DNA of 64,000 nucleotides from assembly GCA_964558645.1 (NCBI GenBank), contig CAZLEV010000013.1, positions 32,001-96,000 on the forward strand. Reading direction: 5' to 3'. Positions 1 to 64,000 of this stretch are shown here, piece by piece. Numbering within the stretch: position 1 is the first letter of the stretch; each line of letters opens with the position of its first letter. This DNA comes from an uncultured archaeon (GTDB lineage Archaea; Asgardarchaeota; Thorarchaeia; Thorarchaeales; Thorarchaeaceae). Position numbers and translations under genes: made by a program. A model generated the notes under the pieces. The model was not told the DNA's origin. It saw only the letters and a list, made by a program, of their open reading frames with translations, and made no database searches.

Positions 1-1545
1 TTCAAGTACCTGAAGGGGATGCAATACAATCCCGGTCGCATATTCCAGCATCTTTACCAGAGTATTGGATGGGAATGTGGCAAAGTGGCATAGAATCAAT
101 GAATCGTAGAATGCCCGAACATCCTGTATTCGTGCCGACAGCACACCTCTCCCCGAGTCACTCAAGCGATTTGCAGCAACCACTTTCAGGTCGGGAAACT
201 CAACACCCATGTCCACAGCATAGGCGTCCGCCTCCGTATGACTTGCACCCCGAGATGCCACTGCGTAGACAACAGCCATCCCTGCAAAAGCACGAGGATC
301 ATGATTCGGAACCTCCAGCCCTTTGACATGAAGAACCTCGCTCTCGCGGCCATATTTCGCTCCTAGTGCTTGTGATCCATCTGCAAGCTCTGAACCCAAT
401 CCCGTTCGATATGCAATGGCCCTTATGGCCTCCCGTATCTTGTCAAAGTTGCCCCACTCCAGGTCATGGTCGATGATACCTCGTTCAGATAGATGGGTGG
501 CGAAAGCGATTGTAGAACCAGTGCTTATCGTGTCCATTCCCAGCTGGTTACAGAGGTGATTGAGAAGAGATATCTCACGGATATCGGAAAGTAGAAGATT
601 CGGTCCAAATGCTGCAATGGTCTGAAACTCTGGCGCGGCATACTCCTCTCCTCCACTTGTAACTGAGACCCGTTTCCCACACCCGATAGGACAGGAGTGG
701 CATGCAGTACTTCCTGTAACGAATGATCCGAGAGAAGTGGCATTCAGATTTGACACATCGAACTCGGGTAACTGAAAGTACCTGACCGGCATATCATTAT
801 GCAACATAGCACGATCCACATACATCGGGGTGCCCTCGTTGCTCAATATCTTGTTCTCTGCTCGTAGGCGCTTGGACTCGGTCTTGACGAGCTTCAGGAA
901 GGCCTCCGGATTGTGAAGGTCGATGGTCTTGTTGCCCCTTACCACAATCGCCTTCAGTCTCTTGTGACCCATCGTGGCGCCAAGTCCACATCTGGCCGCG
1001 ACTCTCTCTCTATGCACGATGCTTGAAAAACGAACGAGGTTCTCCCCTGCAGGTCCTATGCACGCAATCTCACAATGGCCGAGCTGCTTCTTCAATTCTG
1101 TTTGGGCCTCTCCCGTCCTCATGCCCCAGACATCACTTCCTGAGATAACCTCGGCATGTCCATCAGAAATCGTTAGAATACAGGGAGAGTCGGAGCGGCC
1201 GACAATAACGATTCCATCAAAGCCTGCAGACTTGATCTCTGCCCCGAAGTGGCCCCCAATATTGGACTCTCCCCAGAACCCGGTAAGAGGCGACCTCCCG
1301 CAGAAGACACCTCTTCCGCTGCACGGTGCTAAGGTGTTGGTCAATGGCCCTGTCATGAAGACCAGCGGATTAGTGGAGGCGAAAGGATTGGCTTCGAAGT
1401 CGACCATTTCATAGAGGATTCTTGATGCGTAGCCGCTCCCGCCAATGAAATCGCTGATCCAAGGCTGTTTAAGAGGAACACTTCTGACTGTGTCGTTTGT
1501 CAGATTGACATGGAGTATGCCTCCTGCATAGCCAGACAGTGTCAA
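1..1545 (-). CDS. Aldehyde:ferredoxin oxidoreductase (tungsten AOR family); 3' end runs off the window
   Basis: Not in the ORF track because it has no stop in the window. Manual translation from TTG 1545 gives MTLSGYAGGILHVNLT...FIGGSG...NPLVFMTGPLT...RSPLTGFWGESNIGGHFGAEIKSAGFDG...ACHSCPIGCGK, typical AOR motifs. Confidence 0.92.
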   Translation of the reverse strand, partial: MTLSGYAGGILHVNLTNDTVRSVPLKQPWISDFIGGSGYASRILYEMVDFEANPFASTNPLVFMTGPLTNTLAPCSGRGVFCGRSPLTGFWGESNIGGHFGAEIKSAGFDGIVIVGRSDSPCILTISDGHAEVISGSDVWGMRTGEAQTELKKQLGHCEIACIGPAGENLVRFSSIVHRERVAARCGLGATMGHKRLKAIVVRGNKTIDLHNPEAFLKLVKTESKRLRAENKILSNEGTPMYVDRAMLHNDMPVRYFQLPEFDVSNLNATSLGSFVTGSTACHSCPIGCGKRVSVTSGGEEYAAPEFQTIAAFGPNLLLSDIREISLLNHLCNQLGMDTISTGSTIAFATHLSERGIIDHDLEWGNFDKIREAIRAIAYRTGLGSELADGSQALGAKYGRESEVLHVKGLEVPNHDPRAFAGMAVVYAVASRGASHTEADAYAVDMGVEFPDLKVVAANRLSDSGRGVLSARIQDVRAFYDSLILCHFATFPSNTLVKMLEYATGIVLHPLQVLE

Positions 1546-2060
1546 GTAACATTCAACTCCTATGGAATCTGTGCATGCCTCACTCTTATGAACGATAGCA
1601 ATTGTGAGCATGAAGGGGTGCCCGCTAACAAGTGGAATTAGGACTTCCACGATACATGTCAGATACGGAAAGCAACCTCGGTAAAGAGGAGGAAGTGGGT
1701 TTGTGGTCAGAATGAAGAACATCCTACACAGCATAGTCTGTTAGTTTCTTCATTGCTGTGGATTCCAATGTGATTATCTGACACTTCGGACTGCTCCTTG
1801 ACAGACTCGTACCACTACCGGACCAAGGCCCAGATTAATACTATTAGCAGCTTTCGAGGAGCGACTTCTGGACGAGGACCATCGTATTGGTCTTCTATCG
1901 TGCGCATCAATCCAATCTGAGAGGGGTGAAACACTGGAGAAGAACAAATTCGAAGTCGCATCGCTCCAACCTCAGGACTGACGCATAACTAAGGTGCCAT
2001 TGGAGTGAGTGTCTTCTCTGTGATACTTCACCGACGGCGGATGGTTGTACGACTTGAGGC

Positions 2061-3389
2061 TTATTCCACGTCTGCAACATGGACGCTACATGAAACACAG
2101 GGATCATAAGCACGGACAACAGTTTCCAGCTTTGAGCCTATGATCTCAGTGTCCTTAACCCCCTGTTCCGCCAGAGCTTCAGCAAGACGTCGAAGGTCAG
2201 CCTCAAGCATCGGTAAGAACATCGCTGTGGGAGTCACAATGTCTGCCGAGGTGACCCTGCCTGCCTTGTTAATCCTTATAGTGTAAGCTAGCAGGCCACG
2301 TGGTGCCTCTGAAAGCGATACACCAGTACCGGCTTTCTCAATCTTGGGCTTAATTCGCCGTTCGTAAGGCTTCAATTCACCTGCCAACTCCCGAGACATC
2401 CGCTCGGCCCGATCCACATAATAGATCAGCTCTACAGCCTGAGCAAAGTTGTTCGACATTGGGTTGCCGGGGTCAAGATGTGCTGAATACATCTCGGCAA
2501 GCTCCTTTGCTCTGCCATCCAGCCCGTTTCCGAACAGCGTGAATCTTGATAGAGCTGAAGTCATGAACGGCTCACAGTTGTAGTGACTGTGTTTTGCAAA
2601 AGAGTGTGGTACCACCGATTCGTTGATTCTCATCTTGTATGCTTCTGCTCGGAAGGCATTACCATCAGTACTCTGCACAGTGTCGCCGAGCATCGAATAA
2701 GTCCCATCATAAGGTTTCAGAGCCAGGTGCATCCGCTCTGCATCTACCTCGGGCCAGTTCCTGTAGCTCACCAGATTCTCCAGCGCCTCTTCAGCATCAT
2801 TTCGAAGATTCCTGAGCCGTTGGGCAATCTTCTCCAGCTGATTCTTCGTTGGCAGTCGCCCGAATCCTCCTATGAGAACATTCTCTTGGTGAATATAGCG
2901 AGAACCCAGGACCGTCTGAATATCGGCACCTATATCCTTCAGTGCAATGCCAGCCCTTAGGATGTCAGGGTGTTCTTCTCCGAGAGTGAAGGCGTCATGG
3001 TAGCCAAGAAAATCGGGCAGCGCAAGTAGGAACAGATGAAGCGCGTGACTCTCGATATAGTCCCCAATATAGAGAATCTCACGAAGGCGCTTTGTCTGTC
3101 CAGTGGGGTTGAGCCCAATTGCATTCTCCGCGGCTTGTACGCCAGTAATCTTGTGTGCTGCTGCGCAGAAGGAACATACACGGGGATATACGGCAACTGC
3201 CTCATCAATCGGCTTGCCAATAGTTATTGACTCGAAGAAGCGTGGACCTTCGAATACGTTGAACTGGACGACATCTACTTCCTTACCGGTATAGGACACC
3301 TCGATTCCGGCCTTTCCCTCTATTCTTGCAATGTGGTCAATGGATACTGGGTGCTTTACCGACCTCTTCTTGCCCTTAGTCTTGGCCAT
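2061..3389 (-). CDS. hydA: Group 3b [NiFe] hydrogenase (sulfhydrogenase) large/alpha subunit
   Basis: ARIEGK, L1 motif PRVCSFCAAAH, EAPRG, L2 motif DPCVSCSVH with a short C-terminal extension. Confidence 0.93.
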   Translation of the reverse strand: MAKTKGKKRSVKHPVSIDHIARIEGKAGIEVSYTGKEVDVVQFNVFEGPRFFESITIGKPIDEAVAVYPRVCSFCAAAHKITGVQAAENAIGLNPTGQTKRLREILYIGDYIESHALHLFLLALPDFLGYHDAFTLGEEHPDILRAGIALKDIGADIQTVLGSRYIHQENVLIGGFGRLPTKNQLEKIAQRLRNLRNDAEEALENLVSYRNWPEVDAERMHLALKPYDGTYSMLGDTVQSTDGNAFRAEAYKMRINESVVPHSFAKHSHYNCEPFMTSALSRFTLFGNGLDGRAKELAEMYSAHLDPGNPMSNNFAQAVELIYYVDRAERMSRELAGELKPYERRIKPKIEKAGTGVSLSEAPRGLLAYTIRINKAGRVTSADIVTPTAMFLPMLEADLRRLAEALAEQGVKDTEIIGSKLETVVRAYDPCVSCSVHVADVE

Positions 3390-4204
3390 TACTTCGTCCC
3401 TCCAAAAATCTTCTCGAGCATCGGTTCCAGATTTCCATCATGCGCTCCGAATATCTTCATTCGATTACGTATGTACTCTTCATCAAACCCCTTCTTCTTG
3501 AACAGCTTTGCAAGAGAGTCGAACCAAGCAGTTTCATGTGGGACTGGGCCTCTGCATCCTATGCAAGGCACATTATGGCTTAAGCATCGTGCCTTACACC
3601 CCGCTGTGGTCACGGGACCAAGACAAGGTTCTCCCTTTTCAATAAGAATACAGGAGTTTCCTGCCAGCCTGCACTCAGCACATACCGGATAGTCCTTGGG
3701 TTCTGGAAAAGTACCAAAAAGGAAGGCCGAAATGAAGTATAGCAGTTCGTCCTCCTCAGGAGGGCAGCCGGGGAGGAAGTAGTCCACCTTGACGTGGCTA
3801 GAGACAGGAGTGGCCTGGAGTCCCTGCATGTCTATTCTGTTCTCACCATACACTTCTGCGTAGAGTTCGTTGTAGTCTCTGTCACCCTCAGCCCAGCTCT
3901 GGACACCTCCATTGACAGCACAGGCGCCAAGAGCTACGAGAATCCGCGAGTGCTTCCGAATCTTCTTGAGTTCTTCAAGGTCTTTCTCAGTGGAAACAGA
4001 ACCCTCGACAAAGGCCACATCAACATCAGAGCCCATCTGGCTGGCGCTTGATATCATGTAGAAGCTCTTAATCTCCACTGCCTGTACTATCTCTACTATC
4101 TTCTGAACCGTAGCAAGCTTGAGCTGGCAACCATAACAGGAAGTCAGAGCATAGACAGCCATTTTTGGCCTGCATATATCCCCACATTCTTCGATAATAG
4201 CCAT
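3389..4204 (-). CDS. hydD: Sulfhydrogenase small/delta subunit
   Basis: LTSCYGCQ, EGSVST, GACAVNGG, PGCPP, CIGCRGP motifs; operon position. Confidence 0.92.
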   Translation of the reverse strand: MAIIEECGDICRPKMAVYALTSCYGCQLKLATVQKIVEIVQAVEIKSFYMISSASQMGSDVDVAFVEGSVSTEKDLEELKKIRKHSRILVALGACAVNGGVQSWAEGDRDYNELYAEVYGENRIDMQGLQATPVSSHVKVDYFLPGCPPEEDELLYFISAFLFGTFPEPKDYPVCAECRLAGNSCILIEKGEPCLGPVTTAGCKARCLSHNVPCIGCRGPVPHETAWFDSLAKLFKKKGFDEEYIRNRMKIFGAHDGNLEPMLEKIFGGTK

Positions 4205-5062
4205 CTAGATCAGCCCCGGAATGGAAGTGATAGCGTAATAGTCGAAGACTGGCCCGTCCTTACAGGCATATTTCCACGACGTTGCGGTTCCTATGTTGCA
4301 GTGACCGCATTTTCCCACCCCACACTTCATCCGTCTTTCGAGGGTAACGAAGATGTAGCGCGGGTCGTATCCCTTCTCAACAAGATAATCAAACATGCCA
4401 CGATACATTGCAGGAGGACCACACATCGCAACAGCGCAGTTCTCTGGGTCAACATTTGCCTTATCCATGTGTTCGGTTGCACGCCCGTGAAGACCGGGAT
4501 AGTCTGGATCACGAGTGACACTCTGAACTATAGCGATGTTCTCAGCAGTGGCAATATCCTTCATCGCCTCGAGTTCCTTCTCAAAGAGAAGCTCCTTGGC
4601 ATACTTCGCGGTATTGATGATGGTGATGTTTCCGAACTGCCATCTGTTGTCGATGGCATACAAAAAGACAGATCGTAGTGGAGCCATACCGAGCCCAGCT
4701 GCAACACAGAGCAAATCTCGACCGTGAAATTGTTCCATGGGAAAACCGTTTCCGTAAGGCCCTCTGATTCCTACAAGGGTACCAGGTGCTAGCTTGTGGA
4801 TTGCAGAGGTGACACGTCCTGCATTTCTGATACATAGTTCGAAGAAGCCCATCCGCCGTGCGGACGAACAGATCGATATCGGAACCTCGCCAAGACCTAG
4901 AAGAGAAACCTCCACAAACTGGCCAGGCTTGAAACGCCAGTCCTGTGCAACGTCCGAGTCCTCAAAACGAAAGAGAAAGAGAGTTTCCAGATCGGTGAGA
5001 CTGTACTTCCTCAGTAGTCTGCATTTGTGAGTGTCATACACAGACTTCTCAGTTGTTCCCAT
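4205..5062 (-). CDS. hydG: Sulfhydrogenase gamma subunit (FAD/NAD(P)-binding, 2Fe-2S)
   Basis: PGQF, GEVPISI, RGPYGNGF, AGLGMAPLR, ERRMKCGVGKCGHC...CKDGPVF. Confidence 0.92.
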   Translation of the reverse strand: MGTTEKSVYDTHKCRLLRKYSLTDLETLFLFRFEDSDVAQDWRFKPGQFVEVSLLGLGEVPISICSSARRMGFFELCIRNAGRVTSAIHKLAPGTLVGIRGPYGNGFPMEQFHGRDLLCVAAGLGMAPLRSVFLYAIDNRWQFGNITIINTAKYAKELLFEKELEAMKDIATAENIAIVQSVTRDPDYPGLHGRATEHMDKANVDPENCAVAMCGPPAMYRGMFDYLVEKGYDPRYIFVTLERRMKCGVGKCGHCNIGTATSWKYACKDGPVFDYYAITSIPGLI

Positions 5063-5063
5063 C

Positions 5064-6092
5064 TTAGATCGCCTCCTTATAGCCGCCTATCTCCATCAGG
5101 TTTCTTCTGAAATTGATGTCTGCAGGACAGAAATAGGTACAACGCCCACATCCCACGCAATAGGCCGTGGTCGTATCTTTGTTGTAAGCATTCTTGCACA
5201 TATACCGGTTCTCAAAGCGCGATTTCTTGGTGGGTCTGAAATTATGCGGGCCGGCTACGAGGCCATGGGATCGAAACTGACAAGAATCCCATATTCGCAC
5301 CCGTTCCCCAGTCATTCCATCAATGCTAGGTACATCCTTCACATCGTAGCACCGACAAGTGGGGCAGGTGAGGGTACAATTTCCGCAACCGAGACACTCC
5401 TCGCTCTCGCGATCATACATTGGATGATCATGACGAAGCTCAAGGAAGTACCTGAGGTCGTCCCAGTTCCCCTGGGTAGGAAACATTGCACTCCTCTTCT
5501 CACTGAATGCGCTTAGGTAGTCAACGTCATCTTGTGTCACCTCATCAAACATCTCCATGTTGGGATCAATGAGTTTGTGTCCCGTTACAGTTCCAACTCG
5601 TACCAGAAAACCATCAGGTAGTTCATGGAAGAACAGGTCGAAGCCTGCATCGACAAGGTCGGCACGTCGAACATTACAGAAACAGTACTCATCCGGCAGA
5701 CATGAAAGACCAATTATGATACCGTTCTCGCGCCGCTTCTTGTAGTACGGATCGGGATTCTCGTCTATGAACTCAGAGTCCACAATGCGGAGCCCTACGA
5801 TATCACATGAGTGTACGCCAAAGAGAATTGTCTTCGTGTCTTCGGGAATATTCTCATAGAGTTCTACCTTTGTGGTGTCAAAGGTGAACATCGTTTCCTC
5901 GACAGGGTAGAAGAAGCGACGAGGAGGTCGTATCGTTCGGTTGTAGTGGAACTCAACATTCTTGACGTCATTAACCTCACAGAAGTCATAGAACCTCTCC
6001 GAGATCTTCATCGGAGCGTGGAGAGTTCCTTTTGATTTCAGACGCTCAAGGAACCTGTATGTGTTTGCCTTGGATATCTTGACATATCTCAA
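5064..6092 (-). CDS. hydB: Sulfhydrogenase beta subunit (AsrA-like 4Fe-4S)
   Basis: [16 protein letters not shown] and [12 protein letters not shown]. Start placed at TTG 6092 (MRYVKI, after GAGGTG); the ORF track extends to 6119. Confidence 0.9.
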
Positions 6093-6158
6093 ATGTCCCA
6101 ACACCTCGTCAAGTATCAATGGACAACTGAGGGGACGTAGATTTGGTAATAAAGTCGA

Positions 6159-6364
6159 GGGTAGGCCAACGTCTACATGAAACTTGAGCAGAGGTGGACA
6201 TGTACTAGACTATAGCCTGATCAAGGAGGGGCCTCAGGGAGGCGTCTAGGTGCTCTGTCCCAGAACTCGCATCCGAGCGCATCACAAGATCTCATGAAGC
6301 TCAACCCAGCCAGGCCCTTGAGAGGACGACACTCTTGTGTCAAGTCTGCTCAACTAGGACTGAA
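6159..6364 (-). repeat. Diverged copy of the ~190-210 bp structured dispersed repeat family
   Basis: First 42 nt align ungapped at 28/42 to the 38217 copy. Right part gacactcttgtgtcaagtctgctcaa matches caactctctggtgtccaagtctgccca. Internal inverted repeat TTGAGCAGA/TCTGCTCAA. Confidence 0.65.
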
Positions 6365-6510
6365 TGGAGAATCTATCGTCAATCTATGGCCTCCAGACGA
6401 GCAGCGAGAGCACTTCGTAATCGCTTTCTAATCCATGACCATGACACAAGTATTATATCGCTCGCTAGGCTCTCCCCCTCGACATAGCACCAAGTTGGAG
6501 ATTAGGCCCC

Positions 6511-9500
6511 ATGGTCAGTAAACCGGCAAAGAAGTCAAATTCGGAGAGTAGACCAACAGACGTGCTCATCATAGGTGCAGGTATGGGGGGCATCAGTGCG
6601 GCTCTCGACTTGGCAGCCGGAGGCCACCATGCCCATTTGATTGAGAGAACTGTCAACATAGGCGGAAACTACGTTGCGATTTACAAGATCTTTCCTGCAC
6701 TTGAATGCTCAGCCTGTGTTATGACGCCGTTAACCTCATTCGTGGGGCGGCACCCCAATATCACAATCCATGCGCTTTCCGAGATTGAAGATGTCAGGGG
6801 TGACGCAGGCAACTTCACAGTCACAATCAGGAAGAAAGCACGATATGTGAACGAAGACACGTGCACAGGTTGTCAGACCTGTATTCAGGCCTGTCCTGTT
6901 GAAGTGCCAAATGAGTATGACTTCGGGCAATCTCTGAGAAAAGCCATCTACATGAATTTCCCTCAACAGATTCCCCTAGTGGCAACAATTGACAGAGAAG
7001 CCTGTATCGGGTGTGGAACCTGCGCGGGTGTATGTCCTCAGGACTGTATCAATTATGATGATGAGGACCAGCTGTATGAACTCAATGTGGGATCCATTAT
7101 AGTCGCAACTGGATTCCAAGAGTACAAACCCCACGACTATAGTGAATATGGCTATGGTGTCTTCCCAAATGTGGTGACGTCCCTGGAGTACGACAGGCAG
7201 ACCCATCCAACTGGACCCACCGATGCCCATATGGTAAGACCCTCCGATGGACGAGAACCTGAGAGGATACTCTTTGTCAACTGTGTAGGAAGCCGCGATG
7301 TACGGGAGAACATAGAGGGATACAGTGATCACTGTAACAAAGTCTGCTGTTCATTTGGCCTCAAGCTTGCCCAGGTCACAAGGATGCACTACCCTGAGGA
7401 TCACTGCGAGATAATCTATACCTACATGGACCTTCGTACGGCAGGGAAGGCACTTGAAGAGTTCCTCTGGGACTCGCAACACAATCAGGGGATAGATTTC
7501 ATCCGGGGAAGAGTGGCCGAGATATCAGAAGACCCAGACACAAACGATCTCTTCGTCAAGATTGAAGATACCGATACAGGCGAGATTCAGGAACTGGAAG
7601 GAATCTCGATGGTGGTTCTCAACGGTAGTTTCAGACCTAATGATGGCCATGAGGAGTTAATGAAGAAGCTTGACATTGAGTTAGATGAAACCACTGGTTG
7701 GGTGAAGGAGAAACAGGCAAACTCTGCAGCACTAGAAACGAGCCGGCCGGGCATATTCATGGCTGGATGTATCCATGGACCCAAGGATGGCACAGATACG
7801 GTTAATGAAGGAAAAGGTGCTGCAATGGCGGCGCATTCTATTCTGCCCTTGCCTGAGCCAAAGCAGAAGGAAGAGATCGCCCCGATTGAAGTGGGCGACG
7901 AACCGCGTGTTGGGGTATTCATCTGTCACTGTGGTGGTATCATTGGGGACGTCATTGATTCTCCAGCTCTGGCGGAATGGGCGAAAGACCTTCCGAATGT
8001 TGCATACAGCACTGACTACATCTTCATGTGTAGCGACCCAGGGCAGGAACTTATCACCGAGGCCATCAAAGAACATAACTTGAACCGTGTAGTAGTTGGT
8101 TCCTGTTCACCCCTCCAACATGAGGGTACCTTTAGAGGGGCACTTGAGAGGGCAGGTCTGTCAGGTTATTACTTGGTTGGTCCTGTCGGGCTCCGCGAGC
8201 AACTCACACTGGTCAACAAGAATGCACCACCTGATGAGCGACAAGAAAAGGCTCAGGATATGATTCGAAGTGGTGTTGCCAAGGCGATAAACAATGAAGA
8301 GGTACCCCTGAAGTCAGTAGAAGTTGTAAGAACCGTCATGGTCGTCGGGGGAGGAGTCTCGGGGATGACTGCATCTCTGGATATAGCCAGAAAGGGTTTC
8401 AACGTGATACTTGTAGAGAAGACAGACCGATTAGGCGGACGACTGAACGAGCTTTACAGGATATTTCCAAACATGCAGTCCGCTCAGGAGATAGTGGACG
8501 ACCTTATCGAGAGGGTAGAGGAGGAAGATCTGATCACCGTGCTTCTCAACTCCAAAGTAGTAGATCGTGATGGGGCGTATGGAAGCTACGAGATCATGAT
8601 TGAGAATGTGGAAACTGGAGAGCGACACCCATACAACATAGGCACAATGGTGATTACGGTCGGAACGGATACATATGAACCCGAAGAGGGAGAGTATGGA
8701 TGGAGCAAGCTTGACAATGTCATAACCACGCTTGACCTTGAAAAGATGATGAAGAATGGCGAGCTGAAGAAACCACCAAAGAACCCGGTCTTCATCCATT
8801 GTGTTGGTTCAAGACAAAGTCCTGGAGAGGGCAATCGGTACTGCTCCCGCGTCTGCTGCTCTGCTGTAATAGCGATGCAAAGCGAGCTTAGCGAGATGTT
8901 TCCAGACATCAAGATCTTCTCCGCATACAAAGAACACATCCGTCCCTTCGCTAATGGTATGGAAGAGATGTGGAGAGAGAATCGGCAGAAGGGGGTCACC
9001 TACCTGCGATGGGTCAGAGAGAAGCCTGTGACTGTGGAGAAAGCCGAAGATTCAGACGACGCAATAGTCACCGTGTATGATACCCTTTCCCAGGAGACCT
9101 TCGAGATAAGATCGGACATGGTCATTCTTGCTGTAGGACTTGAGGCGCCACACGATGTGAACGAGCTTGTGAAAGCACTTGGAATCAACAGGAGCCAAGA
9201 CGGCTTCCTGGCGGAGATGCACATGAAGTTCAGGCCTGTAGAGACTACGGTTCCAGGAGTGTTCCTCGGTGTAACCTACGCAAAGAATGTCACTGACTCC
9301 ATCAATCAAGCACGAGGAGCGGCCAGCGAAGCCACTGCACCCCTGAATATGGGCACCGTAGAGATCGAACTATTGGTTGCAGAAGTGGACCAAGACCTCT
9401 GTGTCGGCTGTGACCTCTGCCATTATTCTGAGATTTGCCCATACGATGCTGTATCAATGGTTGAGGTGTCCCCGGGAGTGAAGAAGAGCGTCACCGATGA

Positions 9501-9618
9501 GATGCGATGCGAGGGGTGTGGTGCATGCTGTGCGATATGTCCAACTGGTGCAAGGGATCTGCGATGGTGGCGGGAGAACAGCTTCTTGGATCAGATAGAA
9601 GAAATGCTCCGGGAGTAG
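6511..9618 (+). CDS. hdrA: Heterodisulfide reductase subunit A-like flavoprotein, internally duplicated (two FAD modules)
   Basis: Two Rossmann motifs (IIGAGMGG; VVGGGVSG), FPALECSAC, ferredoxin insert, two CVGSR...CxxVCC motifs, central CHCG/CS/SCS domain, C-terminal 2x[4Fe-4S]. Confidence 0.9.
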   Translation: MVSKPAKKSNSESRPTDVLIIGAGMGGISAALDLAAGGHHAHLIERTVNIGGNYVAIYKIFPALECSACVMTPLTSFVGRHPNITIHALSEIEDVRGDAGNFTVTIRKKARYVNEDTCTGCQTCIQACPVEVPNEYDFGQSLRKAIYMNFPQQIPLVATIDREACIGCGTCAGVCPQDCINYDDEDQLYELNVGSIIVATGFQEYKPHDYSEYGYGVFPNVVTSLEYDRQTHPTGPTDAHMVRPSDGREPERILFVNCVGSRDVRENIEGYSDHCNKVCCSFGLKLAQVTRMHYPEDHCEIIYTYMDLRTAGKALEEFLWDSQHNQGIDFIRGRVAEISEDPDTNDLFVKIEDTDTGEIQELEGISMVVLNGSFRPNDGHEELMKKLDIELDETTGWVKEKQANSAALETSRPGIFMAGCIHGPKDGTDTVNEGKGAAMAAHSILPLPEPKQKEEIAPIEVGDEPRVGVFICHCGGIIGDVIDSPALAEWAKDLPNVAYSTDYIFMCSDPGQELITEAIKEHNLNRVVVGSCSPLQHEGTFRGALERAGLSGYYLVGPVGLREQLTLVNKNAPPDERQEKAQDMIRSGVAKAINNEEVPLKSVEVVRTVMVVGGGVSGMTASLDIARKGFNVILVEKTDRLGGRLNELYRIFPNMQSAQEIVDDLIERVEEEDLITVLLNSKVVDRDGAYGSYEIMIENVETGERHPYNIGTMVITVGTDTYEPEEGEYGWSKLDNVITTLDLEKMMKNGELKKPPKNPVFIHCVGSRQSPGEGNRYCSRVCCSAVIAMQSELSEMFPDIKIFSAYKEHIRPFANGMEEMWRENRQKGVTYLRWVREKPVTVEKAEDSDDAIVTVYDTLSQETFEIRSDMVILAVGLEAPHDVNELVKALGINRSQDGFLAEMHMKFRPVETTVPGVFLGVTYAKNVTDSINQARGAASEATAPLNMGTVEIELLVAEVDQDLCVGCDLCHYSEICPYDAVSMVEVSPGVKKSVTDEMRCEGCGACCAICPTGARDLRWWRENSFLDQIEEMLRE

Positions 9619-9625
9619 GATGTAG

Positions 9626-10195
9626 ATGGTTACACTCGACGGACTGTATTCAGCATGGATGGTCCTTAATGACTTGCTGGGCGACCTGCGAGAGAAAGGA
9701 GTTGCTATCCCCGATTTGACATATGCAGACTTCCGAAATAGCAAGATGCTCCTCGAGTACCTCCGATCGCTAGAAGAAGACCTTCGTGCCTCTGACAACG
9801 CGGATGAGAAGCTGAGAGTTGATATGGAGAGCAAAATACTCCGACTTCGTGAAATGCTGCTCTCTTGGGCCGAAGCCGAGATTGGCGTTGAGTATCGCAA
9901 GAAATGGGAAGAGGATATACGAAGGGGACTGAGAGAGGAAATTGATCTTCCGGAAACGGAAACTGCCGTGCCTATCAGCGATCTCCCCAGAGAGAAGGAA
10001 GTCAGTTTTTTCAGAATGAAGCTGCCAGAGGGGATTCCTGTTGAGGTAGTCTCCGAGATTGCTGAGCACTGCAACGTACTTATTTCTCTGGATGGTGAGC
10101 GCTACCTGCAAGTGAGCGGAAAGAAAGATTGTGTCAGGAGAGCAATGACACTACTTGGAGAAACGTTCTACGGGAAGAGCCAGATCAAGAACTAG
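9626..10195 (+). CDS. DUF2096-like protein
   Basis: N-terminal WMVLNDLLGDLREKGVAIP pattern resembles archaeal DUF2096; 7 nt downstream of hdrA. Confidence 0.7.
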   Translation: MVTLDGLYSAWMVLNDLLGDLREKGVAIPDLTYADFRNSKMLLEYLRSLEEDLRASDNADEKLRVDMESKILRLREMLLSWAEAEIGVEYRKKWEEDIRRGLREEIDLPETETAVPISDLPREKEVSFFRMKLPEGIPVEVVSEIAEHCNVLISLDGERYLQVSGKKDCVRRAMTLLGETFYGKSQIKN

Positions 10196-10243
10196 CGATC
10201 CGACTCGCATTGCTTAGATATCTCACTTCTCGCATAGTAGCCG

Positions 10244-11119
10244 CTATATTCCGAGCTTCTCTGCCACAGGATCTAGAGAGACACGGTTGAGTTCAAATCC
10301 AAGAGGTTCTGGGTCTAGTCCCATAGCAGCACCGAGAATCTGAGTGACAAAGAGCGCGGGGAGCTCAAGCGACTCACCTTTATCATCTTCCATGCCAAGG
10401 ACTTGCACATCAAACTGTGTGTGACAGGCAGGGCAGTTAGTAACAACACAGTCCGCACCAGCTTCTCTTGCAGACATCATCTTCTCCTTCAGTATGCTGG
10501 TGGCCACCTCTTCACTAGAAATGAGCAGGGGAGAACCGCAACATCTGAGTTTCAGGCCCCAAGGAACACTTCTCGCTCCTGTAATCTCAAGTAATTCGTC
10601 AACTTTGCGTGGTAGTTCTGGATCATCAAACGCAGCCACTTGCGATGGCCGTATCAGGTGGCATCCTGGATGAAATGCTATCTTCAGGCCATCAAGGGGG
10701 TGTACAATGCTGTTTCTTATTTGATCCCTGAGGTCGTAAAGAACATCTACGAAGTGTCTGATCTTCACATCGCCCGAGTACTTTAAACCTAGTTTCTCAA
10801 GTGCTACATTCACTTGTTGTGTCTGTTCTTCGTGATTGTGTAGAACATGGTCAACATCCCTGAGAGAGCCGAAGCATCCATTGCATGGAGTAACGATGTC
10901 ATGGCCACGACTCCCTGCAAGCGCAATGTTGCGTCCTGAGAGAGCCAACCAGCTTCGCTCATCAATAGACTTCAAAACCACAGTGCCGCAGCAAGAGGCC
11001 CCATCAAAGTCGAGCAACTCGATATCAAGGGCTTGAGCAACGGCTCTCATAGAACTCTCATAATTATTGAAACGATTAGGAATTGCACACCCCAAGAAAA
11101 CTTCATAGCTCTGGGTCAT
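10244..11119 (-). CDS. hdrB: Heterodisulfide reductase subunit B
   Basis: Two CCG domains: FLGC..CCG..TPCNGC; HPGCH..CCG..NCPACH. Confidence 0.92.
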   Translation of the reverse strand: MTQSYEVFLGCAIPNRFNNYESSMRAVAQALDIELLDFDGASCCGTVVLKSIDERSWLALSGRNIALAGSRGHDIVTPCNGCFGSLRDVDHVLHNHEEQTQQVNVALEKLGLKYSGDVKIRHFVDVLYDLRDQIRNSIVHPLDGLKIAFHPGCHLIRPSQVAAFDDPELPRKVDELLEITGARSVPWGLKLRCCGSPLLISSEEVATSILKEKMMSAREAGADCVVTNCPACHTQFDVQVLGMEDDKGESLELPALFVTQILGAAMGLDPEPLGFELNRVSLDPVAEKLGI

Positions 11120-11640
11120 TCTTCCTCATCCTCCTGCAGTTTCATGAGACCTGTTTCTTCGAAAATCTTCTGAGTGTCCTCAATATTCAGTGCAGGAACG
11201 TCTTCGAGTCCCAAATCTTCCCGTTCCCAATCTGTTGGTTCATAGAGCTTCCCAGTGTCATAGAGACCTTTTCGAGATACAACATACCCCTGAGGAGTAA
11301 TGCCCCTCTTGAATGCCATATTCTTGAGACCAAAAATGATGTCAGTGATGTCGATTCCCTGAGGACAACGCTCTTGGCATGTATAGCAGGTAGTGCAGAG
11401 CCAGACCATATCGGTCTCGAGGACTTCCTTCAGTCCAAATACGAGCATCCTCATGAGCTCATGGACTTGAACGTTAACTTTGTCGCTTACTGGACACCCA
11501 GCACTGCATTTTGCACATTGAAAGCAGGTGGTCAAATCTTGCCCTCCCAGTAGCTTCGCCGTTTCCTGAGTGAACTCTTTGTCTAGAGTAGAGAACTCCT
11601 TGCCTTCGAAACTCTTGAACTGACCCCATGTTTCTGTCAT
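11116..11640 (-). CDS. hdrC: Heterodisulfide reductase subunit C
   Basis: CFQCAKCSAGCP, WLCTTCYTCQERCP; overlaps hdrB start (ATGA). Confidence 0.92.
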   Translation of the reverse strand: MTETWGQFKSFEGKEFSTLDKEFTQETAKLLGGQDLTTCFQCAKCSAGCPVSDKVNVQVHELMRMLVFGLKEVLETDMVWLCTTCYTCQERCPQGIDITDIIFGLKNMAFKRGITPQGYVVSRKGLYDTGKLYEPTDWEREDLGLEDVPALNIEDTQKIFEETGLMKLQEDEEE

Positions 11641-12026
11641 GCATATCACTTCTTGGGTCTGCTGACACTCAGGTTTCGTTTCTTGCTCCGCTTATATCAA
11701 TAGCGTCGGAGGCAGATGCAGTTGGTGCATAGGGGACAGAAACCGCAAGCGGGCATTCTCTCGATGCTCCATTGCGTTGCTAACATTGAACTCGTACAGT
11801 TCTGATTCGTGATGATTCTCTTGGATTTGTACACTACAGTGATTCCGTGACTTATGCAAGTCAACGCGATACAATGGCGCCATGTAATCCTGGGGAAACT
11901 GTGTATAGGAATAGCATTTCTCAAGAAGATTGCTTTGATGCGACCTGTCACAAGATTTCAAACAGTTGAATGAGTGATCTGGAAACGAATCAGGGCAACA
12001 CGACTGCCAGAGAGGTGACACTGACA

Positions 12027-12089
12027 ATGGCAAAGGATAACAAGGCAAAGAAGACCACCGACGAGAAGAAGCAGAGGCCGAAGAAGTAA
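12027..12089 (+). CDS. Putative 20-aa Lys-rich micropeptide MAKDNKAKKTTDEKKQRPKK (copy 1)
   Basis: GAGGTGA SD 8 nt upstream of ATG; paralog 503 bp downstream with the same start, stop and frame. Confidence 0.65.
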   Translation: MAKDNKAKKTTDEKKQRPKK

Positions 12090-12137
12090 CGGCGGATGTG
12101 AAGTTCACACATCACTCAGAACAATATAGAGGAGGGA

Positions 12138-12155
12138 GGCCAGCACGAACTGGCC
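12138..12155. other. GGCCAG-N6-CTGGCC inverted repeat (terminator or protein-binding site), copy 1
   Basis: 6-bp stem starting 48 nt after the micropeptide stop, followed by AATCTCT; same spacing in copy 2. Confidence 0.45.
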
Positions 12156-12529
12156 AATCTCTCTATCTAGAACCCACCGTCCGGTTCAGAGATAGAATTC
12201 GATGACTGTTATCCACCCAGTAGGCTATTCTTGGTGACAGATTGGTTGGCATGGTATTACTCTGATTGAGTCAATATCAGAGCTGATTAGTGTGATTCTG
12301 AACCTACAAGAGAGGATTCTGCTGAAGACCGAGAGTACAATAAGATGCATGCTATAGCGAATTAATCGAGCATTATTGGGTGCGCAAATTGAGGGACGAC
12401 AGCGTATACGATTAGCAGTGTTTCTGTTACGTTGCCCCAAGCAGACTGTGTCCACAATCTCTTCAGGGCATTGTGGAACTGCAGCACGCTACCAGGAGCA
12501 ACATGACTGCCACAGAGGTGACACTAATA

Positions 12530-12592
12530 ATGGCAAAGGACAAGAAGGGAAAGAAGACCACCGACGAGAAGAAGAAGAAACCAAAGAAATAA
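12530..12592 (+). CDS. Putative 20-aa Lys-rich micropeptide MAKDKKGKKTTDEKKKKPKK (copy 2)
   Basis: GAGGTGA SD upstream; 16/20 aa identical to copy 1; synonymous changes GAT/GAC, CCG/CCA, AAG/AAA. Confidence 0.65.
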   Translation: MAKDKKGKKTTDEKKKKPKK

Positions 12593-12640
12593 CGACACCT
12601 CTGGTTTTTTCCATTGATCTACTAATACTTGGAGCATAAA

Positions 12641-12658
12641 GGCCAGTGAAGGCTGGCC
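12641..12658. terminator. GGCCAG-N6-CTGGCC hairpin between the micropeptide gene and the convergent hdrA-mvhD stop
   Basis: 6-bp inverted repeat 5 nt past the hdrA stop; homolog at 12138. Confidence 0.45.
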
Positions 12659-12663
12659 AATCT

Positions 12664-15600
12664 CTATCTCTTTCTAAGCGGGCTCGGCCCGAGTTTCTCA
12701 ACGAGCTCGGAGAGTTCTTTGACCTTCTCCGCCCAAATGGGGCCTTCACTGGCACTTATCTGTGTGAATTGCAGACGCTCCGGTTCTAAGCCAGCCTTTT
12801 CAACTATTTTCTTGGCTATTGCATATCTTCTCTCAAAGGCCACATTGCCATCAACGTAGTGGCAGTCGCCGAAGTGACAACCCGATATCCAGACCATATC
12901 AGCTCCCTGTCGAAAAGCCTCCAGTATGTGGGTGACACTCACTCTCCCGGTACACATCACACGGATATCGCGGACCGTAGGTGGCTGCTGAAACCTTGAT
13001 ACACCGGCGCTATCGGCCCCGGCGTACGAACACCAGTTGCAGACTATTGTAAGGATTCGTGGTTGGTTCGCAGGCATGTCAGAGAGAGCTGCGCGGATTT
13101 GAGCCAGAATCTGGTCATCTGTGAAGTGTTTCATCGTGATGGCACCAGCGGGACAACCAGCAGCACACTTCCCACAACCCTGACAGAGTACAGGATTCGA
13201 CATGGCATAGTCATGACCCCCATCGCCCGGGATCACCTCAATAGCGTTGTACGAGCAGTTGATCTCGCAAGTACCACAGCCAACACAGACCTCGGGGTCA
13301 ACAACTGAAACAATCGCCTCAGCCTTCCTTATGCCACTAACAAGAGGTATGAGAGCACGAGCGGCCGCACCTCGACCCTGTGCGATTGCTTCATCAATCG
13401 GTTTGGGAGCAGTTGCAGTTCCGGCTACGTAGACACCATCAGTCTGGAAATCAACGGGCCTGAGCTTTGGATGTGCCTCCATGAAGAATCCCGACATGTT
13501 CGTGGGAATCTTGAAGATCTCGCCCAGATCCTTGTTTGTTTCACAAGGAACCATTGCGGTTGCCAGAATTGCATAATCAACGTCCAAGTTGAGTTTCGCG
13601 CCGAGAATCTGGTCCAACACCTCAACACGTACCGCAGTGGAATGACCCTTCTTCACTTCAGGAGGGCTATCCTTATCGAATCGGATGAAGACAACTCCCC
13701 TCTTTCGTGCATCCCGGTACTTGTCTTCAGCCGCATAGTGGACCCTTAGGTCACGATAGAGATGGAAGACTCGGGACTCAGGGCGTTTCTCCAAGAGCTC
13801 CAGTGTGTGTTCGAGAGCGACAGTACAACATATCCCTGAACACCAGGTTCGAGCGCCCTCAAGGGACTCATCCTCACGGGAACCAGCACAATGAATCACA
13901 GCATAGGTCCCATCGACAGGAAGACCATCCTCATTGATTCTACGGTTGAATTCTTCCTCAGTAATGACCTCGGGAATCTTCTTGAATCCATAGAGACCCT
14001 CTTCCTCCAATGATTGTGCGCCTGTTGCAACGATTACAACCCCCACTTTGAGGTCCGTCTTCTTCTTGCCGGTCTTGATGACCACCTCGAAGTCACCAAT
14101 AGAACCCTTAGCGTCGACAACTTCTGATTCGAGCATCAAATCGATGTTTTCGATGTTAGATATCTCATTTCGAAGCTCCTCAACAACATCGGAGGTCGAC
14201 CTGAAATCGAAGTTAACAGTTGCAAGACTGTTCAGATATCCACCGACTCTATCCTTCTTCTCAATGAGATAGACCTTGAAGCCCTTCTCGGCAATTGCCT
14301 TCGCAGCAGACATCCCCGCCACACCAGCACCGATGACAAGAGCACTCGGTTCGATATCGGTGACGGCCTCTTCCTGCGGCTCCAGTAGCCTAGACTTAGC
14401 CACAGCCATTCTGACAAGATCCATCGCCTTTGAAGTCGCCTCATCCTTTGCGCCCTGATGAATCCACGAGCAATGTTCTCGAATATTGGCCATTTCAAAG
14501 AGGTACTTGTTTAGTCCTGCTTCCTCGATGGTTGAGCGAAACAGCGGCTCATGCGTACGGGGTGTGCAAGATGCAACAACGACACGGTTGAGATTGTGTT
14601 CTTTGATGGCATCCTTGATCACCACTTGAGCGTCAGAGGAACAAGAATAGAGCAGGTTCTCGGTATAGACAACTCCCGGAAGACTATCTGCATAGTTCCT
14701 CACTTCATCAACATCAACCGTTCCCGCAATATTGATACCACAAGAGCAAACGAAGACACCAACACGAGGGTCAGCCGTCATCATGTCGAGATCGGCCTCT
14801 GTCAGCTCCTCGGTCTCACGTCGCTCTGGAAGGCCGGTGTCCTGTATCGCTAATGCCGCAGCGGCGCTACCTTGAGCCACAGAATCAGGGATATCTTTTG
14901 GTTGATTAACGGAGCCACACATGTATATCCCTGGAACCGTCGTCATCACGCTCTCGATGTGGCCATCGGGGCCATGCACAAAGCCGTATTGATCCACATC
15001 TATTCCCAGAGTCTCATACAGTTCTGCATTCTCGTTTGGTACCATAGCTGGACAGAGAACCACTAGGTCATAGTGGTCATCCAGAACTTCATGCCCCTTC
15101 GCATCGCTATGTCGTACAATCAGTCCTCGGGTCTTCGGGTCCTCGATGATCTCACTGGGAAGACCCTTCACGTAGTTGATTCCGTACTCATTCTCGCCCC
15201 GTACAAGAAACTCCTCAAATCCCTTGCCGAAGGCACGCATATCATTATAGAGGAGATCGATATGTACCTCTGGCGTGTGCTCTTTGGTGATTATTGCCTC
15301 TTTCGTAGCATAGGTACAACATATCTTTGAACAATAGGCACAATGATTCACATCGCGACTGCCCACACACTGGATAAAGGCAATCCTGTGGGGTTCAAGT
15401 CCATCCGAGGGGCGCATGACAACACCTTCGGTCGGACCACTGGCTGAAACCATTCTCTCGTATTCAAGAGCAGTCACAACGTTGGGGTATCGACCGTAAC
15501 CATACTCTTTGACCTCTGATGGATCAAGAAGATGATAGCCAGTTGCAAGGATGATTGCCCCTGCGTTGATTTCGATGGTTTCGTCCGGGATGGAGAAATC

Positions 15601-16104
15601 GATTGCTTCAGCCCTGCAGCTGTTGACACACGTCATGCACTGAATACAGTTCTCGATATCTATGGTCGCAACATTGGGTACTGCCTGTGGGAACGGAATG
15701 TACGACGCCTTGCGCATCTTCAGGCCCATGTCGTATTCATTTGGAACTTCAATGGGACAGACACGCTGGCAGTCACCACACCCAGTACACTTCTCCGGGT
15801 CAACTCGGCGGGTATGCTTCAATACGTTCACTGTGAAGTCACCCTGAACACCGGCGACTTCAATCACCTCAGAATAGGACAATATCTCGATGTTGGGATG
15901 ACGGCTTGCATCAACCATCCATGGTCCCATGATACACATGGAACAGTCCAACGTTGGAAAGGTCTTGTCTAGTTGAGCCATATGGCCTCCTATGGACGGT
16001 TCACGCTCCACCAAGAATACTTTGACACCCATATCTGCAAGGTCTAGGGATGCGCGGATGCCTGCGATTCCTGCACCGATGATTACGATTGGCTTTCCTG
16101 CCAT
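12664..16104 (-). CDS. hdrA: Duplicated HdrA fused to C-terminal MvhD ([2Fe-2S]) domain
   Basis: LDKTFPTLDCSMC, two FAD motifs, CSCG/CS/SCTPRTHEPLF, NIREHCSW; C-terminal CNWCSYAGAD...RVMCTGR...GCHFGDCHY...ISASEG (MvhD). ATG 16104 follows GGAGTGA. Confidence 0.93.
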   Translation of the reverse strand: MAGKPIVIIGAGIAGIRASLDLADMGVKVFLVEREPSIGGHMAQLDKTFPTLDCSMCIMGPWMVDASRHPNIEILSYSEVIEVAGVQGDFTVNVLKHTRRVDPEKCTGCGDCQRVCPIEVPNEYDMGLKMRKASYIPFPQAVPNVATIDIENCIQCMTCVNSCRAEAIDFSIPDETIEINAGAIILATGYHLLDPSEVKEYGYGRYPNVVTALEYERMVSASGPTEGVVMRPSDGLEPHRIAFIQCVGSRDVNHCAYCSKICCTYATKEAIITKEHTPEVHIDLLYNDMRAFGKGFEEFLVRGENEYGINYVKGLPSEIIEDPKTRGLIVRHSDAKGHEVLDDHYDLVVLCPAMVPNENAELYETLGIDVDQYGFVHGPDGHIESVMTTVPGIYMCGSVNQPKDIPDSVAQGSAAAALAIQDTGLPERRETEELTEADLDMMTADPRVGVFVCSCGINIAGTVDVDEVRNYADSLPGVVYTENLLYSCSSDAQVVIKDAIKEHNLNRVVVASCTPRTHEPLFRSTIEEAGLNKYLFEMANIREHCSWIHQGAKDEATSKAMDLVRMAVAKSRLLEPQEEAVTDIEPSALVIGAGVAGMSAAKAIAEKGFKVYLIEKKDRVGGYLNSLATVNFDFRSTSDVVEELRNEISNIENIDLMLESEVVDAKGSIGDFEVVIKTGKKKTDLKVGVVIVATGAQSLEEEGLYGFKKIPEVITEEEFNRRINEDGLPVDGTYAVIHCAGSREDESLEGARTWCSGICCTVALEHTLELLEKRPESRVFHLYRDLRVHYAAEDKYRDARKRGVVFIRFDKDSPPEVKKGHSTAVRVEVLDQILGAKLNLDVDYAILATAMVPCETNKDLGEIFKIPTNMSGFFMEAHPKLRPVDFQTDGVYVAGTATAPKPIDEAIAQGRGAAARALIPLVSGIRKAEAIVSVVDPEVCVGCGTCEINCSYNAIEVIPGDGGHDYAMSNPVLCQGCGKCAAGCPAGAITMKHFTDDQILAQIRAALSDMPANQPRILTIVCNWCSYAGADSAGVSRFQQPPTVRDIRVMCTGRVSVTHILEAFRQGADMVWISGCHFGDCHYVDGNVAFERRYAIAKKIVEKAGLEPERLQFTQISASEGPIWAEKVKELSELVEKLGPSPLRKR

Positions 16105-16516
16105 TACCGTGTTCACTCCGTTGGCGTCATCGCGTTGGTCTGAAACCGATGATAAAAGCTTAGTTGTGTGACGTTAACGAGCCGGCAACGTACTACGAGC
16201 CGATTGGCGCGAAATGCATCCTTGATGTCTCACCAGTGTCCATTCACCGATGAGCATTAATATTACGGGGGCAATACATGGATGGGACGCAGATGAAGGC
16301 TACAAGATTGTACACCCGTGCATATATTTCTAGAAATCACTCATATTCTAAGAACGATGTTGATACATACGAAGAGCTGGCCAACATGGAGATCGTGGTC
16401 CCTCCACCCAAGCAACCCACGTGAGAGTACAGTTCTTCTATCTTCTATCTGGTTGCATCGAGCGTCTGAGCACTGCCAAGTGTTCGTTTGAACTGCACTT
16501 GGTTGTACATTAGATT

Positions 16517-17233
16517 TCAGATCTTTTCGAGGCGTGCCCTTACTACACTACCACAATAGTTGCACTTCGCCTCAAGTGGTCCGGTCCAGTCGATGTCCTC
16601 CTGCGAAAGCGATGCACCACACGAGGGGCACTTGGCCGGGAGACGAACTGTTCGAATGTCAGCAGTCTCGGGCTTCTGACGATAGCTCTTGGGAATTACA
16701 AACGCAGGAGCCTCAACTTGCATGCCTTGATCAACAGAACGACGACCCCTGGATTTCACCCCGTATACAATAGCGACCAACAAGCCAACAAGAAGCACGG
16801 GAGCGATGATCAACCAGACACCATAAGTAGCATACAGAGCACTGAAATCATCGTAGACACCAATATCGAAATAGCCAGCCTTACCGGCTTCCTCATCGAC
16901 CAAGATGTTGACAACCGTATCTTCTTCAAGTGTGAACTGTAGAGAAGCAGTTGTCTTGCTGGGACCTTCAGTTTCTGCAAGCACCACCGCAGTGTTTGCA
17001 TCTGATACGGTGATGTCGAAAGTCATTCCCCAGAAAGCGACACTCTTGACAACCACAGTCCAACTCCCTGCAGTGAGATTTGCAAAATAGTATCCTCTTT
17101 CGTTCCCCCATAGATGTTCAAGGCTTCGGGTTTCGTTCGGATCAAGTCTGGCTCCAAATTGAGCCCTTGCACGCGGAACAGAAATCAATACCAAGAGAAA
17201 GATAAGACTCACCAAGATATGGCAACGGCGCAT
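16517..17233 (-). CDS. Single-pass membrane protein with cytoplasmic zinc ribbon
   Basis: Signal peptide, TM helix, C-terminal CPSCG...CNYCG. Confidence 0.75.
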   Translation of the reverse strand: MRRCHILVSLIFLLVLISVPRARAQFGARLDPNETRSLEHLWGNERGYYFANLTAGSWTVVVKSVAFWGMTFDITVSDANTAVVLAETEGPSKTTASLQFTLEEDTVVNILVDEEAGKAGYFDIGVYDDFSALYATYGVWLIIAPVLLVGLLVAIVYGVKSRGRRSVDQGMQVEAPAFVIPKSYRQKPETADIRTVRLPAKCPSCGASLSQEDIDWTGPLEAKCNYCGSVVRARLEKI

Positions 17234-17346
17234 TCAATCTAACCTCGCTACAGGCTGAGTTACGACGCGCCTTAAACTTCTTTCCAAAAGAACGCCTGAG
17301 TGAAGCCAAGATCTATCGTGGGATGGCTAGCGAGGAAATAGGTCTT

Positions 17347-18264
17347 CTAGGCCTTGAGCCCAAGGACTTCCCAGTTGGGTTGACTCTTTCTCTGCATGTA
17401 TTGAAGGTGCGTATCCAGACCGAACTCATCAGGATCATGGCCGAATGCAAGTGCAAGCAACTCGGTGACATGAAGTACGTCGAAGACATACTCGGCATCG
17501 AAGTGTTTCTGTATCTCCACCTGTCCAAGATCAAGCTGTAACTCACAGAACGGGCAGGGTGTCACAATCATATCGGCCCCTCCTGCCTCGATAATGCTGT
17601 CAAACTTCTGCTTGGTGAAGTCCAAAGCCACAGCAATATCTGCTGTCCGAACTGCCCCTCCGGCACCGCAACACATCAGTTCGTCCTTGTAGGGAACATA
17701 TTCTGCACCGGTGGTTTCGCAGAGCTCCCGGAAAATGTGGGGACGTTCAGAGTCGTCCTTCTGTTTCAGCAGCTTTGGCCGCATCCAATGGCACCCCGGG
17801 TGCAAAGCCATTCTCACGCCCGTCATAGGTCGTTCGACATGTTTGCGGATCTTTTCAAGCCCTGCGGTGTCATAGAGCGCATCCACATAGTGAGTGACTT
17901 CGATAGAACCCTTGAACTCACGACCGATTTCTCTCAGGCCTGCATTCACAGCCTCACGCAGTTTTTCATCGTGCTTCAATTCGTGATTGGCATCCCAGAG
18001 GCTTGCAAAACAACCGTTACATCCAGTTGTAATCGGGTCACCTGTTTCCTCTGCAATAGTGAGATTTCGTGCAGCAATGGTTGCCCAAGTTATCCGATCA
18101 AAAGATCCGAATACGCCGGGTGCCGGGCAACAAGTCGCACCTTCCATGTCCAGAAGGTCCATATCAAGGTCTTCGAAGACCAGTCTGGTTGCCTTCTCAA
18201 TGCTGGGGTATCTGTGCGGAATGATGCATCCTAGGAAATGATAGAAAGCAGGTCTCTTGGGCAA
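17347..18264 (-). CDS. hdrB: Heterodisulfide reductase subunit B
   Basis: FLGCIIP, CCPAPG, GCNGC, HPGCH, CCGAGG, PCPFC. Confidence 0.93.
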   Translation of the reverse strand: MPKRPAFYHFLGCIIPHRYPSIEKATRLVFEDLDMDLLDMEGATCCPAPGVFGSFDRITWATIAARNLTIAEETGDPITTGCNGCFASLWDANHELKHDEKLREAVNAGLREIGREFKGSIEVTHYVDALYDTAGLEKIRKHVERPMTGVRMALHPGCHWMRPKLLKQKDDSERPHIFRELCETTGAEYVPYKDELMCCGAGGAVRTADIAVALDFTKQKFDSIIEAGGADMIVTPCPFCELQLDLGQVEIQKHFDAEYVFDVLHVTELLALAFGHDPDEFGLDTHLQYMQRKSQPNWEVLGLKA

Positions 18265-18270
18265 ATCAAA

Positions 18271-18846
18271 TCACTCCTCATCCTTCTCTTTTTCTTCAAC
18301 GAGTTTGTCGAAATGGGTCTTCTTCGCAATCTTGACAACATCCGCGATGGCCTCGGGAAATCTACTGGCATTGGGGGGTATGGGTTCGAGTCCCACCTTC
18401 TCTCGTAGTTTCTGCCAAGACTCCTTGTCAAGAGGGACTGCATGTCCAGCCTCAAGTACCTTCTGAGCAACTTTCTGATGAGGCTCCAGCATATAGCCCT
18501 CCTGAACAGCAATGTTGCGGATTGCCTTGATGACATCTGTAGGCTTGACATCCTGAGGGCACCGGTCTGTACAGGTGTAGCAGGTGGTGCAATACCATAG
18601 CTCCGGAGCAGAGATACAGTCCTCCTTCAGGCCAAGTAAGGCCTTCCGGATGATGCCTCTCACAAGGTAATTGGTTCTAGCACCAGCAGGACAGCTGCCG
18701 CTGCAGGTCCCACATTGATAGCAACTCTGGATGTTGGGCCCGCCGGTCCTTTTGATCATCTCGACGAACTCAGTGTCGGGCTCATCAAGAACAATGGGGG
18801 CCTTTTCCTCAGCACTGGTCAAGTTTGTCCACCGACTTCTCGTCAT
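18271..18846 (-). CDS. hdrC: Heterodisulfide reductase subunit C
   Basis: CYQCGTCSGSCP, WYCTTCYTCTDRCP, GHAVP. Confidence 0.93.
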   Translation of the reverse strand: MTRSRWTNLTSAEEKAPIVLDEPDTEFVEMIKRTGGPNIQSCYQCGTCSGSCPAGARTNYLVRGIIRKALLGLKEDCISAPELWYCTTCYTCTDRCPQDVKPTDVIKAIRNIAVQEGYMLEPHQKVAQKVLEAGHAVPLDKESWQKLREKVGLEPIPPNASRFPEAIADVVKIAKKTHFDKLVEEKEKDEE

Positions 18847-18949
18847 AGCGTTGAATGCGGCCTTAAATCCATTTGTCTAAGGCAGTATCGAGTGAGGCCC
18901 TTCATGACCGAGAAGATGCCAGAGGATTCCAAAGATTCATCCGAGTAAG

Positions 18950-20047
18950 ATGGATATCTTCGTCTTGATGAACTGCCCGAATCACTCCGAAGAAAGGCAT
19001 GTTGCCTCCAGGACCGTGGGCTATTGCGGAGAATGCCTCATCGAAAATCCCGCACGGCTGCAAATAGCCTTGCTATCGCATGAAGCTCAAAGAAAGAAGA
19101 TGGGGCTTGTGTCAGTAGTCCCGTCAGACGGGAATACTGTATGTACGGAATGCGGAAACCACTGCAGACTCAGGGATGGCGAGACCGGGTTCTGTGGACT
19201 ACGTACTGCGAGAGAGGAATCCATCGTCGAGATATATCAGGACTCAGCAATCGTATCTTGGTATCGTGATCCGCTCCCAACGAACTGTGTCGCAGACTGG
19301 GTCTGTCCTGTCAGAGAACAGCATTGTGCGCCCAACGGAAAGAGAAGACATAATCTCGCAGTGTTCTATGGCTCCTGCAACTCCGACTGCCTGTTCTGTC
19401 AGAACTCGAGCTACAGAGACATGATGCGAGATGGGCATCCGCTGATGACTCCTGAGCAGTTGGCCTCCATGGTGAACGAAACTACAGCATGTATCTGCTA
19501 TTTCGGAGGGGACCCGTCCTGCAATGCTGAACACTCGATCAAGGCATCACGTATAGCCAATGAAGACAGAAGAGTTGCCATCTGCTATGAAACAAACGGA
19601 AATATCTCTCGAAAATGGCTTCACCCCATTGCAGATACCGTGGAGAACTATGGGGGCACTATCAAGTTTGACTTGAAGGCTGTTACTGAGGAGGTATACA
19701 CCGCTCTGACGGGCATCTCAAATACCACTACTCTTCGAAACTTCAGGATCTTGGCTGAAAGAGGACTGAATCGCGATGGTGAGAGTCTAGTTGCCAGCAT
19801 CCTATTGATACCTGGCTACGTGGGAACTAGAGAACTGAAGAAGATCTGTGAATTCATAGTTAGTTGTGACGATGCCATCCCCACTGCGCTCTTAGGATTC
19901 CAGCCCCACCACTGGATGAGAGACCTGCCAAGAACCAGTCAAGAGCATGCCGAGCAAGCCAAGAGTATTGCAGAAGAGGTGGGACTGAAGAATGTGCGAA
20001 TAGGCAATCGCGGACTGCTCTCAGCTGCAGATTATCTTACAGATTGA
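18950..20047 (+). CDS. Radical SAM protein (PFL-activating-enzyme/AmmeMemoRadiSam-like)
   Basis: CNSDCLFCQN (CxxxCxxC), FGGDP, ETNG; N-terminal CTECGNHC...GFCG; start may be 18968. Confidence 0.85.
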   Translation: MDIFVLMNCPNHSEERHVASRTVGYCGECLIENPARLQIALLSHEAQRKKMGLVSVVPSDGNTVCTECGNHCRLRDGETGFCGLRTAREESIVEIYQDSAIVSWYRDPLPTNCVADWVCPVREQHCAPNGKRRHNLAVFYGSCNSDCLFCQNSSYRDMMRDGHPLMTPEQLASMVNETTACICYFGGDPSCNAEHSIKASRIANEDRRVAICYETNGNISRKWLHPIADTVENYGGTIKFDLKAVTEEVYTALTGISNTTTLRNFRILAERGLNRDGESLVASILLIPGYVGTRELKKICEFIVSCDDAIPTALLGFQPHHWMRDLPRTSQEHAEQAKSIAEEVGLKNVRIGNRGLLSAADYLTD

Positions 20048-20136
20048 AAACAGAAGCACGCCGCCAGTGACTGAATCCTTATATCCTTCGAATCCTGCCA
20101 GCTGTCGTTATACAGCCGTAGCTTTGAGGACTCCCC

Positions 20137-20688
20137 ATGAATGACTCCATCTCAAGAGAAACGATAGAGAACGATTCCATTGACCCAGACTTCGTCGAAA
20201 AGATTGTTCAAGCAGGAGCGGACCGCATCAGAACGTGTATTCAGTGTGGAACATGCTCAAGTGTATGTCCGAGTGGTCGACGGACTGCATTCAGAACCAG
20301 AGAGCTCATGAGAAAGGCACTGCTGGGGTTGAAAGAAGAGGTGTTGAGCTCTCCAGACTTGTGGTTATGCGCGACGTGTCTCACCTGTCTTGAACGATGC
20401 CCAAGGCAGATCAAGGTGACCGATGCGATTGTCATCATGAGGAACATGGCTGTTGAGGAGGGTTTCATGCTTCCTCAACATAGAAAGGTGTCAAAGAAGC
20501 TGCTCCAGACAGGCCATGCTGTGCCTTTAGATGAGGCAAACCAAGAGATGCGAAAGGAATTGGAAATCCCAGAAATACCACCCACGGTTCATGCTCATGA
20601 GGATGCGCTGGAAGATGTCAAGGAGATCATGAAGAGAACTGGCTTTGATAAGCTCATTCAAGAGAAAGAGGGAGGAGAGAAAGAATGA
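20137..20688 (+). CDS. hdrC: Heterodisulfide reductase subunit C
   Basis: CIQCGTCSSVCPSG, WLCATCLTCLERCPR. Confidence 0.93.
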   Translation: MNDSISRETIENDSIDPDFVEKIVQAGADRIRTCIQCGTCSSVCPSGRRTAFRTRELMRKALLGLKEEVLSSPDLWLCATCLTCLERCPRQIKVTDAIVIMRNMAVEEGFMLPQHRKVSKKLLQTGHAVPLDEANQEMRKELEIPEIPPTVHAHEDALEDVKEIMKRTGFDKLIQEKEGGEKE

Positions 20689-21581
20689 CTGAAACAAGGA
20701 AGTATTCGTTCTTCTTGGGATGCGTGATGCCGAACCGATTCCCGAATGTAGAAAAGAGTATCAGAGAGGTATTGCCGAGAATTGGTATCGAGCTAGAGGA
20801 ACTTGAGGGTGCCAGCTGCTGTCCTGCTCCAGGAGTCATACGTTCATTTGATGAGCCAACTTGGTTGGCACTGGCTTCCCGAAACCTTGCACTTGCTGAG
20901 AAAGCAGGCAACGATCTGATAACCGGATGTAATGGTTGCTACGGTACTTTCAAGGAGACCTTGGCCGAACTCAGAGAAGATCCCGAACGGCTGAAAGAAG
21001 TGAAGGGGTATTTCCATGGACTAGGAATCCCATTCAAGGCCGAAGTAGATGCGAAGCACATCATCGAGGTCATCCATGAGATTGGACTTGAAGAAATCAA
21101 GGAACATATTGTACGCCCATTGGAGGGACTCAAAGTAGCAGTTCACTATGGATGTCATCTTCTGAAACCTAGTAATAACAGACCATGGGAGAAGACACAG
21201 CGACACACGTTTCTGGATGAACTTGTCGATGTCACGGGGGCAAAGAGTATTCCGTATAAAGACAAGTTCATGTGTTGTGGTGCAGGTGGAGGCGTACGAG
21301 GAAGCAATGTCCCAGTCAGTGTAGACATTGCCAAGGAGAAGCTTGACAATATGATAGAGGCAGGGGTCGATGCAATAGTCAATGTCTGCTCTTTCTGTCA
21401 TCTGCAGTTTGAGGTTTCACAGGCACAACTGAACAAGGAGCTTGGAGAACAGAGATACAAGATACCAGTGTTTTATTACACGCAGCTGTTGGGTCTGGCA
21501 ATGGGTATGGATCCACAGTCACTGGGACTTCACAAGCATGTTGTCAGCACGGAGAGCCTTCTTGATCGGCTTCTGACCTAG
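20685..21581 (+). CDS. hdrB: Heterodisulfide reductase subunit B
   Basis: FLGCVMP, CCPAPG, GCNGC, HYGCH, CCGAGGG, CSFCH. Confidence 0.93.
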   Translation: MTETRKYSFFLGCVMPNRFPNVEKSIREVLPRIGIELEELEGASCCPAPGVIRSFDEPTWLALASRNLALAEKAGNDLITGCNGCYGTFKETLAELREDPERLKEVKGYFHGLGIPFKAEVDAKHIIEVIHEIGLEEIKEHIVRPLEGLKVAVHYGCHLLKPSNNRPWEKTQRHTFLDELVDVTGAKSIPYKDKFMCCGAGGGVRGSNVPVSVDIAKEKLDNMIEAGVDAIVNVCSFCHLQFEVSQAQLNKELGEQRYKIPVFYYTQLLGLAMGMDPQSLGLHKHVVSTESLLDRLLT

Positions 21582-21582
21582 T

Positions 21583-22497
21583 TCAGAGCCACCTCTTAGC
21601 AGCAAAGTAGACGATTAGTGCCATGATGGCACTTGTAGCAACCATCGCAGCCAAGAAAGCAGCTGTTGTGTCTAGGGGAGGAACCACTGTTGTTGATGTG
21701 ATTGTAGTTGTTGTGGTTGTTGTAGTAAGCGTTGGGATAATACTCCCCGCTGTGAACGTACCATCCATCACTGCAGAAGTCGTATAGATGCCATCGGTTG
21801 CCCGTACTTCGACCGAATAGTTTCCATGACGGGTGAAGCCGGTGCTATTCCATTCGAACCAAGTACGGTTGAGACCTGAGGCGAGGAGTTGGAAAGTGGT
21901 GCCACCATCTTGAGAAATCAAAACCTCATACCTCAGGACTTCATCGGTGTTGTTGTCATAGCCGAACCAAGTGATGTTATTGATTCCGGTCCATATGTCA
22001 CCCGGTTCTGGAGACAATATCTCGACATGGGGGGCAAAGAAGTTGCCCAAAAAGACATTCGGCACCAATTCTGTGATGACAGTGCCATTAGTGAGGAGTG
22101 CTGACGCATTTACAAGGCAGGTGAAGTTGTTGCCGAGAGCCCGAGTATTGATGGACACAATATGAGAGGTAGTCCGATTTGAGATCACCTGTGGAACGAC
22201 CGTGGCATTGACCTCAATTATCGATTCATTGACCTGGTCTGGATGGCTCCACTCGACCAAGATGATGATGTTGTCTCCTGCTATATGACTTCCGCTCTTA
22301 AGAGGCGTTGGCGTTGTGTTCCAGCGCGAGTAGTAAAAGACCTGTGCGGTGGGAGTTTCCGCACTCAGGCTATATGAAGCTGATTCATCAAAGGCAGTCA
22401 AGATTGAGGATGGCATGTCTTCTAGAATTGCCCCTTTAGCGGAGAAGAGCAGGACAATGAAGACAAGGAGGTAGATAGCATCTCTCTGGCTCATCAT
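21583..22497 (-). CDS. Secreted, C-terminally anchored Ig/FN3-like protein with poly-Thr stalk
   Basis: Signal peptide (start probably 22497; ORF track starts 22614), many NxT/S sequons, Thr run, C-terminal TM plus basic tail. Confidence 0.7.
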   Translation of the reverse strand: MMSQRDAIYLLVFIVLLFSAKGAILEDMPSSILTAFDESASYSLSAETPTAQVFYYSRWNTTPTPLKSGSHIAGDNIIILVEWSHPDQVNESIIEVNATVVPQVISNRTTSHIVSINTRALGNNFTCLVNASALLTNGTVITELVPNVFLGNFFAPHVEILSPEPGDIWTGINNITWFGYDNNTDEVLRYEVLISQDGGTTFQLLASGLNRTWFEWNSTGFTRHGNYSVEVRATDGIYTTSAVMDGTFTAGSIIPTLTTTTTTTTITSTTVVPPLDTTAAFLAAMVATSAIMALIVYFAAKRWL

Positions 22498-22577
22498 GGC
22501 ATCCCTCATGTTATTAGCACGGTATCTTTCAGACAGCTGTATCTTGTCAGGTGTATACATAGTTCTAATCTTAGAAC

Positions 22578-23054
22578 CTACTCCTCTTCCTCTGGAAATG
22601 GCTGTTCCCTCCATATTCTGAAAGCTTCATACCATAATACAACACAGACTGAAGAAAGCAGCAACAGCAAGGCCAATGAGAACCAGTCGGAAAGGGCTCC
22701 CAGTAGAATCATTGTCGTAGATAGTGCAGCGAGAATGGAACTATAGAATGTTGCATAGAACAGGAACCGTGGCACCATGAGCCGTCCCTTTCCAATAAAC
22801 AGGTTCAACACACCAACGCGAACATCACGTCGGATGCTGTACTGACCATGAACATTCTTGTCTACCAAACCACAGCCCTTGAGCTTCTCCAGATGGTGCA
22901 TGGACAATGACGGGCTGGACAGACGTGCGCCGCGCTGTATCTCTCTGGCGGTCATAGGTGCGGTATGACGTAACATATACCAGTACACACGAAGGGTCTT
23001 GCCCTTAAGAGACTTGGAAAGTTCTTCTTCCGAGAGCTCGGCTTTCTTGGGCAA
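22578..23054 (-). CDS. Winged-helix transcriptional regulator with two C-terminal TM helices
   Basis: TLRVYWYML..AREIQR..LSSPSLSMHHLEKL...GLV wHTH, followed by hydrophobic helices. Confidence 0.78.
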   Translation of the reverse strand: MPKKAELSEEELSKSLKGKTLRVYWYMLRHTAPMTAREIQRGARLSSPSLSMHHLEKLKGCGLVDKNVHGQYSIRRDVRVGVLNLFIGKGRLMVPRFLFYATFYSSILAALSTTMILLGALSDWFSLALLLLLSSVCVVLWYEAFRIWREQPFPEEEE

Positions 23055-23264
23055 GACTTACCTCTCCAGTTTCGTCAGCCCTGTTCTGAACTCGGTTGCT
23101 CTTAAGCTTTGGTCGTTGCATAGATTTCGGAGGTCCCTTAAAGTAACGCCTAAATAGCTGAGAATTCAGCCCACTCGTGTGTAGACCGGCAGTATTGTTG
23201 GTTGCTTCACAGAACAACTCCTATGCGGTACAAGGTGACCGCAGTGGCCACGGAGTAACATCAT

Positions 23265-23618
23265 ATGTCAAGTGCTCGCAAGCCGATAACACCGAAACCA
23301 CCGAGAAGACGAGAGAAGGTTCTCGTTATTCTTCAAGAACAATGCAAAGAGTGTGGACTCTGTGTGGAGTTCTGCCCAAAGAATGTCCTTTGCTTTGACA
23401 TGGAGAAGTACAATCGCAAGGGGTACCATCCCGTTACAGCATGTGATATCGAGGCATGCGTGAACTGCGAGTTCTGTGAGAGAATCTGTCCGGATATGGC
23501 CATCTTCCTATCTGATAGCAATGAGGCACGTGAGGCATACGAAGAAGGGAAGCTGGAAGAAAATACTCTCATCCCGGAATTTGAGAAGGATGAAGAGGAA
23601 GGGTCTAAGGAGGAATGA
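23265..23618 (+). CDS. korD: 2-oxoacid:ferredoxin oxidoreductase delta subunit (ferredoxin)
   Basis: [28 protein letters not shown]; first gene of the operon. Confidence 0.85.
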
Positions 23619-24760
23619 GGCCAGTGCCCGAGAGAGTTATGTTCACAATGGGAGATATTGCTGCAGCTGAAGGTGCGCTCAGTGCTGGATGTAGGTATTT
23701 TGGTGGATATCCAATCACTCCTGCTACTGAGATTGCAGAGTGGATGTCACGTCGTATGCCGGAGCTTGGGGGGGCATATGTTCAGTATGAGGATGAGATT
23801 GCATCAATCACCAGTGTGATTGGTGCGTCATGGACAGGGACGAAATCTATGACGGCAACATCCGGACCGGGAGTCAGCCTCATGTTGGAAGCCATCGGTC
23901 TGGCGGTCATGACAGAAACGCCGCTCGTTCTTATCAATATCATGCGTGGAGGACCGAGTACAGGACAACCCACAAGGGGTCAGCAGGGAGATATCATGCA
24001 GGCAAAGTGGGGAAGTCATGGAGACTATCAGATAATCGGACTCACCCCCGCCTCAGTCCAAGAGATGTTTGATCAGACTGTTCAGGCATTCAATCTTGCC
24101 GAGAAGTATAGAACACCCGTCTTTGTTCTTGCAGATGAAACCGTGGGACACATGCGTGAGAAACTAGTCATTCCTGACCAGAAGGACATCAAGATAGTCA
24201 ACAGGAAACAGCCAACAGGAAATCCGAGCGAGTACCTCCCATTTAAGGCGGATGATGACCTCGTTCCACCAATGGCGTTACTAGGTTCCAAGTATCAGTT
24301 CTACGCCACAGGACTCACTCACGATGAGCGCGGTTATCCAAGTGACAAGGAAGACATACAAATCGATCTAATTACTAGACTGAATGATAAGATTCTCAAG
24401 AATGCTGACGACATCATTGATCTTGAGAGGTATCAGCTTGATGATGCAGAGATTGCAGTCATAGCCTATGGCACACCATCACGGAGTGCTAGAAGAGCTA
24501 TTGCCATGGCACGAGAAGAGGGTATCAAGGCCGGGCTGCTCAGACTCAAGACAGTCTGGCCATTTCCGGAGGAGGCAGTGGCACGGCTTGGCACTGAAGT
24601 CGAACACATTATTGTGGCCGAACAGAACATGGGCCAGATATACCACATGGTGAGAGCAGCTGCAGCACCGACGCCCATCACGCTCATGAGAAAACCCGCG
24701 GGGATGCCTCAGTTGCCAGAAGAGATAACTCAGAAAATCAAGGAGATTGATTCCCAATGA
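23615..24760 (+). CDS. korA: 2-oxoacid:ferredoxin oxidoreductase alpha subunit
   Basis: [32 protein letters not shown]. Confidence 0.9.
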
Positions 24761-25599
24761 CAACCACTCAGAAAACACTAAGCCATCCAATGGCCAAGTA
24801 TATCCGAGAAGACCGACTTCCTTGGATATACTGCCCCGGATGTTCCGTAGGTATTGTGACCAACATGGTCGCACGTGCAATCGACAAGTTGGAGATAGAT
24901 TTCAGCAAAGTTGTCATAGTATCAGGTATTGGTTGCACTGGGCGAACCTCTGGCTATTTCAAGACTGGAACCTTCCATACCACTCATGGTAGAGCCATTG
25001 CATTTGCTGAAGGTGTGAAGATTGCAAATCCAGACCTTGAAGTGATAGTCATAAGCGGTGACGGAGACATTGCTGCAATCGGCGGAAACCATCTAATCCA
25101 CGCATGTAGACGGAATATCGATATGACAGTGGTATGTGTCAACAACTTCAATTATGGCATGACCGGAGGGCAGTTCGGCCCAACCACTGAGCACGAGAGG
25201 TACTCACAGACAAGTCCACCCCCGATTGGAAACTACGAACACCCATTCAATCTCGTAAAACTTGCAGCGAGTTCTGGAGCATCTTTTGTTGCTCGTTGGA
25301 CAGCCGTTCAGGCAAGAAGAGCCGCACGTTCCATCCAGAGAGGGATCGAGAAGGAAGGTTTCTCCTTCATCGAGATCATCGGAGCTTGCCCAACGGCCTT
25401 TGGCAGGAGCAATCGCCTCGGCGATGGCGTTACCATGCACAAACACTTGCTCGAAGTCGCAGAGATACAGAATGGCTTGCCAGCCCACGAGGCAGAACTC
25501 GACTATGACACCAGAATCGTCTGTGGTGAGTTCGTGGATATTGATAAGCCAGAATACACAGACGTGATTAGTCGGATGCGGGGCAAGATTGAGGGGTGA
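24757..25599 (+). CDS. korB: 2-oxoacid:ferredoxin oxidoreductase beta subunit (TPP-binding)
   Basis: CPGC, SGIGC, HGR, GDGD...NN.YGMTGGQ. Confidence 0.9.
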   Translation: MTTTQKTLSHPMAKYIREDRLPWIYCPGCSVGIVTNMVARAIDKLEIDFSKVVIVSGIGCTGRTSGYFKTGTFHTTHGRAIAFAEGVKIANPDLEVIVISGDGDIAAIGGNHLIHACRRNIDMTVVCVNNFNYGMTGGQFGPTTEHERYSQTSPPPIGNYEHPFNLVKLAASSGASFVARWTAVQARRAARSIQRGIEKEGFSFIEIIGACPTAFGRSNRLGDGVTMHKHLLEVAEIQNGLPAHEAELDYDTRIVCGEFVDIDKPEYTDVISRMRGKIEG

Positions 25600-25603
25600 T
25601 CTG

Positions 25604-26164
25604 ATGGATAGATACGAAATCCGAATTGGAGGGTTTGGAGGCCAAGGAATTGTGACCATGGCGGTCGTCATGGGAGAAACCGCATCGCTACACGATGACA
25701 AATATGTAGTACAAACTCAGTCTTATGGCCCAGAGGCACGAGGCGGTGCATCAAAGAGTGAGGTTGTCATGGGCGATGAGGAGATTGACTATCCCAAGGT
25801 ACAGAATCCCGATGTCTTTATTGCCATGAGTCGAGCTGCATTTCTTTCTTATATCGGCGGTCTCAAGGAGAATGGAATTCTCATTATAGACCAAGACCTT
25901 GTCGATATCGAGGGCGACATACCTAAGGGGGTTCAGATCTACAAGATTCCCGCCACGAGAATTGCAGACGAGAAAGTCGGCAACAAACTCGCAACGAACG
26001 TCGTGATGCTGGGTGCATTTACGGCTATCACGGGTGCTCTCTCGGTTGAGGGTCTCAAGCGCCAGATCGAGGATCGCTGGCCACGCTTTGTGAAGACCAA
26101 CTTACAGGCCCTAGAATACGGATTCGAAGCTGGAGAAGAAGCTGAACCCGAGATTATCGAGTGA
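25604..26164 (+). CDS. korC: 2-oxoacid:ferredoxin oxidoreductase gamma subunit
   Basis: GFGGQG, QSYGPEARGG, NVVMLG. Confidence 0.9.
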   Translation: MDRYEIRIGGFGGQGIVTMAVVMGETASLHDDKYVVQTQSYGPEARGGASKSEVVMGDEEIDYPKVQNPDVFIAMSRAAFLSYIGGLKENGILIIDQDLVDIEGDIPKGVQIYKIPATRIADEKVGNKLATNVVMLGAFTAITGALSVEGLKRQIEDRWPRFVKTNLQALEYGFEAGEEAEPEIIE

Positions 26165-26210
26165 GAATCTCCTACCAGACGACCCAAATCCTGAAATCAT
26201 ACTATCATTG

Positions 26211-28193
26211 TCATATGGATTCTGCTTCTCGGTCCAGAGAGAGTAGTCGAGCATTGATTGCGACAATCACTGTACTCAGGGACATCAGTATTGCCCCTGC
26301 AGCAGGGCTCAGCAGGATGTTGGCCCAATAGAGAACCCCCGCGGCCAAGGGTATTGCAAAGGTATTGTATCCTGTTGCCCAGACCAGATTCTGGAGCATC
26401 TTGTTATAGGTGGTCTGAGACAGAGTGAGTATGACTGATACGTCTAGCGGATTGTTCCTTACAAGTACGATGTCTGCGGTTTCAATTGCAACATCTGTAC
26501 CTGCTCCAATAGCGATTCCAAGGTCAGCCGTTGCAAGAGCGGGAGCATCATTCACACCGTCTCCGACCATTGCAGTCAGATTCCCCCTATTTTGAACCTC
26601 CTCGACCTTTGCGGCCTTCTCATCAGGTAGTACTTCGGCGAAATAATCATCAAGTTCGAGCTCCTCGGCCACCCATTCTGCAACACCTTGGTTATCGCCT
26701 GTTAGCATCATGCACTGGATTCCCATGCTTTTCAGCTTAGCAATCGCATCTCGTGACTCATCGCGGATCACATCGGCAAGGGCCAGGACACCCTTGGGTT
26801 CTCCATCAATCAAAACATGGACTACCGTCTTGCCGCGTACATCGAATTCTTCGGTCGGAACAAAGTCGGTCTCTATTCCCTCTTCGCGCAGGTACCCGGG
26901 ACTGACCACCTTGACCTCCAAGTCACCCACGTAGCCCACTGCCCCCTTGCCGGGGATTGCAGTGAAATCATGTGCCTCTTCTAGGTCAATGGCGCGTTCA
27001 CGAGCCCCTCTAACAACTCCCTGAGCAATGGGGTGTTCGGACAGATTCTCGATGGAAGCCGCGAGCCGGAGAAGTTCCTCAGACTTGGTGCCTGACGTGG
27101 TAAGGACATCTGTGACAGAGAATTTCCCTTCTGTTAGAGTTCCTGTCTTGTCGAAGATAACAGCATCAAGGTCTCGTGCGCGCTCAAATGCCGCCCGGTT
27201 GCGAACGAGCAACCCATTCTTTGCTGATATGGAGGTAGACATGGCCACAACTAGGGGGATTGCAAGCCCCAGAGCATGAGGACACGTAATCACCATGACC
27301 GTCACCGCCCGCTCAATACCGAACTGAAGACCGAAACCCAGGCCGTACCAAGTCGAGAGAGTTATGCTTCCAGAAACCAGGGCTATGATCGTTAGAATGA
27401 AGGCTGCCCGATTTGCGAGATCCTGTGTCTTTGATTTGCTCTCCTGTGCCTCGCTGACAATCTTGACCACCTGGGACAGGTACGTATCCTCTCCCACCTT
27501 CTGTATCTCAACTCGAATGGTGCTCTCTCCGTTTATAGACCCACCAATCACCTCATCCCCAACGACTTTCTCAACCGGTTTAGACTCGCCAGTAATCATT
27601 GCCTCATTGATGGAGGTCGCCCCGTCTGTTATCTCACCATCAGAGGGAATCTTCTCACCCGGTTTCACCACGACCTCCTGTCCGGTCTCCAGTTCATCAA
27701 CAGGTATTTCCTCAATCGAACCATCAGATTGGACCACATGGGCGGTTGCTGGAAGAAGTTTCACAAGTTCCTCAAGTGCCTTGGAGGCCCCCATGACCGA
27801 CCTCATCTCAATCCAGTGGCCTGCCAACATGATATCAACAAGCGTAACCAACTCCCAGAAGAAGACACTTCCTTCGAATCCAAGAACAACAGCACCACTG
27901 TAGACATAAGCTACGGTGATCGCCACGGCAATCAGCGTCATCATCCCAGGCTTTCTGGACTCGAGTTCGTCCTTCATCCCTGAGAGAAACGGATATCCAC
28001 CGTAGAAGTACACAACCGTAGATAGCAAGAGTACAACGTACAGCGAACCGGTGAAGGCAAGGAATTCTATCCCGAGCCACTGTTGAATCGTTGGTGATAG
28101 AACGAGGATGGGTATCGTCAATATCGACGATATGACGAATCTTCTTTGGAAGTCTGCGACCATCTTCTTGTGGTGTTCGTGCTGTTTGCTCAT
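26211..28193 (-). CDS. copB: Copper-translocating P1B-type ATPase (CPH motif, CopB-like)
   Basis: TGES, CPHALGLA, DKTGT, SEHP, GDGVNDAP, YN and MSLST motifs, His-rich N-terminus. Confidence 0.9.
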   Translation of the reverse strand: MSKQHEHHKKMVADFQRRFVISSILTIPILVLSPTIQQWLGIEFLAFTGSLYVVLLLSTVVYFYGGYPFLSGMKDELESRKPGMMTLIAVAITVAYVYSGAVVLGFEGSVFFWELVTLVDIMLAGHWIEMRSVMGASKALEELVKLLPATAHVVQSDGSIEEIPVDELETGQEVVVKPGEKIPSDGEITDGATSINEAMITGESKPVEKVVGDEVIGGSINGESTIRVEIQKVGEDTYLSQVVKIVSEAQESKSKTQDLANRAAFILTIIALVSGSITLSTWYGLGFGLQFGIERAVTVMVITCPHALGLAIPLVVAMSTSISAKNGLLVRNRAAFERARDLDAVIFDKTGTLTEGKFSVTDVLTTSGTKSEELLRLAASIENLSEHPIAQGVVRGARERAIDLEEAHDFTAIPGKGAVGYVGDLEVKVVSPGYLREEGIETDFVPTEEFDVRGKTVVHVLIDGEPKGVLALADVIRDESRDAIAKLKSMGIQCMMLTGDNQGVAEWVAEELELDDYFAEVLPDEKAAKVEEVQNRGNLTAMVGDGVNDAPALATADLGIAIGAGTDVAIETADIVLVRNNPLDVSVILTLSQTTYNKMLQNLVWATGYNTFAIPLAAGVLYWANILLSPAAGAILMSLSTVIVAINARLLSLDREAESI

Positions 28194-28211
28194 GGCCAAT
28201 CCAGACTTAAC

Positions 28212-28225
28212 TATGATTTATCATA
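28212..28225. promoter_or_regulatory. TATGAT-N2-ATCATA palindrome next to the TATA-like element of copB (candidate operator)
   Basis: Perfect 6-bp inverted repeat between TTTAAT (minus strand, 28225-28230) and the start codon. Confidence 0.35.
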
Positions 28226-28274
28226 TTAAAGGGTTGACAAGTATTCATTTTCTGGGATTGGAAGAATCTCAGCC

Positions 28275-29162
28275 TTAGACCTTGGACTTGAGAAGACTCC
28301 TCAACCGATCAAAGTCAACATCACGTTGGAAGAGCGGACGTTTGTCATCTTGATACACCGTCGAATGCTGCTCGAAAGTCGGTTGTCCCGATTCCGAATA
28401 GAACACACCGAGAGGGAGCTTATCAGTCTCAAGTGCCTTCTCGAAAGCAGCAGCCCTATCACCTGGGTTGTGGTTCTCGTCTAAGTAATAGGTGTTCTTC
28501 CTGAACCAACCAAAGGTGTTGAGCTTGTTGTAGGTAACACAGGGTTGGAAGATGTCTAGAAAAGCAAGGCCCTTGTGACGGATTGCCTTCTTCATGAGTT
28601 CCTTGGACTCGTCTTCATCACCGATGAAGGCACGTGCAACAAAGGTTGCTCCCATGGAGATAGCGAGAGCGATTGGGTTGAATGGCGTGTTAGTCACCCC
28701 GCCGCGGTCAGCAGTCTGTACTGGGGTTTCGAAGTCCTCTCTGCTGGTGGGAGAAGCTTGGCCTTTCGTGAGGCCATAGACCATGTTGTTGTGCACAAGA
28801 ACCGTTATGTCAGGATTGCGGAGCATGGTATGAAGGAAGTGGTTGCCTCCCTCCCCATACATACATCCATCACCACTCTCCGCGATGACCGTCAGCTCTG
28901 GATTTGCCGCCTTGATGGCCAGAGCAGGAGGCAATGATCGACCATGAAGGCCGTTGAACAAATTCACACGGATATAATGGGGTATCTTTGCTGCCTGCCC
29001 TATTCCTGATGTCATGACTATTTCTTGAGATGTTAATTCCAGTTCGGCAAGGGCTTGCATTAGGACCTTTCGTATCCTGAAGTTCCCGCAACCCGGACAC
29101 CAAGCAATGTCGTAGTCCACGTCATCCATCATCTCGAAGTCTTCTGGTTTCAAATCTGACAC
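28275..29162 (-). CDS. 2-oxoacid:ferredoxin oxidoreductase beta subunit (second, two-subunit type)
   Basis: [30 protein letters not shown]. Confidence 0.9.
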
Positions 29163-30878
29163 CTACCTTCCATAATTGCTCAGGAACTCCTCTATCTCTT
29201 CCGCGGCGAAGGGTAATCCATTGTACTTCAACAACTTATCATCAGACGAGATGGTGAATCCCAGCTCGTCCTGCAGGACCTTAGTGAACTGCCCTGTGGC
29301 ATTGTTTTCGATAGCCACAACACGATCAGCCTGTTCAAGATGCTCTAGAACGTCCTCTGAAAGCGGGTATGTCTGTTTGAAATGAAGCATGGAAAGCCCG
29401 CTATCATCCATCTTCTCAATGACTTCTCGTACCACATGGTAGTTCGAACCCCACGTGATAACCAGTGTCGAGTAGTCCTCTGGCCCAACCAGCTCGGGCA
29501 TGATGAAATCCTCACGGATTGCACGCATCTTCTTCATGACTCTTCTTTGAACCATTTCCACCCGGACATGCAGATCCTCTGTTATATGACCATCTTCATC
29601 ATGTTCGTCACTGTCCACACAGACAAGACCTTCGCCATGCCCCGGTATTCCCCGAGGTGAGATTCCATTCTCAGTGAGCCTGTACCGTTGGTATCCGGTC
29701 TTGGTCTTCACAATATGCTTCTCCACTTTGACGCCACTCAGATCGAAGACGGGGGTATTCGATGACGAATCCACAAAATACTGATCTGTCAATACAAATA
29801 CCGGTACTTGGTACTTGTCAGCCAGATTGAAGGCCTTCTGGGTCAGATAGAAACCATCTCTGAGCGTGCCGGGGGTGAGAACAATCCGCGGGAAGTCCCC
29901 GTGTGCAGTCCGAATCACATGCAGCAAGTCACCCTGCTCGGTTCTGGTGGGCAGGCCTGTTGCAGGCCCGGGCCTCTGCGAAAGATGTATCACCATTGGA
30001 GTTTCTGTTATACCCGCCAGGCTGAGGCCCTCAGACATGAGTGCGAATCCACCACCAGAGGTGGTAACCATCGCTCTTGCTCCAGCATACCAAGCACCAA
30101 GACCTTTGTTCATTGCAGAAATCTCGTCCTCTGCTTGATCCACTATGATGCCAAACTCCTTCGCCTGTTGTGAGAGAAATACCAGCACCCCAGTCGAGGG
30201 GGACATTGGATATGAGGAAATAAAGTGACAACCCCCGGCAATCGCACCCATCGCGACAGCGTCTGTACCGCTAATGAGCATCTCATTGGCAATATCGGCT
30301 TGGGGCTCTATGTCGATGTCAAGTGAGTCTGATGGAATCTTTTTCCCTTCTTCCACACCTCGGGCATATGCCTCTTGGTTCTGATCTACGACATTCTCAC
30401 CTTTGGAGCCGAAACGTTGGGTTAGATACTCATTCACTACTCTATCTTGAACGTCGAAGAGGGCCAAGATTGCGCCAGCTGCAACAGTATTCGAGTAAAT
30501 TTTGCTTCCCACATCCTTCGCAATCTCTGTGAAAGGGATTTTGACAGTCTTTTCCGGATGTGTTTCGGCACGGGTACTTACAATCTCATCTTCGCCGATT
30601 ACAAGTGTGCTATCGTCCAAGCGGGAGTATTTCGCAAGGTGGTCTATCGCAGTATCATTGAGCGGGACCATAATGTCAGTTCGTCTGCAATAGGCCGTCC
30701 GTCTCTGGTCAGAAACACGGATTTGCAGTGAGTTCGTTCCGCCACGGATGCGGGACATGAACTCACGTGTTGCGAATACATGGTAGCCAGTATTCTTCAG
30801 GACCGTGGCCATAAAATCCGCAACAGTTTCTATCCCCTGTCCGGCAGCACCGGCAAGAACAATCGAGACTTCATCCAA
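29163..30878 (-). CDS. 2-oxoacid:ferredoxin oxidoreductase fused gamma-alpha subunit
   Basis: GAAGQG, SRIRGG, YPMSPST, EDEI, TSGGG, RPGPATGLPT; TTG start after GGAGGT. Confidence 0.9.
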   Translation of the reverse strand: MDEVSIVLAGAAGQGIETVADFMATVLKNTGYHVFATREFMSRIRGGTNSLQIRVSDQRRTAYCRRTDIMVPLNDTAIDHLAKYSRLDDSTLVIGEDEIVSTRAETHPEKTVKIPFTEIAKDVGSKIYSNTVAAGAILALFDVQDRVVNEYLTQRFGSKGENVVDQNQEAYARGVEEGKKIPSDSLDIDIEPQADIANEMLISGTDAVAMGAIAGGCHFISSYPMSPSTGVLVFLSQQAKEFGIIVDQAEDEISAMNKGLGAWYAGARAMVTTSGGGFALMSEGLSLAGITETPMVIHLSQRPGPATGLPTRTEQGDLLHVIRTAHGDFPRIVLTPGTLRDGFYLTQKAFNLADKYQVPVFVLTDQYFVDSSSNTPVFDLSGVKVEKHIVKTKTGYQRYRLTENGISPRGIPGHGEGLVCVDSDEHDEDGHITEDLHVRVEMVQRRVMKKMRAIREDFIMPELVGPEDYSTLVITWGSNYHVVREVIEKMDDSGLSMLHFKQTYPLSEDVLEHLEQADRVVAIENNATGQFTKVLQDELGFTISSDDKLLKYNGLPFAAEEIEEFLSNYGR

Positions 30879-30949
30879 CGCTCTGACCTCCTGATGACAA
30901 CCGTTCACCTGTGTATTAAGGCTTCACTTGTACCAGACCACAGTCCTTC

Positions 30950-31465
30950 TCAGTCGGACTGCTCACGATAGACCCGAGCCAGCTCGATGTACGATTTGGC
31001 ACCCATCATGAAGGCATCCTTGAGATCCTTTGGAACTTCTCGAATCACCTTTCCGGGGATACCGAGAACAAGGGAGTTGGGCGGTATCTCGGAATTCTCT
31101 GTGACCACGGCGCCCGCTCCGATCACGGAATCATCACCTATCTTCGCGCCTGTAAGAACAACAGAGCTTATGCCAATGACACAGCGGTCGCCTATATCAC
31201 AGCCGTGGATGACGCAGTTGTGACCAGCAGTGACATAGTCACCAATATGAGTGGGGTGGGTGAACTCGGTGTGAACCGTGGCATTGTCTTGAATTGATGT
31301 GCCCTTCCCTATACAGATCTTGTTCATATCGGCCCTCAAGACAGCAAACTCCCATATGCTGCTCTCAGGACCAATCTCTACATCGCCTATAATTGAGGCA
31401 CGTTCTGATACGTACGCCTCTGAATCGATTTTCGGAAACTTGGTTTCGAATCTGTGAAGTGTCAT
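30950..31465 (-). CDS. Gamma-carbonic anhydrase family protein
   Basis: Hexapeptide repeats, LRAD, IQDNATVH, GHNCVIHGC. Confidence 0.9.
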   Translation of the reverse strand: MTLHRFETKFPKIDSEAYVSERASIIGDVEIGPESSIWEFAVLRADMNKICIGKGTSIQDNATVHTEFTHPTHIGDYVTAGHNCVIHGCDIGDRCVIGISSVVLTGAKIGDDSVIGAGAVVTENSEIPPNSLVLGIPGKVIREVPKDLKDAFMMGAKSYIELARVYREQSD

Positions 31466-31606
31466 TGAATGCACCTCCGCGCGAATCGTCCTTCTTGCTT
31501 AATAGTTTTGAGAAGGAATGTGTAGTCACTACAAAGAAATCCTCAAGATATATCACGAACATGGTTGATTGACTGATTATCTCACTGGTTTGTAGGTAGA
31601 TGGTCT

Positions 31607-33346
31607 ATGTCCGAGTCGAAAGCCAAACTTATGCTTTTCATCTTAGTAGTAGTTATGCTCTCATCACTTTACTTGAGTTGGTCAACAGAGCGAGGAATTG
31701 GTGAGCTGACTGTTGAGGACTATGCCATTGAGAGGGGCAATGGAAGAGCGGTATATTTCTCGGTCTACCAGCCACGTCAGTCACAATATGGCAGTGCCTA
31801 TCCCTGCGTGGTCACCATTCACGGGATATCTGGGTCGAGAGACGTGATGTCACCATATAACATCGAGCTGGCAAGGCGTAACTTCACTGTGGTATCGGTA
31901 GACTTGGCTGGTCACGGCGTTTCTAGCGAGAGGTTTGGATTTGATACGTTTGACGAAGTCATTGATGATGTCTATGCTGCAGTTGAATATGTACAGACAA
32001 CGTTTCCTGATGTGAATTCAACTCACTATGGGGTGCTAGGCCACTCATTAGGAGCTGGTATTGCTCTATATCTACAAAGAGCACCAACCAGACCGACGAG
32101 CACGGTAATCATAGGTGGCGGAATGGGGCAGGGCTTTGACTCGACTGGACCGGTGGTCAATACGACAAGTCCTGAGAATCTCCTGATAGCCTCGGGAATT
32201 TATGATGAGTTAGTGCCTGTGGAGCTGGCCTTTCAGACTCTGAGAAACGCCACGGGCTTTGAAGAAGTCGAGAGCAATGTCACATATGGCAGTTTTATGG
32301 ACGGTTCAGCAAGGAAGTTGGTTCTCAGTGCAACGAACCATCTCTTCGAGGTGAGCGATTCTGTCTTGGTTGGAGCTTCCGTTGATTGGTTGGTCCGATC
32401 GCTACAGGGCAACTACAGAGTCAACACAACACTGGAACCAATCCAACATGTCTACGGTTATCGAGAACTGGGAAATGCTCTTGTGTCTGCATCACTTCTG
32501 CTCACAGTATTTCCGCTCTTCTTGCTGACAAACTCCATTCTATCTTCAAAGATGGGATTTGTTCCGCGTCAAAGCAACTATCGGGTGGCTCAGAAAGAGC
32601 ATAGACTCACATATAGTGTTGTGCTGGGATTATTGGGGGGAGGAGTGCTCTTGTTATCTCTTCTTGTAGGACTCGGAGTTGAGTTTGCAGGTGTAAGACT
32701 CGTCCCAGTTTCATTTGGAACGTCAATTGTAATCTATGCCCTCCTCATGTTTTTCATTGTGTGGCTGGTGAGTCGATTTCTACTGGGCAAGGATATATCC
32801 CTGCAAGACGCACTGGTGCCTACAACTAAGGAAATACTTGTGGGAACTCTGAGTGCGGCTGTATTGGCGTTTTGGTGCTTATTCTGGTCTTGGTTCGGCT
32901 CAGCTATCTTTGGTCTTGAATCGATGATAGGTGTCAACGTGGGCAGAATCATCGGTCAAGTCAGGCTACTGTACACGGTTCTCCTGACACTACCGCTGTT
33001 ATGCCTTTTCTGCGCTGAGGACCTCTGGTTAAACAGCATCGGAGATATCCGGTCCAGACCAGCTTCAATAAGGCAATTCATCTGGTCATCCTTGAGCCTG
33101 CTTGCTCTGCGAATGGTGGGACTCTTGGTTGTCCTCGGACTCATCTATGGCCCGTTTCTTGCAGGGATACAACTCGGATTCATCATGTTCATAGCACTGA
33201 TCATGCTACCGTTTGCACTCCTTATCGGCGTGAACACGCTCTATACAATTTGGATGGGGAGAACATCTGGGAGCCGAGTGCATGCAATTGTGTTCAATGC
33301 ATTTCTCATTGCACTGATTGTTGCTGGGACCTTCCAACTGGTATGA
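31607..33346 (+). CDS. Alpha/beta hydrolase fused to a multi-pass membrane domain
   Basis: HG, DLAGHG, GHSLG nucleophile elbow; C-terminal TM helices. Confidence 0.82.
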   Translation: MSESKAKLMLFILVVVMLSSLYLSWSTERGIGELTVEDYAIERGNGRAVYFSVYQPRQSQYGSAYPCVVTIHGISGSRDVMSPYNIELARRNFTVVSVDLAGHGVSSERFGFDTFDEVIDDVYAAVEYVQTTFPDVNSTHYGVLGHSLGAGIALYLQRAPTRPTSTVIIGGGMGQGFDSTGPVVNTTSPENLLIASGIYDELVPVELAFQTLRNATGFEEVESNVTYGSFMDGSARKLVLSATNHLFEVSDSVLVGASVDWLVRSLQGNYRVNTTLEPIQHVYGYRELGNALVSASLLLTVFPLFLLTNSILSSKMGFVPRQSNYRVAQKEHRLTYSVVLGLLGGGVLLLSLLVGLGVEFAGVRLVPVSFGTSIVIYALLMFFIVWLVSRFLLGKDISLQDALVPTTKEILVGTLSAAVLAFWCLFWSWFGSAIFGLESMIGVNVGRIIGQVRLLYTVLLTLPLLCLFCAEDLWLNSIGDIRSRPASIRQFIWSSLSLLALRMVGLLVVLGLIYGPFLAGIQLGFIMFIALIMLPFALLIGVNTLYTIWMGRTSGSRVHAIVFNAFLIALIVAGTFQLV

Positions 33347-33368
33347 AATTGTCCATATCCGATTTCCA

Positions 33369-33555
33369 GGGTATATCAACAGCTACCGAAAACGTAGACA
33401 GAGTTGTACATTTCCGCGTAAGAGTCAGTGTCCTCCAGCCATTGACTGAGAACTGGTCACTCACGCGGCATCGCTGACCACGACGAAGACCACCCAATGC
33501 CGTTACCTAGGGGGACAAATCTCTGGTGTCCAAGCTTGTCCAATATACAATGAGC
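33369..33555 (-). ncRNA. Putative structured ncRNA / non-autonomous element, copy A (187 nt)
   Basis: Ungapped 146/187 identity (hand count) to 38217-38403, with compensatory changes in several stems; lies between convergent genes. Confidence 0.6.
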
Positions 33556-33662
33556 AATTGATCCTGGCACTTTTTCGAGGGCATCTTGATAGGAAGCAAG
33601 GCCTCACAGAGTTGATTACAGCGCTACTTCCCGAAGAATGGAACCCCAGTGGCCAGATTTGT

Positions 33663-34613
33663 CTAGTCTGCAGTGAACGCTCTCTGAGGGGGGACGAACC
33701 ATTCCTCAAGAGAGATCTGTGAACGAGTATCGAGGATGTCTTGGTTCTCATAGAGGTCTCGCAAGAAGAGATTGTATTGTGGGATATCTGACGAACGGAC
33801 GGTTGCAAACAGGCTGTATGGCTCGCTTGTTCTATGGAGGTCCCATACGGCATCCATGTCTTTCATGAAGTGAGCAGCCTCCCGAATCTTTCCTGGCCGA
33901 ACCTTGACTTCCAGAAAGAACTTGATTGGTAGTCCCAGATAAGCAAAATGTAGATCGAGGGAGTAACCGACAAGGACTCCCTGTTCCTGAAGGCGCCCAA
34001 TAGCCTTCGACACTGCTGGCTGAGTTATCGGCTTCTGCATTCTCGCTCCTATCTCTTTCTGAGAGAGAGGTAACAGACAATCTTCAGACGGCCATTGGCG
34101 GCGAATCACCTGAATCAGCTCATGCTCCGAAGACATGAGGGTTCGTGTCGTGTTTCGCTCCTCTATCACAAATCCGCTTGATTTGTATGTCGTGAGAACC
34201 TGCACTAGCTGATACATCTTGCTATCAGAGGCCGCTATGATACGATCGATCTTGTTCAGGAAATGCTCAAAGGACTGCCCCTTTCTGAACCTGAACAAGG
34301 CAAGAAGAGAGTAGTCGCCGGACACACCGTCAAGTGATTCAAGACCAGGAATCTCAAGTAATGCTCTGCTGACATTCAACTCTCGAGGATTAGACTTGAT
34401 GAGTACCATAGTATTGCGCTCTGCATAGACAAGAGCAGGGTTGAGAATCGTAGTATACGCACGGATGATACCTCTTCGAACAAGCCGCTTCATTCTTCGT
34501 GCTATCCAATTACGGCCCTTCCCAGTAGTCAAAGCGATGTCTTTGATATCAGCCCGAGAGTCACGAACCAAGGCCCACAATAACTCCTGTTCGGCGTCTG
34601 TTATGGATTGCAT
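33663..34613 (-). CDS. Tandem (double) Lrp/AsnC-family transcriptional regulator
   Basis: Two HTH plus RAM-like modules; divergent from ahcY. Confidence 0.85.
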   Translation of the reverse strand: MQSITDAEQELLWALVRDSRADIKDIALTTGKGRNWIARRMKRLVRRGIIRAYTTILNPALVYAERNTMVLIKSNPRELNVSRALLEIPGLESLDGVSGDYSLLALFRFRKGQSFEHFLNKIDRIIAASDSKMYQLVQVLTTYKSSGFVIEERNTTRTLMSSEHELIQVIRRQWPSEDCLLPLSQKEIGARMQKPITQPAVSKAIGRLQEQGVLVGYSLDLHFAYLGLPIKFFLEVKVRPGKIREAAHFMKDMDAVWDLHRTSEPYSLFATVRSSDIPQYNLFLRDLYENQDILDTRSQISLEEWFVPPQRAFTAD

Positions 34614-34703
34614 CGTATCATGCCACAGAGATGTATTATCATTACTAGAACATATGGAGGATTCAAATAAGTCCTACTGAAAGAAACAGGTGGGTAGAAT
34701 CAC

Positions 34704-35960
34704 TTGACAGATTATAAGGTGAAAGACATAGAACTTGCCGAAGAAGGCAGGGGTCTAATAGAATACGCAGAGAAACACATGCCTGTATTGATGCATCTGA
34801 GGGAGAGATATTCCAAGGAAAAACCACTGAAGGGAATGAAGATCTCCGGTTGTCTCCACGTGACCAAGGAAACGGCAGTGCTCGTCGAAACTCTTAGAGA
34901 AGCAGGAGCAGAAGTTGCTTGGTCAGGCTGCAACCCACTATCAACAAATGATAAGGTCGCGGCAGCGCTCGCAGCAAATGACGTCCCGATCTTCGCATGG
35001 CACGGACTGAACAATGAGGAGTACTACTGGTGTATAGAACAGACACTCAAGCAGGAACCAAACCTGACCATCGACGATGGTGCAGACCTGATATTCACAT
35101 TGCATAACAAACACCAGGAACTGATTCCAAACCTCTATGGAGGATCTGAAGAGACTACAACAGGTGTCATCAGAATACGGGCAATGGCTGAAGATGGCGC
35201 GCTGAAGTATCCAATCATGGCGGTGAATGACGCTGATACAAAGCACCTGTTTGATAATGTATACGGAACTGGACAGAGTGTCTTCGACGGTGTGATGAGG
35301 GCCTCGGCAATTCTAATTGCTGGAAAGACGGTAGTCATCGCGGGCTATGGTTTCTGTGGCAGAGGAATGGCAGAGCGGGCAAGAGGCCTCGGTGCAAACG
35401 TGATCGTGACAGAGGTCGACCCTGTTCGAGGGCTCCAGGCGCGAATGGACGGTTTCCAGGTCATGAAGATGGACGAGGCTGCTCCTAAGGGAGACCTGTT
35501 CCTGACGGCTACCGGTATGAGAGATGTGATTGTGGGACGTCACATGAAGATGATGAAAGATGGTGCCATCATGGGCAATGCGGGCCACTATAATGTGGAG
35601 ATCAATGAACCTGATCTGGACAGGATTGCTACGGATAAGAAACGAGTTCGTCCTGCCCTGGATCAGTACACAATCAAAGATGGGCGCAGGCTCTATCTGT
35701 TGGGTGAGGGCAGACTGGTTAATCTGGTGGCAGCTGAAGGACATCCCAGTGAGGTGATGGACCTGTCCTTCGCTGGTCAATTGAACGCGATGCTCTGGCT
35801 TACGAAACATGGTAAGAACCTAGAACCAGCAGTCTATGAGTTCCCCGATGAGCTCGACAAGAAGACAGCACGCGACAAGCTCGAAACCATGGGCATCGAA
35901 ATCGATGAATGGACACCCGAACAGGAGGCCTACGCTAAGGCCTACGCCGAAGGAACCTAG
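34704..35960 (+). CDS. ahcY: S-adenosylhomocysteine hydrolase
   Basis: GCLHVTKET, CNPLST, DDGADL, EETTTG, KHLFDN.YGTG, GRLVNL..AEGHP. Confidence 0.97.
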   Translation: MTDYKVKDIELAEEGRGLIEYAEKHMPVLMHLRERYSKEKPLKGMKISGCLHVTKETAVLVETLREAGAEVAWSGCNPLSTNDKVAAALAANDVPIFAWHGLNNEEYYWCIEQTLKQEPNLTIDDGADLIFTLHNKHQELIPNLYGGSEETTTGVIRIRAMAEDGALKYPIMAVNDADTKHLFDNVYGTGQSVFDGVMRASAILIAGKTVVIAGYGFCGRGMAERARGLGANVIVTEVDPVRGLQARMDGFQVMKMDEAAPKGDLFLTATGMRDVIVGRHMKMMKDGAIMGNAGHYNVEINEPDLDRIATDKKRVRPALDQYTIKDGRRLYLLGEGRLVNLVAAEGHPSEVMDLSFAGQLNAMLWLTKHGKNLEPAVYEFPDELDKKTARDKLETMGIEIDEWTPEQEAYAKAYAEGT

Positions 35961-35970
35961 GTTGTGACCG

Positions 35971-35998
35971 ATGGAGTGGGCCTAGGATTCCACTCCAT
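35971..35998 (+). terminator. Hairpin after ahcY
   Basis: ATGGAGTGG...CCACTCCAT 9-bp stem 10 nt after the stop. Confidence 0.55.
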
Positions 35999-36151
35999 TC
36001 TATAGAGGACAACACCAGGCAACTCTTCCACAGCATGCAGCCATCCAGTCAAGATTGGGGTCAGCACCGTTAAGCTGGCTGATATATCGACAGCAGAACC
36101 AAACTAGTTGCATACGCTAGGCCTTAAGTAGCAAGAGGGTGAACAAAGAAA

Positions 36152-37720
36152 ATGGCGAGTGAAATGTCTCGAAGATTCTCTTTCCTGGTTGTCTTCTCAT
36201 TACTTGTGTTACCTCTAGCTGGAGTGCCCCTCACCCAATGGAGTACTGTTCCCCCTGATGTTCAATTCGAATCGCAGACTATGGCGGCAGACCCCGTGTT
36301 TCCCAGGGGGCCAACGGTTCACATGGTAAACAAGACCGCAGCTATGATCTACTGGAAGACGAACACTGAAACAGATGCCACCGTGAAGTATGGAAGTACT
36401 TCCGATAGCTTGGATTTAACGGTAGAGAACTCAACGCTTAGTACAGAACACCGAATCTGGATTGGTGGTCTGACTGCCGGTACTACCGTATACTACCAGG
36501 CTGTTTCAGATGGTACAAGCAGTGAGGTGTATTATTTCAAGACCGAACCTGAGGATGGCGAGCCGTTCAAGCTCATAGCGCTGGGTGATCCCCAGCCCAT
36601 CCCAGGAATCGAACCAGAGCAGTCCGAGGTCTTCAAAGATATTATTACAATGGTACGCAATGAGGAGCCCCATCTTGTCATAATCCTGGGCGACTATGTC
36701 CACGATCTGTCAGACACAGACGAGGAATACAACGCCATTTGCTGGGGAAACTACCTCAATGTCACCGACAAGATAGGCCATTATGCTCCAATCTACGGAG
36801 TGATTGGGAATCATGATACGATGTCAGGCGAACGGTACGCAGATGGTTTCCTAGACGCCTTCCAGCAATACGGTGGAGATTCCACCTATTTCTCATTCGA
36901 TTATGCAGGTGTTCACTTCACGCTTCTTGACAGTGAAATGCCCGAGTTCCAAGGTAGAATAGGAGGGGCACAGTACGACTGGCTAGTGAATGACCTCGAG
37001 AGCACTGATAAGGACATCAAGTTTGTAATGGTTCATCAACCGATGTTTCCAGTCAGCGCGATACGTAGCTCTCTGGACAGGAATCAGACAGAGTGGAACC
37101 GACTCCAGAACTTGTTTGAAGAACAGAACGTCACCGTCTTTCTGGCAGGACATGATCATGTCTTCCAGAGGGTGACGGTGAACGGAGTTGTATACGTTAC
37201 TTCAGCAGGGGCAGGGCCGAAACTCTATCATACTCCTTGGGGCGGTGACTTCAACCATTACACACGCTGGAATCTCTCGTCTGTATCTGTTGAGTTAGAG
37301 GTCATCAATGTAGATGAAGAAGTGGCAGCGGACTATGCGCTTCCATATCAAGGCCATATCGAGATTGCTCTGCGAAGGCACTTCAATACATCCAATGGGC
37401 GGCCCGATGAGTCCCCCTTGATTCTGTTTAGTGAAATCCCGCAAGAGAAATACTTCTCGTGGGACGGTGGGGAAAACAGCACAGTGCTCGGGACTTTCCC
37501 CGACAGCAACGGGCTTCATACTCTTGATGTCTACGCCCAGGGTTCAGACGGTGTATGGAATCACAAGTATTACGAGTTTACTACTGTTGGCGGCGAAGAA
37601 ACAGAAACAACGCCTCTCCCACCATCGGATATTGATCCTCTCATCGTTACGGGTGTGATTGGAGTCGCGTCGGTGATAGTTGTCATCGTTCTATATAGAC
37701 GGAAACTTAGCAGTGCATGA
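36152..37720 (+). CDS. Secreted purple-acid-phosphatase-like metallophosphoesterase with FN3 domain and C-terminal TM anchor
   Basis: Signal peptide; GD, GDY, GNHD, H, GHDH motifs; TM plus RRK tail. Confidence 0.87.
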   Translation: MASEMSRRFSFLVVFSLLVLPLAGVPLTQWSTVPPDVQFESQTMAADPVFPRGPTVHMVNKTAAMIYWKTNTETDATVKYGSTSDSLDLTVENSTLSTEHRIWIGGLTAGTTVYYQAVSDGTSSEVYYFKTEPEDGEPFKLIALGDPQPIPGIEPEQSEVFKDIITMVRNEEPHLVIILGDYVHDLSDTDEEYNAICWGNYLNVTDKIGHYAPIYGVIGNHDTMSGERYADGFLDAFQQYGGDSTYFSFDYAGVHFTLLDSEMPEFQGRIGGAQYDWLVNDLESTDKDIKFVMVHQPMFPVSAIRSSLDRNQTEWNRLQNLFEEQNVTVFLAGHDHVFQRVTVNGVVYVTSAGAGPKLYHTPWGGDFNHYTRWNLSSVSVELEVINVDEEVAADYALPYQGHIEIALRRHFNTSNGRPDESPLILFSEIPQEKYFSWDGGENSTVLGTFPDSNGLHTLDVYAQGSDGVWNHKYYEFTTVGGEETETTPLPPSDIDPLIVTGVIGVASVIVVIVLYRRKLSSA

Positions 37721-37762
37721 GAAAGAGGGGACATCTCCTCTGCTCTTATGCCGCGTAGAAAT

Positions 37763-38161
37763 TCATTCAGCAGTTCTTGGGCCATATAATTCGTGGATAT
37801 TGCCCTCTGGATCTGCAAACATTGCAGTACGTCGCATCCACGGTGTATCGTGTGGCTCCCGAATGGGAGTGGCTCCAGCTTGGATTATCTCATGATAGCC
37901 CTCATCAACAGCCTCAGAACTGGGCAGAGGAAATGCATGCTCAAAAGATTGACCCCCTCGTTCCCTCCTATACGACTCATGATTACTGAGCCCGTGCAAG
38001 GTGGAACGAGCACAGATGGCAAATCTGACGCCCTCACTCTCGAATTCCACATAATCCTCGGTGATGTAGTTCTTCTCGAAACCGAGGACCGACGAGTAGA
38101 AACTCGCCACTTCTTCCACATCATTGGCCAGTACTGTCACAAGTCCAATTCGGGTCTTCAT
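37763..38161 (-). CDS. VOC/glyoxalase family protein
   Basis: FYSSVLGF, P.DTPW..R.A.FADPEGN..E. Confidence 0.88.
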   Translation of the reverse strand: MKTRIGLVTVLANDVEEVASFYSSVLGFEKNYITEDYVEFESEGVRFAICARSTLHGLSNHESYRRERGGQSFEHAFPLPSSEAVDEGYHEIIQAGATPIREPHDTPWMRRTAMFADPEGNIHELYGPRTAE

Positions 38162-38216
38162 GCTGAGTAATCACCAGATAGCTCTTGAACACGAATAGAG
38201 AACTGTTTTTCGATAT

Positions 38217-38403
38217 GGGTATACTAACAGCTACCGAAAACGTGGACAAATCTGGACAGTTCAGCGCAGGAGTCTATACCCTCCAGTCCATGACTGAGAG
38301 CTAGTCACTCACACACTATCGCTGACCACGACAGAAACCACCCAGTGCTGTTACCCGGAGGTACAACTCTCTGGTGTCCAAGTCTGCCCAGCATACAGTG
38401 AAC
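38217..38403 (-). ncRNA. Putative structured ncRNA / non-autonomous element, copy B (187 nt)
   Basis: Homologous to 33369-33555; nested stems plus pseudoknot-compatible pairing; CTTAAG TATA-like box just upstream on the minus strand. Confidence 0.6.
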
Positions 38404-38595
38404 GGTCCAATCTTAAGCATACTATACCTGGGAATGGAGAAGACAAGAGGTGGGAGCCAGCAAGGCATCAATACATTGGGTGTGGTATACTTACCGTGAT
38501 TCCCTGCAAGCAACCCACCGCCCTATTGTATGATAGAACTTCTACTAAAGCGTTTTCACAGGAGAGTTGAACGAAAAACGCCATATGGAGACTGG

Positions 38596-39795
38596 TTAGA
38601 ATACCTCTCCAAGGGGCTCATCGAGCAGGTATTCTTCGTCTGCTCTCCACTCACCATCACCGAGATAGTTCTTGTGATAGAAGAAGTAGGTGAATGATGA
38701 ATCAAGCTGTAGCTGAAACACATCTAGATTACGAGTGTGTTCCCATATGAACTCCGATACTTCAGGGGCCACTGAGGGAGGGGCCGTGATGAAAAGAACA
38801 AAGCGTTTCTCCTCTATGCTGGCCTTCGACTCGAAGGGTATACCTCCAGACTGTAAGAACCAATACAGACTGTCGGCATCGAGTTCGTCATCCTCTTTGA
38901 ACTGCCCGGTCATGAGTTGAGGATAGGTCAAGTCGAAGACTGACCTGTCATAGTAGAGCATGTCATCTGGTGCCACACTCTCTCTAAGTCGCTTGAGCCT
39001 CCTTGAAACTGTAGTTGGATCCCGATTGTAGACTGGACCCAGCGGCTTGATATCCGGTTTTCCGTTGATAGTGAGTTCTCTCAAGAGAGCTAGGTCTATT
39101 TCATCGAAACAGAATGCCATCTCAGGTCGGGATGGTTCAAGAGGGCGACCATCATATGTGTCTTGAAATCTCCTCCAGAGGCTCTCAATGCGACTCAGGT
39201 GGCTGCCTCTTCCTGACTTTGTACCATATTCTACAGCCCATTTGTTCTCAACAAGACTCCATTTGTCAAAGTCCGCTTCGTGCTCTGCCAATGATTGTGT
39301 TTCGTAGAGTTGGAATACACGGAACAGATTACGTTCCTTGAGCTCCGCATACATCTTGGCCATCAGCTCGGTAGCAGCTGGAGGTATGTCGAACTGGGCA
39401 TAGAGAGTGGCTCCACTGCTGTAGCCTATTGTACGGAAATGCGTGTAGGGATGGACGTCACAGAGGGTCTTGAGATTGTCGAGAGATGAACGCCCAAGAA
39501 CATCCACAAATAGCACATGCTGACGCAGAAGGCCCAATCGGTGAGGTCTGTAGACGGCTTCCACTTCTGTCTGGGTTCTATTTCCAAAAATGGGATCCTT
39601 TATCGTACGATCGGGTCGCAAGAAACCTGAATCTTTCATCCTCTGGATACGAATCCTGACAGACTCCGAGGAGATGGGTACTCTCTCACTCACCTCCCTG
39701 CTAATGGCGGTGTTACTTAGAGATGGGTCTCTCTCGTGGCTGAGAAAAATGAGATAGTCCTTGAGGTCTAGACCATAGCTACTCCAAGCCACCAT
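38596..39795 (-). CDS. Large double-HTH (Lrp/AsnC-like) regulator
   Basis: Two HTH segments (NTAISREV..SSESVRIRIQRM; DEIDLALLREL..DPTTVSRRLKRL). Confidence 0.7.
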   Translation of the reverse strand: MVAWSSYGLDLKDYLIFLSHERDPSLSNTAISREVSERVPISSESVRIRIQRMKDSGFLRPDRTIKDPIFGNRTQTEVEAVYRPHRLGLLRQHVLFVDVLGRSSLDNLKTLCDVHPYTHFRTIGYSSGATLYAQFDIPPAATELMAKMYAELKERNLFRVFQLYETQSLAEHEADFDKWSLVENKWAVEYGTKSGRGSHLSRIESLWRRFQDTYDGRPLEPSRPEMAFCFDEIDLALLRELTINGKPDIKPLGPVYNRDPTTVSRRLKRLRESVAPDDMLYYDRSVFDLTYPQLMTGQFKEDDELDADSLYWFLQSGGIPFESKASIEEKRFVLFITAPPSVAPEVSEFIWEHTRNLDVFQLQLDSSFTYFFYHKNYLGDGEWRADEEYLLDEPLGEVF

Positions 39796-39835
39796 ATTCA
39801 GTCACGCCTTCTTGATACAAACGTCATATAATCAA

Positions 39836-39870
39836 GAGAACCGGTCAACGCAATCGCACCGCCGGTTCTC
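39836..39870 (-). terminator. Hairpin downstream of the 39874-40377 gene
   Basis: GAGAACCGG...CCGGTTCTC 9-bp inverted repeat. Confidence 0.45.
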
Positions 39871-39873
39871 ATA

Positions 39874-40377
39874 TCAATAGACTCCAAAGGCCGGTTTTCC
39901 GCCTTCACTTCCTCCAGGTGGGTCAAAGACATACTCTACCGAGTCCTCGGCAATAGCGGGGTAGACCATCAAAGCGTCCACGAAGACTGTATAATCGCCG
40001 CTCTCCGTTGCATGATCAAAGAACACGTTGTGGAGACGGACAGTGTGAACCCATGCGAGTACATAGACCAGATATGAATACTGGTTGCCTGAAGGTAGTT
40101 GAAGAGTAATCACATAGGCGAACTCGTAGTATGGGAAGTCAGCGAGATCGAACCTCACGATTACAAGGACATCGTTCTCAAGGAGATCCTGATCCAGGTC
40201 CAGATAGCATGCGTCTTCAATTGTCACCTTGATTTCTGCTGTGTAGTCTGTAGAGTCGGACGACGCAGCGTGAGCAACGGGAGTGGTCGCCATCACCAGA
40301 AACACGGAGAAGAGTACTGCCATGACTGCAGCCGTTCTTCTTGAATCCCACCGGATATTGCAGCTTATGGTTCTCAT
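39874..40377 (-). CDS. Secreted hypothetical protein
   Basis: Signal peptide (AHA cleavage), acidic beta-rich body. Confidence 0.7.
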   Translation of the reverse strand: MRTISCNIRWDSRRTAAVMAVLFSVFLVMATTPVAHAASSDSTDYTAEIKVTIEDACYLDLDQDLLENDVLVIVRFDLADFPYYEFAYVITLQLPSGNQYSYLVYVLAWVHTVRLHNVFFDHATESGDYTVFVDALMVYPAIAEDSVEYVFDPPGGSEGGKPAFGVY

Positions 40378-40554
40378 GGCCTATATCTCTCCTCTGCATG
40401 GAAGCAAGGAAGGCATTTATTCGTTTTGGGAAGTCGTGCACACTGTTTTTCCAGAATCATTTATATATTTGCTTGTTATACGTGCGTGCTATCAGGGGAT
40501 CAGTTTTCCCCTGCGGAGTCCCTTCTGGAGAGAGAGGGACTAGCGGTGATTGTG

Positions 40555-42654
40555 ATGAGAAGTCAAAAGAAGATAATGCTCTTCTCAGCCATTCTAGTAC
40601 CACTGCTTCTTTTTTCAAGTGCAAATATCGCACTTGCTGGTACTATTGGTGAACAGAAGATAGTAGATGCAGTCATCCTGTTCAAGCCTGGTGTCGATGT
40701 GAACCTGCGCGATGCAGATATCACCCATCGATATAGTGCTCTAAACGGGATAGCAGCAAGGATGCCTCTCTGGCTCTATAAATCACTCGAGTCGATGTGG
40801 TTTGTCGATGCCATTGCCCTCGACGAAGAGATGAGTCTGTTTCAGGACACCCTTGACTGGGGAGTCGACGCTATCGACGCCGAGGTAGTCTGGGGCGGTG
40901 CCCAGGGTGCCACAGATGTCATCCCGGGTAATATTGCCGGTGCAGGAGTAAAAGTCGCCATTCTCGACACAGGCATTGATTATACCCACCCGGACCTCGA
41001 AATCAATTACGCAGGAGGTTATGACTTCGTGGACAATGACAATGATCCCAAGGATGGGCACGGTCATGGCACCCATTGCGCTGGGATTGTTGCGGCTGCA
41101 GACAACGACTTGGGAGTCATTGGTGTTGCTCCAATGGCATCGATTTACGCTGTACGAGTTTTGAACGATCAGGGTTCAGGTTATACCAGCGATATAATCG
41201 CGGGGATTGATTGGTCGGTGGATAATAGCATGCATGTCATCTCGATGAGCCTCGGTGGAGGTAGCTACGACAGTGCCTTCAACGCTGCCATCAATCGTGC
41301 ATATGATGCCAACATAGTTGTTGTTGCAGCCTCGGGGAATGACGGAAAGGGGACTATTTCCTATCCTGCAAAATACGAGAATGCCATTGCTGTGGGAGCC
41401 ATCGACAAGAATTATCAGCTAGCCAGCTTCAGTAACTACGGACCTGAACAGGAAGTTGTGGCGCCAGGTGTTGACATATACTCAACTATGCCCACATACA
41501 CTGTCACAATGAACAGTTGGTGGTATGGCGGATATAGCAAGAACTACGATACCATGAGCGGTACATCGATGGCCTGCCCGATGGTGGCTGGTGCTGTAGC
41601 CCTCGTTCGTGAAGCGAACCCAGACTTGACTGCACCCGAGATAAGGAACATCTTGCATACAACCTCAGTTGACCTTGGAGAGCAAGGATGGGATCAGTAC
41701 TATGGCTATGGCCTCGTTAATGCTAAGGCAGCTGTCGATGAGGCAGGTGAGGGTACGCCACCTGACACCACACCACCTGCAAAAGTCACGGGCCTAACGG
41801 CCACTACAGCTTCCCATTCTCAGATAGACCTTAGCTGGGATGCAAATACCGAGGAAGACCTCAGCCACTACAACGTCTATCGCGATGGTGCAAAGATTGC
41901 AGAGACTACGAATACATACCTCAGCGATACGGGTCTCTCACCCGAAACAACTTACACATACGAGGTATCAGCTCTGGACACCTCAGGCAATGAGGGAGAG
42001 AAGTCGGATTCAGCGTCAGCAACAACCGATCCTGAACCACCCGATACAACCCCGCCCGATAAGGTGACTGGTCTCTCGGCTAATGCCATCTCGCAAACAG
42101 GGATAGACCTTAGCTGGAATGCAAATACCGAAGAGGATCTCAGCCATTACAACGTATACCGCGATGGTGTCAAAATCGCAGAAACGATCAACAGCTACTA
42201 CACAGACAGTGGCCTGTCCTCGCAAACAACCTACACCTACGAAGTTTCAGCTGTGGACACCTCGGGCAACGAGGGGCAGAAGTCTGACCCCGCCTCAGCA
42301 ACCACTTATGGCGAGAACTCGATACATGTTGCATCTATCGATATGTGGTATCAAACAGTGAGATGGTGGTGGTTCGTCATTGGTTACGATGTCTTCACAA
42401 AGGTAACGGTACATGACGGAAGCGGAAATGCTTTGGAAGGCGTGACTGTATACCTTGAGATGGAATTACCGGGTGGCGGAACCGCAACGGGCAATGCAAA
42501 TACGGGAGCCGACGGAAGTGTCACGTTCGTCTATGAGGCGAGTTCCAGTCAGAAGGGCACGTACACATCGACGGTGACTAACCTTGTCAAGAGTGGATAC
42601 ACCTATGTCCCAGACGACAATGTTCAGACGTCCGAAAGCCTGAATGTGCCATAG
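40555..42654 (+). CDS. Secreted subtilisin-like (S8) serine protease with two FN3 domains
   Basis: ILDTG, HGTHCAG, GTSMA triad; signal peptide from ATG 40555; two FN3 repeats. Confidence 0.92.
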   Translation: MRSQKKIMLFSAILVPLLLFSSANIALAGTIGEQKIVDAVILFKPGVDVNLRDADITHRYSALNGIAARMPLWLYKSLESMWFVDAIALDEEMSLFQDTLDWGVDAIDAEVVWGGAQGATDVIPGNIAGAGVKVAILDTGIDYTHPDLEINYAGGYDFVDNDNDPKDGHGHGTHCAGIVAAADNDLGVIGVAPMASIYAVRVLNDQGSGYTSDIIAGIDWSVDNSMHVISMSLGGGSYDSAFNAAINRAYDANIVVVAASGNDGKGTISYPAKYENAIAVGAIDKNYQLASFSNYGPEQEVVAPGVDIYSTMPTYTVTMNSWWYGGYSKNYDTMSGTSMACPMVAGAVALVREANPDLTAPEIRNILHTTSVDLGEQGWDQYYGYGLVNAKAAVDEAGEGTPPDTTPPAKVTGLTATTASHSQIDLSWDANTEEDLSHYNVYRDGAKIAETTNTYLSDTGLSPETTYTYEVSALDTSGNEGEKSDSASATTDPEPPDTTPPDKVTGLSANAISQTGIDLSWNANTEEDLSHYNVYRDGVKIAETINSYYTDSGLSSQTTYTYEVSAVDTSGNEGQKSDPASATTYGENSIHVASIDMWYQTVRWWWFVIGYDVFTKVTVHDGSGNALEGVTVYLEMELPGGGTATGNANTGADGSVTFVYEASSSQKGTYTSTVTNLVKSGYTYVPDDNVQTSESLNVP
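41761..42306 (+). repeat. Intragenic tandem duplication of an FN3 domain (279-nt period)
   Basis: PDTTPPxKVTGL..IDLSWxANTEEDLSHYNVYRDG..YTYEVSA.DTSGNEG occurs twice with high DNA identity. Confidence 0.85.
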
Positions 42655-42669
42655 AGCGAGAAACTCTTT

Positions 42670-42713
42670 GGATGGGAATGCGTATTCATATTGTGTTCCC
42701 ATCCCTCTTTTTT
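42670..42713 (+). terminator. Hairpin plus T-tract terminator between the convergent protease and MFS genes
   Basis: GGATGGGAA...TTCCCATCC followed by CTCTTTTTT. Confidence 0.65.
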
Positions 42714-44202
42714 ATTCGAATCTGGCCTTGCGTTTCTTCCGGTCCTCTCTTCTCTGACGTATCGGTAGCTGGAATGTCTGGCGGAGGCCATCTACCGTTG
42801 ACAATGTCTTGACGCTACGACGGGTCTCCTCCAGTATCGCGTCCAACACGATATGCTCATCTACCTCACCAGTTTCCTTCACCAACGCGAGTCTATGAAG
42901 AGCGTAAACACCAACAACGACGGAAACCACAAAGACGAAATCTAACCCACTCAGATGGAAGGTGAAGAATTGCAGGACTCCCTCAGGTGCTGTCCAAATC
43001 ACAGTGAATGACAGCTGACGTAGTGAGAAGAAGTCTGCAAGTATTCCCCCAGCAAAGGGAGCAATGGATCCTGCGATTGCAATCACGATTCCCCTCGCCG
43101 CAAGATACGACGTGGACTCACCACGGGGTGCCAACTTGAGTCCGATATTACCCGAGGTGAGGACTACACCTGCAGAGGATATTCCAGTCAAGGTATGGAT
43201 AACCAGTAGAAGAGGAATTGTGAATATATGATATCCCGGGAGTGTTGTGAAGGTCCAGAGTAGAACTCCAGTCATGTACATGGGGACGGTAACCTGGAGA
43301 ACCGACTTGTTGCTGTATCTGTCAGAGAGCCGGCCCCAGAGCCTGAAGAATCCGATGCTAGCAGTCTGTGTCAAGACTGTAAAGAAGATTGCAGAGGGAA
43401 CACTCAAGCCCAAGTGGGAGAGTAAATACACAGAGAAGAATGGAGCAGCAAGTGCTGTCGAGAGAGTCCAGACAAACGAGAAACGCATCAGGTTCCCGAA
43501 GTTCTCATCTTGAAATGGCTGAGTGATGGACTCGCGAAAAGAGCGTCTGGAGTCAGGAGTGTACAGTCTGGGCTCTGGTATTTTGAAGATGTAGTATATG
43601 GCTAAGACTCCGCTTAGGATGGCCACTGAGAAGAGAACGGAATAACCAACTAGGGGAGCCGATGTGTTCTGTAGTGCCCAATAGTCCACAAGCACTCCAG
43701 CCAGAAGAGAAACTGGGACTCCCACTGCTGTAGAGATTGAGAGTCGCCTCGAGAAATACGAACCAAGACGATCCTGTGGAACCAAGTCCCTTAACCACGA
43801 GTTCCAACCTGGTGATCCAATGGCCACAAACGTGGCTTGGAGGAACACAGATATGATGAGAAGGAGGAGGCCAGCAGCCGATTCTGCAATGAACGGAATC
43901 AATGCCATCAGCAACAACGCAACACGATTCAGGGAGGTCGTTATCAAGTTGATCTTCTTCCTCTCGTGATATTTCTCTACGAGGAAGACAGAGGGAATCT
44001 GCAGTAACTGCGCAAGAGAGGGAATAGCAGCAAGGATTCCAATGACCACATTGGAGGCTCCGAGAAGTAGAGCGAAAGAAACCAGAAGGACTCCCTCTGT
44101 CAGTGTCAGACGAATCTGGGTGAAGAAGCCGTGCTTCAGGAGATCGTTGAGTGCGTCTTCTCGTTCCTGTGTTGTGAGGGAATCACGTGTTCTTAGATCC
44201 AA
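42712..44202 (-). CDS. MFS transporter
   Basis: About 12 TM helices, WGRLSDRYSNK motif-A-like loop. Confidence 0.88.
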   Translation of the reverse strand: MDLRTRDSLTTQEREDALNDLLKHGFFTQIRLTLTEGVLLVSFALLLGASNVVIGILAAIPSLAQLLQIPSVFLVEKYHERKKINLITTSLNRVALLLMALIPFIAESAAGLLLLIISVFLQATFVAIGSPGWNSWLRDLVPQDRLGSYFSRRLSISTAVGVPVSLLAGVLVDYWALQNTSAPLVGYSVLFSVAILSGVLAIYYIFKIPEPRLYTPDSRRSFRESITQPFQDENFGNLMRFSFVWTLSTALAAPFFSVYLLSHLGLSVPSAIFFTVLTQTASIGFFRLWGRLSDRYSNKSVLQVTVPMYMTGVLLWTFTTLPGYHIFTIPLLLVIHTLTGISSAGVVLTSGNIGLKLAPRGESTSYLAARGIVIAIAGSIAPFAGGILADFFSLRQLSFTVIWTAPEGVLQFFTFHLSGLDFVFVVSVVVGVYALHRLALVKETGEVDEHIVLDAILEETRRSVKTLSTVDGLRQTFQLPIRQRREDRKKRKARFE

Positions 44203-44351
44203 GTTGGTGCTGCCTCCTTGCCTGACATGCGGAGAACTAATGCACAGAAAAAGATGACGCGCCTTAAGATCAACATTCGATAATCAATTGACGGGTCATA
44301 AGACAAGCCTTAAGAAACTGCAGACTGGGAACCGTAGGTCAAGCAGAGAGT

Positions 44352-44639
44352 TTGGTCCATTTGTCATACTGTGTCTTGGTCAAAGGCCCCTGCAGAGGTA
44401 AGAAATGTGACTTCTGGGCCAGAGTCAGACTGAAAAAGAAGTCAGTCAGCACTATCGTCAGAGAGTTGGAAGAAGCAATACAGATATGCAACGCACACGA
44501 TGGCAAGACTTTGGATGATGCCATCAGAACCTACTGGTCAGAGGTCGGAATCAGAGATATGAATAGACTCTGCGAAGAAGAACCAGAGCTCTGCTCCAAA
44601 ATACGACAAATCGAGGAAATTGCCGCCTCTAACACCTGA
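44352..44639 (+). CDS. Small Cys-containing hypothetical protein
   Basis: C-x5-C-x4-C-D-F-W N-terminus; intergenic position with CTTAAG upstream. Confidence 0.6.
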   Translation: MVHLSYCVLVKGPCRGKKCDFWARVRLKKKSVSTIVRELEEAIQICNAHDGKTLDDAIRTYWSEVGIRDMNRLCEEEPELCSKIRQIEEIAASNT

Positions 44640-44675
44640 GAACCTCCGATCGCAGGTGGTGGGCATTCCTGAGAA

Positions 44676-46283
44676 TCACTGGAACTCAGGAGGGACCGGC
44701 ACCATGTTCTCCCGGTTTAGCAACCAAAAGGAATCCAGTGCCCTCTTCACAGTCTGAATCTCGGCTATGCCTTCATCACCGTAGAGAACCTTGAGAAATC
44801 GGCGTTTGAGTTTCCCAATCCCATGCTCAGCTGCTACAGTGCCTCCGAGTTCTACTGCGCGTTGTGCAAACAGCATATAGTTGTCCATGCCCTGTTGAAC
44901 CTCCTCCGAGTTACGAGGAATCATGTTCATGTGAAGATGGTTGTCGCCTATGTGTCCAAAAATCACATGCTCCATATTCTGTGATTCCAGCGTGGTTCTG
45001 CAGAACTCAAGGTAGCCCCTGAGAGCTGGGTCGGGAACAGCCATGTCAGTGCCTATCTTGTGTATTTCGGGATACTCTTGCTTGCGTTGCGCAATCAATC
45101 CGTTGATTGTTTCTGGAACAAAGTGTCGAACAGTCTTCATCTTTTCGAGTTCGGTATAATCAAGACCAGCCCAGCTCGACTCGGATGATGAGTTATGTCT
45201 ATTCAGAATCTCCTCAAGGCCTAGCACCTTCTCCTCCATCTTATCTTCAGTGTAGGAGAACTCAAAGAATACAATCGCTTGAGTGTCATCAGTCATTGCA
45301 GGTACGGTCAGACCAGCGCTGGATGCCTTCTCTCTGATCATGTTGAGAGCGTTCGGGCCGAAATACTCCAAGAAGTCCATAGGAACGGGAGTATCGGGAG
45401 CTCTGACTTCATAGACGAAATCGACAGCGTCTTCTTCGCTGGGAAAGAATGCCATGACTGTCATGAGATTCTCGGGAAGAGGAATCAGCCCCAATTCGAC
45501 CACAGTAATGACACCAAGAATACCCTCGCAGCCTATGAAGAGGTCAATCAAATCCATCTCCTGTTTTGCATAGAGACCAGCTGCATTCTTGGTGTTCGGC
45601 ATCTCGTATGTCGGGATGGGCAATTGAATCATCTCACCGTCTGAGAGCTCAATCTGGAAGATACCTCCCTCAGACAGTACCTCGCCCCGAGTAATGTCCA
45701 GAATATCCCCGTTAGCCAATACTACACGAATGCGCTTCACCCAATCACGTGTGGCACCGTACCGAAACGTTCGGGCACCAGAGGCATTGCAGGCCACAAC
45801 CCCTCCAAGCCAAGCGCTAGTTTCCGTTGGGTCAACAGGAAAGGTGTATTTGGACTGCTCTGATAGGAAGCGCTCAAGAGCTGACTCCTGCTCAGCTGTC
45901 CCTTTGTCCTTAAGCATATCCAGGTTCTTCTTCTGAATGAAGTCGACCAAGTCCTCCAGCAGAACTCCGGTCTCGGCGGCGACCGTGTACATGTCCTCAT
46001 CCGGATAGTAGTTCACGTACAGCATTCGATTGAGCTTCTCAAGATTCAGAGCCATTCCCCCCATTGGGACAGCCCCTCCTGTAAGCCCTGTTCGCCCGCC
46101 CTGTATTGTGACTTGCGTCCGTTTCTTAGTTGCATTATGAAGTATTGTTGATATCTCAGCCTCGGTAGAGGGAAACACAAGCTGGTCAGCTGTACCATCG
46201 AAAGAGTGAGATTCGTCATCCAAGTACAGTGCATAGGTATCTTTGATATCTGCCTGATTCGTGATCGTCTTTGTGTCAGACAA
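44676..46283 (-). CDS. FAD-binding oxidoreductase (GlcD/D-lactate dehydrogenase family)
   Basis: GGRTGLTGGA, GGVVACNASG, GCEGILG, GHIGDNHLH, EHGIG. The ORF-track start (46559) overlaps the divergent gene, so TTG 46283 is preferred. Confidence 0.87.
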   Translation of the reverse strand: MSDTKTITNQADIKDTYALYLDDESHSFDGTADQLVFPSTEAEISTILHNATKKRTQVTIQGGRTGLTGGAVPMGGMALNLEKLNRMLYVNYYPDEDMYTVAAETGVLLEDLVDFIQKKNLDMLKDKGTAEQESALERFLSEQSKYTFPVDPTETSAWLGGVVACNASGARTFRYGATRDWVKRIRVVLANGDILDITRGEVLSEGGIFQIELSDGEMIQLPIPTYEMPNTKNAAGLYAKQEMDLIDLFIGCEGILGVITVVELGLIPLPENLMTVMAFFPSEEDAVDFVYEVRAPDTPVPMDFLEYFGPNALNMIREKASSAGLTVPAMTDDTQAIVFFEFSYTEDKMEEKVLGLEEILNRHNSSSESSWAGLDYTELEKMKTVRHFVPETINGLIAQRKQEYPEIHKIGTDMAVPDPALRGYLEFCRTTLESQNMEHVIFGHIGDNHLHMNMIPRNSEEVQQGMDNYMLFAQRAVELGGTVAAEHGIGKLKRRFLKVLYGDEGIAEIQTVKRALDSFWLLNRENMVPVPPEFQ

Positions 46284-46434
46284 ATCGACATACTTCGCCT
46301 GTTCAGCCTTTATTCGGTTCGTGCACAAAGTCTTCACCCAAAAGGTCTTGAGAACAGTGACATGGATTATGTTATCAAGTCTTAGGTAAGTCGGTGGATA
46401 GTGGGTTATACGAAAAGGAGGACCTCGAAGCAAG

Positions 46435-47334
46435 ATGAGAATAGCAGCAATCTCTGACATACACGTACGTCCTGACGGGAGTGATGCACCCCTCATTCGG
46501 GAGATTAGACGTCGTGTAGAGGAGATTGCACCTGATATCTTCATAATTGCGGGGGACATAAGTGATCATAGTGCGGTACTATCAGAAACTCTCGCCGAAT
46601 TGCATATTGAAGATATACCCTGTCTATATGTTGCGGGCAATCATGACATCTGGTTTGAGAGTGAGGCGGGGCTGAGCTCGCTAAGGAAATACTCGTATCT
46701 GGTGGGCAACATCTGCAGAAACAACGAATTCATACACCTTCCTGACAAATCACATGTTGAAGGAACCCTTGCATTTGTTGGGAGCATTGGCTGGTCAGAC
46801 TATACCTTCAGACGCACCGATTTGGATATCCCAGAAGAGCAGTATGAGAAGAAAGAGTATCGAGGTGCTTTCTGGTACGACATGTTCAATATAGACTGGG
46901 AATTCTCAGACAAAGAGGCTACAGACCTCTTCAACCGGAAGTTGGAATACGACCTCAGCATCTTGCCTGAGGAGGTCACAAGAGTTGTCTATGTTTCTCA
47001 TCACCTGCCCTTCAAGGAACTGACAGTCTACAAGAATAAGATGCCTTGGGACTTCTTCTCAGCCTATATGGGTTCGATTAAGACTGGTGAGATACTACTG
47101 AGCGATGAGCGCCCGATACTCTCTATATCGGGCCACAGCCACATAAGAAACAAAATCCAGAAGGAATCTATAACAGCGGTGACAGTACCCCTAGGCTATG
47201 GCAGGCCCCTCGATGATGACTATTCAAATCTCGTACGAGATGCCGTAGCGGAGATTGTAATCCAAGGGCGGGATGTCGTAATACCAACTTTCGTTGAGGG
47301 AAACATCTGCAGAGGTTTACCGTACACCAGATGA
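46435..47334 (+). CDS. Calcineurin-like metallophosphoesterase
   Basis: SDIH, GDI, GNHD, HH, GHSH motifs. Confidence 0.88.
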   Translation: MRIAAISDIHVRPDGSDAPLIREIRRRVEEIAPDIFIIAGDISDHSAVLSETLAELHIEDIPCLYVAGNHDIWFESEAGLSSLRKYSYLVGNICRNNEFIHLPDKSHVEGTLAFVGSIGWSDYTFRRTDLDIPEEQYEKKEYRGAFWYDMFNIDWEFSDKEATDLFNRKLEYDLSILPEEVTRVVYVSHHLPFKELTVYKNKMPWDFFSAYMGSIKTGEILLSDERPILSISGHSHIRNKIQKESITAVTVPLGYGRPLDDDYSNLVRDAVAEIVIQGRDVVIPTFVEGNICRGLPYTR

Positions 47335-47754
47335 TGGAAATCGGTTGTTGTCTTGGTTTGAAGATGCATGGGATACTGATGGAAACCGAGATCTCAGGAA
47401 CTCGGAACGTGAGAAGCTCGCAGAGCTCATGCTGGTCCGATCTGGCACGTGTCCGCCTGCAGAGTCTTTTCCTAATGCTGCTGCAACTCATACGATTGTC
47501 AGTAGGGCCAAGACCAACAGGATAGCAACATCGCTGCTTAATGTGAGAATCATGAGCATCCACACCTATGCATCCAGTTTCAGAGCCAACGCTGGATTTG
47601 CCTGCCAAGGAAGAAGAACACGGTCGGTACATTAATGAATTGAGGGCCTCTCAGCATCCTAGACCCGTTCGATAGAGAGATTCTTCATGGTCACCCAGGC
47701 GGTGCCAGCCCTTGAAGGTAATCAGATGATGCCGGGAAACGCTCCAAGCGAACG

Positions 47755-48270
47755 GTGCCATTGGAGACAAGTGTAGTGCCCAAACGAGCTCGATGCCCCT
47801 ACTGTGACAGACTCTTCTCTCGAGACCGTCTTGACGACCATGTTAGCCACTGCAGGAGGAGGATTGTCCAGACAGGGACGAGCAAGCCTACCCATCGGCC
47901 CATTATGATTGTGGACGGAAACAATGTGGCATACTATTTGTCAAGCACAGGTGTACCGAAAGTGCATAACCTGATTCTAGCGAGGCAGAGTCTGAAACAG
48001 GCGGGATACAGACCAATCATTGTGGTGTCGGCTGCACTGATTCATAAGATTGATCGACCTGAAGTGCTGAGAAACATGATAGATGGCATCTCTGTGGTCG
48101 AATCGCCCCGAGGGACAAACGACGATCTGACCATAGTCAGGCTTGCAAAGCAAAGAAACGCAGAGATATTAAGCAATGACAGGTTCCTTGACTGGCAGGA
48201 CCGCTTTCCGTGGCTCACTTCTCGACTAAGGAGGTATAGGATGACGCCCGCGGGTCTGATTCTATCATAA
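47755..48270 (+). CDS. Zc3h12a/Regnase-like NYN (PIN) ribonuclease with N-terminal zinc finger
   Basis: CPYC..H...C finger; VDGNNVA, NDD, LSNDRFLDW catalytic-type motifs. Confidence 0.8.
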   Translation: MPLETSVVPKRARCPYCDRLFSRDRLDDHVSHCRRRIVQTGTSKPTHRPIMIVDGNNVAYYLSSTGVPKVHNLILARQSLKQAGYRPIIVVSAALIHKIDRPEVLRNMIDGISVVESPRGTNDDLTIVRLAKQRNAEILSNDRFLDWQDRFPWLTSRLRRYRMTPAGLILS

Positions 48271-48295
48271 GACTTCGATGCTTCGAAAGCGTTAA

Positions 48296-48317
48296 AATCG
48301 CCTTTTAGGTGGCGATT
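48296..48317. promoter_or_regulatory. AATCGCC-N8-GGCGATT inverted repeat upstream of alaS
   Basis: 7-bp inverted repeat between GTTAAAA and the start; could be an operator or a terminator. Confidence 0.3.
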
Positions 48318-48334
48318 CTATAACATTTCGAGTC

Positions 48335-50116
48335 ATGGTGAGGCGGATGCGTATCGACGAGCTACGAGAGAAGTATCTTGAATTTTTCAAGCAGAAGGAG
48401 CATGCCATAATTCCATCAGCATCGCTCATTCCTGAACACGATCCGACGGTACTCTTCACTACTGCCGGCATGCATCCCCTTGTGCCCTATTTGCTTGGGC
48501 AGAAACACCCCATGGGAAGACGGCTTGCAAACTGTCAGAAATGTATCAGAACAACCGATATAGAAGAAGTAGGTGACCCAAGTCATCTCACCTTCTTTGA
48601 GATGTTGGGAAACTGGAGCTTGGGGGATTATTGGAAAGAAGAAACCATCAGATGGAGTTTCGAGTTCATGACCTCTGAGGAATGGCTTGGTCTTGACCCT
48701 CAGAAACTGTCTGTCACTCTTTTCGCCGGTGATGACGATGCTCCAAGAGATGAGGAATCAGCTAGAATATGGAAAGAGATGGGAGTCCCTGAAGAGAGAA
48801 TATACTTCCTTCCGAAGAAGGACAACTGGTGGGGTCCAGCAGGCATCACCGGCCCATGTGGGCCGTGTACTGAGATGTTCATGGAAGTTGATGATGTGCC
48901 AAAGTGCGGCCCCAAGTGCATGCCCGGGTGTAACTGTGGCCATTACTTCGAGATTTGGAACGATGTGTTTATGGAATACAACAAGGAACAGGACGGATCC
49001 TATTCGAAACTAGAACAGAGGAACGTTGACACGGGGATGGGAGTGGAGAGAACCGCGGCTATGCTACAAGGGGTCTCAACAGTATACGAGTTGGAGAACT
49101 TTACCCCGATAGTAGACAAGATCAAAGATCTCTCTCAGAGAGAGCTGGATGAATCGGATGAACATGAGGTCCGTGTTGTAGCAGACCATGTGAAAGCCGC
49201 GACCATGATAATGGCCGATGATAGAAGGATAGCGCCTTCAAACACTGAACACGGCTATGTCGTTCGTCGATTGCTCCGAAGGGCGATATTGAGCGCAGAC
49301 CGACTAGAACTAGGACAGGGGTTCATGGAAGATATAGCACAGATGGTCATTGATGTGTACAAAGATATCTACGAAGAGGTTGAACGAAATCGCGAGTTCG
49401 TTATGGAGAACCTAAGACGAGAGGAGAAGAAGTTCAAGCGAACCTTGCGACGAGCACTAAGAAAACTTGAAAGAGTTCTCGATGATACCGGAGATATAAC
49501 AGGCGAGGATGCTTTCTTGCTGTTCACCAGCTATGGCTTACCTATTGAGATTACAAGAGAGATCGCCCAGGAACGTGGCCTCAAGATAGACATGGATGAG
49601 TTCAGAGAGGAGTTCGAGCATCATAGAGAGGTATCTCGTGCTGAGAGTCAAGGGAAATTCAAAGGAGGGCTTGCTGACCACAGTGAAGCAATCACCAAGC
49701 TGCATACGGCCACGCACCTTCTACAGGAGGCTCTTCGCAGAGTACTAGGGAACACTGTGAAGCAGATGGGTAGCAATATCACAAAGGAGAGACTGAGATT
49801 CGACTTCAGCTTTAATCGGAAGCTTACACCAGAGGAGATTGAGAGTGTAGAGAAGTTGGTGAATGATGTCATAGAGAGAGACCTGAAAGTGAAACAGCAA
49901 TTCATGTCATATGATGAGGCGATTGAGAGGGGAGCCCTCGCCTTCTTCAAAGAGAACTACGGAGATGAGGTCTCCGTTTACTCTGTTGGCGACTTCAGTA
50001 TGGAACTCTGTGGAGGACCACATGTGGATCACACTGGGGTTCTTGCTCGATTCAAAATCAAGAAGCAAGAGAACATTGGCTCAGGGGTAATGAGGATCAG
50101 AGCTGTCTTGGAATAA
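48335..50116 (+). CDS. alaS: Alanine--tRNA ligase (short form, no C-Ala domain)
   Basis: LFTTAGM, HLTFFEMLGNWS, GPCGPCTE, DTGMGVER, editing HTATH...ELCGGPH, ends at GVMRIRAV. Confidence 0.95.
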   Translation: MVRRMRIDELREKYLEFFKQKEHAIIPSASLIPEHDPTVLFTTAGMHPLVPYLLGQKHPMGRRLANCQKCIRTTDIEEVGDPSHLTFFEMLGNWSLGDYWKEETIRWSFEFMTSEEWLGLDPQKLSVTLFAGDDDAPRDEESARIWKEMGVPEERIYFLPKKDNWWGPAGITGPCGPCTEMFMEVDDVPKCGPKCMPGCNCGHYFEIWNDVFMEYNKEQDGSYSKLEQRNVDTGMGVERTAAMLQGVSTVYELENFTPIVDKIKDLSQRELDESDEHEVRVVADHVKAATMIMADDRRIAPSNTEHGYVVRRLLRRAILSADRLELGQGFMEDIAQMVIDVYKDIYEEVERNREFVMENLRREEKKFKRTLRRALRKLERVLDDTGDITGEDAFLLFTSYGLPIEITREIAQERGLKIDMDEFREEFEHHREVSRAESQGKFKGGLADHSEAITKLHTATHLLQEALRRVLGNTVKQMGSNITKERLRFDFSFNRKLTPEEIESVEKLVNDVIERDLKVKQQFMSYDEAIERGALAFFKENYGDEVSVYSVGDFSMELCGGPHVDHTGVLARFKIKKQENIGSGVMRIRAVLE

Positions 50117-50191
50117 GAGGATCGGAACGAACGCAAGTCATATCTGGCAGCAGGATATAGAGCAGATAATCATTGACATTATTGGAAGCGG

Positions 50192-50857
50192 ATGATCATG
50201 GGCACTTTCTCGCGCATATTTGGGTTGGGTGACAAAGAACTACAGGAGAAAGCGGAGAAACTTCTTCTTAGTCTCAGTAAGCTACTCCAGAAGGCATGTG
50301 CAAAATTGCATGCACAGGTCGAGTGCTGGGCTGATGGCGATGAGGAGAAGGTAAGAGAGATTGCTGATGAAATAATCCAGATAGAACGAAAAGCGGATGA
50401 CACCAAAGACTCTCTAATCAACAGCGTCTTCGCTAAGCATGCATATCTTCCTCAACAAACACAGGAACGGTATGACCTTATCACCATGATGGACCATGTG
50501 ATTGATGCAGCAGAAGAAGGAGCTCGAAGCATTCTTGCGGGTCTTCACAAGAAACCTCCGGAGGAGATTGTGACTATATCTGAGAAGTGTTGGAATTGTA
50601 CAGATATGCTGCAGGATGCTATAAAATATATATTCACTGACTTTGAGGAGTCCATCAGATACTCACGGAAAATCGAAGATATCAGAGAAGAGGCACGAGA
50701 TGCAAGATTCAACCTCATCGGGAAGATATGCACGGATGACTACGGACCGATTGATGCGATGTACTATCAGCTGGTCTCAACAGAAATACTCGAAGTAGCA
50801 ATCCGAGCAGAGGAGACCGCGGATCTCATTCGAGCAATTGCTGTCAGGTACGTTTAG
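50192..50857 (+). CDS. DUF47 / PhoU-like phosphate transport regulator
   Basis: IERKADD helical-repeat motif; adjacent to PiT. Confidence 0.82.
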   Translation: MIMGTFSRIFGLGDKELQEKAEKLLLSLSKLLQKACAKLHAQVECWADGDEEKVREIADEIIQIERKADDTKDSLINSVFAKHAYLPQQTQERYDLITMMDHVIDAAEEGARSILAGLHKKPPEEIVTISEKCWNCTDMLQDAIKYIFTDFEESIRYSRKIEDIREEARDARFNLIGKICTDDYGPIDAMYYQLVSTEILEVAIRAEETADLIRAIAVRYV

Positions 50858-50874
50858 TCGGAGGAAAGACTCCA

Positions 50875-51903
50875 TTGGACATCTTCCTCCTATCTTTGCT
50901 GCTCGTCATAGGTTTTCTCGTTGCATTCGCTGTGGGAAGTAACGACGAAACCATGAGCCCCGCCGTTGGTGCAAGAGTCTTCACCATCAATGCCGCGGTT
51001 GCCATTGGGGGAGCAATCAACATAGTTGGTGCGCTTACGCTTGGAAGCAACGTATCAGAACGGGTCGCCTCAGACATAGCAAGCGGAAGTCCACTCACAC
51101 TGGCAATGGCCTTTGCTGTTCTTCTCTCTATGGCAACATGGCTTCTTGTTGCATCTATCACTCGCGGGCTGCCAATCAGCACAACACAGAGTGTTGTTGG
51201 ATCTGTGATCGGTGTGGTTGCCATAGGACCGTTCTTGGGCCTGACCAACGCCGAATCGTATCTGGTAGACTGGGTAGTTGTCAGCCAGATATTCTTGGGC
51301 TGGATCATATCACCTGCAATCGGCTTCATCATCAGTGGGTTGGTCTACGCTGGAGTCAGGAGGTTGCAGAAGAGCGCAACTGGGCTGACATCGAGAGAGG
51401 AACAGGAGAGAATCGCAGCTTATGGTTTGGCTGTATTCCTGATCATAACATCATTGAGCAGAGGTGGGAATGACGTTGCCAATGCGGTAGCTCCTCTTAT
51501 TGGATTGCCGGATTTTCAGGGTGTAACGGCTCTTGGCCCATTTGTCATCCCGATCGGATATGTCCCACTTTTCGTTGGAGGGATTGGGATGGCACTGGGA
51601 CTGACAGTAGTCGGACGACGAGTTCTCAAGACTCTTGCAACAGAGGTTGTTACTCTTTCACCCACATCGGCCTTATCAGCGAGCATCGCGACGAGTACGG
51701 TGATGTTTGTTGGTACCTGGTTGGGCTTCCCCTTGAGTGGCACCCATGTTCTCGTTGCGGCACTTGTCGCAGTAGGATGGATATCTCGCGAACCAGTCAA
51801 GAAGCGCCAGATTAGAAACATCGTTATTTCATGGATTGTGACCGTACCTGTTTCCGCGATTCTTGCTATAGGTGTGTTTGCAGTAGTTCGACCTTTCTTC
51901 TAG
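50875..51903 (+). CDS. Inorganic phosphate transporter (PiT family)
   Basis: GSND, GLPISTT, GGNDVANA, GFPLSGTH. Confidence 0.9.
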   Translation: MDIFLLSLLLVIGFLVAFAVGSNDETMSPAVGARVFTINAAVAIGGAINIVGALTLGSNVSERVASDIASGSPLTLAMAFAVLLSMATWLLVASITRGLPISTTQSVVGSVIGVVAIGPFLGLTNAESYLVDWVVVSQIFLGWIISPAIGFIISGLVYAGVRRLQKSATGLTSREEQERIAAYGLAVFLIITSLSRGGNDVANAVAPLIGLPDFQGVTALGPFVIPIGYVPLFVGGIGMALGLTVVGRRVLKTLATEVVTLSPTSALSASIATSTVMFVGTWLGFPLSGTHVLVAALVAVGWISREPVKKRQIRNIVISWIVTVPVSAILAIGVFAVVRPFF

Positions 51904-52793
51904 GCCACAGTGTTATACAGTTCAAAGAAGGCGTCAGGGCCGTCTACTATGGTCTGAACCAGAGCCCTTCTCCCGAGTTTTTCATCAATACGCATGGCCA
52001 TATGAGCCCCTGCAATGTACCAGAGCCGACGGTTTCGACCAGACATGTCTTCTAGTACCTCCATATCATTGGAAACAAGTGGGCGCTGGCCCTCCTGTTC
52101 GAGATTCTTGACCGTAGCAGAGTATTCCGCCACCCGCTGTTCACGCAGTGATGTATCAAGGAGTACTCGATAGTCTGTGTTCCCCAAGACTCCGGACTCG
52201 ATACGCCTCTCAAGAGGAGCATGTACTGCAAGCCCCTCAAGATGAGTGGCATAACGAATGACTTCAAGAAGGTCAGCGATTGTCTTCACCTCTTCCATTT
52301 TGAATATAGGATTATAGCGGGTGAATCCAACATGGTGAATCTCGTGCATGGCCATGAACGGTATCTCACGTGGATCCTTCTGAAAACAAGAGTGTGCAAA
52401 ATTCACAATGGCCGAACCTTCGGAAACTATTCCGATATCGTAGCCAATTATCGCATATAGAACAGTTTCAAGGTCACATCCATCAGGGAGATACATCTCG
52501 AGCTCACTGAAGAGGTCTTCGTACACATCCCGGTTTTGCCTCAGATGACTAAGCGAGCTCTCTGCAGCCCGGAGTGTTTCAAGACTCTGACTGCGTTTGG
52601 TTTCAAGAATACTTTCCCAGAAGCTTCGGATTGTCTGCGTTGTGTTCTCAAATCGTATCGCATGATTGTACGTCTTGATTGCTGCCGGATGTCGGATGAT
52701 GGCATCTAAGAGGCCCGAATTGACACCACGAACGTAGGCTAGTAGATCGTCCAGGAGCGAGATGTCTATCTCCACGTGGACGGATGCGACCAA
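51900..52793 (-). CDS. Putative Zn-dependent protease (DUF5700-like)
   Basis: HEIHH...EGLA gluzincin-like motif. Confidence 0.65.
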   Translation of the reverse strand: MVASVHVEIDISLLDDLLAYVRGVNSGLLDAIIRHPAAIKTYNHAIRFENTTQTIRSFWESILETKRSQSLETLRAAESSLSHLRQNRDVYEDLFSELEMYLPDGCDLETVLYAIIGYDIGIVSEGSAIVNFAHSCFQKDPREIPFMAMHEIHHVGFTRYNPIFKMEEVKTIADLLEVIRYATHLEGLAVHAPLERRIESGVLGNTDYRVLLDTSLREQRVAEYSATVKNLEQEGQRPLVSNDMEVLEDMSGRNRRLWYIAGAHMAMRIDEKLGRRALVQTIVDGPDAFFELYNTVA

Positions 52794-52800
52794 TACACAG

Positions 52801-53553
52801 TCACTCCCGCTGAGTCCAGCCCTCTACTTTGGGGATTCGATGGATCAACAACGACTCTTTTGCGAGAGTTCCGAGTTCCTTGGCTTCAGACTCAGTGAGA
52901 TGCACACGGGGTTCTGAAGGCGATTCCTCACCAAGGGTGGCCTCGATGATGGCAAGGTCAACATCGCGGACAATCTCTTTTGCCGCGTCGCACATACGAG
53001 TGTCGCCCGTGTATCCAATTTCGGTCTGACCAATCCGGACTCTATAACCCAGAGCCGGCATAAGCCTATCCTCTCCCGAAACATTCTCCATACCGAAGTG
53101 CTCGACTTCTTCTGCTCTCACCTTGAAGAAGTCAGTATCAAATCCTAATCCGTGGCCCACTTCATGACAGAAGGTACGGAAGGGCATCGATTCCCGATGA
53201 CATCTTCGATACTCAGCAATCAGGTTATGTGCCTCAACACATCCACTGGGAATAAGGATGTTCAGGGTCCTCTTTCGCTGCATCATTCTCATGAACCCGA
53301 TTAGTGAATAGAGACCGCCAATGTGATCGAAATGTCCATGGGTTATGGCAATAAGATCCGTTTCATTCACAAAGTTGGGTCCCTCTGTTGCCAGCAAATC
53401 CCTCAAGGCACCGTCCCCAGTGTCCATGAGCATAAGCTTTCCCGTGAACTTGGAAAAGACTCTGATTGTCGTACTGACACCGGCTGCGCTATAAGGAATC
53501 TCTACTCTGACTTCATCATTCTCCCATCCGTATGAAAACCGGGATTCACTCAT
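52801..53553 (-). CDS. MBL-fold metallo-hydrolase (RNase Z-like)
   Basis: DTGDG, THGHFDH, YTGDT, EAT, H motifs. Confidence 0.82.
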   Translation of the reverse strand: MSESRFSYGWENDEVRVEIPYSAAGVSTTIRVFSKFTGKLMLMDTGDGALRDLLATEGPNFVNETDLIAITHGHFDHIGGLYSLIGFMRMMQRKRTLNILIPSGCVEAHNLIAEYRRCHRESMPFRTFCHEVGHGLGFDTDFFKVRAEEVEHFGMENVSGEDRLMPALGYRVRIGQTEIGYTGDTRMCDAAKEIVRDVDLAIIEATLGEESPSEPRVHLTESEAKELGTLAKESLLIHRIPKVEGWTQRE

Positions 53554-53832
53554 AATGATTCACCACCAACTGACGGCCCAACCTAGATGATAGGTCTTTG
53601 CCTACACTAGATGAGGAGGTAAGGAGAGAAAAATGTCACGTTCTTGTGATTTCAGAGGGCTGCTAGTTAGCAGGCTCTTGTAAGGACAACATGACCATAA
53701 CATGTCCATAACTTAATCATCCAAAACGACAGGGCAGCAGCACTTCCGAGCGATCCTCAATCAAAGAAAGTAGGAGAGCGGGACCTGACAAATGAGCTTC
53801 TGCAACCCATGACGGCCCCGAACATCTCCAAA

Positions 53833-55056
53833 CTAATCATATCCCAACTTGGGCATTCTTGCAAGAAAGTTCATGCAATACCCAATCAGGACAGATACCA
53901 CAAGCCCCATTGCGGTTGTGAGGAGGACATCTACCCAAGAGGGAATTGCACCGCTGATCAGTTGCATCCAGCTCCAATAGGTTCCGGCCAAGGTCATGCC
54001 AGAAAATGCAACTTTCTTCAAGGGTACTTTGACGCTCTTCGTCTGGAAGACACCCATCTCCGTGAGAGCTGCAGCAAGCGCACCGGCCTTATCGGGCTTG
54101 AGCTTTAGACGTTTGGCGAACTTGCCAACAGGTACCTTGGAGCCGTACGGTACGGCCTTTAGAGCCTTTGGAGCATACTTACCTATGTCTTTCGAGAAGA
54201 AGTCAGTCGCCTCTGATGCCCGAAGACTGCATTTAGAGCAATTGTCTGAGTCTTCCTTCCACTTCTTGCCACAGCGTGGACAGCGAGTCTTGTCCCACGA
54301 CTTGCTGGCGGCTTGGGCCACTCGCCTTACAAGTTCCTCTTTCTCTATCTTCTCTGAGCCATCCTTCTTGTGCCTGCGGAGGACCACCGCACGTGGAAAG
54401 ATTCCAATGCCTGATGCACTGCCCGCACGACGTACCTTACTTGCCGCAATAATACCCTGTTGGAAATCATCAAGCGCCATGAGAAGACCAAATACTGACA
54501 TGAGCGTGAAGCCAACTGTGAGAAGACCTGTTACCGAATAGACAACTCCGAATCCTGTTCCTCCGAGCCGTAGGATGAAGAAATCGGATACCGTGACATT
54601 GGTGTCAGGGCTGCTGGATAAGGCGTATACAAATGAAAACGTGCCATTGATTATCCCCGTGACTAGAGGTAGACCTCCAACACTCAAAAGGGATCCCAAT
54701 GGCAGGGATTCATTCATCAGTTCTTGAGTTGTACCCGAGGAGACGGGAACACCAAATGGAAAAGCCTGGTCAATAATGGGAAAGCCTAGGTATTGCATCA
54801 CGAAAGCACCGGACTTCAGAATGATGTCAGCTCCAGTATCAATTCGAAGCTCTATGCTGAGGTCAGCATCTACTCCCACTTCTATGGGATTCTCTGCATC
54901 AGAGTCTGCAATCGATATTCCATTAATCTCCATCTGAAATGCAAGATTTCCATCTCCACTCCATCCCGGGGGTTGAGCGTCTATCGGGGTAAGGAGTGCA
55001 GACCACATGAAGAGGGTCATCATAACGAGGGCTGCTAGCGGTAGATTACGCTTCAT
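53833..55056 (-). CDS. Membrane protein with extracellular domain and cytoplasmic zinc ribbon
   Basis: Signal peptide, TM, CPRCG..CSKC, two C-terminal TMs. Confidence 0.72.
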   Translation of the reverse strand: MKRNLPLAALVMMTLFMWSALLTPIDAQPPGWSGDGNLAFQMEINGISIADSDAENPIEVGVDADLSIELRIDTGADIILKSGAFVMQYLGFPIIDQAFPFGVPVSSGTTQELMNESLPLGSLLSVGGLPLVTGIINGTFSFVYALSSSPDTNVTVSDFFILRLGGTGFGVVYSVTGLLTVGFTLMSVFGLLMALDDFQQGIIAASKVRRAGSASGIGIFPRAVVLRRHKKDGSEKIEKEELVRRVAQAASKSWDKTRCPRCGKKWKEDSDNCSKCSLRASEATDFFSKDIGKYAPKALKAVPYGSKVPVGKFAKRLKLKPDKAGALAAALTEMGVFQTKSVKVPLKKVAFSGMTLAGTYWSWMQLISGAIPSWVDVLLTTAMGLVVSVLIGYCMNFLARMPKLGYD

Positions 55057-55147
55057 CGTTTCTCATTCCTAGAGTTGTCTGAATGAATATCTGCAGTATC
55101 GCTTTAATTCATTGTGTGAGCTTATATGCGAATTCTCGGGCGTCAAG

Positions 55148-55513
55148 TCATCTCTTTCCCAGTGCCTCATCTATCTGTCTGTCGAACTCTTCGTCGTCAT
55201 CTGGGTCGAAGAACACATAGCGGGTTGATCCACTCTCTCCAGCAGGAACCCAGTTAGATGCAGCGCCAACTATAGTACCCCCGATACAAGATAGAATCTG
55301 TAGACCAAAGAAGTAGGTGCCTGTCACTGTCGTGAAAGCAACAAGAAATAGTCCCAGAATCAACCCGCCTATGAAACCGAATGACACGATTATTGCTATC
55401 CTGTTTCTAACACCGAGTTGGCCCTGTCCTGCAATGACGTAACCAGAACCCAGTCCGACCAAGAGAGAGGGAACAAGGAATATCATGAGAAGGGGGTCTA
55501 GTGTATACTGCAA
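55148..55513 (-). CDS. Small membrane protein
   Basis: Three Gly-rich TM helices, acidic tail; start uncertain. Confidence 0.65.
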   Translation of the reverse strand: MQYTLDPLLMIFLVPSLLVGLGSGYVIAGQGQLGVRNRIAIIVSFGFIGGLILGLFLVAFTTVTGTYFFGLQILSCIGGTIVGAASNWVPAGESGSTRYVFFDPDDDEEFDRQIDEALGKR

Positions 55514-55590
55514 CTGGATGCACCAATATCATTGATAGCAGTGCCACATTAGAGCATTGTGGAGGTGTCGCTGTGTTGCGGCATGCCGAA

Positions 55591-56139
55591 CTACCACTTG
55601 TTCCAGTGGACAATATCATCAGAGGGGCGACGGCTTGTGCGAGTGGTTTCCTTCTCTCGTGTCTCTTCATCAAGGCTGTCCAAGTCCGCTCGGTAACCGA
55701 AGAAGACTACAGTCACGATACGGTACTCGTCAGGTATGCCTACTGCTACTTTGAGTCCGTCTTCGTCCCATCCTGCAGTTGGATGGCCCATCAGACCAAT
55801 GTGAACCGCCTGAAGAAGCATGTTTTGAACAGCCAGTCCTACATCCATCATGAAGTAGGGTAGGCCGTGGGAGGGGCAACCTGCGTCTTCCTTTGCAGCA
55901 ACAATTACCATCACAGGAGCCACCTTCGCCCAAGCGTTCCCACGACTTAGATGTTCATGACCTTCTTCCAATGCAGCTTCGTCTTTGAGTACTACAAAGT
56001 TCCATGCTTGAGTATTTGAACACGAAGGAGCCCATCGCCCTGCTTCAAGTATGGACTTGATGGCTTCATCACCGACAGGTTTCTCAGAATAGGCTCTGCC
56101 GCTGTGGCGTTTCATAATCTCCTCTAGTATCTCTACCAA
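55591..56139 (-). CDS. Nitroreductase family protein
   Basis: RHSGRAY, APSCSNTQAW, DVGLAVQNMLL; TTG start 56139 preferred. Confidence 0.88.
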   Translation of the reverse strand: MVEILEEIMKRHSGRAYSEKPVGDEAIKSILEAGRWAPSCSNTQAWNFVVLKDEAALEEGHEHLSRGNAWAKVAPVMVIVAAKEDAGCPSHGLPYFMMDVGLAVQNMLLQAVHIGLMGHPTAGWDEDGLKVAVGIPDEYRIVTVVFFGYRADLDSLDEETREKETTRTSRRPSDDIVHWNKW

Positions 56140-56179
56140 TGGGATCTCTCCATTTTCTCGTTGATACACTTGGGACCAA

Positions 56180-56347
56180 TCAGTCTTTTAATAACATGGT
56201 CTGACCGCAGTGACTGGGCATATCCTGATGCCCGCAGGTCTTGCCCATCCAGCAGACCAGTTGGTCACCTTCTTGATGCATCTCTTTACCACAATGGACA
56301 GGAACAGACACTTCTTTCCCACACAGTTCACAAACAAGTTTAGCCAT
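56180..56347 (-). CDS. 55-aa double desulforedoxin-like metal-binding protein (below ORF-track cutoff)
   Basis: MAKLVCELCGKEVSVPVHCGKEMHQEGDQLVCWMGKTCGHQDMPSHCGQTMLLKD; GAGGTG SD upstream. Confidence 0.8.
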   Translation of the reverse strand: MAKLVCELCGKEVSVPVHCGKEMHQEGDQLVCWMGKTCGHQDMPSHCGQTMLLKD

Positions 56348-56445
56348 TTGATTCTACACCTCAGTCCTACAACTGGTGTTTAACAATCGTGAATGATTCC
56401 CTTATGAATGTGTTCTTAGGGGAGGCTTGCAGAGAGCCGTAGGCT

Positions 56446-56856
56446 CTACTTGAAATCGCCTAGTCGATTCTCACCGGTTATCTCCTGAAGAGGAGTGAGA
56501 TTCAGAGTTGCTTCCAGAGTGCCAAGATACTTTCCATCGTTATCTCGAATCGCAAAATACCTGATGAGGAGCTTCCGCGGTTCTCCTTCCGCCGGTAAGT
56601 CGATCCAGAAATCGACATGGTCCTTCTCTCCCGAACGGAGAGACTCAATCACCTCCAGGACCTTGTCCAGCGACTTTTTGGGATGACAATTACGTACATC
56701 CTTCCCAAGTACCCCATATCCACGACGGAAGATGCGGGTTTCGTGCTGATTCCAGAATCGCACCTTATCGTCAGCATCGATGACTGAGAACTCCATCGGG
56801 AAGGCGTCAAGCATTGCCGCCAAGAACTCATCATCCATCTTCTTAAGAGCGTCCAA
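56446..56856 (-). CDS. Stand-alone PAS domain protein (PAS_10-like)
   Basis: LDAFPMEFSVIDADD.VRFWN, GKDVRNCHP, GKYLGTLE. Confidence 0.83.
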   Translation of the reverse strand: MDALKKMDDEFLAAMLDAFPMEFSVIDADDKVRFWNQHETRIFRRGYGVLGKDVRNCHPKKSLDKVLEVIESLRSGEKDHVDFWIDLPAEGEPRKLLIRYFAIRDNDGKYLGTLEATLNLTPLQEITGENRLGDFK

Positions 56857-57139
56857 GAGAGGATCGTTGTCGTTCAGTTACGTTCACCAAGACTGCTGCT
56901 GACTGTATTGCGTCATAAGTGTTGTGCGATGAATGGAAAGGTAAGTGCAGGAGCGTCCGATGCGGGATATCCGCAACATCTTGCCTATCGGAGGAGATGT
57001 GTCATTTTCTCAAGACACCTTACGAAACTCAGATACTGGCCAATGAAGCAGTAGGATTATTAAGCGAGTTGTTCACCCTATCCAACCGCTGGTTGACGAT
57101 ACCATGCAGCCCACACGCACGCCACCAGACGGAGGAACC

Positions 57140-57808
57140 TTGGTGGTCGAAGTAACGCTGCTCTGCAAATCTCGAGAGGGTAGTGCAGAGGAGATTCGCC
57201 TTTCTGATGACATACGCGAATTGAATCTCTCGTATCGGAGGATATCCGAGATAGACCTTCGCCCTCTGGCCAAATGTCAGAATCTTGAAATTCTTGACCT
57301 GTCAGACAATCTCATCAGCGAGATAAATCTCTGGCCTTTGATGAAATGCAAGCAGCTGAAACAACTAAGACTGTGCCGTAATAGATTCAAACGAATCGAT
57401 GTCACACCGCTTTTGGACATTCCGCAGTTAAGAACCATTGATATAGATGATACAGTCGAGATTGTAGCGAACTACGACATGCGCACGAGGAGGATAAAGG
57501 GGATATCTCTCGAGGAGCTCCGAAGCAAGCATCCATTGAGATGGCGATTCGACTCGGAGACAATGGATCCATTGATTGAAGTGGAGAGAGTTCGAAACAA
57601 GCTCTTCACCGAGCTGAATGAAATCTACTGTAGCCCCGATAATCGCCAAGTTATCCATGCAGAGATGATGTGCAGACTGCAATCGGCCTTAGAAGACGCC
57701 CTTGTCCATGAGATTGCCAACGCGGAAAGAGCTGAAAACTACAAGAAACTGTATGTTCTCCAGAGAGGCCTAGAATACATAAAGCATAACACCCCAGCTG
57801 CCATATAG
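57140..57808 (+). CDS. Leucine-rich repeat protein
   Basis: LNLSYRRISEIDLRPL / LDLSDNLISEINLWPL / LRLCRNRFKRIDVTPL repeats; start after GGAGG. Confidence 0.82.
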   Translation: MVVEVTLLCKSREGSAEEIRLSDDIRELNLSYRRISEIDLRPLAKCQNLEILDLSDNLISEINLWPLMKCKQLKQLRLCRNRFKRIDVTPLLDIPQLRTIDIDDTVEIVANYDMRTRRIKGISLEELRSKHPLRWRFDSETMDPLIEVERVRNKLFTELNEIYCSPDNRQVIHAEMMCRLQSALEDALVHEIANAERAENYKKLYVLQRGLEYIKHNTPAAI

Positions 57809-57857
57809 GTATCTTGGCTAAGCAAGAGATGGATTGTTGTCCATCTGACTTCGATCT

Positions 57858-58397
57858 ATGCTGAATGGTGAAGGCACGTCTGGAGGACACGTTGGTTTGG
57901 ACCAGATTATTCTACGCTACAAGACCACGACCGGACTGGAGAAGATGACCCGTATAAGAACAGATGAGTCACACATCAACTTGGAAGTACGGGACATCCA
58001 GACCATCGACTTGCTACCTCTAATCTGGTGCGGAAATCTGGAGGGATTAAGCCTCAGCTATAACGCACTCGAAGAAATAGACCTTTCACCACTCAATCGA
58101 TGTCCTAATCTGCAGGGACTCTGGCTAAGTCATAATAGGCTGAAGGTTGTCGATTTCTCCCCACTTGCTAAGTGCTCTCAGCTCGAGGAGGTCTGCCTTC
58201 AGAACAATGATATCAAGAGACTGGATGTTTCCGGGCTCTTCAATTGTCGCAATCTCCAAGTTCTAAGGTTGGATGAAGATGTGACCCTGACCGCTGATGT
58301 CTTTCTCAAGTCGATCGGAAACTGGCCAGACCTGCTTGTGAAGTACTACGACAAGATACTCTGGCGCTCAAATGTGGATTGGGGAAGACTGAAGTAA
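57858..58397 (+). CDS. Leucine-rich repeat protein (paralog)
   Basis: LSLSYNALEEIDLSPL / LWLSHNRLKVVDFSPL / LQNNDIKRLDVSGL repeats. Confidence 0.85.
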   Translation: MLNGEGTSGGHVGLDQIILRYKTTTGLEKMTRIRTDESHINLEVRDIQTIDLLPLIWCGNLEGLSLSYNALEEIDLSPLNRCPNLQGLWLSHNRLKVVDFSPLAKCSQLEEVCLQNNDIKRLDVSGLFNCRNLQVLRLDEDVTLTADVFLKSIGNWPDLLVKYYDKILWRSNVDWGRLK

Positions 58398-58412
58398 TTC
58401 GGCATGCTAGGA

Positions 58413-59411
58413 CTACTCGACAGCTCCCAGCTCACTCATATTACCAACAACTTCAAGGCCAGCATTCATTCCCGTCCCCTCGAAGAGCAGTTCGTTCTGT
58501 CCGTCAGTTGTTTCATAGAGTTTCAGATGAATCTCGGCAGTTAGACTCTCAACAATTCGACCGTCCATCAGACCACTCTCAGGAGAGCGCAGTGTCGCTC
58601 CTCCAGAACGAGATGCATTCACCAAGAGATTATGCTTGCGGTCAGACACCTTGAACTGGACTTCCCTGGGTGTGATCTGAATGTCAGAGACCTTGGCTCT
58701 CGTATATGTCGTGAATCGGTAGACCTTGCCTTCAAAGAGTAATCCGATGAGGAATCCTGCAAAGGACCTTCTAATCCAAGGGATTGTTGCTATCGAAGAT
58801 GTGAAAGAGATGCCGGTCTCCTCAAAATGGTTTGACTGCATCCATATCCAAGCACTTGGAAATCCAGCTCCCCAGTCTTTCTCGATGTAGCCGCGGCCAC
58901 CAGAGAAATCGATGCTCTGTCCATCAACCTCAATGGAACCATCCAGTGCATGATCGAAACTGAGAATCCCGTGAAGACACTCCATTCCGGGGATGAATCG
59001 GAATGGGCCCATGGCCCCGGGACTGAGTCGTGACACCGGCCATGGAACTGGTTCTCCGAATCTCACATGACCTCTCACTGTGTCCGCTTCATCGGCTATA
59101 TCCAGAGAGATTCCTTGGAGGCTGAAGACATTCTTGTCAATCCAGATCTTGAAGCTGTCATCAGAGGTCTGGAAATCATCGAGCTGGAAATCATGATAGG
59201 TAGAACGAGCGTTGGGGCCTCTCATGACTTGAATGAATGAGTGTGAGTCCTGAGCGCTATCACCAAAGGAAACGCCCGGGATGATAGCAAGAGAGTCATC
59301 GCGGGCCTCATTGACCATCTTGAAGTACCAGCCCTCGAAGTAGTTCCTCATCTTCGCCCGTCCTTGGTACATCTCGGGTCTCCAAATCGCTCGTAACCGC
59401 CTCGGAATCAT
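58413..59411 (-). CDS. Tocopherol cyclase family protein
   Basis: YFEGWYFK, MGPF, GYIEKDWG..FP..WIW.QSN. Confidence 0.85.
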   Translation of the reverse strand: MIPRRLRAIWRPEMYQGRAKMRNYFEGWYFKMVNEARDDSLAIIPGVSFGDSAQDSHSFIQVMRGPNARSTYHDFQLDDFQTSDDSFKIWIDKNVFSLQGISLDIADEADTVRGHVRFGEPVPWPVSRLSPGAMGPFRFIPGMECLHGILSFDHALDGSIEVDGQSIDFSGGRGYIEKDWGAGFPSAWIWMQSNHFEETGISFTSSIATIPWIRRSFAGFLIGLLFEGKVYRFTTYTRAKVSDIQITPREVQFKVSDRKHNLLVNASRSGGATLRSPESGLMDGRIVESLTAEIHLKLYETTDGQNELLFEGTGMNAGLEVVGNMSELGAVE

Positions 59412-59515
59412 TGAGTTTCAACTACAAGTCTGATAATGATAAGTACCTGTTATTTGTGTCCATCGAGTCGCATAAATCATATTCTCATAGTCCACTATGA
59501 CTGATGTGATACAGA

Positions 59516-60316
59516 ATGGATACAAAGCTTAACGGAAGACATGTGCTGATTAGTGGAGCCTCTGGCGGTATCGGCCATACGACCGCCGAACTCTTTCTGC
59601 AGGAGGGCTGTATGGTAACTGCATGCTATCACACCAAGCCCAGAAACCTAAGTAGACTGAGTACTCAGTATCCTGACACGCTCCTGCTCGCACAAGTCGA
59701 TGTCACAGAAGAACAGCAGGTGGAGAAGCTCTTTGAACAGTCGAAGGCCGAGTTTGGCAGGGTAGACATACTGGTCGCAAATGCGGGAATTGCCAATAAT
59801 CACGGGCGTGGAATCCACGAGATGCCTGTGGAACAGTGGAACAGGACCTTGGCGGTCAACCTCACCGGCGTGTTTCTCTGTGCAAAGCACTTCTTCAAGA
59901 ATCTCGATGAACACCGAGGGGATACGGCAGCACTCGTAATGATAGGTTCTACCGCAGGGATCTTCGGAGAGGCGTGGTACTGCGACTATGCCGCATCAAA
60001 GGCCGCAATGCACGGTCTGATGATGAGTCTGAAGAATGAGATCGTTCACCTTACTCCACGGGGAAGAGTGAATATCGTGAGTCCTGGCTGGACGATGACG
60101 CCCATGGCCAAGGGCGCACTTCAGGATAAGGACATGCTGAAGACAATACTCCAGACCGTTCCCCTTCGTAAGACAGCCGTGACAGGCGACATCGCCAGTG
60201 CAATCGTCTTTCTCGCATCAGATCGACTTGCAGGGCACATCAGTGGACAGACCGTCACAGTGGCAGGCGGAATGGAGGGCAGGGTGTTATTCACACGGGA
60301 TGATTTTGACATGTGA
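59516..60316 (+). CDS. SDR family oxidoreductase
   Basis: GASGGIG, NAG, YAASK. Confidence 0.9.
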   Translation: MDTKLNGRHVLISGASGGIGHTTAELFLQEGCMVTACYHTKPRNLSRLSTQYPDTLLLAQVDVTEEQQVEKLFEQSKAEFGRVDILVANAGIANNHGRGIHEMPVEQWNRTLAVNLTGVFLCAKHFFKNLDEHRGDTAALVMIGSTAGIFGEAWYCDYAASKAAMHGLMMSLKNEIVHLTPRGRVNIVSPGWTMTPMAKGALQDKDMLKTILQTVPLRKTAVTGDIASAIVFLASDRLAGHISGQTVTVAGGMEGRVLFTRDDFDM

Positions 60317-60351
60317 CCCCAGAGCCAAGCGTTTATATCTTAATGATACAT

Positions 60352-60370
60352 ATATGTAATAGCTACATAT
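60352..60370. promoter_or_regulatory. ATATGTA-N5-TACATAT palindrome downstream of TATA (TTTATAT 60332), candidate PadR operator
   Basis: Perfect 7-bp inverted repeat over the likely TSS of the operon containing padR. Confidence 0.45.
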
Positions 60371-60390
60371 TGGATATGGAGGCATATGGA

Positions 60391-60882
60391 ATGGCAAATC
60401 TATTGGTTCTGGGAATTGTGAAATTCCTTCACGATCTCTTTACAACAATATGGGTCGGCGGATTAATCACACTGGGAATCAGCGTCATGCCATCGGTCAA
60501 GAAATCAATGGGAATGGGGCCGGAGGCAAACAAGTTGATGGACACCATCAGGAAGAAACTCAGCATATTGGTCTATGTCAGCATAATTGGCCTGTTCGTA
60601 ACTGGGCTGTTGATGGGAAATAGCTCGCCCCTCTATTCAGGCGTTCTGTCCATCAGTAACGAGTATTCGGCCCTGCTAACGGCGAAGCATCTCGTCGTTG
60701 CATTGATGGTAGTCCTGGCCCTTGTCAGAAGTCGAGTTCTTCCGAGAATGTCGCTAGAGGACATGAAGAAGACAAAGATGGGTGCAAGACTAACAATCCT
60801 AAACATGATCCTCGGAATCGTAGTACTGCTACTGAGTGCATTCGCCTCTGCGATGACCATCGTCGCACTTTCTTCAGGCTAA
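60391..60882 (+). CDS. CopD/DUF4149-like 4-TM membrane protein
   Basis: FLHDL...IWVGG, TG, KH motifs; ATG 60391 after GGAGG. Confidence 0.7.
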   Translation: MANLLVLGIVKFLHDLFTTIWVGGLITLGISVMPSVKKSMGMGPEANKLMDTIRKKLSILVYVSIIGLFVTGLLMGNSSPLYSGVLSISNEYSALLTAKHLVVALMVVLALVRSRVLPRMSLEDMKKTKMGARLTILNMILGIVVLLLSAFASAMTIVALSSG

Positions 60883-60927
60883 AAAGCGGATACTATCCTC
60901 CGACGGTCTAGAGTAGGTTATGAAATC

Positions 60928-61323
60928 GTGACAAAACACAGCGGGCAACATAAAGATCACCCTTCAGGCGAACAAGAGTATAGTCCACTTGAACCACTTC
61001 CGATTGTCAGGATAATGCTTCTATTGCTGGTACGCGATGAACCCGGATCAACGGGGTATGATCTGATAGGACTGATAGAAGAACTAACCCATGGTCATGC
61101 GATGATCCAGTCAGGCACCGTCTATGGGGAGCTGCGTAGACTGGAGAAGCATGGGATGCTCACTTCTCAGAGAGAGAAGGATGGCAGGCGGAGAAGGGAA
61201 TATCAGATAACGGAGCAGGGTGAACAGGAGCTTGCAATGCTGATGGCTCAGGTGAGGATGCGAACTAGGACTGTTCTAAAGCCCTTACTCTCTCGATACT
61301 ACGAAGAGGACACTAGCGAATAA
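60928..61323 (+). CDS. PadR family transcriptional regulator
   Basis: GYDL, GTVY..LRRLE..G, RREYQITEQG. Confidence 0.88.
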   Translation: MTKHSGQHKDHPSGEQEYSPLEPLPIVRIMLLLLVRDEPGSTGYDLIGLIEELTHGHAMIQSGTVYGELRRLEKHGMLTSQREKDGRRRREYQITEQGEQELAMLMAQVRMRTRTVLKPLLSRYYEEDTSE

Positions 61324-61335
61324 TAGGAGGCATCA

Positions 61336-62106
61336 TTGTTGAGAGCTATGGGTTTTGATGAAGTTGCACTTGCCTATGACTCTTCAATAGACTGGGAAGC
61401 ACGCCTTTCTAGAGAGATTCCATTTATGATTGAATCAACTGGGAGCATCGACCAGAAACGCGTACTTGATCTGGCCTGTGGTACGGGGAGGCATGCAATT
61501 GTTTTGAGTAAGCTAGGTGCAACTGTCGTGGGTATCGATAGTAGCGAAACGATGATTAATCAGGCAAGAAAGCTAGCTGCAGAGGAGCATGCTGATGTTA
61601 AATTCTTGATTGCAGACATGAAAGAGATGCACGTGTTACTTCGAAACAAGTTCGATCTTGTCATATGTCTGGGTAACTCCTTGGCGCTTCTCAGTAATCT
61701 AGACTCATTGAAAGAGGTGATATCAGACATAAGAGACATACTCGTTCCGGGCGGCAGATTCATCGCACAGATTCTCAACTTCGAAGAAATCCTCAATTCA
61801 CGGTTCCGCTATATGCCTCCGAAGTCCGGGCGAACCGTAGACGGAAACGAGATTGTCTTCTTCCGCTTCTTCTCTCATGCTGATGAATCAGAGGTTTCTA
61901 CACTCATACTCAGTGCATTCGAGAGAAGAGGAGCTGAATGGGAAGTAACGATGCGCTCCATGGATGTATTGCAACTCAATCACGACATTATTGGGAGTAT
62001 GATGACTGCTGCTGGGTTCACGCGTTTCAGATACTATTCGTCCTATGAGGGGGTGCCTTTCAATAGCAGGAGAGACAGAAACCTCATTGCTGTCGCTATC
62101 AAGTAA
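61336..62106 (+). CDS. Class I SAM-dependent methyltransferase
   Basis: VLDLACGTG, GID.S, FDLVICLGNS, LVPGG. Confidence 0.88.
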   Translation: MLRAMGFDEVALAYDSSIDWEARLSREIPFMIESTGSIDQKRVLDLACGTGRHAIVLSKLGATVVGIDSSETMINQARKLAAEEHADVKFLIADMKEMHVLLRNKFDLVICLGNSLALLSNLDSLKEVISDIRDILVPGGRFIAQILNFEEILNSRFRYMPPKSGRTVDGNEIVFFRFFSHADESEVSTLILSAFERRGAEWEVTMRSMDVLQLNHDIIGSMMTAAGFTRFRYYSSYEGVPFNSRRDRNLIAVAIK

Positions 62107-62147
62107 CATGAGAAACAGTCGCCGGTTTTCGGCGCCCATTTATGTTT

Positions 62148-62711
62148 CTATGGCCAGACATCTTCCTGTTCAGGCTCTGTGATTTCCTCTGTTTCTTCTT
62201 TCTCCCACCACATCTGCTCATTATCGCTTTCAATCCATGTTGGTGTGGCAGGTGGTGGCCAAGTCCTCAGAACCAGGTATCCAAGTAGAAGCACAATCGG
62301 CACGGGAATGAATGCAAAATTGGTACCGCAGGGATAGAAAAGCACCATTATTATGGTCGGAGCCATCATGAAGAGAAACGGCAGCAATTCGGATAGAATG
62401 CCAACTCGGATTGTTGTCTTTCTTGTCTTTTCAACAGAGTAGCATTTGTGCACGAAATAGATGAAAATGACCTTCAGCCCATAGAGTGGGAAGTTACTCA
62501 ACAGCATGATTGGGTTGATGTAAAAGTAACTGTAGCTTCCAAGCGCCAAAATCCATGTTGGTGCGTAGATAGACAGTGTGGAACCGCCGATGTATACTGT
62601 GAAGACGATAAACATCGGACTAAGCAGCATCACAACAAGTAGGATGGCGGCCATGGTCTGTTGGCTGACAGGCAGGTCATGTCGATATGCAGAGTTGTCG
62701 ACGGATTGCAA
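62148..62711 (-). CDS. Hypothetical membrane protein
   Basis: 4-5 TM helices, acidic W-rich tail. Confidence 0.7.
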   Translation of the reverse strand: MQSVDNSAYRHDLPVSQQTMAAILLVVMLLSPMFIVFTVYIGGSTLSIYAPTWILALGSYSYFYINPIMLLSNFPLYGLKVIFIYFVHKCYSVEKTRKTTIRVGILSELLPFLFMMAPTIIMVLFYPCGTNFAFIPVPIVLLLGYLVLRTWPPPATPTWIESDNEQMWWEKEETEEITEPEQEDVWP

Positions 62712-62766
62712 TCCATATCCTCCTATGGAACCAAATGCATGTGTTACCTTTACTAGTTTTCTCTAT

Positions 62767-62975
62767 CCGATTGCATACATCTTTGTGAAACTTGGGCATT
62801 CCTAGACATCAATCAGACGACAGTCCTAGACAACTGATAGAACAGTATATCGCTAAGCACGATTATCTGAGGATGCTGGTGACCCGACACAGTACAGACC
62901 TCGCAGAGCTGCCCCATTACCGTTACATCGATGTACGAAACTCTGGTGTCCAGGATCATACAACTTACAATGAAC
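62767..62975 (-). repeat. Diverged copy of the ~190-210 bp structured dispersed repeat family
   Basis: Last 63 nt align ungapped to copies A and B (ccgttac...ctctggtgtcca...acaatgaac). Left part tgaaacttgggca...tagaca matches the 6159 copy. Confidence 0.7.
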
Positions 62976-62980
62976 GATAA

Positions 62981-64000
62981 CTATCTGTACTTTCTCATAG
63001 CTAGTATGACCAAGACAACAATCACAGGGACTACAACCACAGAAATGAGTACAACAGGAGGTATTGAATGAAAAGAAGGAGTACTCGAGGCGGTAGTAGT
63101 TGTTGTAGTGGTTGTGATGGTACTGGTAGTTGTTGTGGTTGTGACATTAGTAATCGAAAGCGGATTTCCTGTGAAGTAGTCGGCCATTAGATAGAAGATT
63201 TCTGTGTTGTCAATCGTGTAGTTATCAGGTAGTGATTGGAGAGTACTTCCAAAACCATAGAGTGGGACAGGTACTGCGGTGTGATAGTCCGAGCTCCAAG
63301 ATACCGTGATATTGTTTGCTCTCTCGATTCTGAGGCTACGATTCCCGCTTTCGTCCATCGATGAATCCGGAAGGGCTCCATTCAATGTTTCACTGATGAC
63401 TGCAAGCCCACCAGTCTCATGGTCGGCTGTAACCAAGAGAATCGTGTTCGCGTTTGATTTCACATGTTCAATGGCAACACCCACGGCTTCGTCGAAGGCA
63501 ATTGTGTCCAAGGCGTCATTGACTTTGTGGTTGTCATGCCCAGCATGGTCAATCCTGCCTCCCTCGACCATCAGAAAGAAACCATCTGAGTCCTGAGACA
63601 GCACATCAATTGACTTTTCAGTCATCTCTGCAAGTGAAGGGGTCTCACTAAAATCGCGATTTTTCTCGTAGTCCATATAAGAGTCGGAAAACAGGCCGAG
63701 AATCTTACCTGATGCCACGGATAGAAGTTGCGACCGATTCGTCACAATAGAATACCCATTCCCCTCCATGGTTGTCAACTGGGATCCAGTGAAATACGAG
63801 GTCCCACCACCCAGGATTATATCAACACTAGTTTCTTCAACTAGCTGTCGGGATATCTCGCTGTAACTGGAGCGACTTTGAACGTGAGCGTAGAAGCCTG
63901 CAGGGGTTGCATGCTGGACAAAGCAGGTCGAAACCACACCGGTGGACTTGTTGAGTCCATGTGCAATCTCTAGGATAGTTTCAAGTGTTTCTCCGCCGGG
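62981..64000 (-). CDS. Alkaline phosphatase, C-terminally anchored; 5' end outside the window
   Basis: STG.VST...HATPA, LGGG, FFLMVEGGRIDHAGH, VTADHETGG; Thr stalk and TM; frame open to 64000. Confidence 0.92.
   Translation of the reverse strand, partial: PGGETLETILEIAHGLNKSTGVVSTCFVQHATPAGFYAHVQSRSSYSEISRQLVEETSVDIILGGGTSYFTGSQLTTMEGNGYSIVTNRSQLLSVASGKILGLFSDSYMDYEKNRDFSETPSLAEMTEKSIDVLSQDSDGFFLMVEGGRIDHAGHDNHKVNDALDTIAFDEAVGVAIEHVKSNANTILLVTADHETGGLAVISETLNGALPDSSMDESGNRSLRIERANNITVSWSSDYHTAVPVPLYGFGSTLQSLPDNYTIDNTEIFYLMADYFTGNPLSITNVTTTTTTSTITTTTTTTTASSTPSFHSIPPVVLISVVVVPVIVVLVILAMRKYR

Follow-up and report, generated by a model that had tools for sequence, protein, structure and literature searches.

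Results

Repeat copies in the window

The window, the 64,000-nucleotide stretch of DNA analyzed here, carries four copies of a dispersed repeat (Table 1), and the four segments reported by the first-pass annotation were all recovered in place and could be aligned to each other. Copy 3 reads, in order, as a G-GG core (38217-38219), the left end (LE), a promoter-like box, the scaffold, the right end (RE), and a GG core (38404-38405), and its RE carries two inverted GGACA-type motifs. In copy 4, the box lies at 62845, the P1 loop (GACAC) at 62886, and the nexus loop (CCGTT) at 62920. Decay is widespread among the copies and affects three of the four in the window. Copy 1 is located between divergent iron-sulfur and HdrA-like genes; its site holds no element in genome G002 and other decayed copies in genome G001. 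The site of copy 2 is empty of the element in both of these genomes and that of copy 3 in G002, and copy 4 is absent from G002 and present in G001, where its left junction (GGGT) is intact.

Table 1. Repeat copies in the window and features of copy 3
Feature	Positions	Strand	Remarks
Copy 1	6159-6367	+	210-bp class; strong decay, with loss of the box and the nexus loop
Copy 2	33369-33557	+	190-bp class; right GG core and TATA box decayed
Copy 3	38217-38405	+	190-bp class; best-preserved mini-element
Copy 4	62768-62977	+	210-bp class; outer left end decayed
LE, copy 3	38217-38258	+	Two GGACA motifs, 10 bp apart (38242, 38252)
BRE-like purine-rich word and TATA-like box, copy 3	38266-38280	+	TCTATACC at 38273
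5' scaffold module, copy 3	38301-38337	+	Mini-element specific; hairpin P1 and left arm of P2
P1, copy 3	38301-38307/38323-38329	+	Loop contains ACAC
P2, copy 3	38332-38337 with 38368-38373	+	
RE and shared scaffold core, copy 3	38341-38405	+	
Nexus-like hairpin, copy 3	38341-38358	+	Loop pairs with terminal AACGG (38401-38405)
Helix H, copy 3	38361-38364/38386-38389	+	
Predicted guide, copy 3	38406-38425	+	Host flank past the right end; inferred from IS607 TnpB precedent (10.1101/2023.11.20.567912)

An iterated nhmmer model gave 56 matches in the 3.63-Mb genome, a MAG that is 92.8% complete, about 30 of them full length and about 25 fragmentary. The genome most likely belongs to the Thorarchaeota, as do all relatives with a class name. 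Alignment of 30 full-length copies revealed sharp ends in common and unrelated flanks. The window copies had E values of 1e-26 to 1e-48, which are strong partly by construction because these copies seeded the model, and many other copies had E values below 1e-30. Pairwise likeness among copies ranged from 57 to 99%, suggesting that activity has been both long-running and recent. Carrying the search to other Asgard genomes, as had been advised at first pass, yielded relatives in seven genera of the family; a strict pattern run against 201 genomes was too narrow for mapping the range. The shared orientation of the window copies proved to be chance: genome-wide, the copies occupy both strands, and the nearest one beyond the window, 2 kb further, is in reverse orientation. 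The impression that the repeat matches no known RNA family held up, as neither gathering nor E-value thresholds gave an Rfam match; scans of the window and eight copies returned at most snoRNA matches at chance level and no match to the RAGATH-18 model (RF03064). A genome search for RAGATH-18 was likewise without a match, and the control genomes of that search were equally silent. Viral contigs contained no exact match to the right end.

Ends and parent element

The search for copies beside TnpA and TnpB genes that had been proposed was productive. The left block lies directly upstream of an IS607 tnpA (NF033518/Resolvase) in 13 loci from 12 genomes, and the right block overlaps the final codons of a 720-aa tnpB, both at about 45 Thorarchaeota loci and in the genome itself. 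Comparison showed that a mini-element consists of the left end of a parent transposon, a module of fixed length, and the parent's right end. The parent, of about 8 kb, has the order LE, serine-recombinase tnpA, giant aCas1 fusion (opposite strand), 720-aa tnpB, RE; complete parents (L170, L173, and L190; 8.0-8.6 kb) and intermediates with internal deletions (L055, L056, and C5:222111-227013) were found. Each end carries two subterminal GGACA motifs with 10-bp spacing, in inverted orientation between the ends, and those of the LE are predicted TnpA-binding repeats, a role we infer from PMC6188088. The outer termini of the mini-elements are unlike each other, such that there are no terminal inverted repeats.

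The tnpA of elements that share these ends encodes a serine recombinase with an N-terminal HTH; in the MAG, we found broken pieces of tnpA and no intact gene. We assign the family to IS607 rather than IS200/IS605, given that the left block adjoins IS607 tnpA in relatives and that no Y1 TnpA (PF01797) was found in the genome at 92.8% completeness. Assignment as IS200/IS605 PATEs was rejected on the same absence of Y1 TnpA and since the ends belong to serine-recombinase elements. Thus, the initial suggestion of a non-autonomous mobile element or guide scaffold mobilised in trans stood, and its IS200/IS605 typing gave way to IS607. The repeats are almost certainly non-autonomous (MITE/PATE-like) IS607-type mini-elements of a Thorarchaeota transposon.

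Insertion sites

Empty sites, which the first-pass annotation had recommended seeking in close relatives, were found at 11 orthologous positions in a sister species. All fit X-G[GG]T-Y, two of them exactly and the rest with small junction changes. Insertion occurs at (A>T)GGG|T with a single shared GG core and without target-site duplication, and the flank logo GGG|T is present in 67-69 of 75 copies. IS607 elements are known for a (G)GG target and G-rich TAMs (PMC6188088; 10.1101/2023.11.20.567912; PMC11061315). The GGG motif was eroded at 7 of the 11 empty sites, versus about 4.5 expected from flank identity. At the sites compared, the right flanks are orthologous host DNA, and we rejected the idea of acquired spacers given that this host DNA is continuous in the sister species. 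Self-targeting or regulatory guides were also set aside: for none of the guides did the genome contain a second, near-perfect target next to GGG.

Promoter-like box and scaffold

A TATA-like box lies 131-137 nt from the right end in 56 of 74 copies (shuffle mean, 5.5; maximum, 13; no kinship correction) and is predicted from its sequence to be an archaeal promoter, with a start near 38301 in copy 3. The spacing from box to right end is constant despite total lengths of 180-222 bp. Lengths cluster in steps of about 10 bp (180, 190, 200, 212, and 222), which are all located between the left end and the box, with none in the interval from box to right end. The final ~105 nt of the mini-element, 3' of the box, form a pseudoknotted, covarying scaffold. 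The middles, described at first as variable, are therefore not freely so, as they hold the positioned box and covarying helices. The 3' half of the scaffold matches the guide scaffold of the parent's TnpB. Its 5' half, the P1/P2 module, was not found in 0.8 Mb of parent loci except inside a mini-element, and a search of parents for its source gave only weak AT-rich matches at the tnpB promoter (E, 0.4-0.6).

The mini-element helices were 92.9% paired (26-54% in slid controls), with 39 double-change cells (0/500 shuffles), as counted without kinship correction. P2 was 94% paired, with double changes in four of six pairs; one of its positions showed five pair types and a second showed four. P1 and the P1-loop pairing (a second pseudoknot) were counted with motif-chosen anchors. 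Parents were 96.8% paired, again without kinship correction, including a loop-to-3'-end pseudoknot with C-G/G-C/U-A exchanges. In mini-elements, this terminal pseudoknot is conserved and gives no covariation signal because the pairing is near-invariant. By mutual information, an unbiased measure, two named pairs ranked within the top four. Folding energy was ordinary (mean z about -0.3), RNAalifold recovered just 4 pairs of P2, and the consensus fold from four sequences was weak. A tree built on the terminal 66 nt was too weak to decide for or against a single origin.

Complementarity between the left and right arms, reported at first pass, does exist; the accompanying statement that pairing rather than sequence is conserved was unsupported, as 25 compensated and 310 one-sided changes were counted over 68 copies (shuffle mean, 16). 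With so little compensation and with the covarying structure in the last ~105 nt, an end-to-end terminal stem was rejected as a conserved RNA fold, and the stem seen earlier consists mostly of inverted, putatively transposase-binding repeats.

TnpB and the giant aCas1 fusion

The 720-aa TnpB retains RuvC residues D492/E603/D696 and four Zn cysteines, scores below NCBIfam cut-offs, and is encoded by several full-length open reading frames in the genome. A second TnpB family in the genome (561 aa) has the motif GTTCACTCA downstream of tnpB, which is not present after the 720-aa tnpB. The Cas1-like giant gene (1,500-1,900 aa) that adjoins tnpB in the parent also accompanies the second family, with different ends, and intact giant genes occur in this genome. 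In a model of the giant protein (pLDDT 84), residues 10-270 matched the Cas1 catalytic domain with Z scores of 11-13 (casposase, 11.2) and an rmsd of 3.6-4.2 A over 168-197 aligned residues, a fit close to the level at which the tool advises caution with helical domains. E80/H201/D208/D211 are conserved, and a PD-(D/E)xK domain is assigned by motif only. The protein had no sequence match in Pfam, NCBIfam, or PDB, and Atlas scores were below 0.9.

Discussion

We consider that the mini-elements are probably guide-RNA cassettes that bring their own promoter and are used by TnpB in trans, and intact copies likely give a working TnpB guide. By IS607 precedent, TnpA supplied in trans would bind the phased GGACA repeats and excise or insert the mini-element as a circle. 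The internal promoter would then produce an RNA made of the ~105-nt scaffold, including the non-coding 5' module with P1, P2, and the second pseudoknot, and about 20 nt of the flank on the right. A full element could supply the TnpB that would load this RNA and cut the empty allele, recognized by the GGG motif and flank, so that homologous repair would restore the mini-element copy. We propose that a mini-element needs its own promoter because it has no tnpB mRNA from which a guide could be processed.

Alternatively, the mini-elements could be plain DNA parasites, that is, TnpA-mobilised IS607-type MITEs that TnpB does not use and whose fold and box are remnants or a synapsis spacer. The ~10-bp length steps are what a constraint of DNA geometry would give, folding energy carries no signal, the right-end core could persist for TnpA binding, and in one mini-element (L188) the module is missing and the right end resembles the parent's. 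However, the steps are confined to the interval between left end and box, P2 joins a segment found only in mini-elements to the right end with multiple pair types per position, and the module is kept across seven genera; we regard this explanation as unlikely. That the RNA binds TnpB and serves as a decoy or regulator, titrating TnpB or repressing neighbours rather than retaining its own copy, we consider improbable. About 30 cassettes face a handful of tnpB genes, the mini-element scaffold is unlike the parent's, and copies lie near starts and ends of genes, but no near-perfect GGG-adjacent target exists elsewhere in the genome, the TnpB catalytic residues are intact, and the guide is simply the insertion flank.

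Casposon-like Cas1 transposition produces a target-site duplication on insertion. No such duplication accompanies the mini-elements, and their single GG core is a serine-recombinase signature, which makes it very improbable that the giant aCas1 protein, in casposase-like fashion, moves them. The Cas1-like fold with its conserved residues and the presence in the genome of intact giant genes, with no intact tnpA found, would favor this possibility, as would the suggestion for aCas1-TnpB loci and Cas1H-Asgard groups, in the passages of PMC10691335 drawn on here (citing Makarova 2020), that aCas1 is the transposase. Against it, complete parents hold tnpA within the same ends, and the giant gene also occurs with the second TnpB family between other ends. 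The joint presence of tnpA, the aCas1 fusion, and tnpB in the ~8-kb parent disfavors Cas1 as its transposase; in this group, the junctions together with the resident tnpA indicate movement by the serine recombinase, which leaves the conserved Cas1 fusion in need of a different role. We give almost no credence to an independent multicopy ncRNA or ribozyme family with no tie to transposition, one of the original suggestions. The repeats are structured, intergenic, and without an Rfam match, yet their two ends match those of a coding transposon and insertions are polymorphic between sister species, with empty sites.

Like the IS607 family (IS607, IS1535, ISC1926; CboIStron), these elements combine a serine-recombinase TnpA with N-terminal HTH, a GG core without target duplication, phased subterminal repeats, a TnpB gene overlapping the right end, a scaffold that has a nexus pseudoknot and terminates in GG, and a G-rich TAM, the TAM here being predicted (PMC6188088; 10.1101/2023.11.20.567912). 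They differ in that the derivatives, of ~190 bp, lack genes and contain an internal promoter-like box, and in a parent of ~8 kb with a ~720-aa TnpB and a 1,500-1,900-aa aCas1 fusion. The concept of a guide-bearing mini-element is already known from IS605 PATEs: the IS200/IS605 PATEs of G. stearothermophilus encode omegaRNA used in trans (PMC10055086). Both kinds lack genes, are reduced to their ends, and retain a guide scaffold; PATEs rely on TnpA and TnpB in trans, as the mini-elements are predicted to do. PATEs, however, have a Y1 HUH TnpA and hairpin ends, whereas the mini-elements have IS607 chemistry and a scaffold that is more than the tnpB 3' end, as it also has a distinct 5' module and a box of its own. 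RAGATH-18-derived reRNAs are IS607-linked guides with pseudoknots and G-rich TAMs (AGGAG, GAGGG), features that the mini-elements share with guide role and TAM predicted, but those RNAs adjoin bacterial TnpBs of ~390 aa (PMC11061315). The cited passages of PMC10691335 also describe an Asgard Cas1-like gene beside tnpB and the GTTCACTCA ending seen in the genome's second TnpB family, and their account of aCas1-TnpB loci makes no mention of mini-elements. In contrast to those loci, the 720-aa TnpB group keeps a serine recombinase, with tnpA, aCas1, and tnpB inside one IS607-type end pair. We found no precedent for guide-bearing IS607 mini-elements in the literature searched.

In summary, our findings account for an abundant, hitherto unannotated Thorarchaeota repeat and give exact ends, a predicted TAM ((A/T)GGG), a 720-aa TnpB, and a compact ~105-nt scaffold already apart from coding sequence for the study of a putative Asgard RNA-guided system. 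They also bear on the open proposal of Asgard Cas1 as the transposase of these loci, given that the 720-aa TnpB group favors serine-recombinase mobility. A more far-reaching and doubtful possibility is that the mini-elements represent an old, persistent lineage of guide genes, each with its own promoter and a dedicated 5' RNA module, that serve a three-part Asgard system of serine transposase, Cas1/Cas4-like/RecA-fold fusion, and large TnpB. The aCas1 fusion might then act where TnpB has cut, in end processing, homing, or re-insertion, or help to place new guide cassettes. If true, such a system would stand as a natural intermediate, with transposon homing on one side and, on the other, a CRISPR-like arrangement in which guide genes are separate from the effector; Cas1 would already be coupled to an ancestor of Cas12.

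Mini-elements and their parents

The four repeat segments of the window, read in the first-pass annotation as either a noncoding RNA family or a nonautonomous mobile element, are present and mutually alignable, and a profile built from them gave 56 matches in the genome. The ends were sharp in 30 full-length copies (left GGGT, right ATGAACGGT) with unrelated flanks, and identity to the nearest neighbor ranged from 57% to 99%. Genome-wide, copies occupy both strands, which makes the uniform orientation noted within the window a matter of chance. An Rfam scan gave no match. A BLAST search of other genomes recovered relatives in 11 of 24 same-family genomes but in none of 16 outside the family. 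Where the class was named, genomes with the linked TnpB were Ca. Thorarchaeota; otherwise, one record carried no label beyond Promethearchaeota, and several were listed simply as "uncultured archaeon."

Judged from sequence, the left and right blocks of the repeats are transposon ends. Right-block-only matches directly follow TnpB zinc-ribbon matches, the right block overlaps the final codons of a ~720-aa TnpB gene in about 45 loci, and in 13 loci (12 genomes) the left block immediately precedes an IS607 tnpA, whose product has MerR/HTH and resolvase domains. In the complete parents, one pair of IS607-type ends encloses tnpA, a giant aCas1/PD-(D/E)xK/RecA-fold fusion, and the 720-aa TnpB. Internally deleted forms of 560 to 730 bp (L055, L056) illustrate how ends-only elements can originate. 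No Y1 transposase was found in the genome, and tnpA in this MAG occurs only as broken pieces among the assembled sequence.

Coordinates of mini-elements, parents, and related loci (G000, this genome; G001, a sister species; LE and RE, left and right ends)
Feature	Location	Remarks
Window copies 1-4	6159-6367, 33369-33557, 38217-38405, 62768-62977	both GG cores and TATA-like box retained in 38217-38405 alone; other three decayed
Complete parents, 8.0-8.6 kb	L170:2158-10178, L173:89-8053, L190:3595-12179	LE - tnpA - giant ORF (opposite strand) - tnpB - RE
Deletion derivative, 726 bp	L076:617-1343 (G001)	in-frame 207-aa tnpA-N/tnpB-C fusion ORF; GGGT junction kept at G000 empty site
4.9-kb element, both ends	L014:612-5514 (G000 C5:222111-227013)	tnpA and tnpB broken; cargo of two intact ORFs, one 795 aa and weakly metzincin-like, the other a 233-aa Thr-linker membrane protein
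Mini-element, 196 bp	L188:17691-17886	parent-like right end, without P1/P2 module
Mini-element split by ~570-bp relic of 561-aa TnpB family	L015 (G000 C5:237102-237872)	uninterrupted relative L117
Second TnpB family, 561 aa	L012:747-7262 (G000 C2), also C10, C26, C28	ends in GTTCACTCA
aCas1-tnpB pair	L011:5504-7700 and L143	right end eroded, beside tRNA-like gene; in both G000 and G001

Insertion sites and the predicted RNA

Empty sites in close relatives were found, the element being absent from at least one sister species at all four window sites, whose orthologues are too diverged for base-precise junctions. Eleven better-conserved sites compared between G000 and G001 fit X-G[GG]T-Y, sharing a single GG without duplication; two were exact and the others had one or two junction changes. 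Over 75 copies, the consensus was (A>T>C)GGG|T for the left flank and AAC-GG-T for the right flank. These junctions match the published IS607 signature of a GG core, a (G)GG preference, and no target duplication (PMC6188088), and the G-rich left flank resembles the TAMs of IS607 systems, which are TGGG, GAGGG, or AGGAG (10.1101/2023.11.20.567912; PMC11061315). The orthologous G001 region lacks a stretch (window 35961-38445) that holds a metallophosphoesterase gene together with copy 3. The window also encodes two HdrA-like flavoproteins (6511-9618 and 12664-16116), one fused to an MvhD/FlpD domain, which are ordinary for Asgard archaea.

The complementary arms, previously taken as evidence of conserved pairing, do exist, each end carrying a pair of GGACA motifs at 10-bp spacing, but their changes were mostly one-sided (310, versus 25 compensated), as expected of protein-binding repeats. 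Internal anatomy was compared in 74 mini-elements from seven genera. Total lengths clustered at about 180, 190, 200, 212, and 222 bp, in steps of about one helical turn that always fell between the left end and a TATA-like box. This box, preceded by a purine-rich word, lay 131 to 137 nt from the right end in 56 of 74 copies (5.5 in shuffles). Archaeal transcription starts about 30 nt downstream of the TATA box, and such a start would coincide with the first base of hairpin P1.

In the mini-element alignment, two of the four pairs ranked highest by unbiased mutual information were 87:113 and 56:97; the remaining two lie in the nexus loop, a region of shifting alignment register. For the parents, the same measure singled out the nexus stem, helix H, and a loop-to-3'-end pair. 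By kinship-naive counts, pairing in the named structures reached 92.9% in mini-elements, with 39 double-change cells and slid controls at 26 to 54%, and 96.8% in parents. In the parent fold, the terminal [G/C]AACGG is complementary to a hairpin loop of sequence CCGTT[C/G] and pairs with it, in agreement with the nexus pseudoknot known from TnpB RNAs. This core is retained in mini-elements, which further carry P1, P2, and what is probably a second pseudoknot (GACAC/GTGTC; variants GACAT/ATGTC and GACAG/CTGTC); pairing counts for P1 and this pseudoknot used motif-chosen anchors. Mini-elements gave no folding-energy signal, and RNAalifold recovered only P2. A search of 0.8 Mb of parent loci recovered the 5' module only within a mini-element. 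The L188 mini-element is probably of independent origin and a natural control.

The aCas1 fusion gene

The giant gene (1,500 to 1,900 aa, multicopy) was present in 17 of 26 sampled same-family genomes versus 1 of 124 others. In a model of the first 900 residues (pLDDT 84), residues 10-270 matched the Cas1 catalytic domain (Z 11-13) and residues 604-900 a RecA/KaiC fold; the intervening region carries a PD-(D/E)xK and QxxxY motif. Conservation does not extend to the Walker A lysine. Given the modeled catalytic-domain match and the domain layout, we identify this protein as the Asgard Cas1 encoded at aCas1-TnpB loci in PMC10691335. That paper proposes aCas1 as the transposase replacing Y1 or serine enzymes, whereas the parents here combine tnpA and aCas1 in one element with serine-type junctions. 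The giant gene also flanks the separate 561-aa TnpB family, divergently at C2 and C10, which suggests that it is tied to TnpB rather than to mini-element-type ends. A tRNA-like sequence follows the C2 and C26 copies of this family, and short 3'-end relics of the family occur at scattered genomic positions. The aCas1-tnpB pair at L011/L143 is possibly a fixed, domesticated copy.

Proposed mechanism and significance

The ends, target, parent, conserved box, covariation, and an intact TnpB triad are established at the sequence level, and in their testable features the mini-elements are IS607 derivatives. We propose that TnpA supplied in trans would move the mini-element and that the box would drive an RNA comprising the scaffold and right flank. 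TnpB would then cut the empty allele, with repair restoring the mini-element copy, as in IS605 and IS607 systems (PMC10055086; 10.1101/2023.11.20.567912); the IS607 TnpB guide RNA works in trans (10.1101/2023.11.20.567912). Through this putative guide role, the mini-element would work like a guide-bearing PATE. The predicted guides correspond to host flank, the acquired-spacer alternative being rejected, and the search for a second genomic target gave no clear candidate. A literature search of incomplete coverage turned up neither a three-gene parent (tnpA, aCas1, tnpB) nor IS607 mini-elements equipped with a promoter and scaffold module of their own. The mini-element family is well resolved and directly testable.

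Follow-up and report, generated by a model that had tools for sequence, protein, structure and literature searches.

A lysine-rich micro-protein family of Thorarchaeota with its own putative expression cassette, occurring as a tandem pair in an hdr gene cluster

Among the described micro-proteins of the ribosome, eL41 has an Arg-Trp-rich helical core and is bound at bridge eB14 between rRNA helices 27, 44 and 45, and Arg and aromatic residues are usual in eL41, bS22, bL37 and bTHX. Adenovirus mu, an Arg/His-rich polycation of ~19 aa, condenses DNA and is cut from a precursor. The ribosomal protein bL37 (24 aa) was unannotated before cryo-EM (PMC5876184), and eL41 is listed as missing from Thorarchaeota (PMC9932298). 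The histone H1 C-terminal domain and tails are rich in Lys, Pro and Ala and carry S/T-P-K-K motifs (PMC2504289, PMC2790876); oligolysines are able to condense DNA at charges of +3 to +10, the charge of histone tails being +8 to +14 (PMC2790876). In archaea, the 23-aa sP26 of Methanosarcina mazei binds glutamine synthetase (bioRxiv 10.1101/2020.05.06.080432). The peptides analysed here resemble mu in being polycations of ~20 aa and differ from it in being Lys-rich, chromosomally encoded and directly translated; judged by sequence comparison, they represent an undescribed Asgard (Thorarchaeota) micro-protein family with its own expression cassette.

The window, i.e., the whole analysed stretch of 64,000 nt from an uncultured archaeon of the Thorarchaeaceae, contains two micro-ORFs on the + strand of a 1,018-nt gap, with the hdrA-mvhD fusion gene and hdrC on either side, both on the - strand. 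The features of the locus are as follows:

11116-11649, - strand: hdrC, divergent from unit 1 and followed by hdrB (10244-11119)
11691-11698, - strand: TATA-like box of hdrC (putative function), divergent from unit 1
11901-11910, + strand: TATA-like box of unit 1 (putative function), ~-125 from the ATG and in register with the TTTATAT box of the family
11930-11998, + strand: predicted P1 stem in the leader of unit 1, in which 11930-11939 (the predicted 5' end) pairs with 11989-11998, which contains the conserved GCAAC
12005-12032, + strand: predicted hairpin P2 of unit 1, TGCCA pairing with the start-codon region and enclosing the Shine-Dalgarno sequence (SD, 12012-12018)
12027-12089, + strand: micro-ORF 1, 20 aa, net charge +6, C-terminus RPKK
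12131-12164, + strand: terminator-like hairpin of unit 1, z -4.5, core 48 nt 3' of the stop
12402-12410, + strand: TATA-like box of unit 2 (putative function)
12431-12502, + strand: predicted leader stem P1 of unit 2
12508-12535, + strand: predicted hairpin P2 of unit 2, enclosing the SD (12515-12521)
12530-12592, + strand: micro-ORF 2, 20 aa, net charge +8, C-terminus KPKK
12641-12658, no strand assigned: hairpin of unit 2 (putative function), 5 nt past the hdrA stop, which lies on the opposite strand
12664-16116, - strand: hdrA-mvhD fusion gene, convergent with unit 2

Re-reading of the sequence confirmed both ORFs at the positions given in the original prediction, each running from ATG to TAA over 20 codons, as well as the claimed GAGGTGA SD, which is present 8 nt 5' of each ATG. 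Seven codons differ between the copies and resolve into the 3 synonymous (codons 4, 18 and 20) and 4 amino-acid changes (N5K, A7G, Q16K and R17K) that had been claimed. Over positions 2061-21581 of the window, a NiFe hydrogenase cluster is accompanied by two long HdrA genes, three hdrCB-like pairs and one DUF2096 gene.

The micro-ORF repeat comprises 97 nt with 88% identity at an offset of 503 nt (blastn, E 6e-28), and no third copy was detected by blastn in the 3.6-Mb assembly. The flanking DNA had been described as diverged beyond recognition, but it is still homologous, as the hairpin, the TATA-like box and 295 nt upstream all match: the terminator-like hairpin recurs at the repeat offset of 503 (12137-12168 and 12640-12671), the TATA-like box recurs at -125/-126 from the ATG, and the 295 nt upstream of the copies align with a score of 94 against 54 +/- 10 for shuffles (maximum 87, n=200). 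The duplication took in the whole ~503-nt unit, in tandem, in this genus; in the reconstructed order, the cassette would first have been inserted at the hdrA-hdrC junction and the unit duplicated afterwards. Both copies occur in the other two genomes of the genus, and the peptide of micro-ORF 2 is invariant in all three. In G002, a third copy (L012, G002:C144:43-220) is found where a contig begins, again next to this hdrA end, and is probably an assembly or strain duplicate. The micro-genes had also been considered too short for gene callers; copy 2, however, was not missed altogether, as NCBI/Logan lists it as a singleton of 39 aa, unnamed, that begins at an upstream GTG. This start is wrong, since the extension is not conserved in relatives, and upstream extensions of 39 aa and 29 aa were both rejected, given a frameshift in copy 1 of G002, loss of the ATG in G001 and variable SD spacing.

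A search for conserved-frame homologs in relatives, the check named in the original prediction, recovered them and revealed purifying selection on the sense ORF. Among eight independent pairs of the wider family, third codon positions take 34 of 46 changes (P 2e-8 versus one third), and 32 synonymous versus 10 replacement codons were counted; in the hdr-linked copies of two genera, variable columns number 2, 3 and 16 at codon positions 1, 2 and 3, respectively. All indels within the ORF are in-frame, and the second genus carries a single 17-aa version at the same junction with an in-frame 9-nt deletion, while the distance between SD and start varies over 4-10 nt; the reading frame is therefore not maintained 5' of the ATG, and this codon is assigned as the start. 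Judged by these substitutions, the Lys frame is the one under selection, and the micro-genes are very probably real.

Each ORF forms the core of a stand-alone unit of ~250 nt, consisting of a TATA-like box, a ~100-nt leader, GAGGTGA, the ORF and a hairpin. Across the family, the cassette aligns end to end, with an AT-rich element, a BRE/TATA-like box (-123 to -137), the ~100-nt leader, GAGGTGA and the ORF, and nearly all members exhibit a GC-rich hairpin 26-56 nt 3' of the stop. The columns of the TATA-like box are conserved in an alignment of 21 cassettes, and the box of this genus deviates from the family consensus; A/T tracts upstream of the cassettes are phased at ~10.5 nt in a set that includes kin and is not independent. 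In the terminator-like hairpin of unit 1, a G-U change preserves pairing in relatives, and the hairpin of unit 2 probably serves as a terminator for both convergent transcripts. A regulon sharing the promoter motif was considered and rejected, the motif being confined to the two unit sites in this genome.

The family was widened via a 19-aa look-alike from a metagenome pattern scan (L145), the DNA of which matched more Thorarchaeota genera. Pattern and profile searches placed the cassette in 22 of 86 Thorarchaeota-family genomes and 8 of 16 genera, with carriers scoring at least 43 bits and non-carriers at most 31 bits; the protein HMM was insensitive and missed true members. Among the genomes searched, several that are 97-99% complete contain no detectable cassette, and because of these the cassette is probably accessory, being either dispensable or diverged past detection in genomes lacking a match. 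The peptides measure 17-26 aa and, over 27 sequences, are composed of 49% Lys, 11% Pro, 10% Gln, 5% Ala and less than 1% Arg, with aromatic and Cys residues absent. The termini are conserved, with an MAK, MGK or MSK start and a KPK motif; most members end in KPKK, and a few run past KPKK or lose the Pro. No match was obtained in Pfam, NCBIfam, PHROGs, PDB, Rfam or ESM Atlas by methods that are weak on 20-mers, so that these blanks are not proof of novelty, and no description of the family was found in the literature searched, which lay outside subscription journals.

Lysine-rich micro-ORFs were also observed beyond these genera. A strict N-terminal pattern run over GTDB retrieved Thorarchaeota plus two starts of long proteins only. 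Three genomes of a Heimdallarchaeota-labelled genus contain SD-led 21-22-aa ORFs ending in KPKK, with a TATA box and a hairpin, and the cassette model gives no score to these three ORFs; on non-Asgard loci, its match is limited to the SD and ORF. The notion of a cross-domain family defined by PKK-stop was discarded, as a control pattern ending in P-x-K-K likewise returned many Lys micro-ORFs in viral contigs, and because the control retrieved such ORFs equally readily, the non-Asgard SD-led Lys micro-ORFs are rated as look-alikes and not as proven homologs. They include micro-ORFs of 14-23 aa rich in Lys, Pro and Gly, with a perfect SD and a GC hairpin, adjoining the same ~100-aa ArsR-like HTH gene in Chloroflexota-like contigs (L118, L123, L128, L137, L139); a stand-alone 21-aa Lys/Ala micro-ORF with an AT-rich promoter 5' in Methanoperedenaceae contigs (L111, L121, L122); and SD-led Lys-rich micro-ORFs of 13-20 aa, several with an N-terminal Cys, in phage-like contigs (viral contigs L235, L240, L242, L243, L249, L251, L255-L257; further L129, L131, L135, L147). 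Other small conserved features were encountered in Thorarchaeota: an SD-led stretch of ~75 nt in several genera (L272, L274, L278, L281-L285); an SD-led ORF of 30 aa, the last 12 residues of which form an identical Trp/Phe motif (G000:C6:14049, L365:249-341; L318 in G010), and which has no Pfam match and lies 3' of a tRNA-like gene that is tRNA-Thr in G010 and received no call in the excerpt of G000; and, in G085 and G032 (L322, L323), a stand-alone Cys-containing ORF of ~50 aa, YHS-like by eye, with a long leader and a hairpin, nearly identical between two genera.

The reading that we favour, with a probability of roughly one half, is that the product serves as a disordered accessory polycation and associates with nucleic acid in the manner of a free histone tail. 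The unit would be transcribed alone as a ~250-nt RNA and translated into a disordered peptide of ~2.2 kDa with a computed pI of ~10.2. Methionine aminopeptidase removes the initiator Met when residue 2 is small, and because residue 2 is nearly always small in the family, the Met is probably removed, leaving a net charge of +6 to +9. The peptide would then bind polyanions through charge and at no fixed site, with DNA, RNA and possibly the surface of the ribosome as targets, and, in the way of an encoded polyamine or free histone tail, adjust the compaction of the nucleoid or of RNA. Over the 27 sequences, the net charge is constant at +5 to +9 while the mid-sequence and length drift, which suggests selection on charge more than on fold and suits electrostatic contacts with DNA or RNA better than a lock-and-key site. 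Like the H1 C-terminal domain and histone tails, the peptides are disordered, Lys-dominated and Pro-containing, with a charge of +6 to +9, near that of one tail, and an x-P-K-K end; unlike H1 and the histones, they possess no winged-helix or histone-fold domain and no repeat array, and are encoded alone at 17-26 aa, and Pro is preceded by Lys or Arg in place of the phosphorylatable Ser/Thr of the S/T-P-K-K motif. The likeness to histone tails and protamines would be one of mode of action, and the family belongs to neither. As counterpoints, the conservation of the termini exceeds what charge alone needs, and a specific site could exist; a 20-mer that is not bound may also undergo rapid degradation. 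In favour of the reading, this genome encodes histones, with one clearly matching gene (C1:21564) and a second that matches weakly (G000:C2:274382; L363:82-276). The second encodes a 65-aa histone-fold-like protein with weak Pfam histone hits and a Lys-rich N-terminal tail, the first residues of which resemble the start of the micro-peptide.

An accessory ribosomal micro-protein filling an rRNA pocket is an unlikely alternative that deserves to be weighed. In common with eL41, bS22, bL37 and bTHX, the peptides are strongly basic, near the 17-30 aa of those proteins and of a kind often overlooked by annotation, so size and charge fit, as do the conserved termini; moreover, eL41 was not found in this genome, and since it is also reported absent from Thorarchaeota, its site could be vacant. 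The eL41-like peptide proposed in the original prediction nevertheless fits poorly: no Pfam hit to eL41 (PF05162) was obtained for 9 members scanned at E<=10, and the family has less than 1% Arg and no Trp. For bTHX (PF17070), bS22 and bL37, no profile or PDB match was found, the sole match being 9 residues of eL37 at E 0.93, and a motif scan was empty. Unlike these proteins, the family is Pro-rich, almost without Arg, without aromatic residues and spread over 17-26 aa in length; it is also patchy (22/86 genomes), duplicated, with paralogues in one genome, and devoid of a link to a ribosomal operon.

Also quite unlikely is a regulatory role in which the small peptide docks on an acidic partner, be it a protein or another peptide; sP26 provides the precedent of an archaeal peptide binding an enzyme, and a 30-aa acidic Asp/Trp micro-peptide encoded elsewhere in this genome is one candidate partner. 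The family resembles sP26 in lacking aromatic residues and in being the product of an archaeal stand-alone intergenic gene, and differs from it in that the sP26 mRNA is leaderless and ~70 nt long, whereas the leader of the cassette measures ~100 nt and includes an SD. Nearly every Thorarchaeota locus checked contains the acidic micro-ORF, frequently next to a second Lys-rich micro-ORF, and this second Lys neighbour is missing in this genus and two others, where the KPKK cassette is present. Against a pairing of this kind, the two Lys families coexist in G016 and G026, neither was seen in at least 7 genomes, and no conserved gene neighbour indicates a target. The notion of one Lys micro-gene per Thorarchaeota genome, with the two families mutually replacing each other, was dropped for the same genomes with both and with neither. 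As for the genes themselves, the acidic micro-ORF encodes 25-35 aa rich in Asp, Glu and Trp, has a strong SD and is divergent from a ~280-aa orphan gene (G000:C8:148260-148352; L347:1560-1652; L327-L362), and the second Lys-rich family, of 19-31 aa with a C-terminal Lys run, lies 3' of it in many loci and is absent here. A still bolder proposal, for which the odds are low, is a histone or linker-histone tail acting in trans: a separately regulated oligolysine would tune Asgard histone chromatin, possibly buffered by the near-universal acidic micro-peptide, and the family would be the Asgard branch of overlooked oligolysine micro-genes of archaea, bacteria and phages.

That the RNA is the functional part, as a structured small RNA whose ORF is translated mainly for the protection or regulation of that RNA or as a sensor of charged tRNA-Lys, is improbable, although the leader has features that speak for it. 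The ~35-nt leader of the original prediction is indeed conserved and holds the SD, but it covers just the 3'-terminal part of a leader of ~100 nt for which folding is predicted: the conserved GCAAC represents the 3' arm of a ~70-nt stem closing on the predicted 5' end, and TGCCA is predicted to pair around the SD. Of 24 leaders, 16 have a leader stem and 18 an SD hairpin that beat shuffles, in windows that were picked after the folds had been seen; the same two elements are formed in other genera from different arm sequences, and the leader is well conserved inside genera. Whole-leader z-scores are weak (-1.4 and -1.7), and covariation within the genus is not significant, with 97% of cells paired and 185 of 500 shuffles equally high. 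The leader is likely to be a folded structure, and the hairpin across the SD may make translation conditional. Against the RNA as the functional part, synonymous sites are free to vary and residues are kept, and no Rfam covariance match near a gathering score was found. An attenuator leader peptide or uORF was likewise rejected, as the downstream genes vary and are often convergent; a conserved downstream gene on the same strand, the target that attenuation would need, is lacking.

A small subunit or regulator of the adjacent Hdr complexes, the partner role suggested in the original prediction, is very improbable. The hdrA-hdrC position is kept in five of the 22 carriers, from two genera, but the cassette lies on the opposite strand with its own putative promoter, and in 16 of the 22 carriers, hdrA and hdrC abut and the cassette is found next to unrelated genes (flavodoxin, methyltransferase, tRNA cluster and others); in the remaining carrier, the orthologous hdrC locus was not recovered. 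The hdrA-hdrC spacing is 0-17 nt in 64 of 71 orthologous loci, which, together with the carriers that keep the cassette beside unrelated genes, makes an Hdr partner unlikely. In one hdr-linked genome, a second paralogue occurs next to a corA-like gene. The same junction is occupied by an unrelated LOR/scramblase-like gene in two genomes of another genus (L081:1730-2335 in G067; G025), and because either this gene or the cassette is present there in different genera, the junction tolerates inserts; the TATA-like box of hdrC is retained in every lineage in which hdrA and hdrC are separated. The Hdr link is probably incidental, the cassette having landed in the junction. In a short Hdr tree, the two hdr-linked genera are grouped weakly (80/93), together with two genera without the insert, and a single insertion event at the junction is likely.

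Finally, there is next to no chance that the locus encodes no Lys peptide: a non-coding purine-rich repeat, the refuting reading of the original prediction, is excluded by the codon-position pattern and the conserved frame, and a Phe-rich hydrophobic ORF on the opposite strand, which shares wobble positions and would give the same synonymous pattern, has no conserved start, SD or stop as a type I toxin-like candidate and is closed by a stop in G010, whereas the SD, start, stop and frame of the sense ORF are kept in all members.

The accessory polycation remains the preferred reading, and a place for the peptide within Hdr is improbable, which removes a false lead. The result adds a verified unannotated gene family to the Asgard archaea and a defined peptide of ~2.2 kDa that is open to synthesis; proteomes and annotations would both miss it, because trypsin would destroy the peptide and size cut-offs hide it. 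If the ribosomal role is true, the peptide may occupy the site of the eL41 reported missing in Thorarchaeota. SD-led lysine micro-ORFs occur in many other lineages, according to metagenome and viral scans, and the result would therefore inform a wider class. A chromatin role, if true, would bear on the pre-eukaryotic origin of lysine-rich tails and linker-histone functions.
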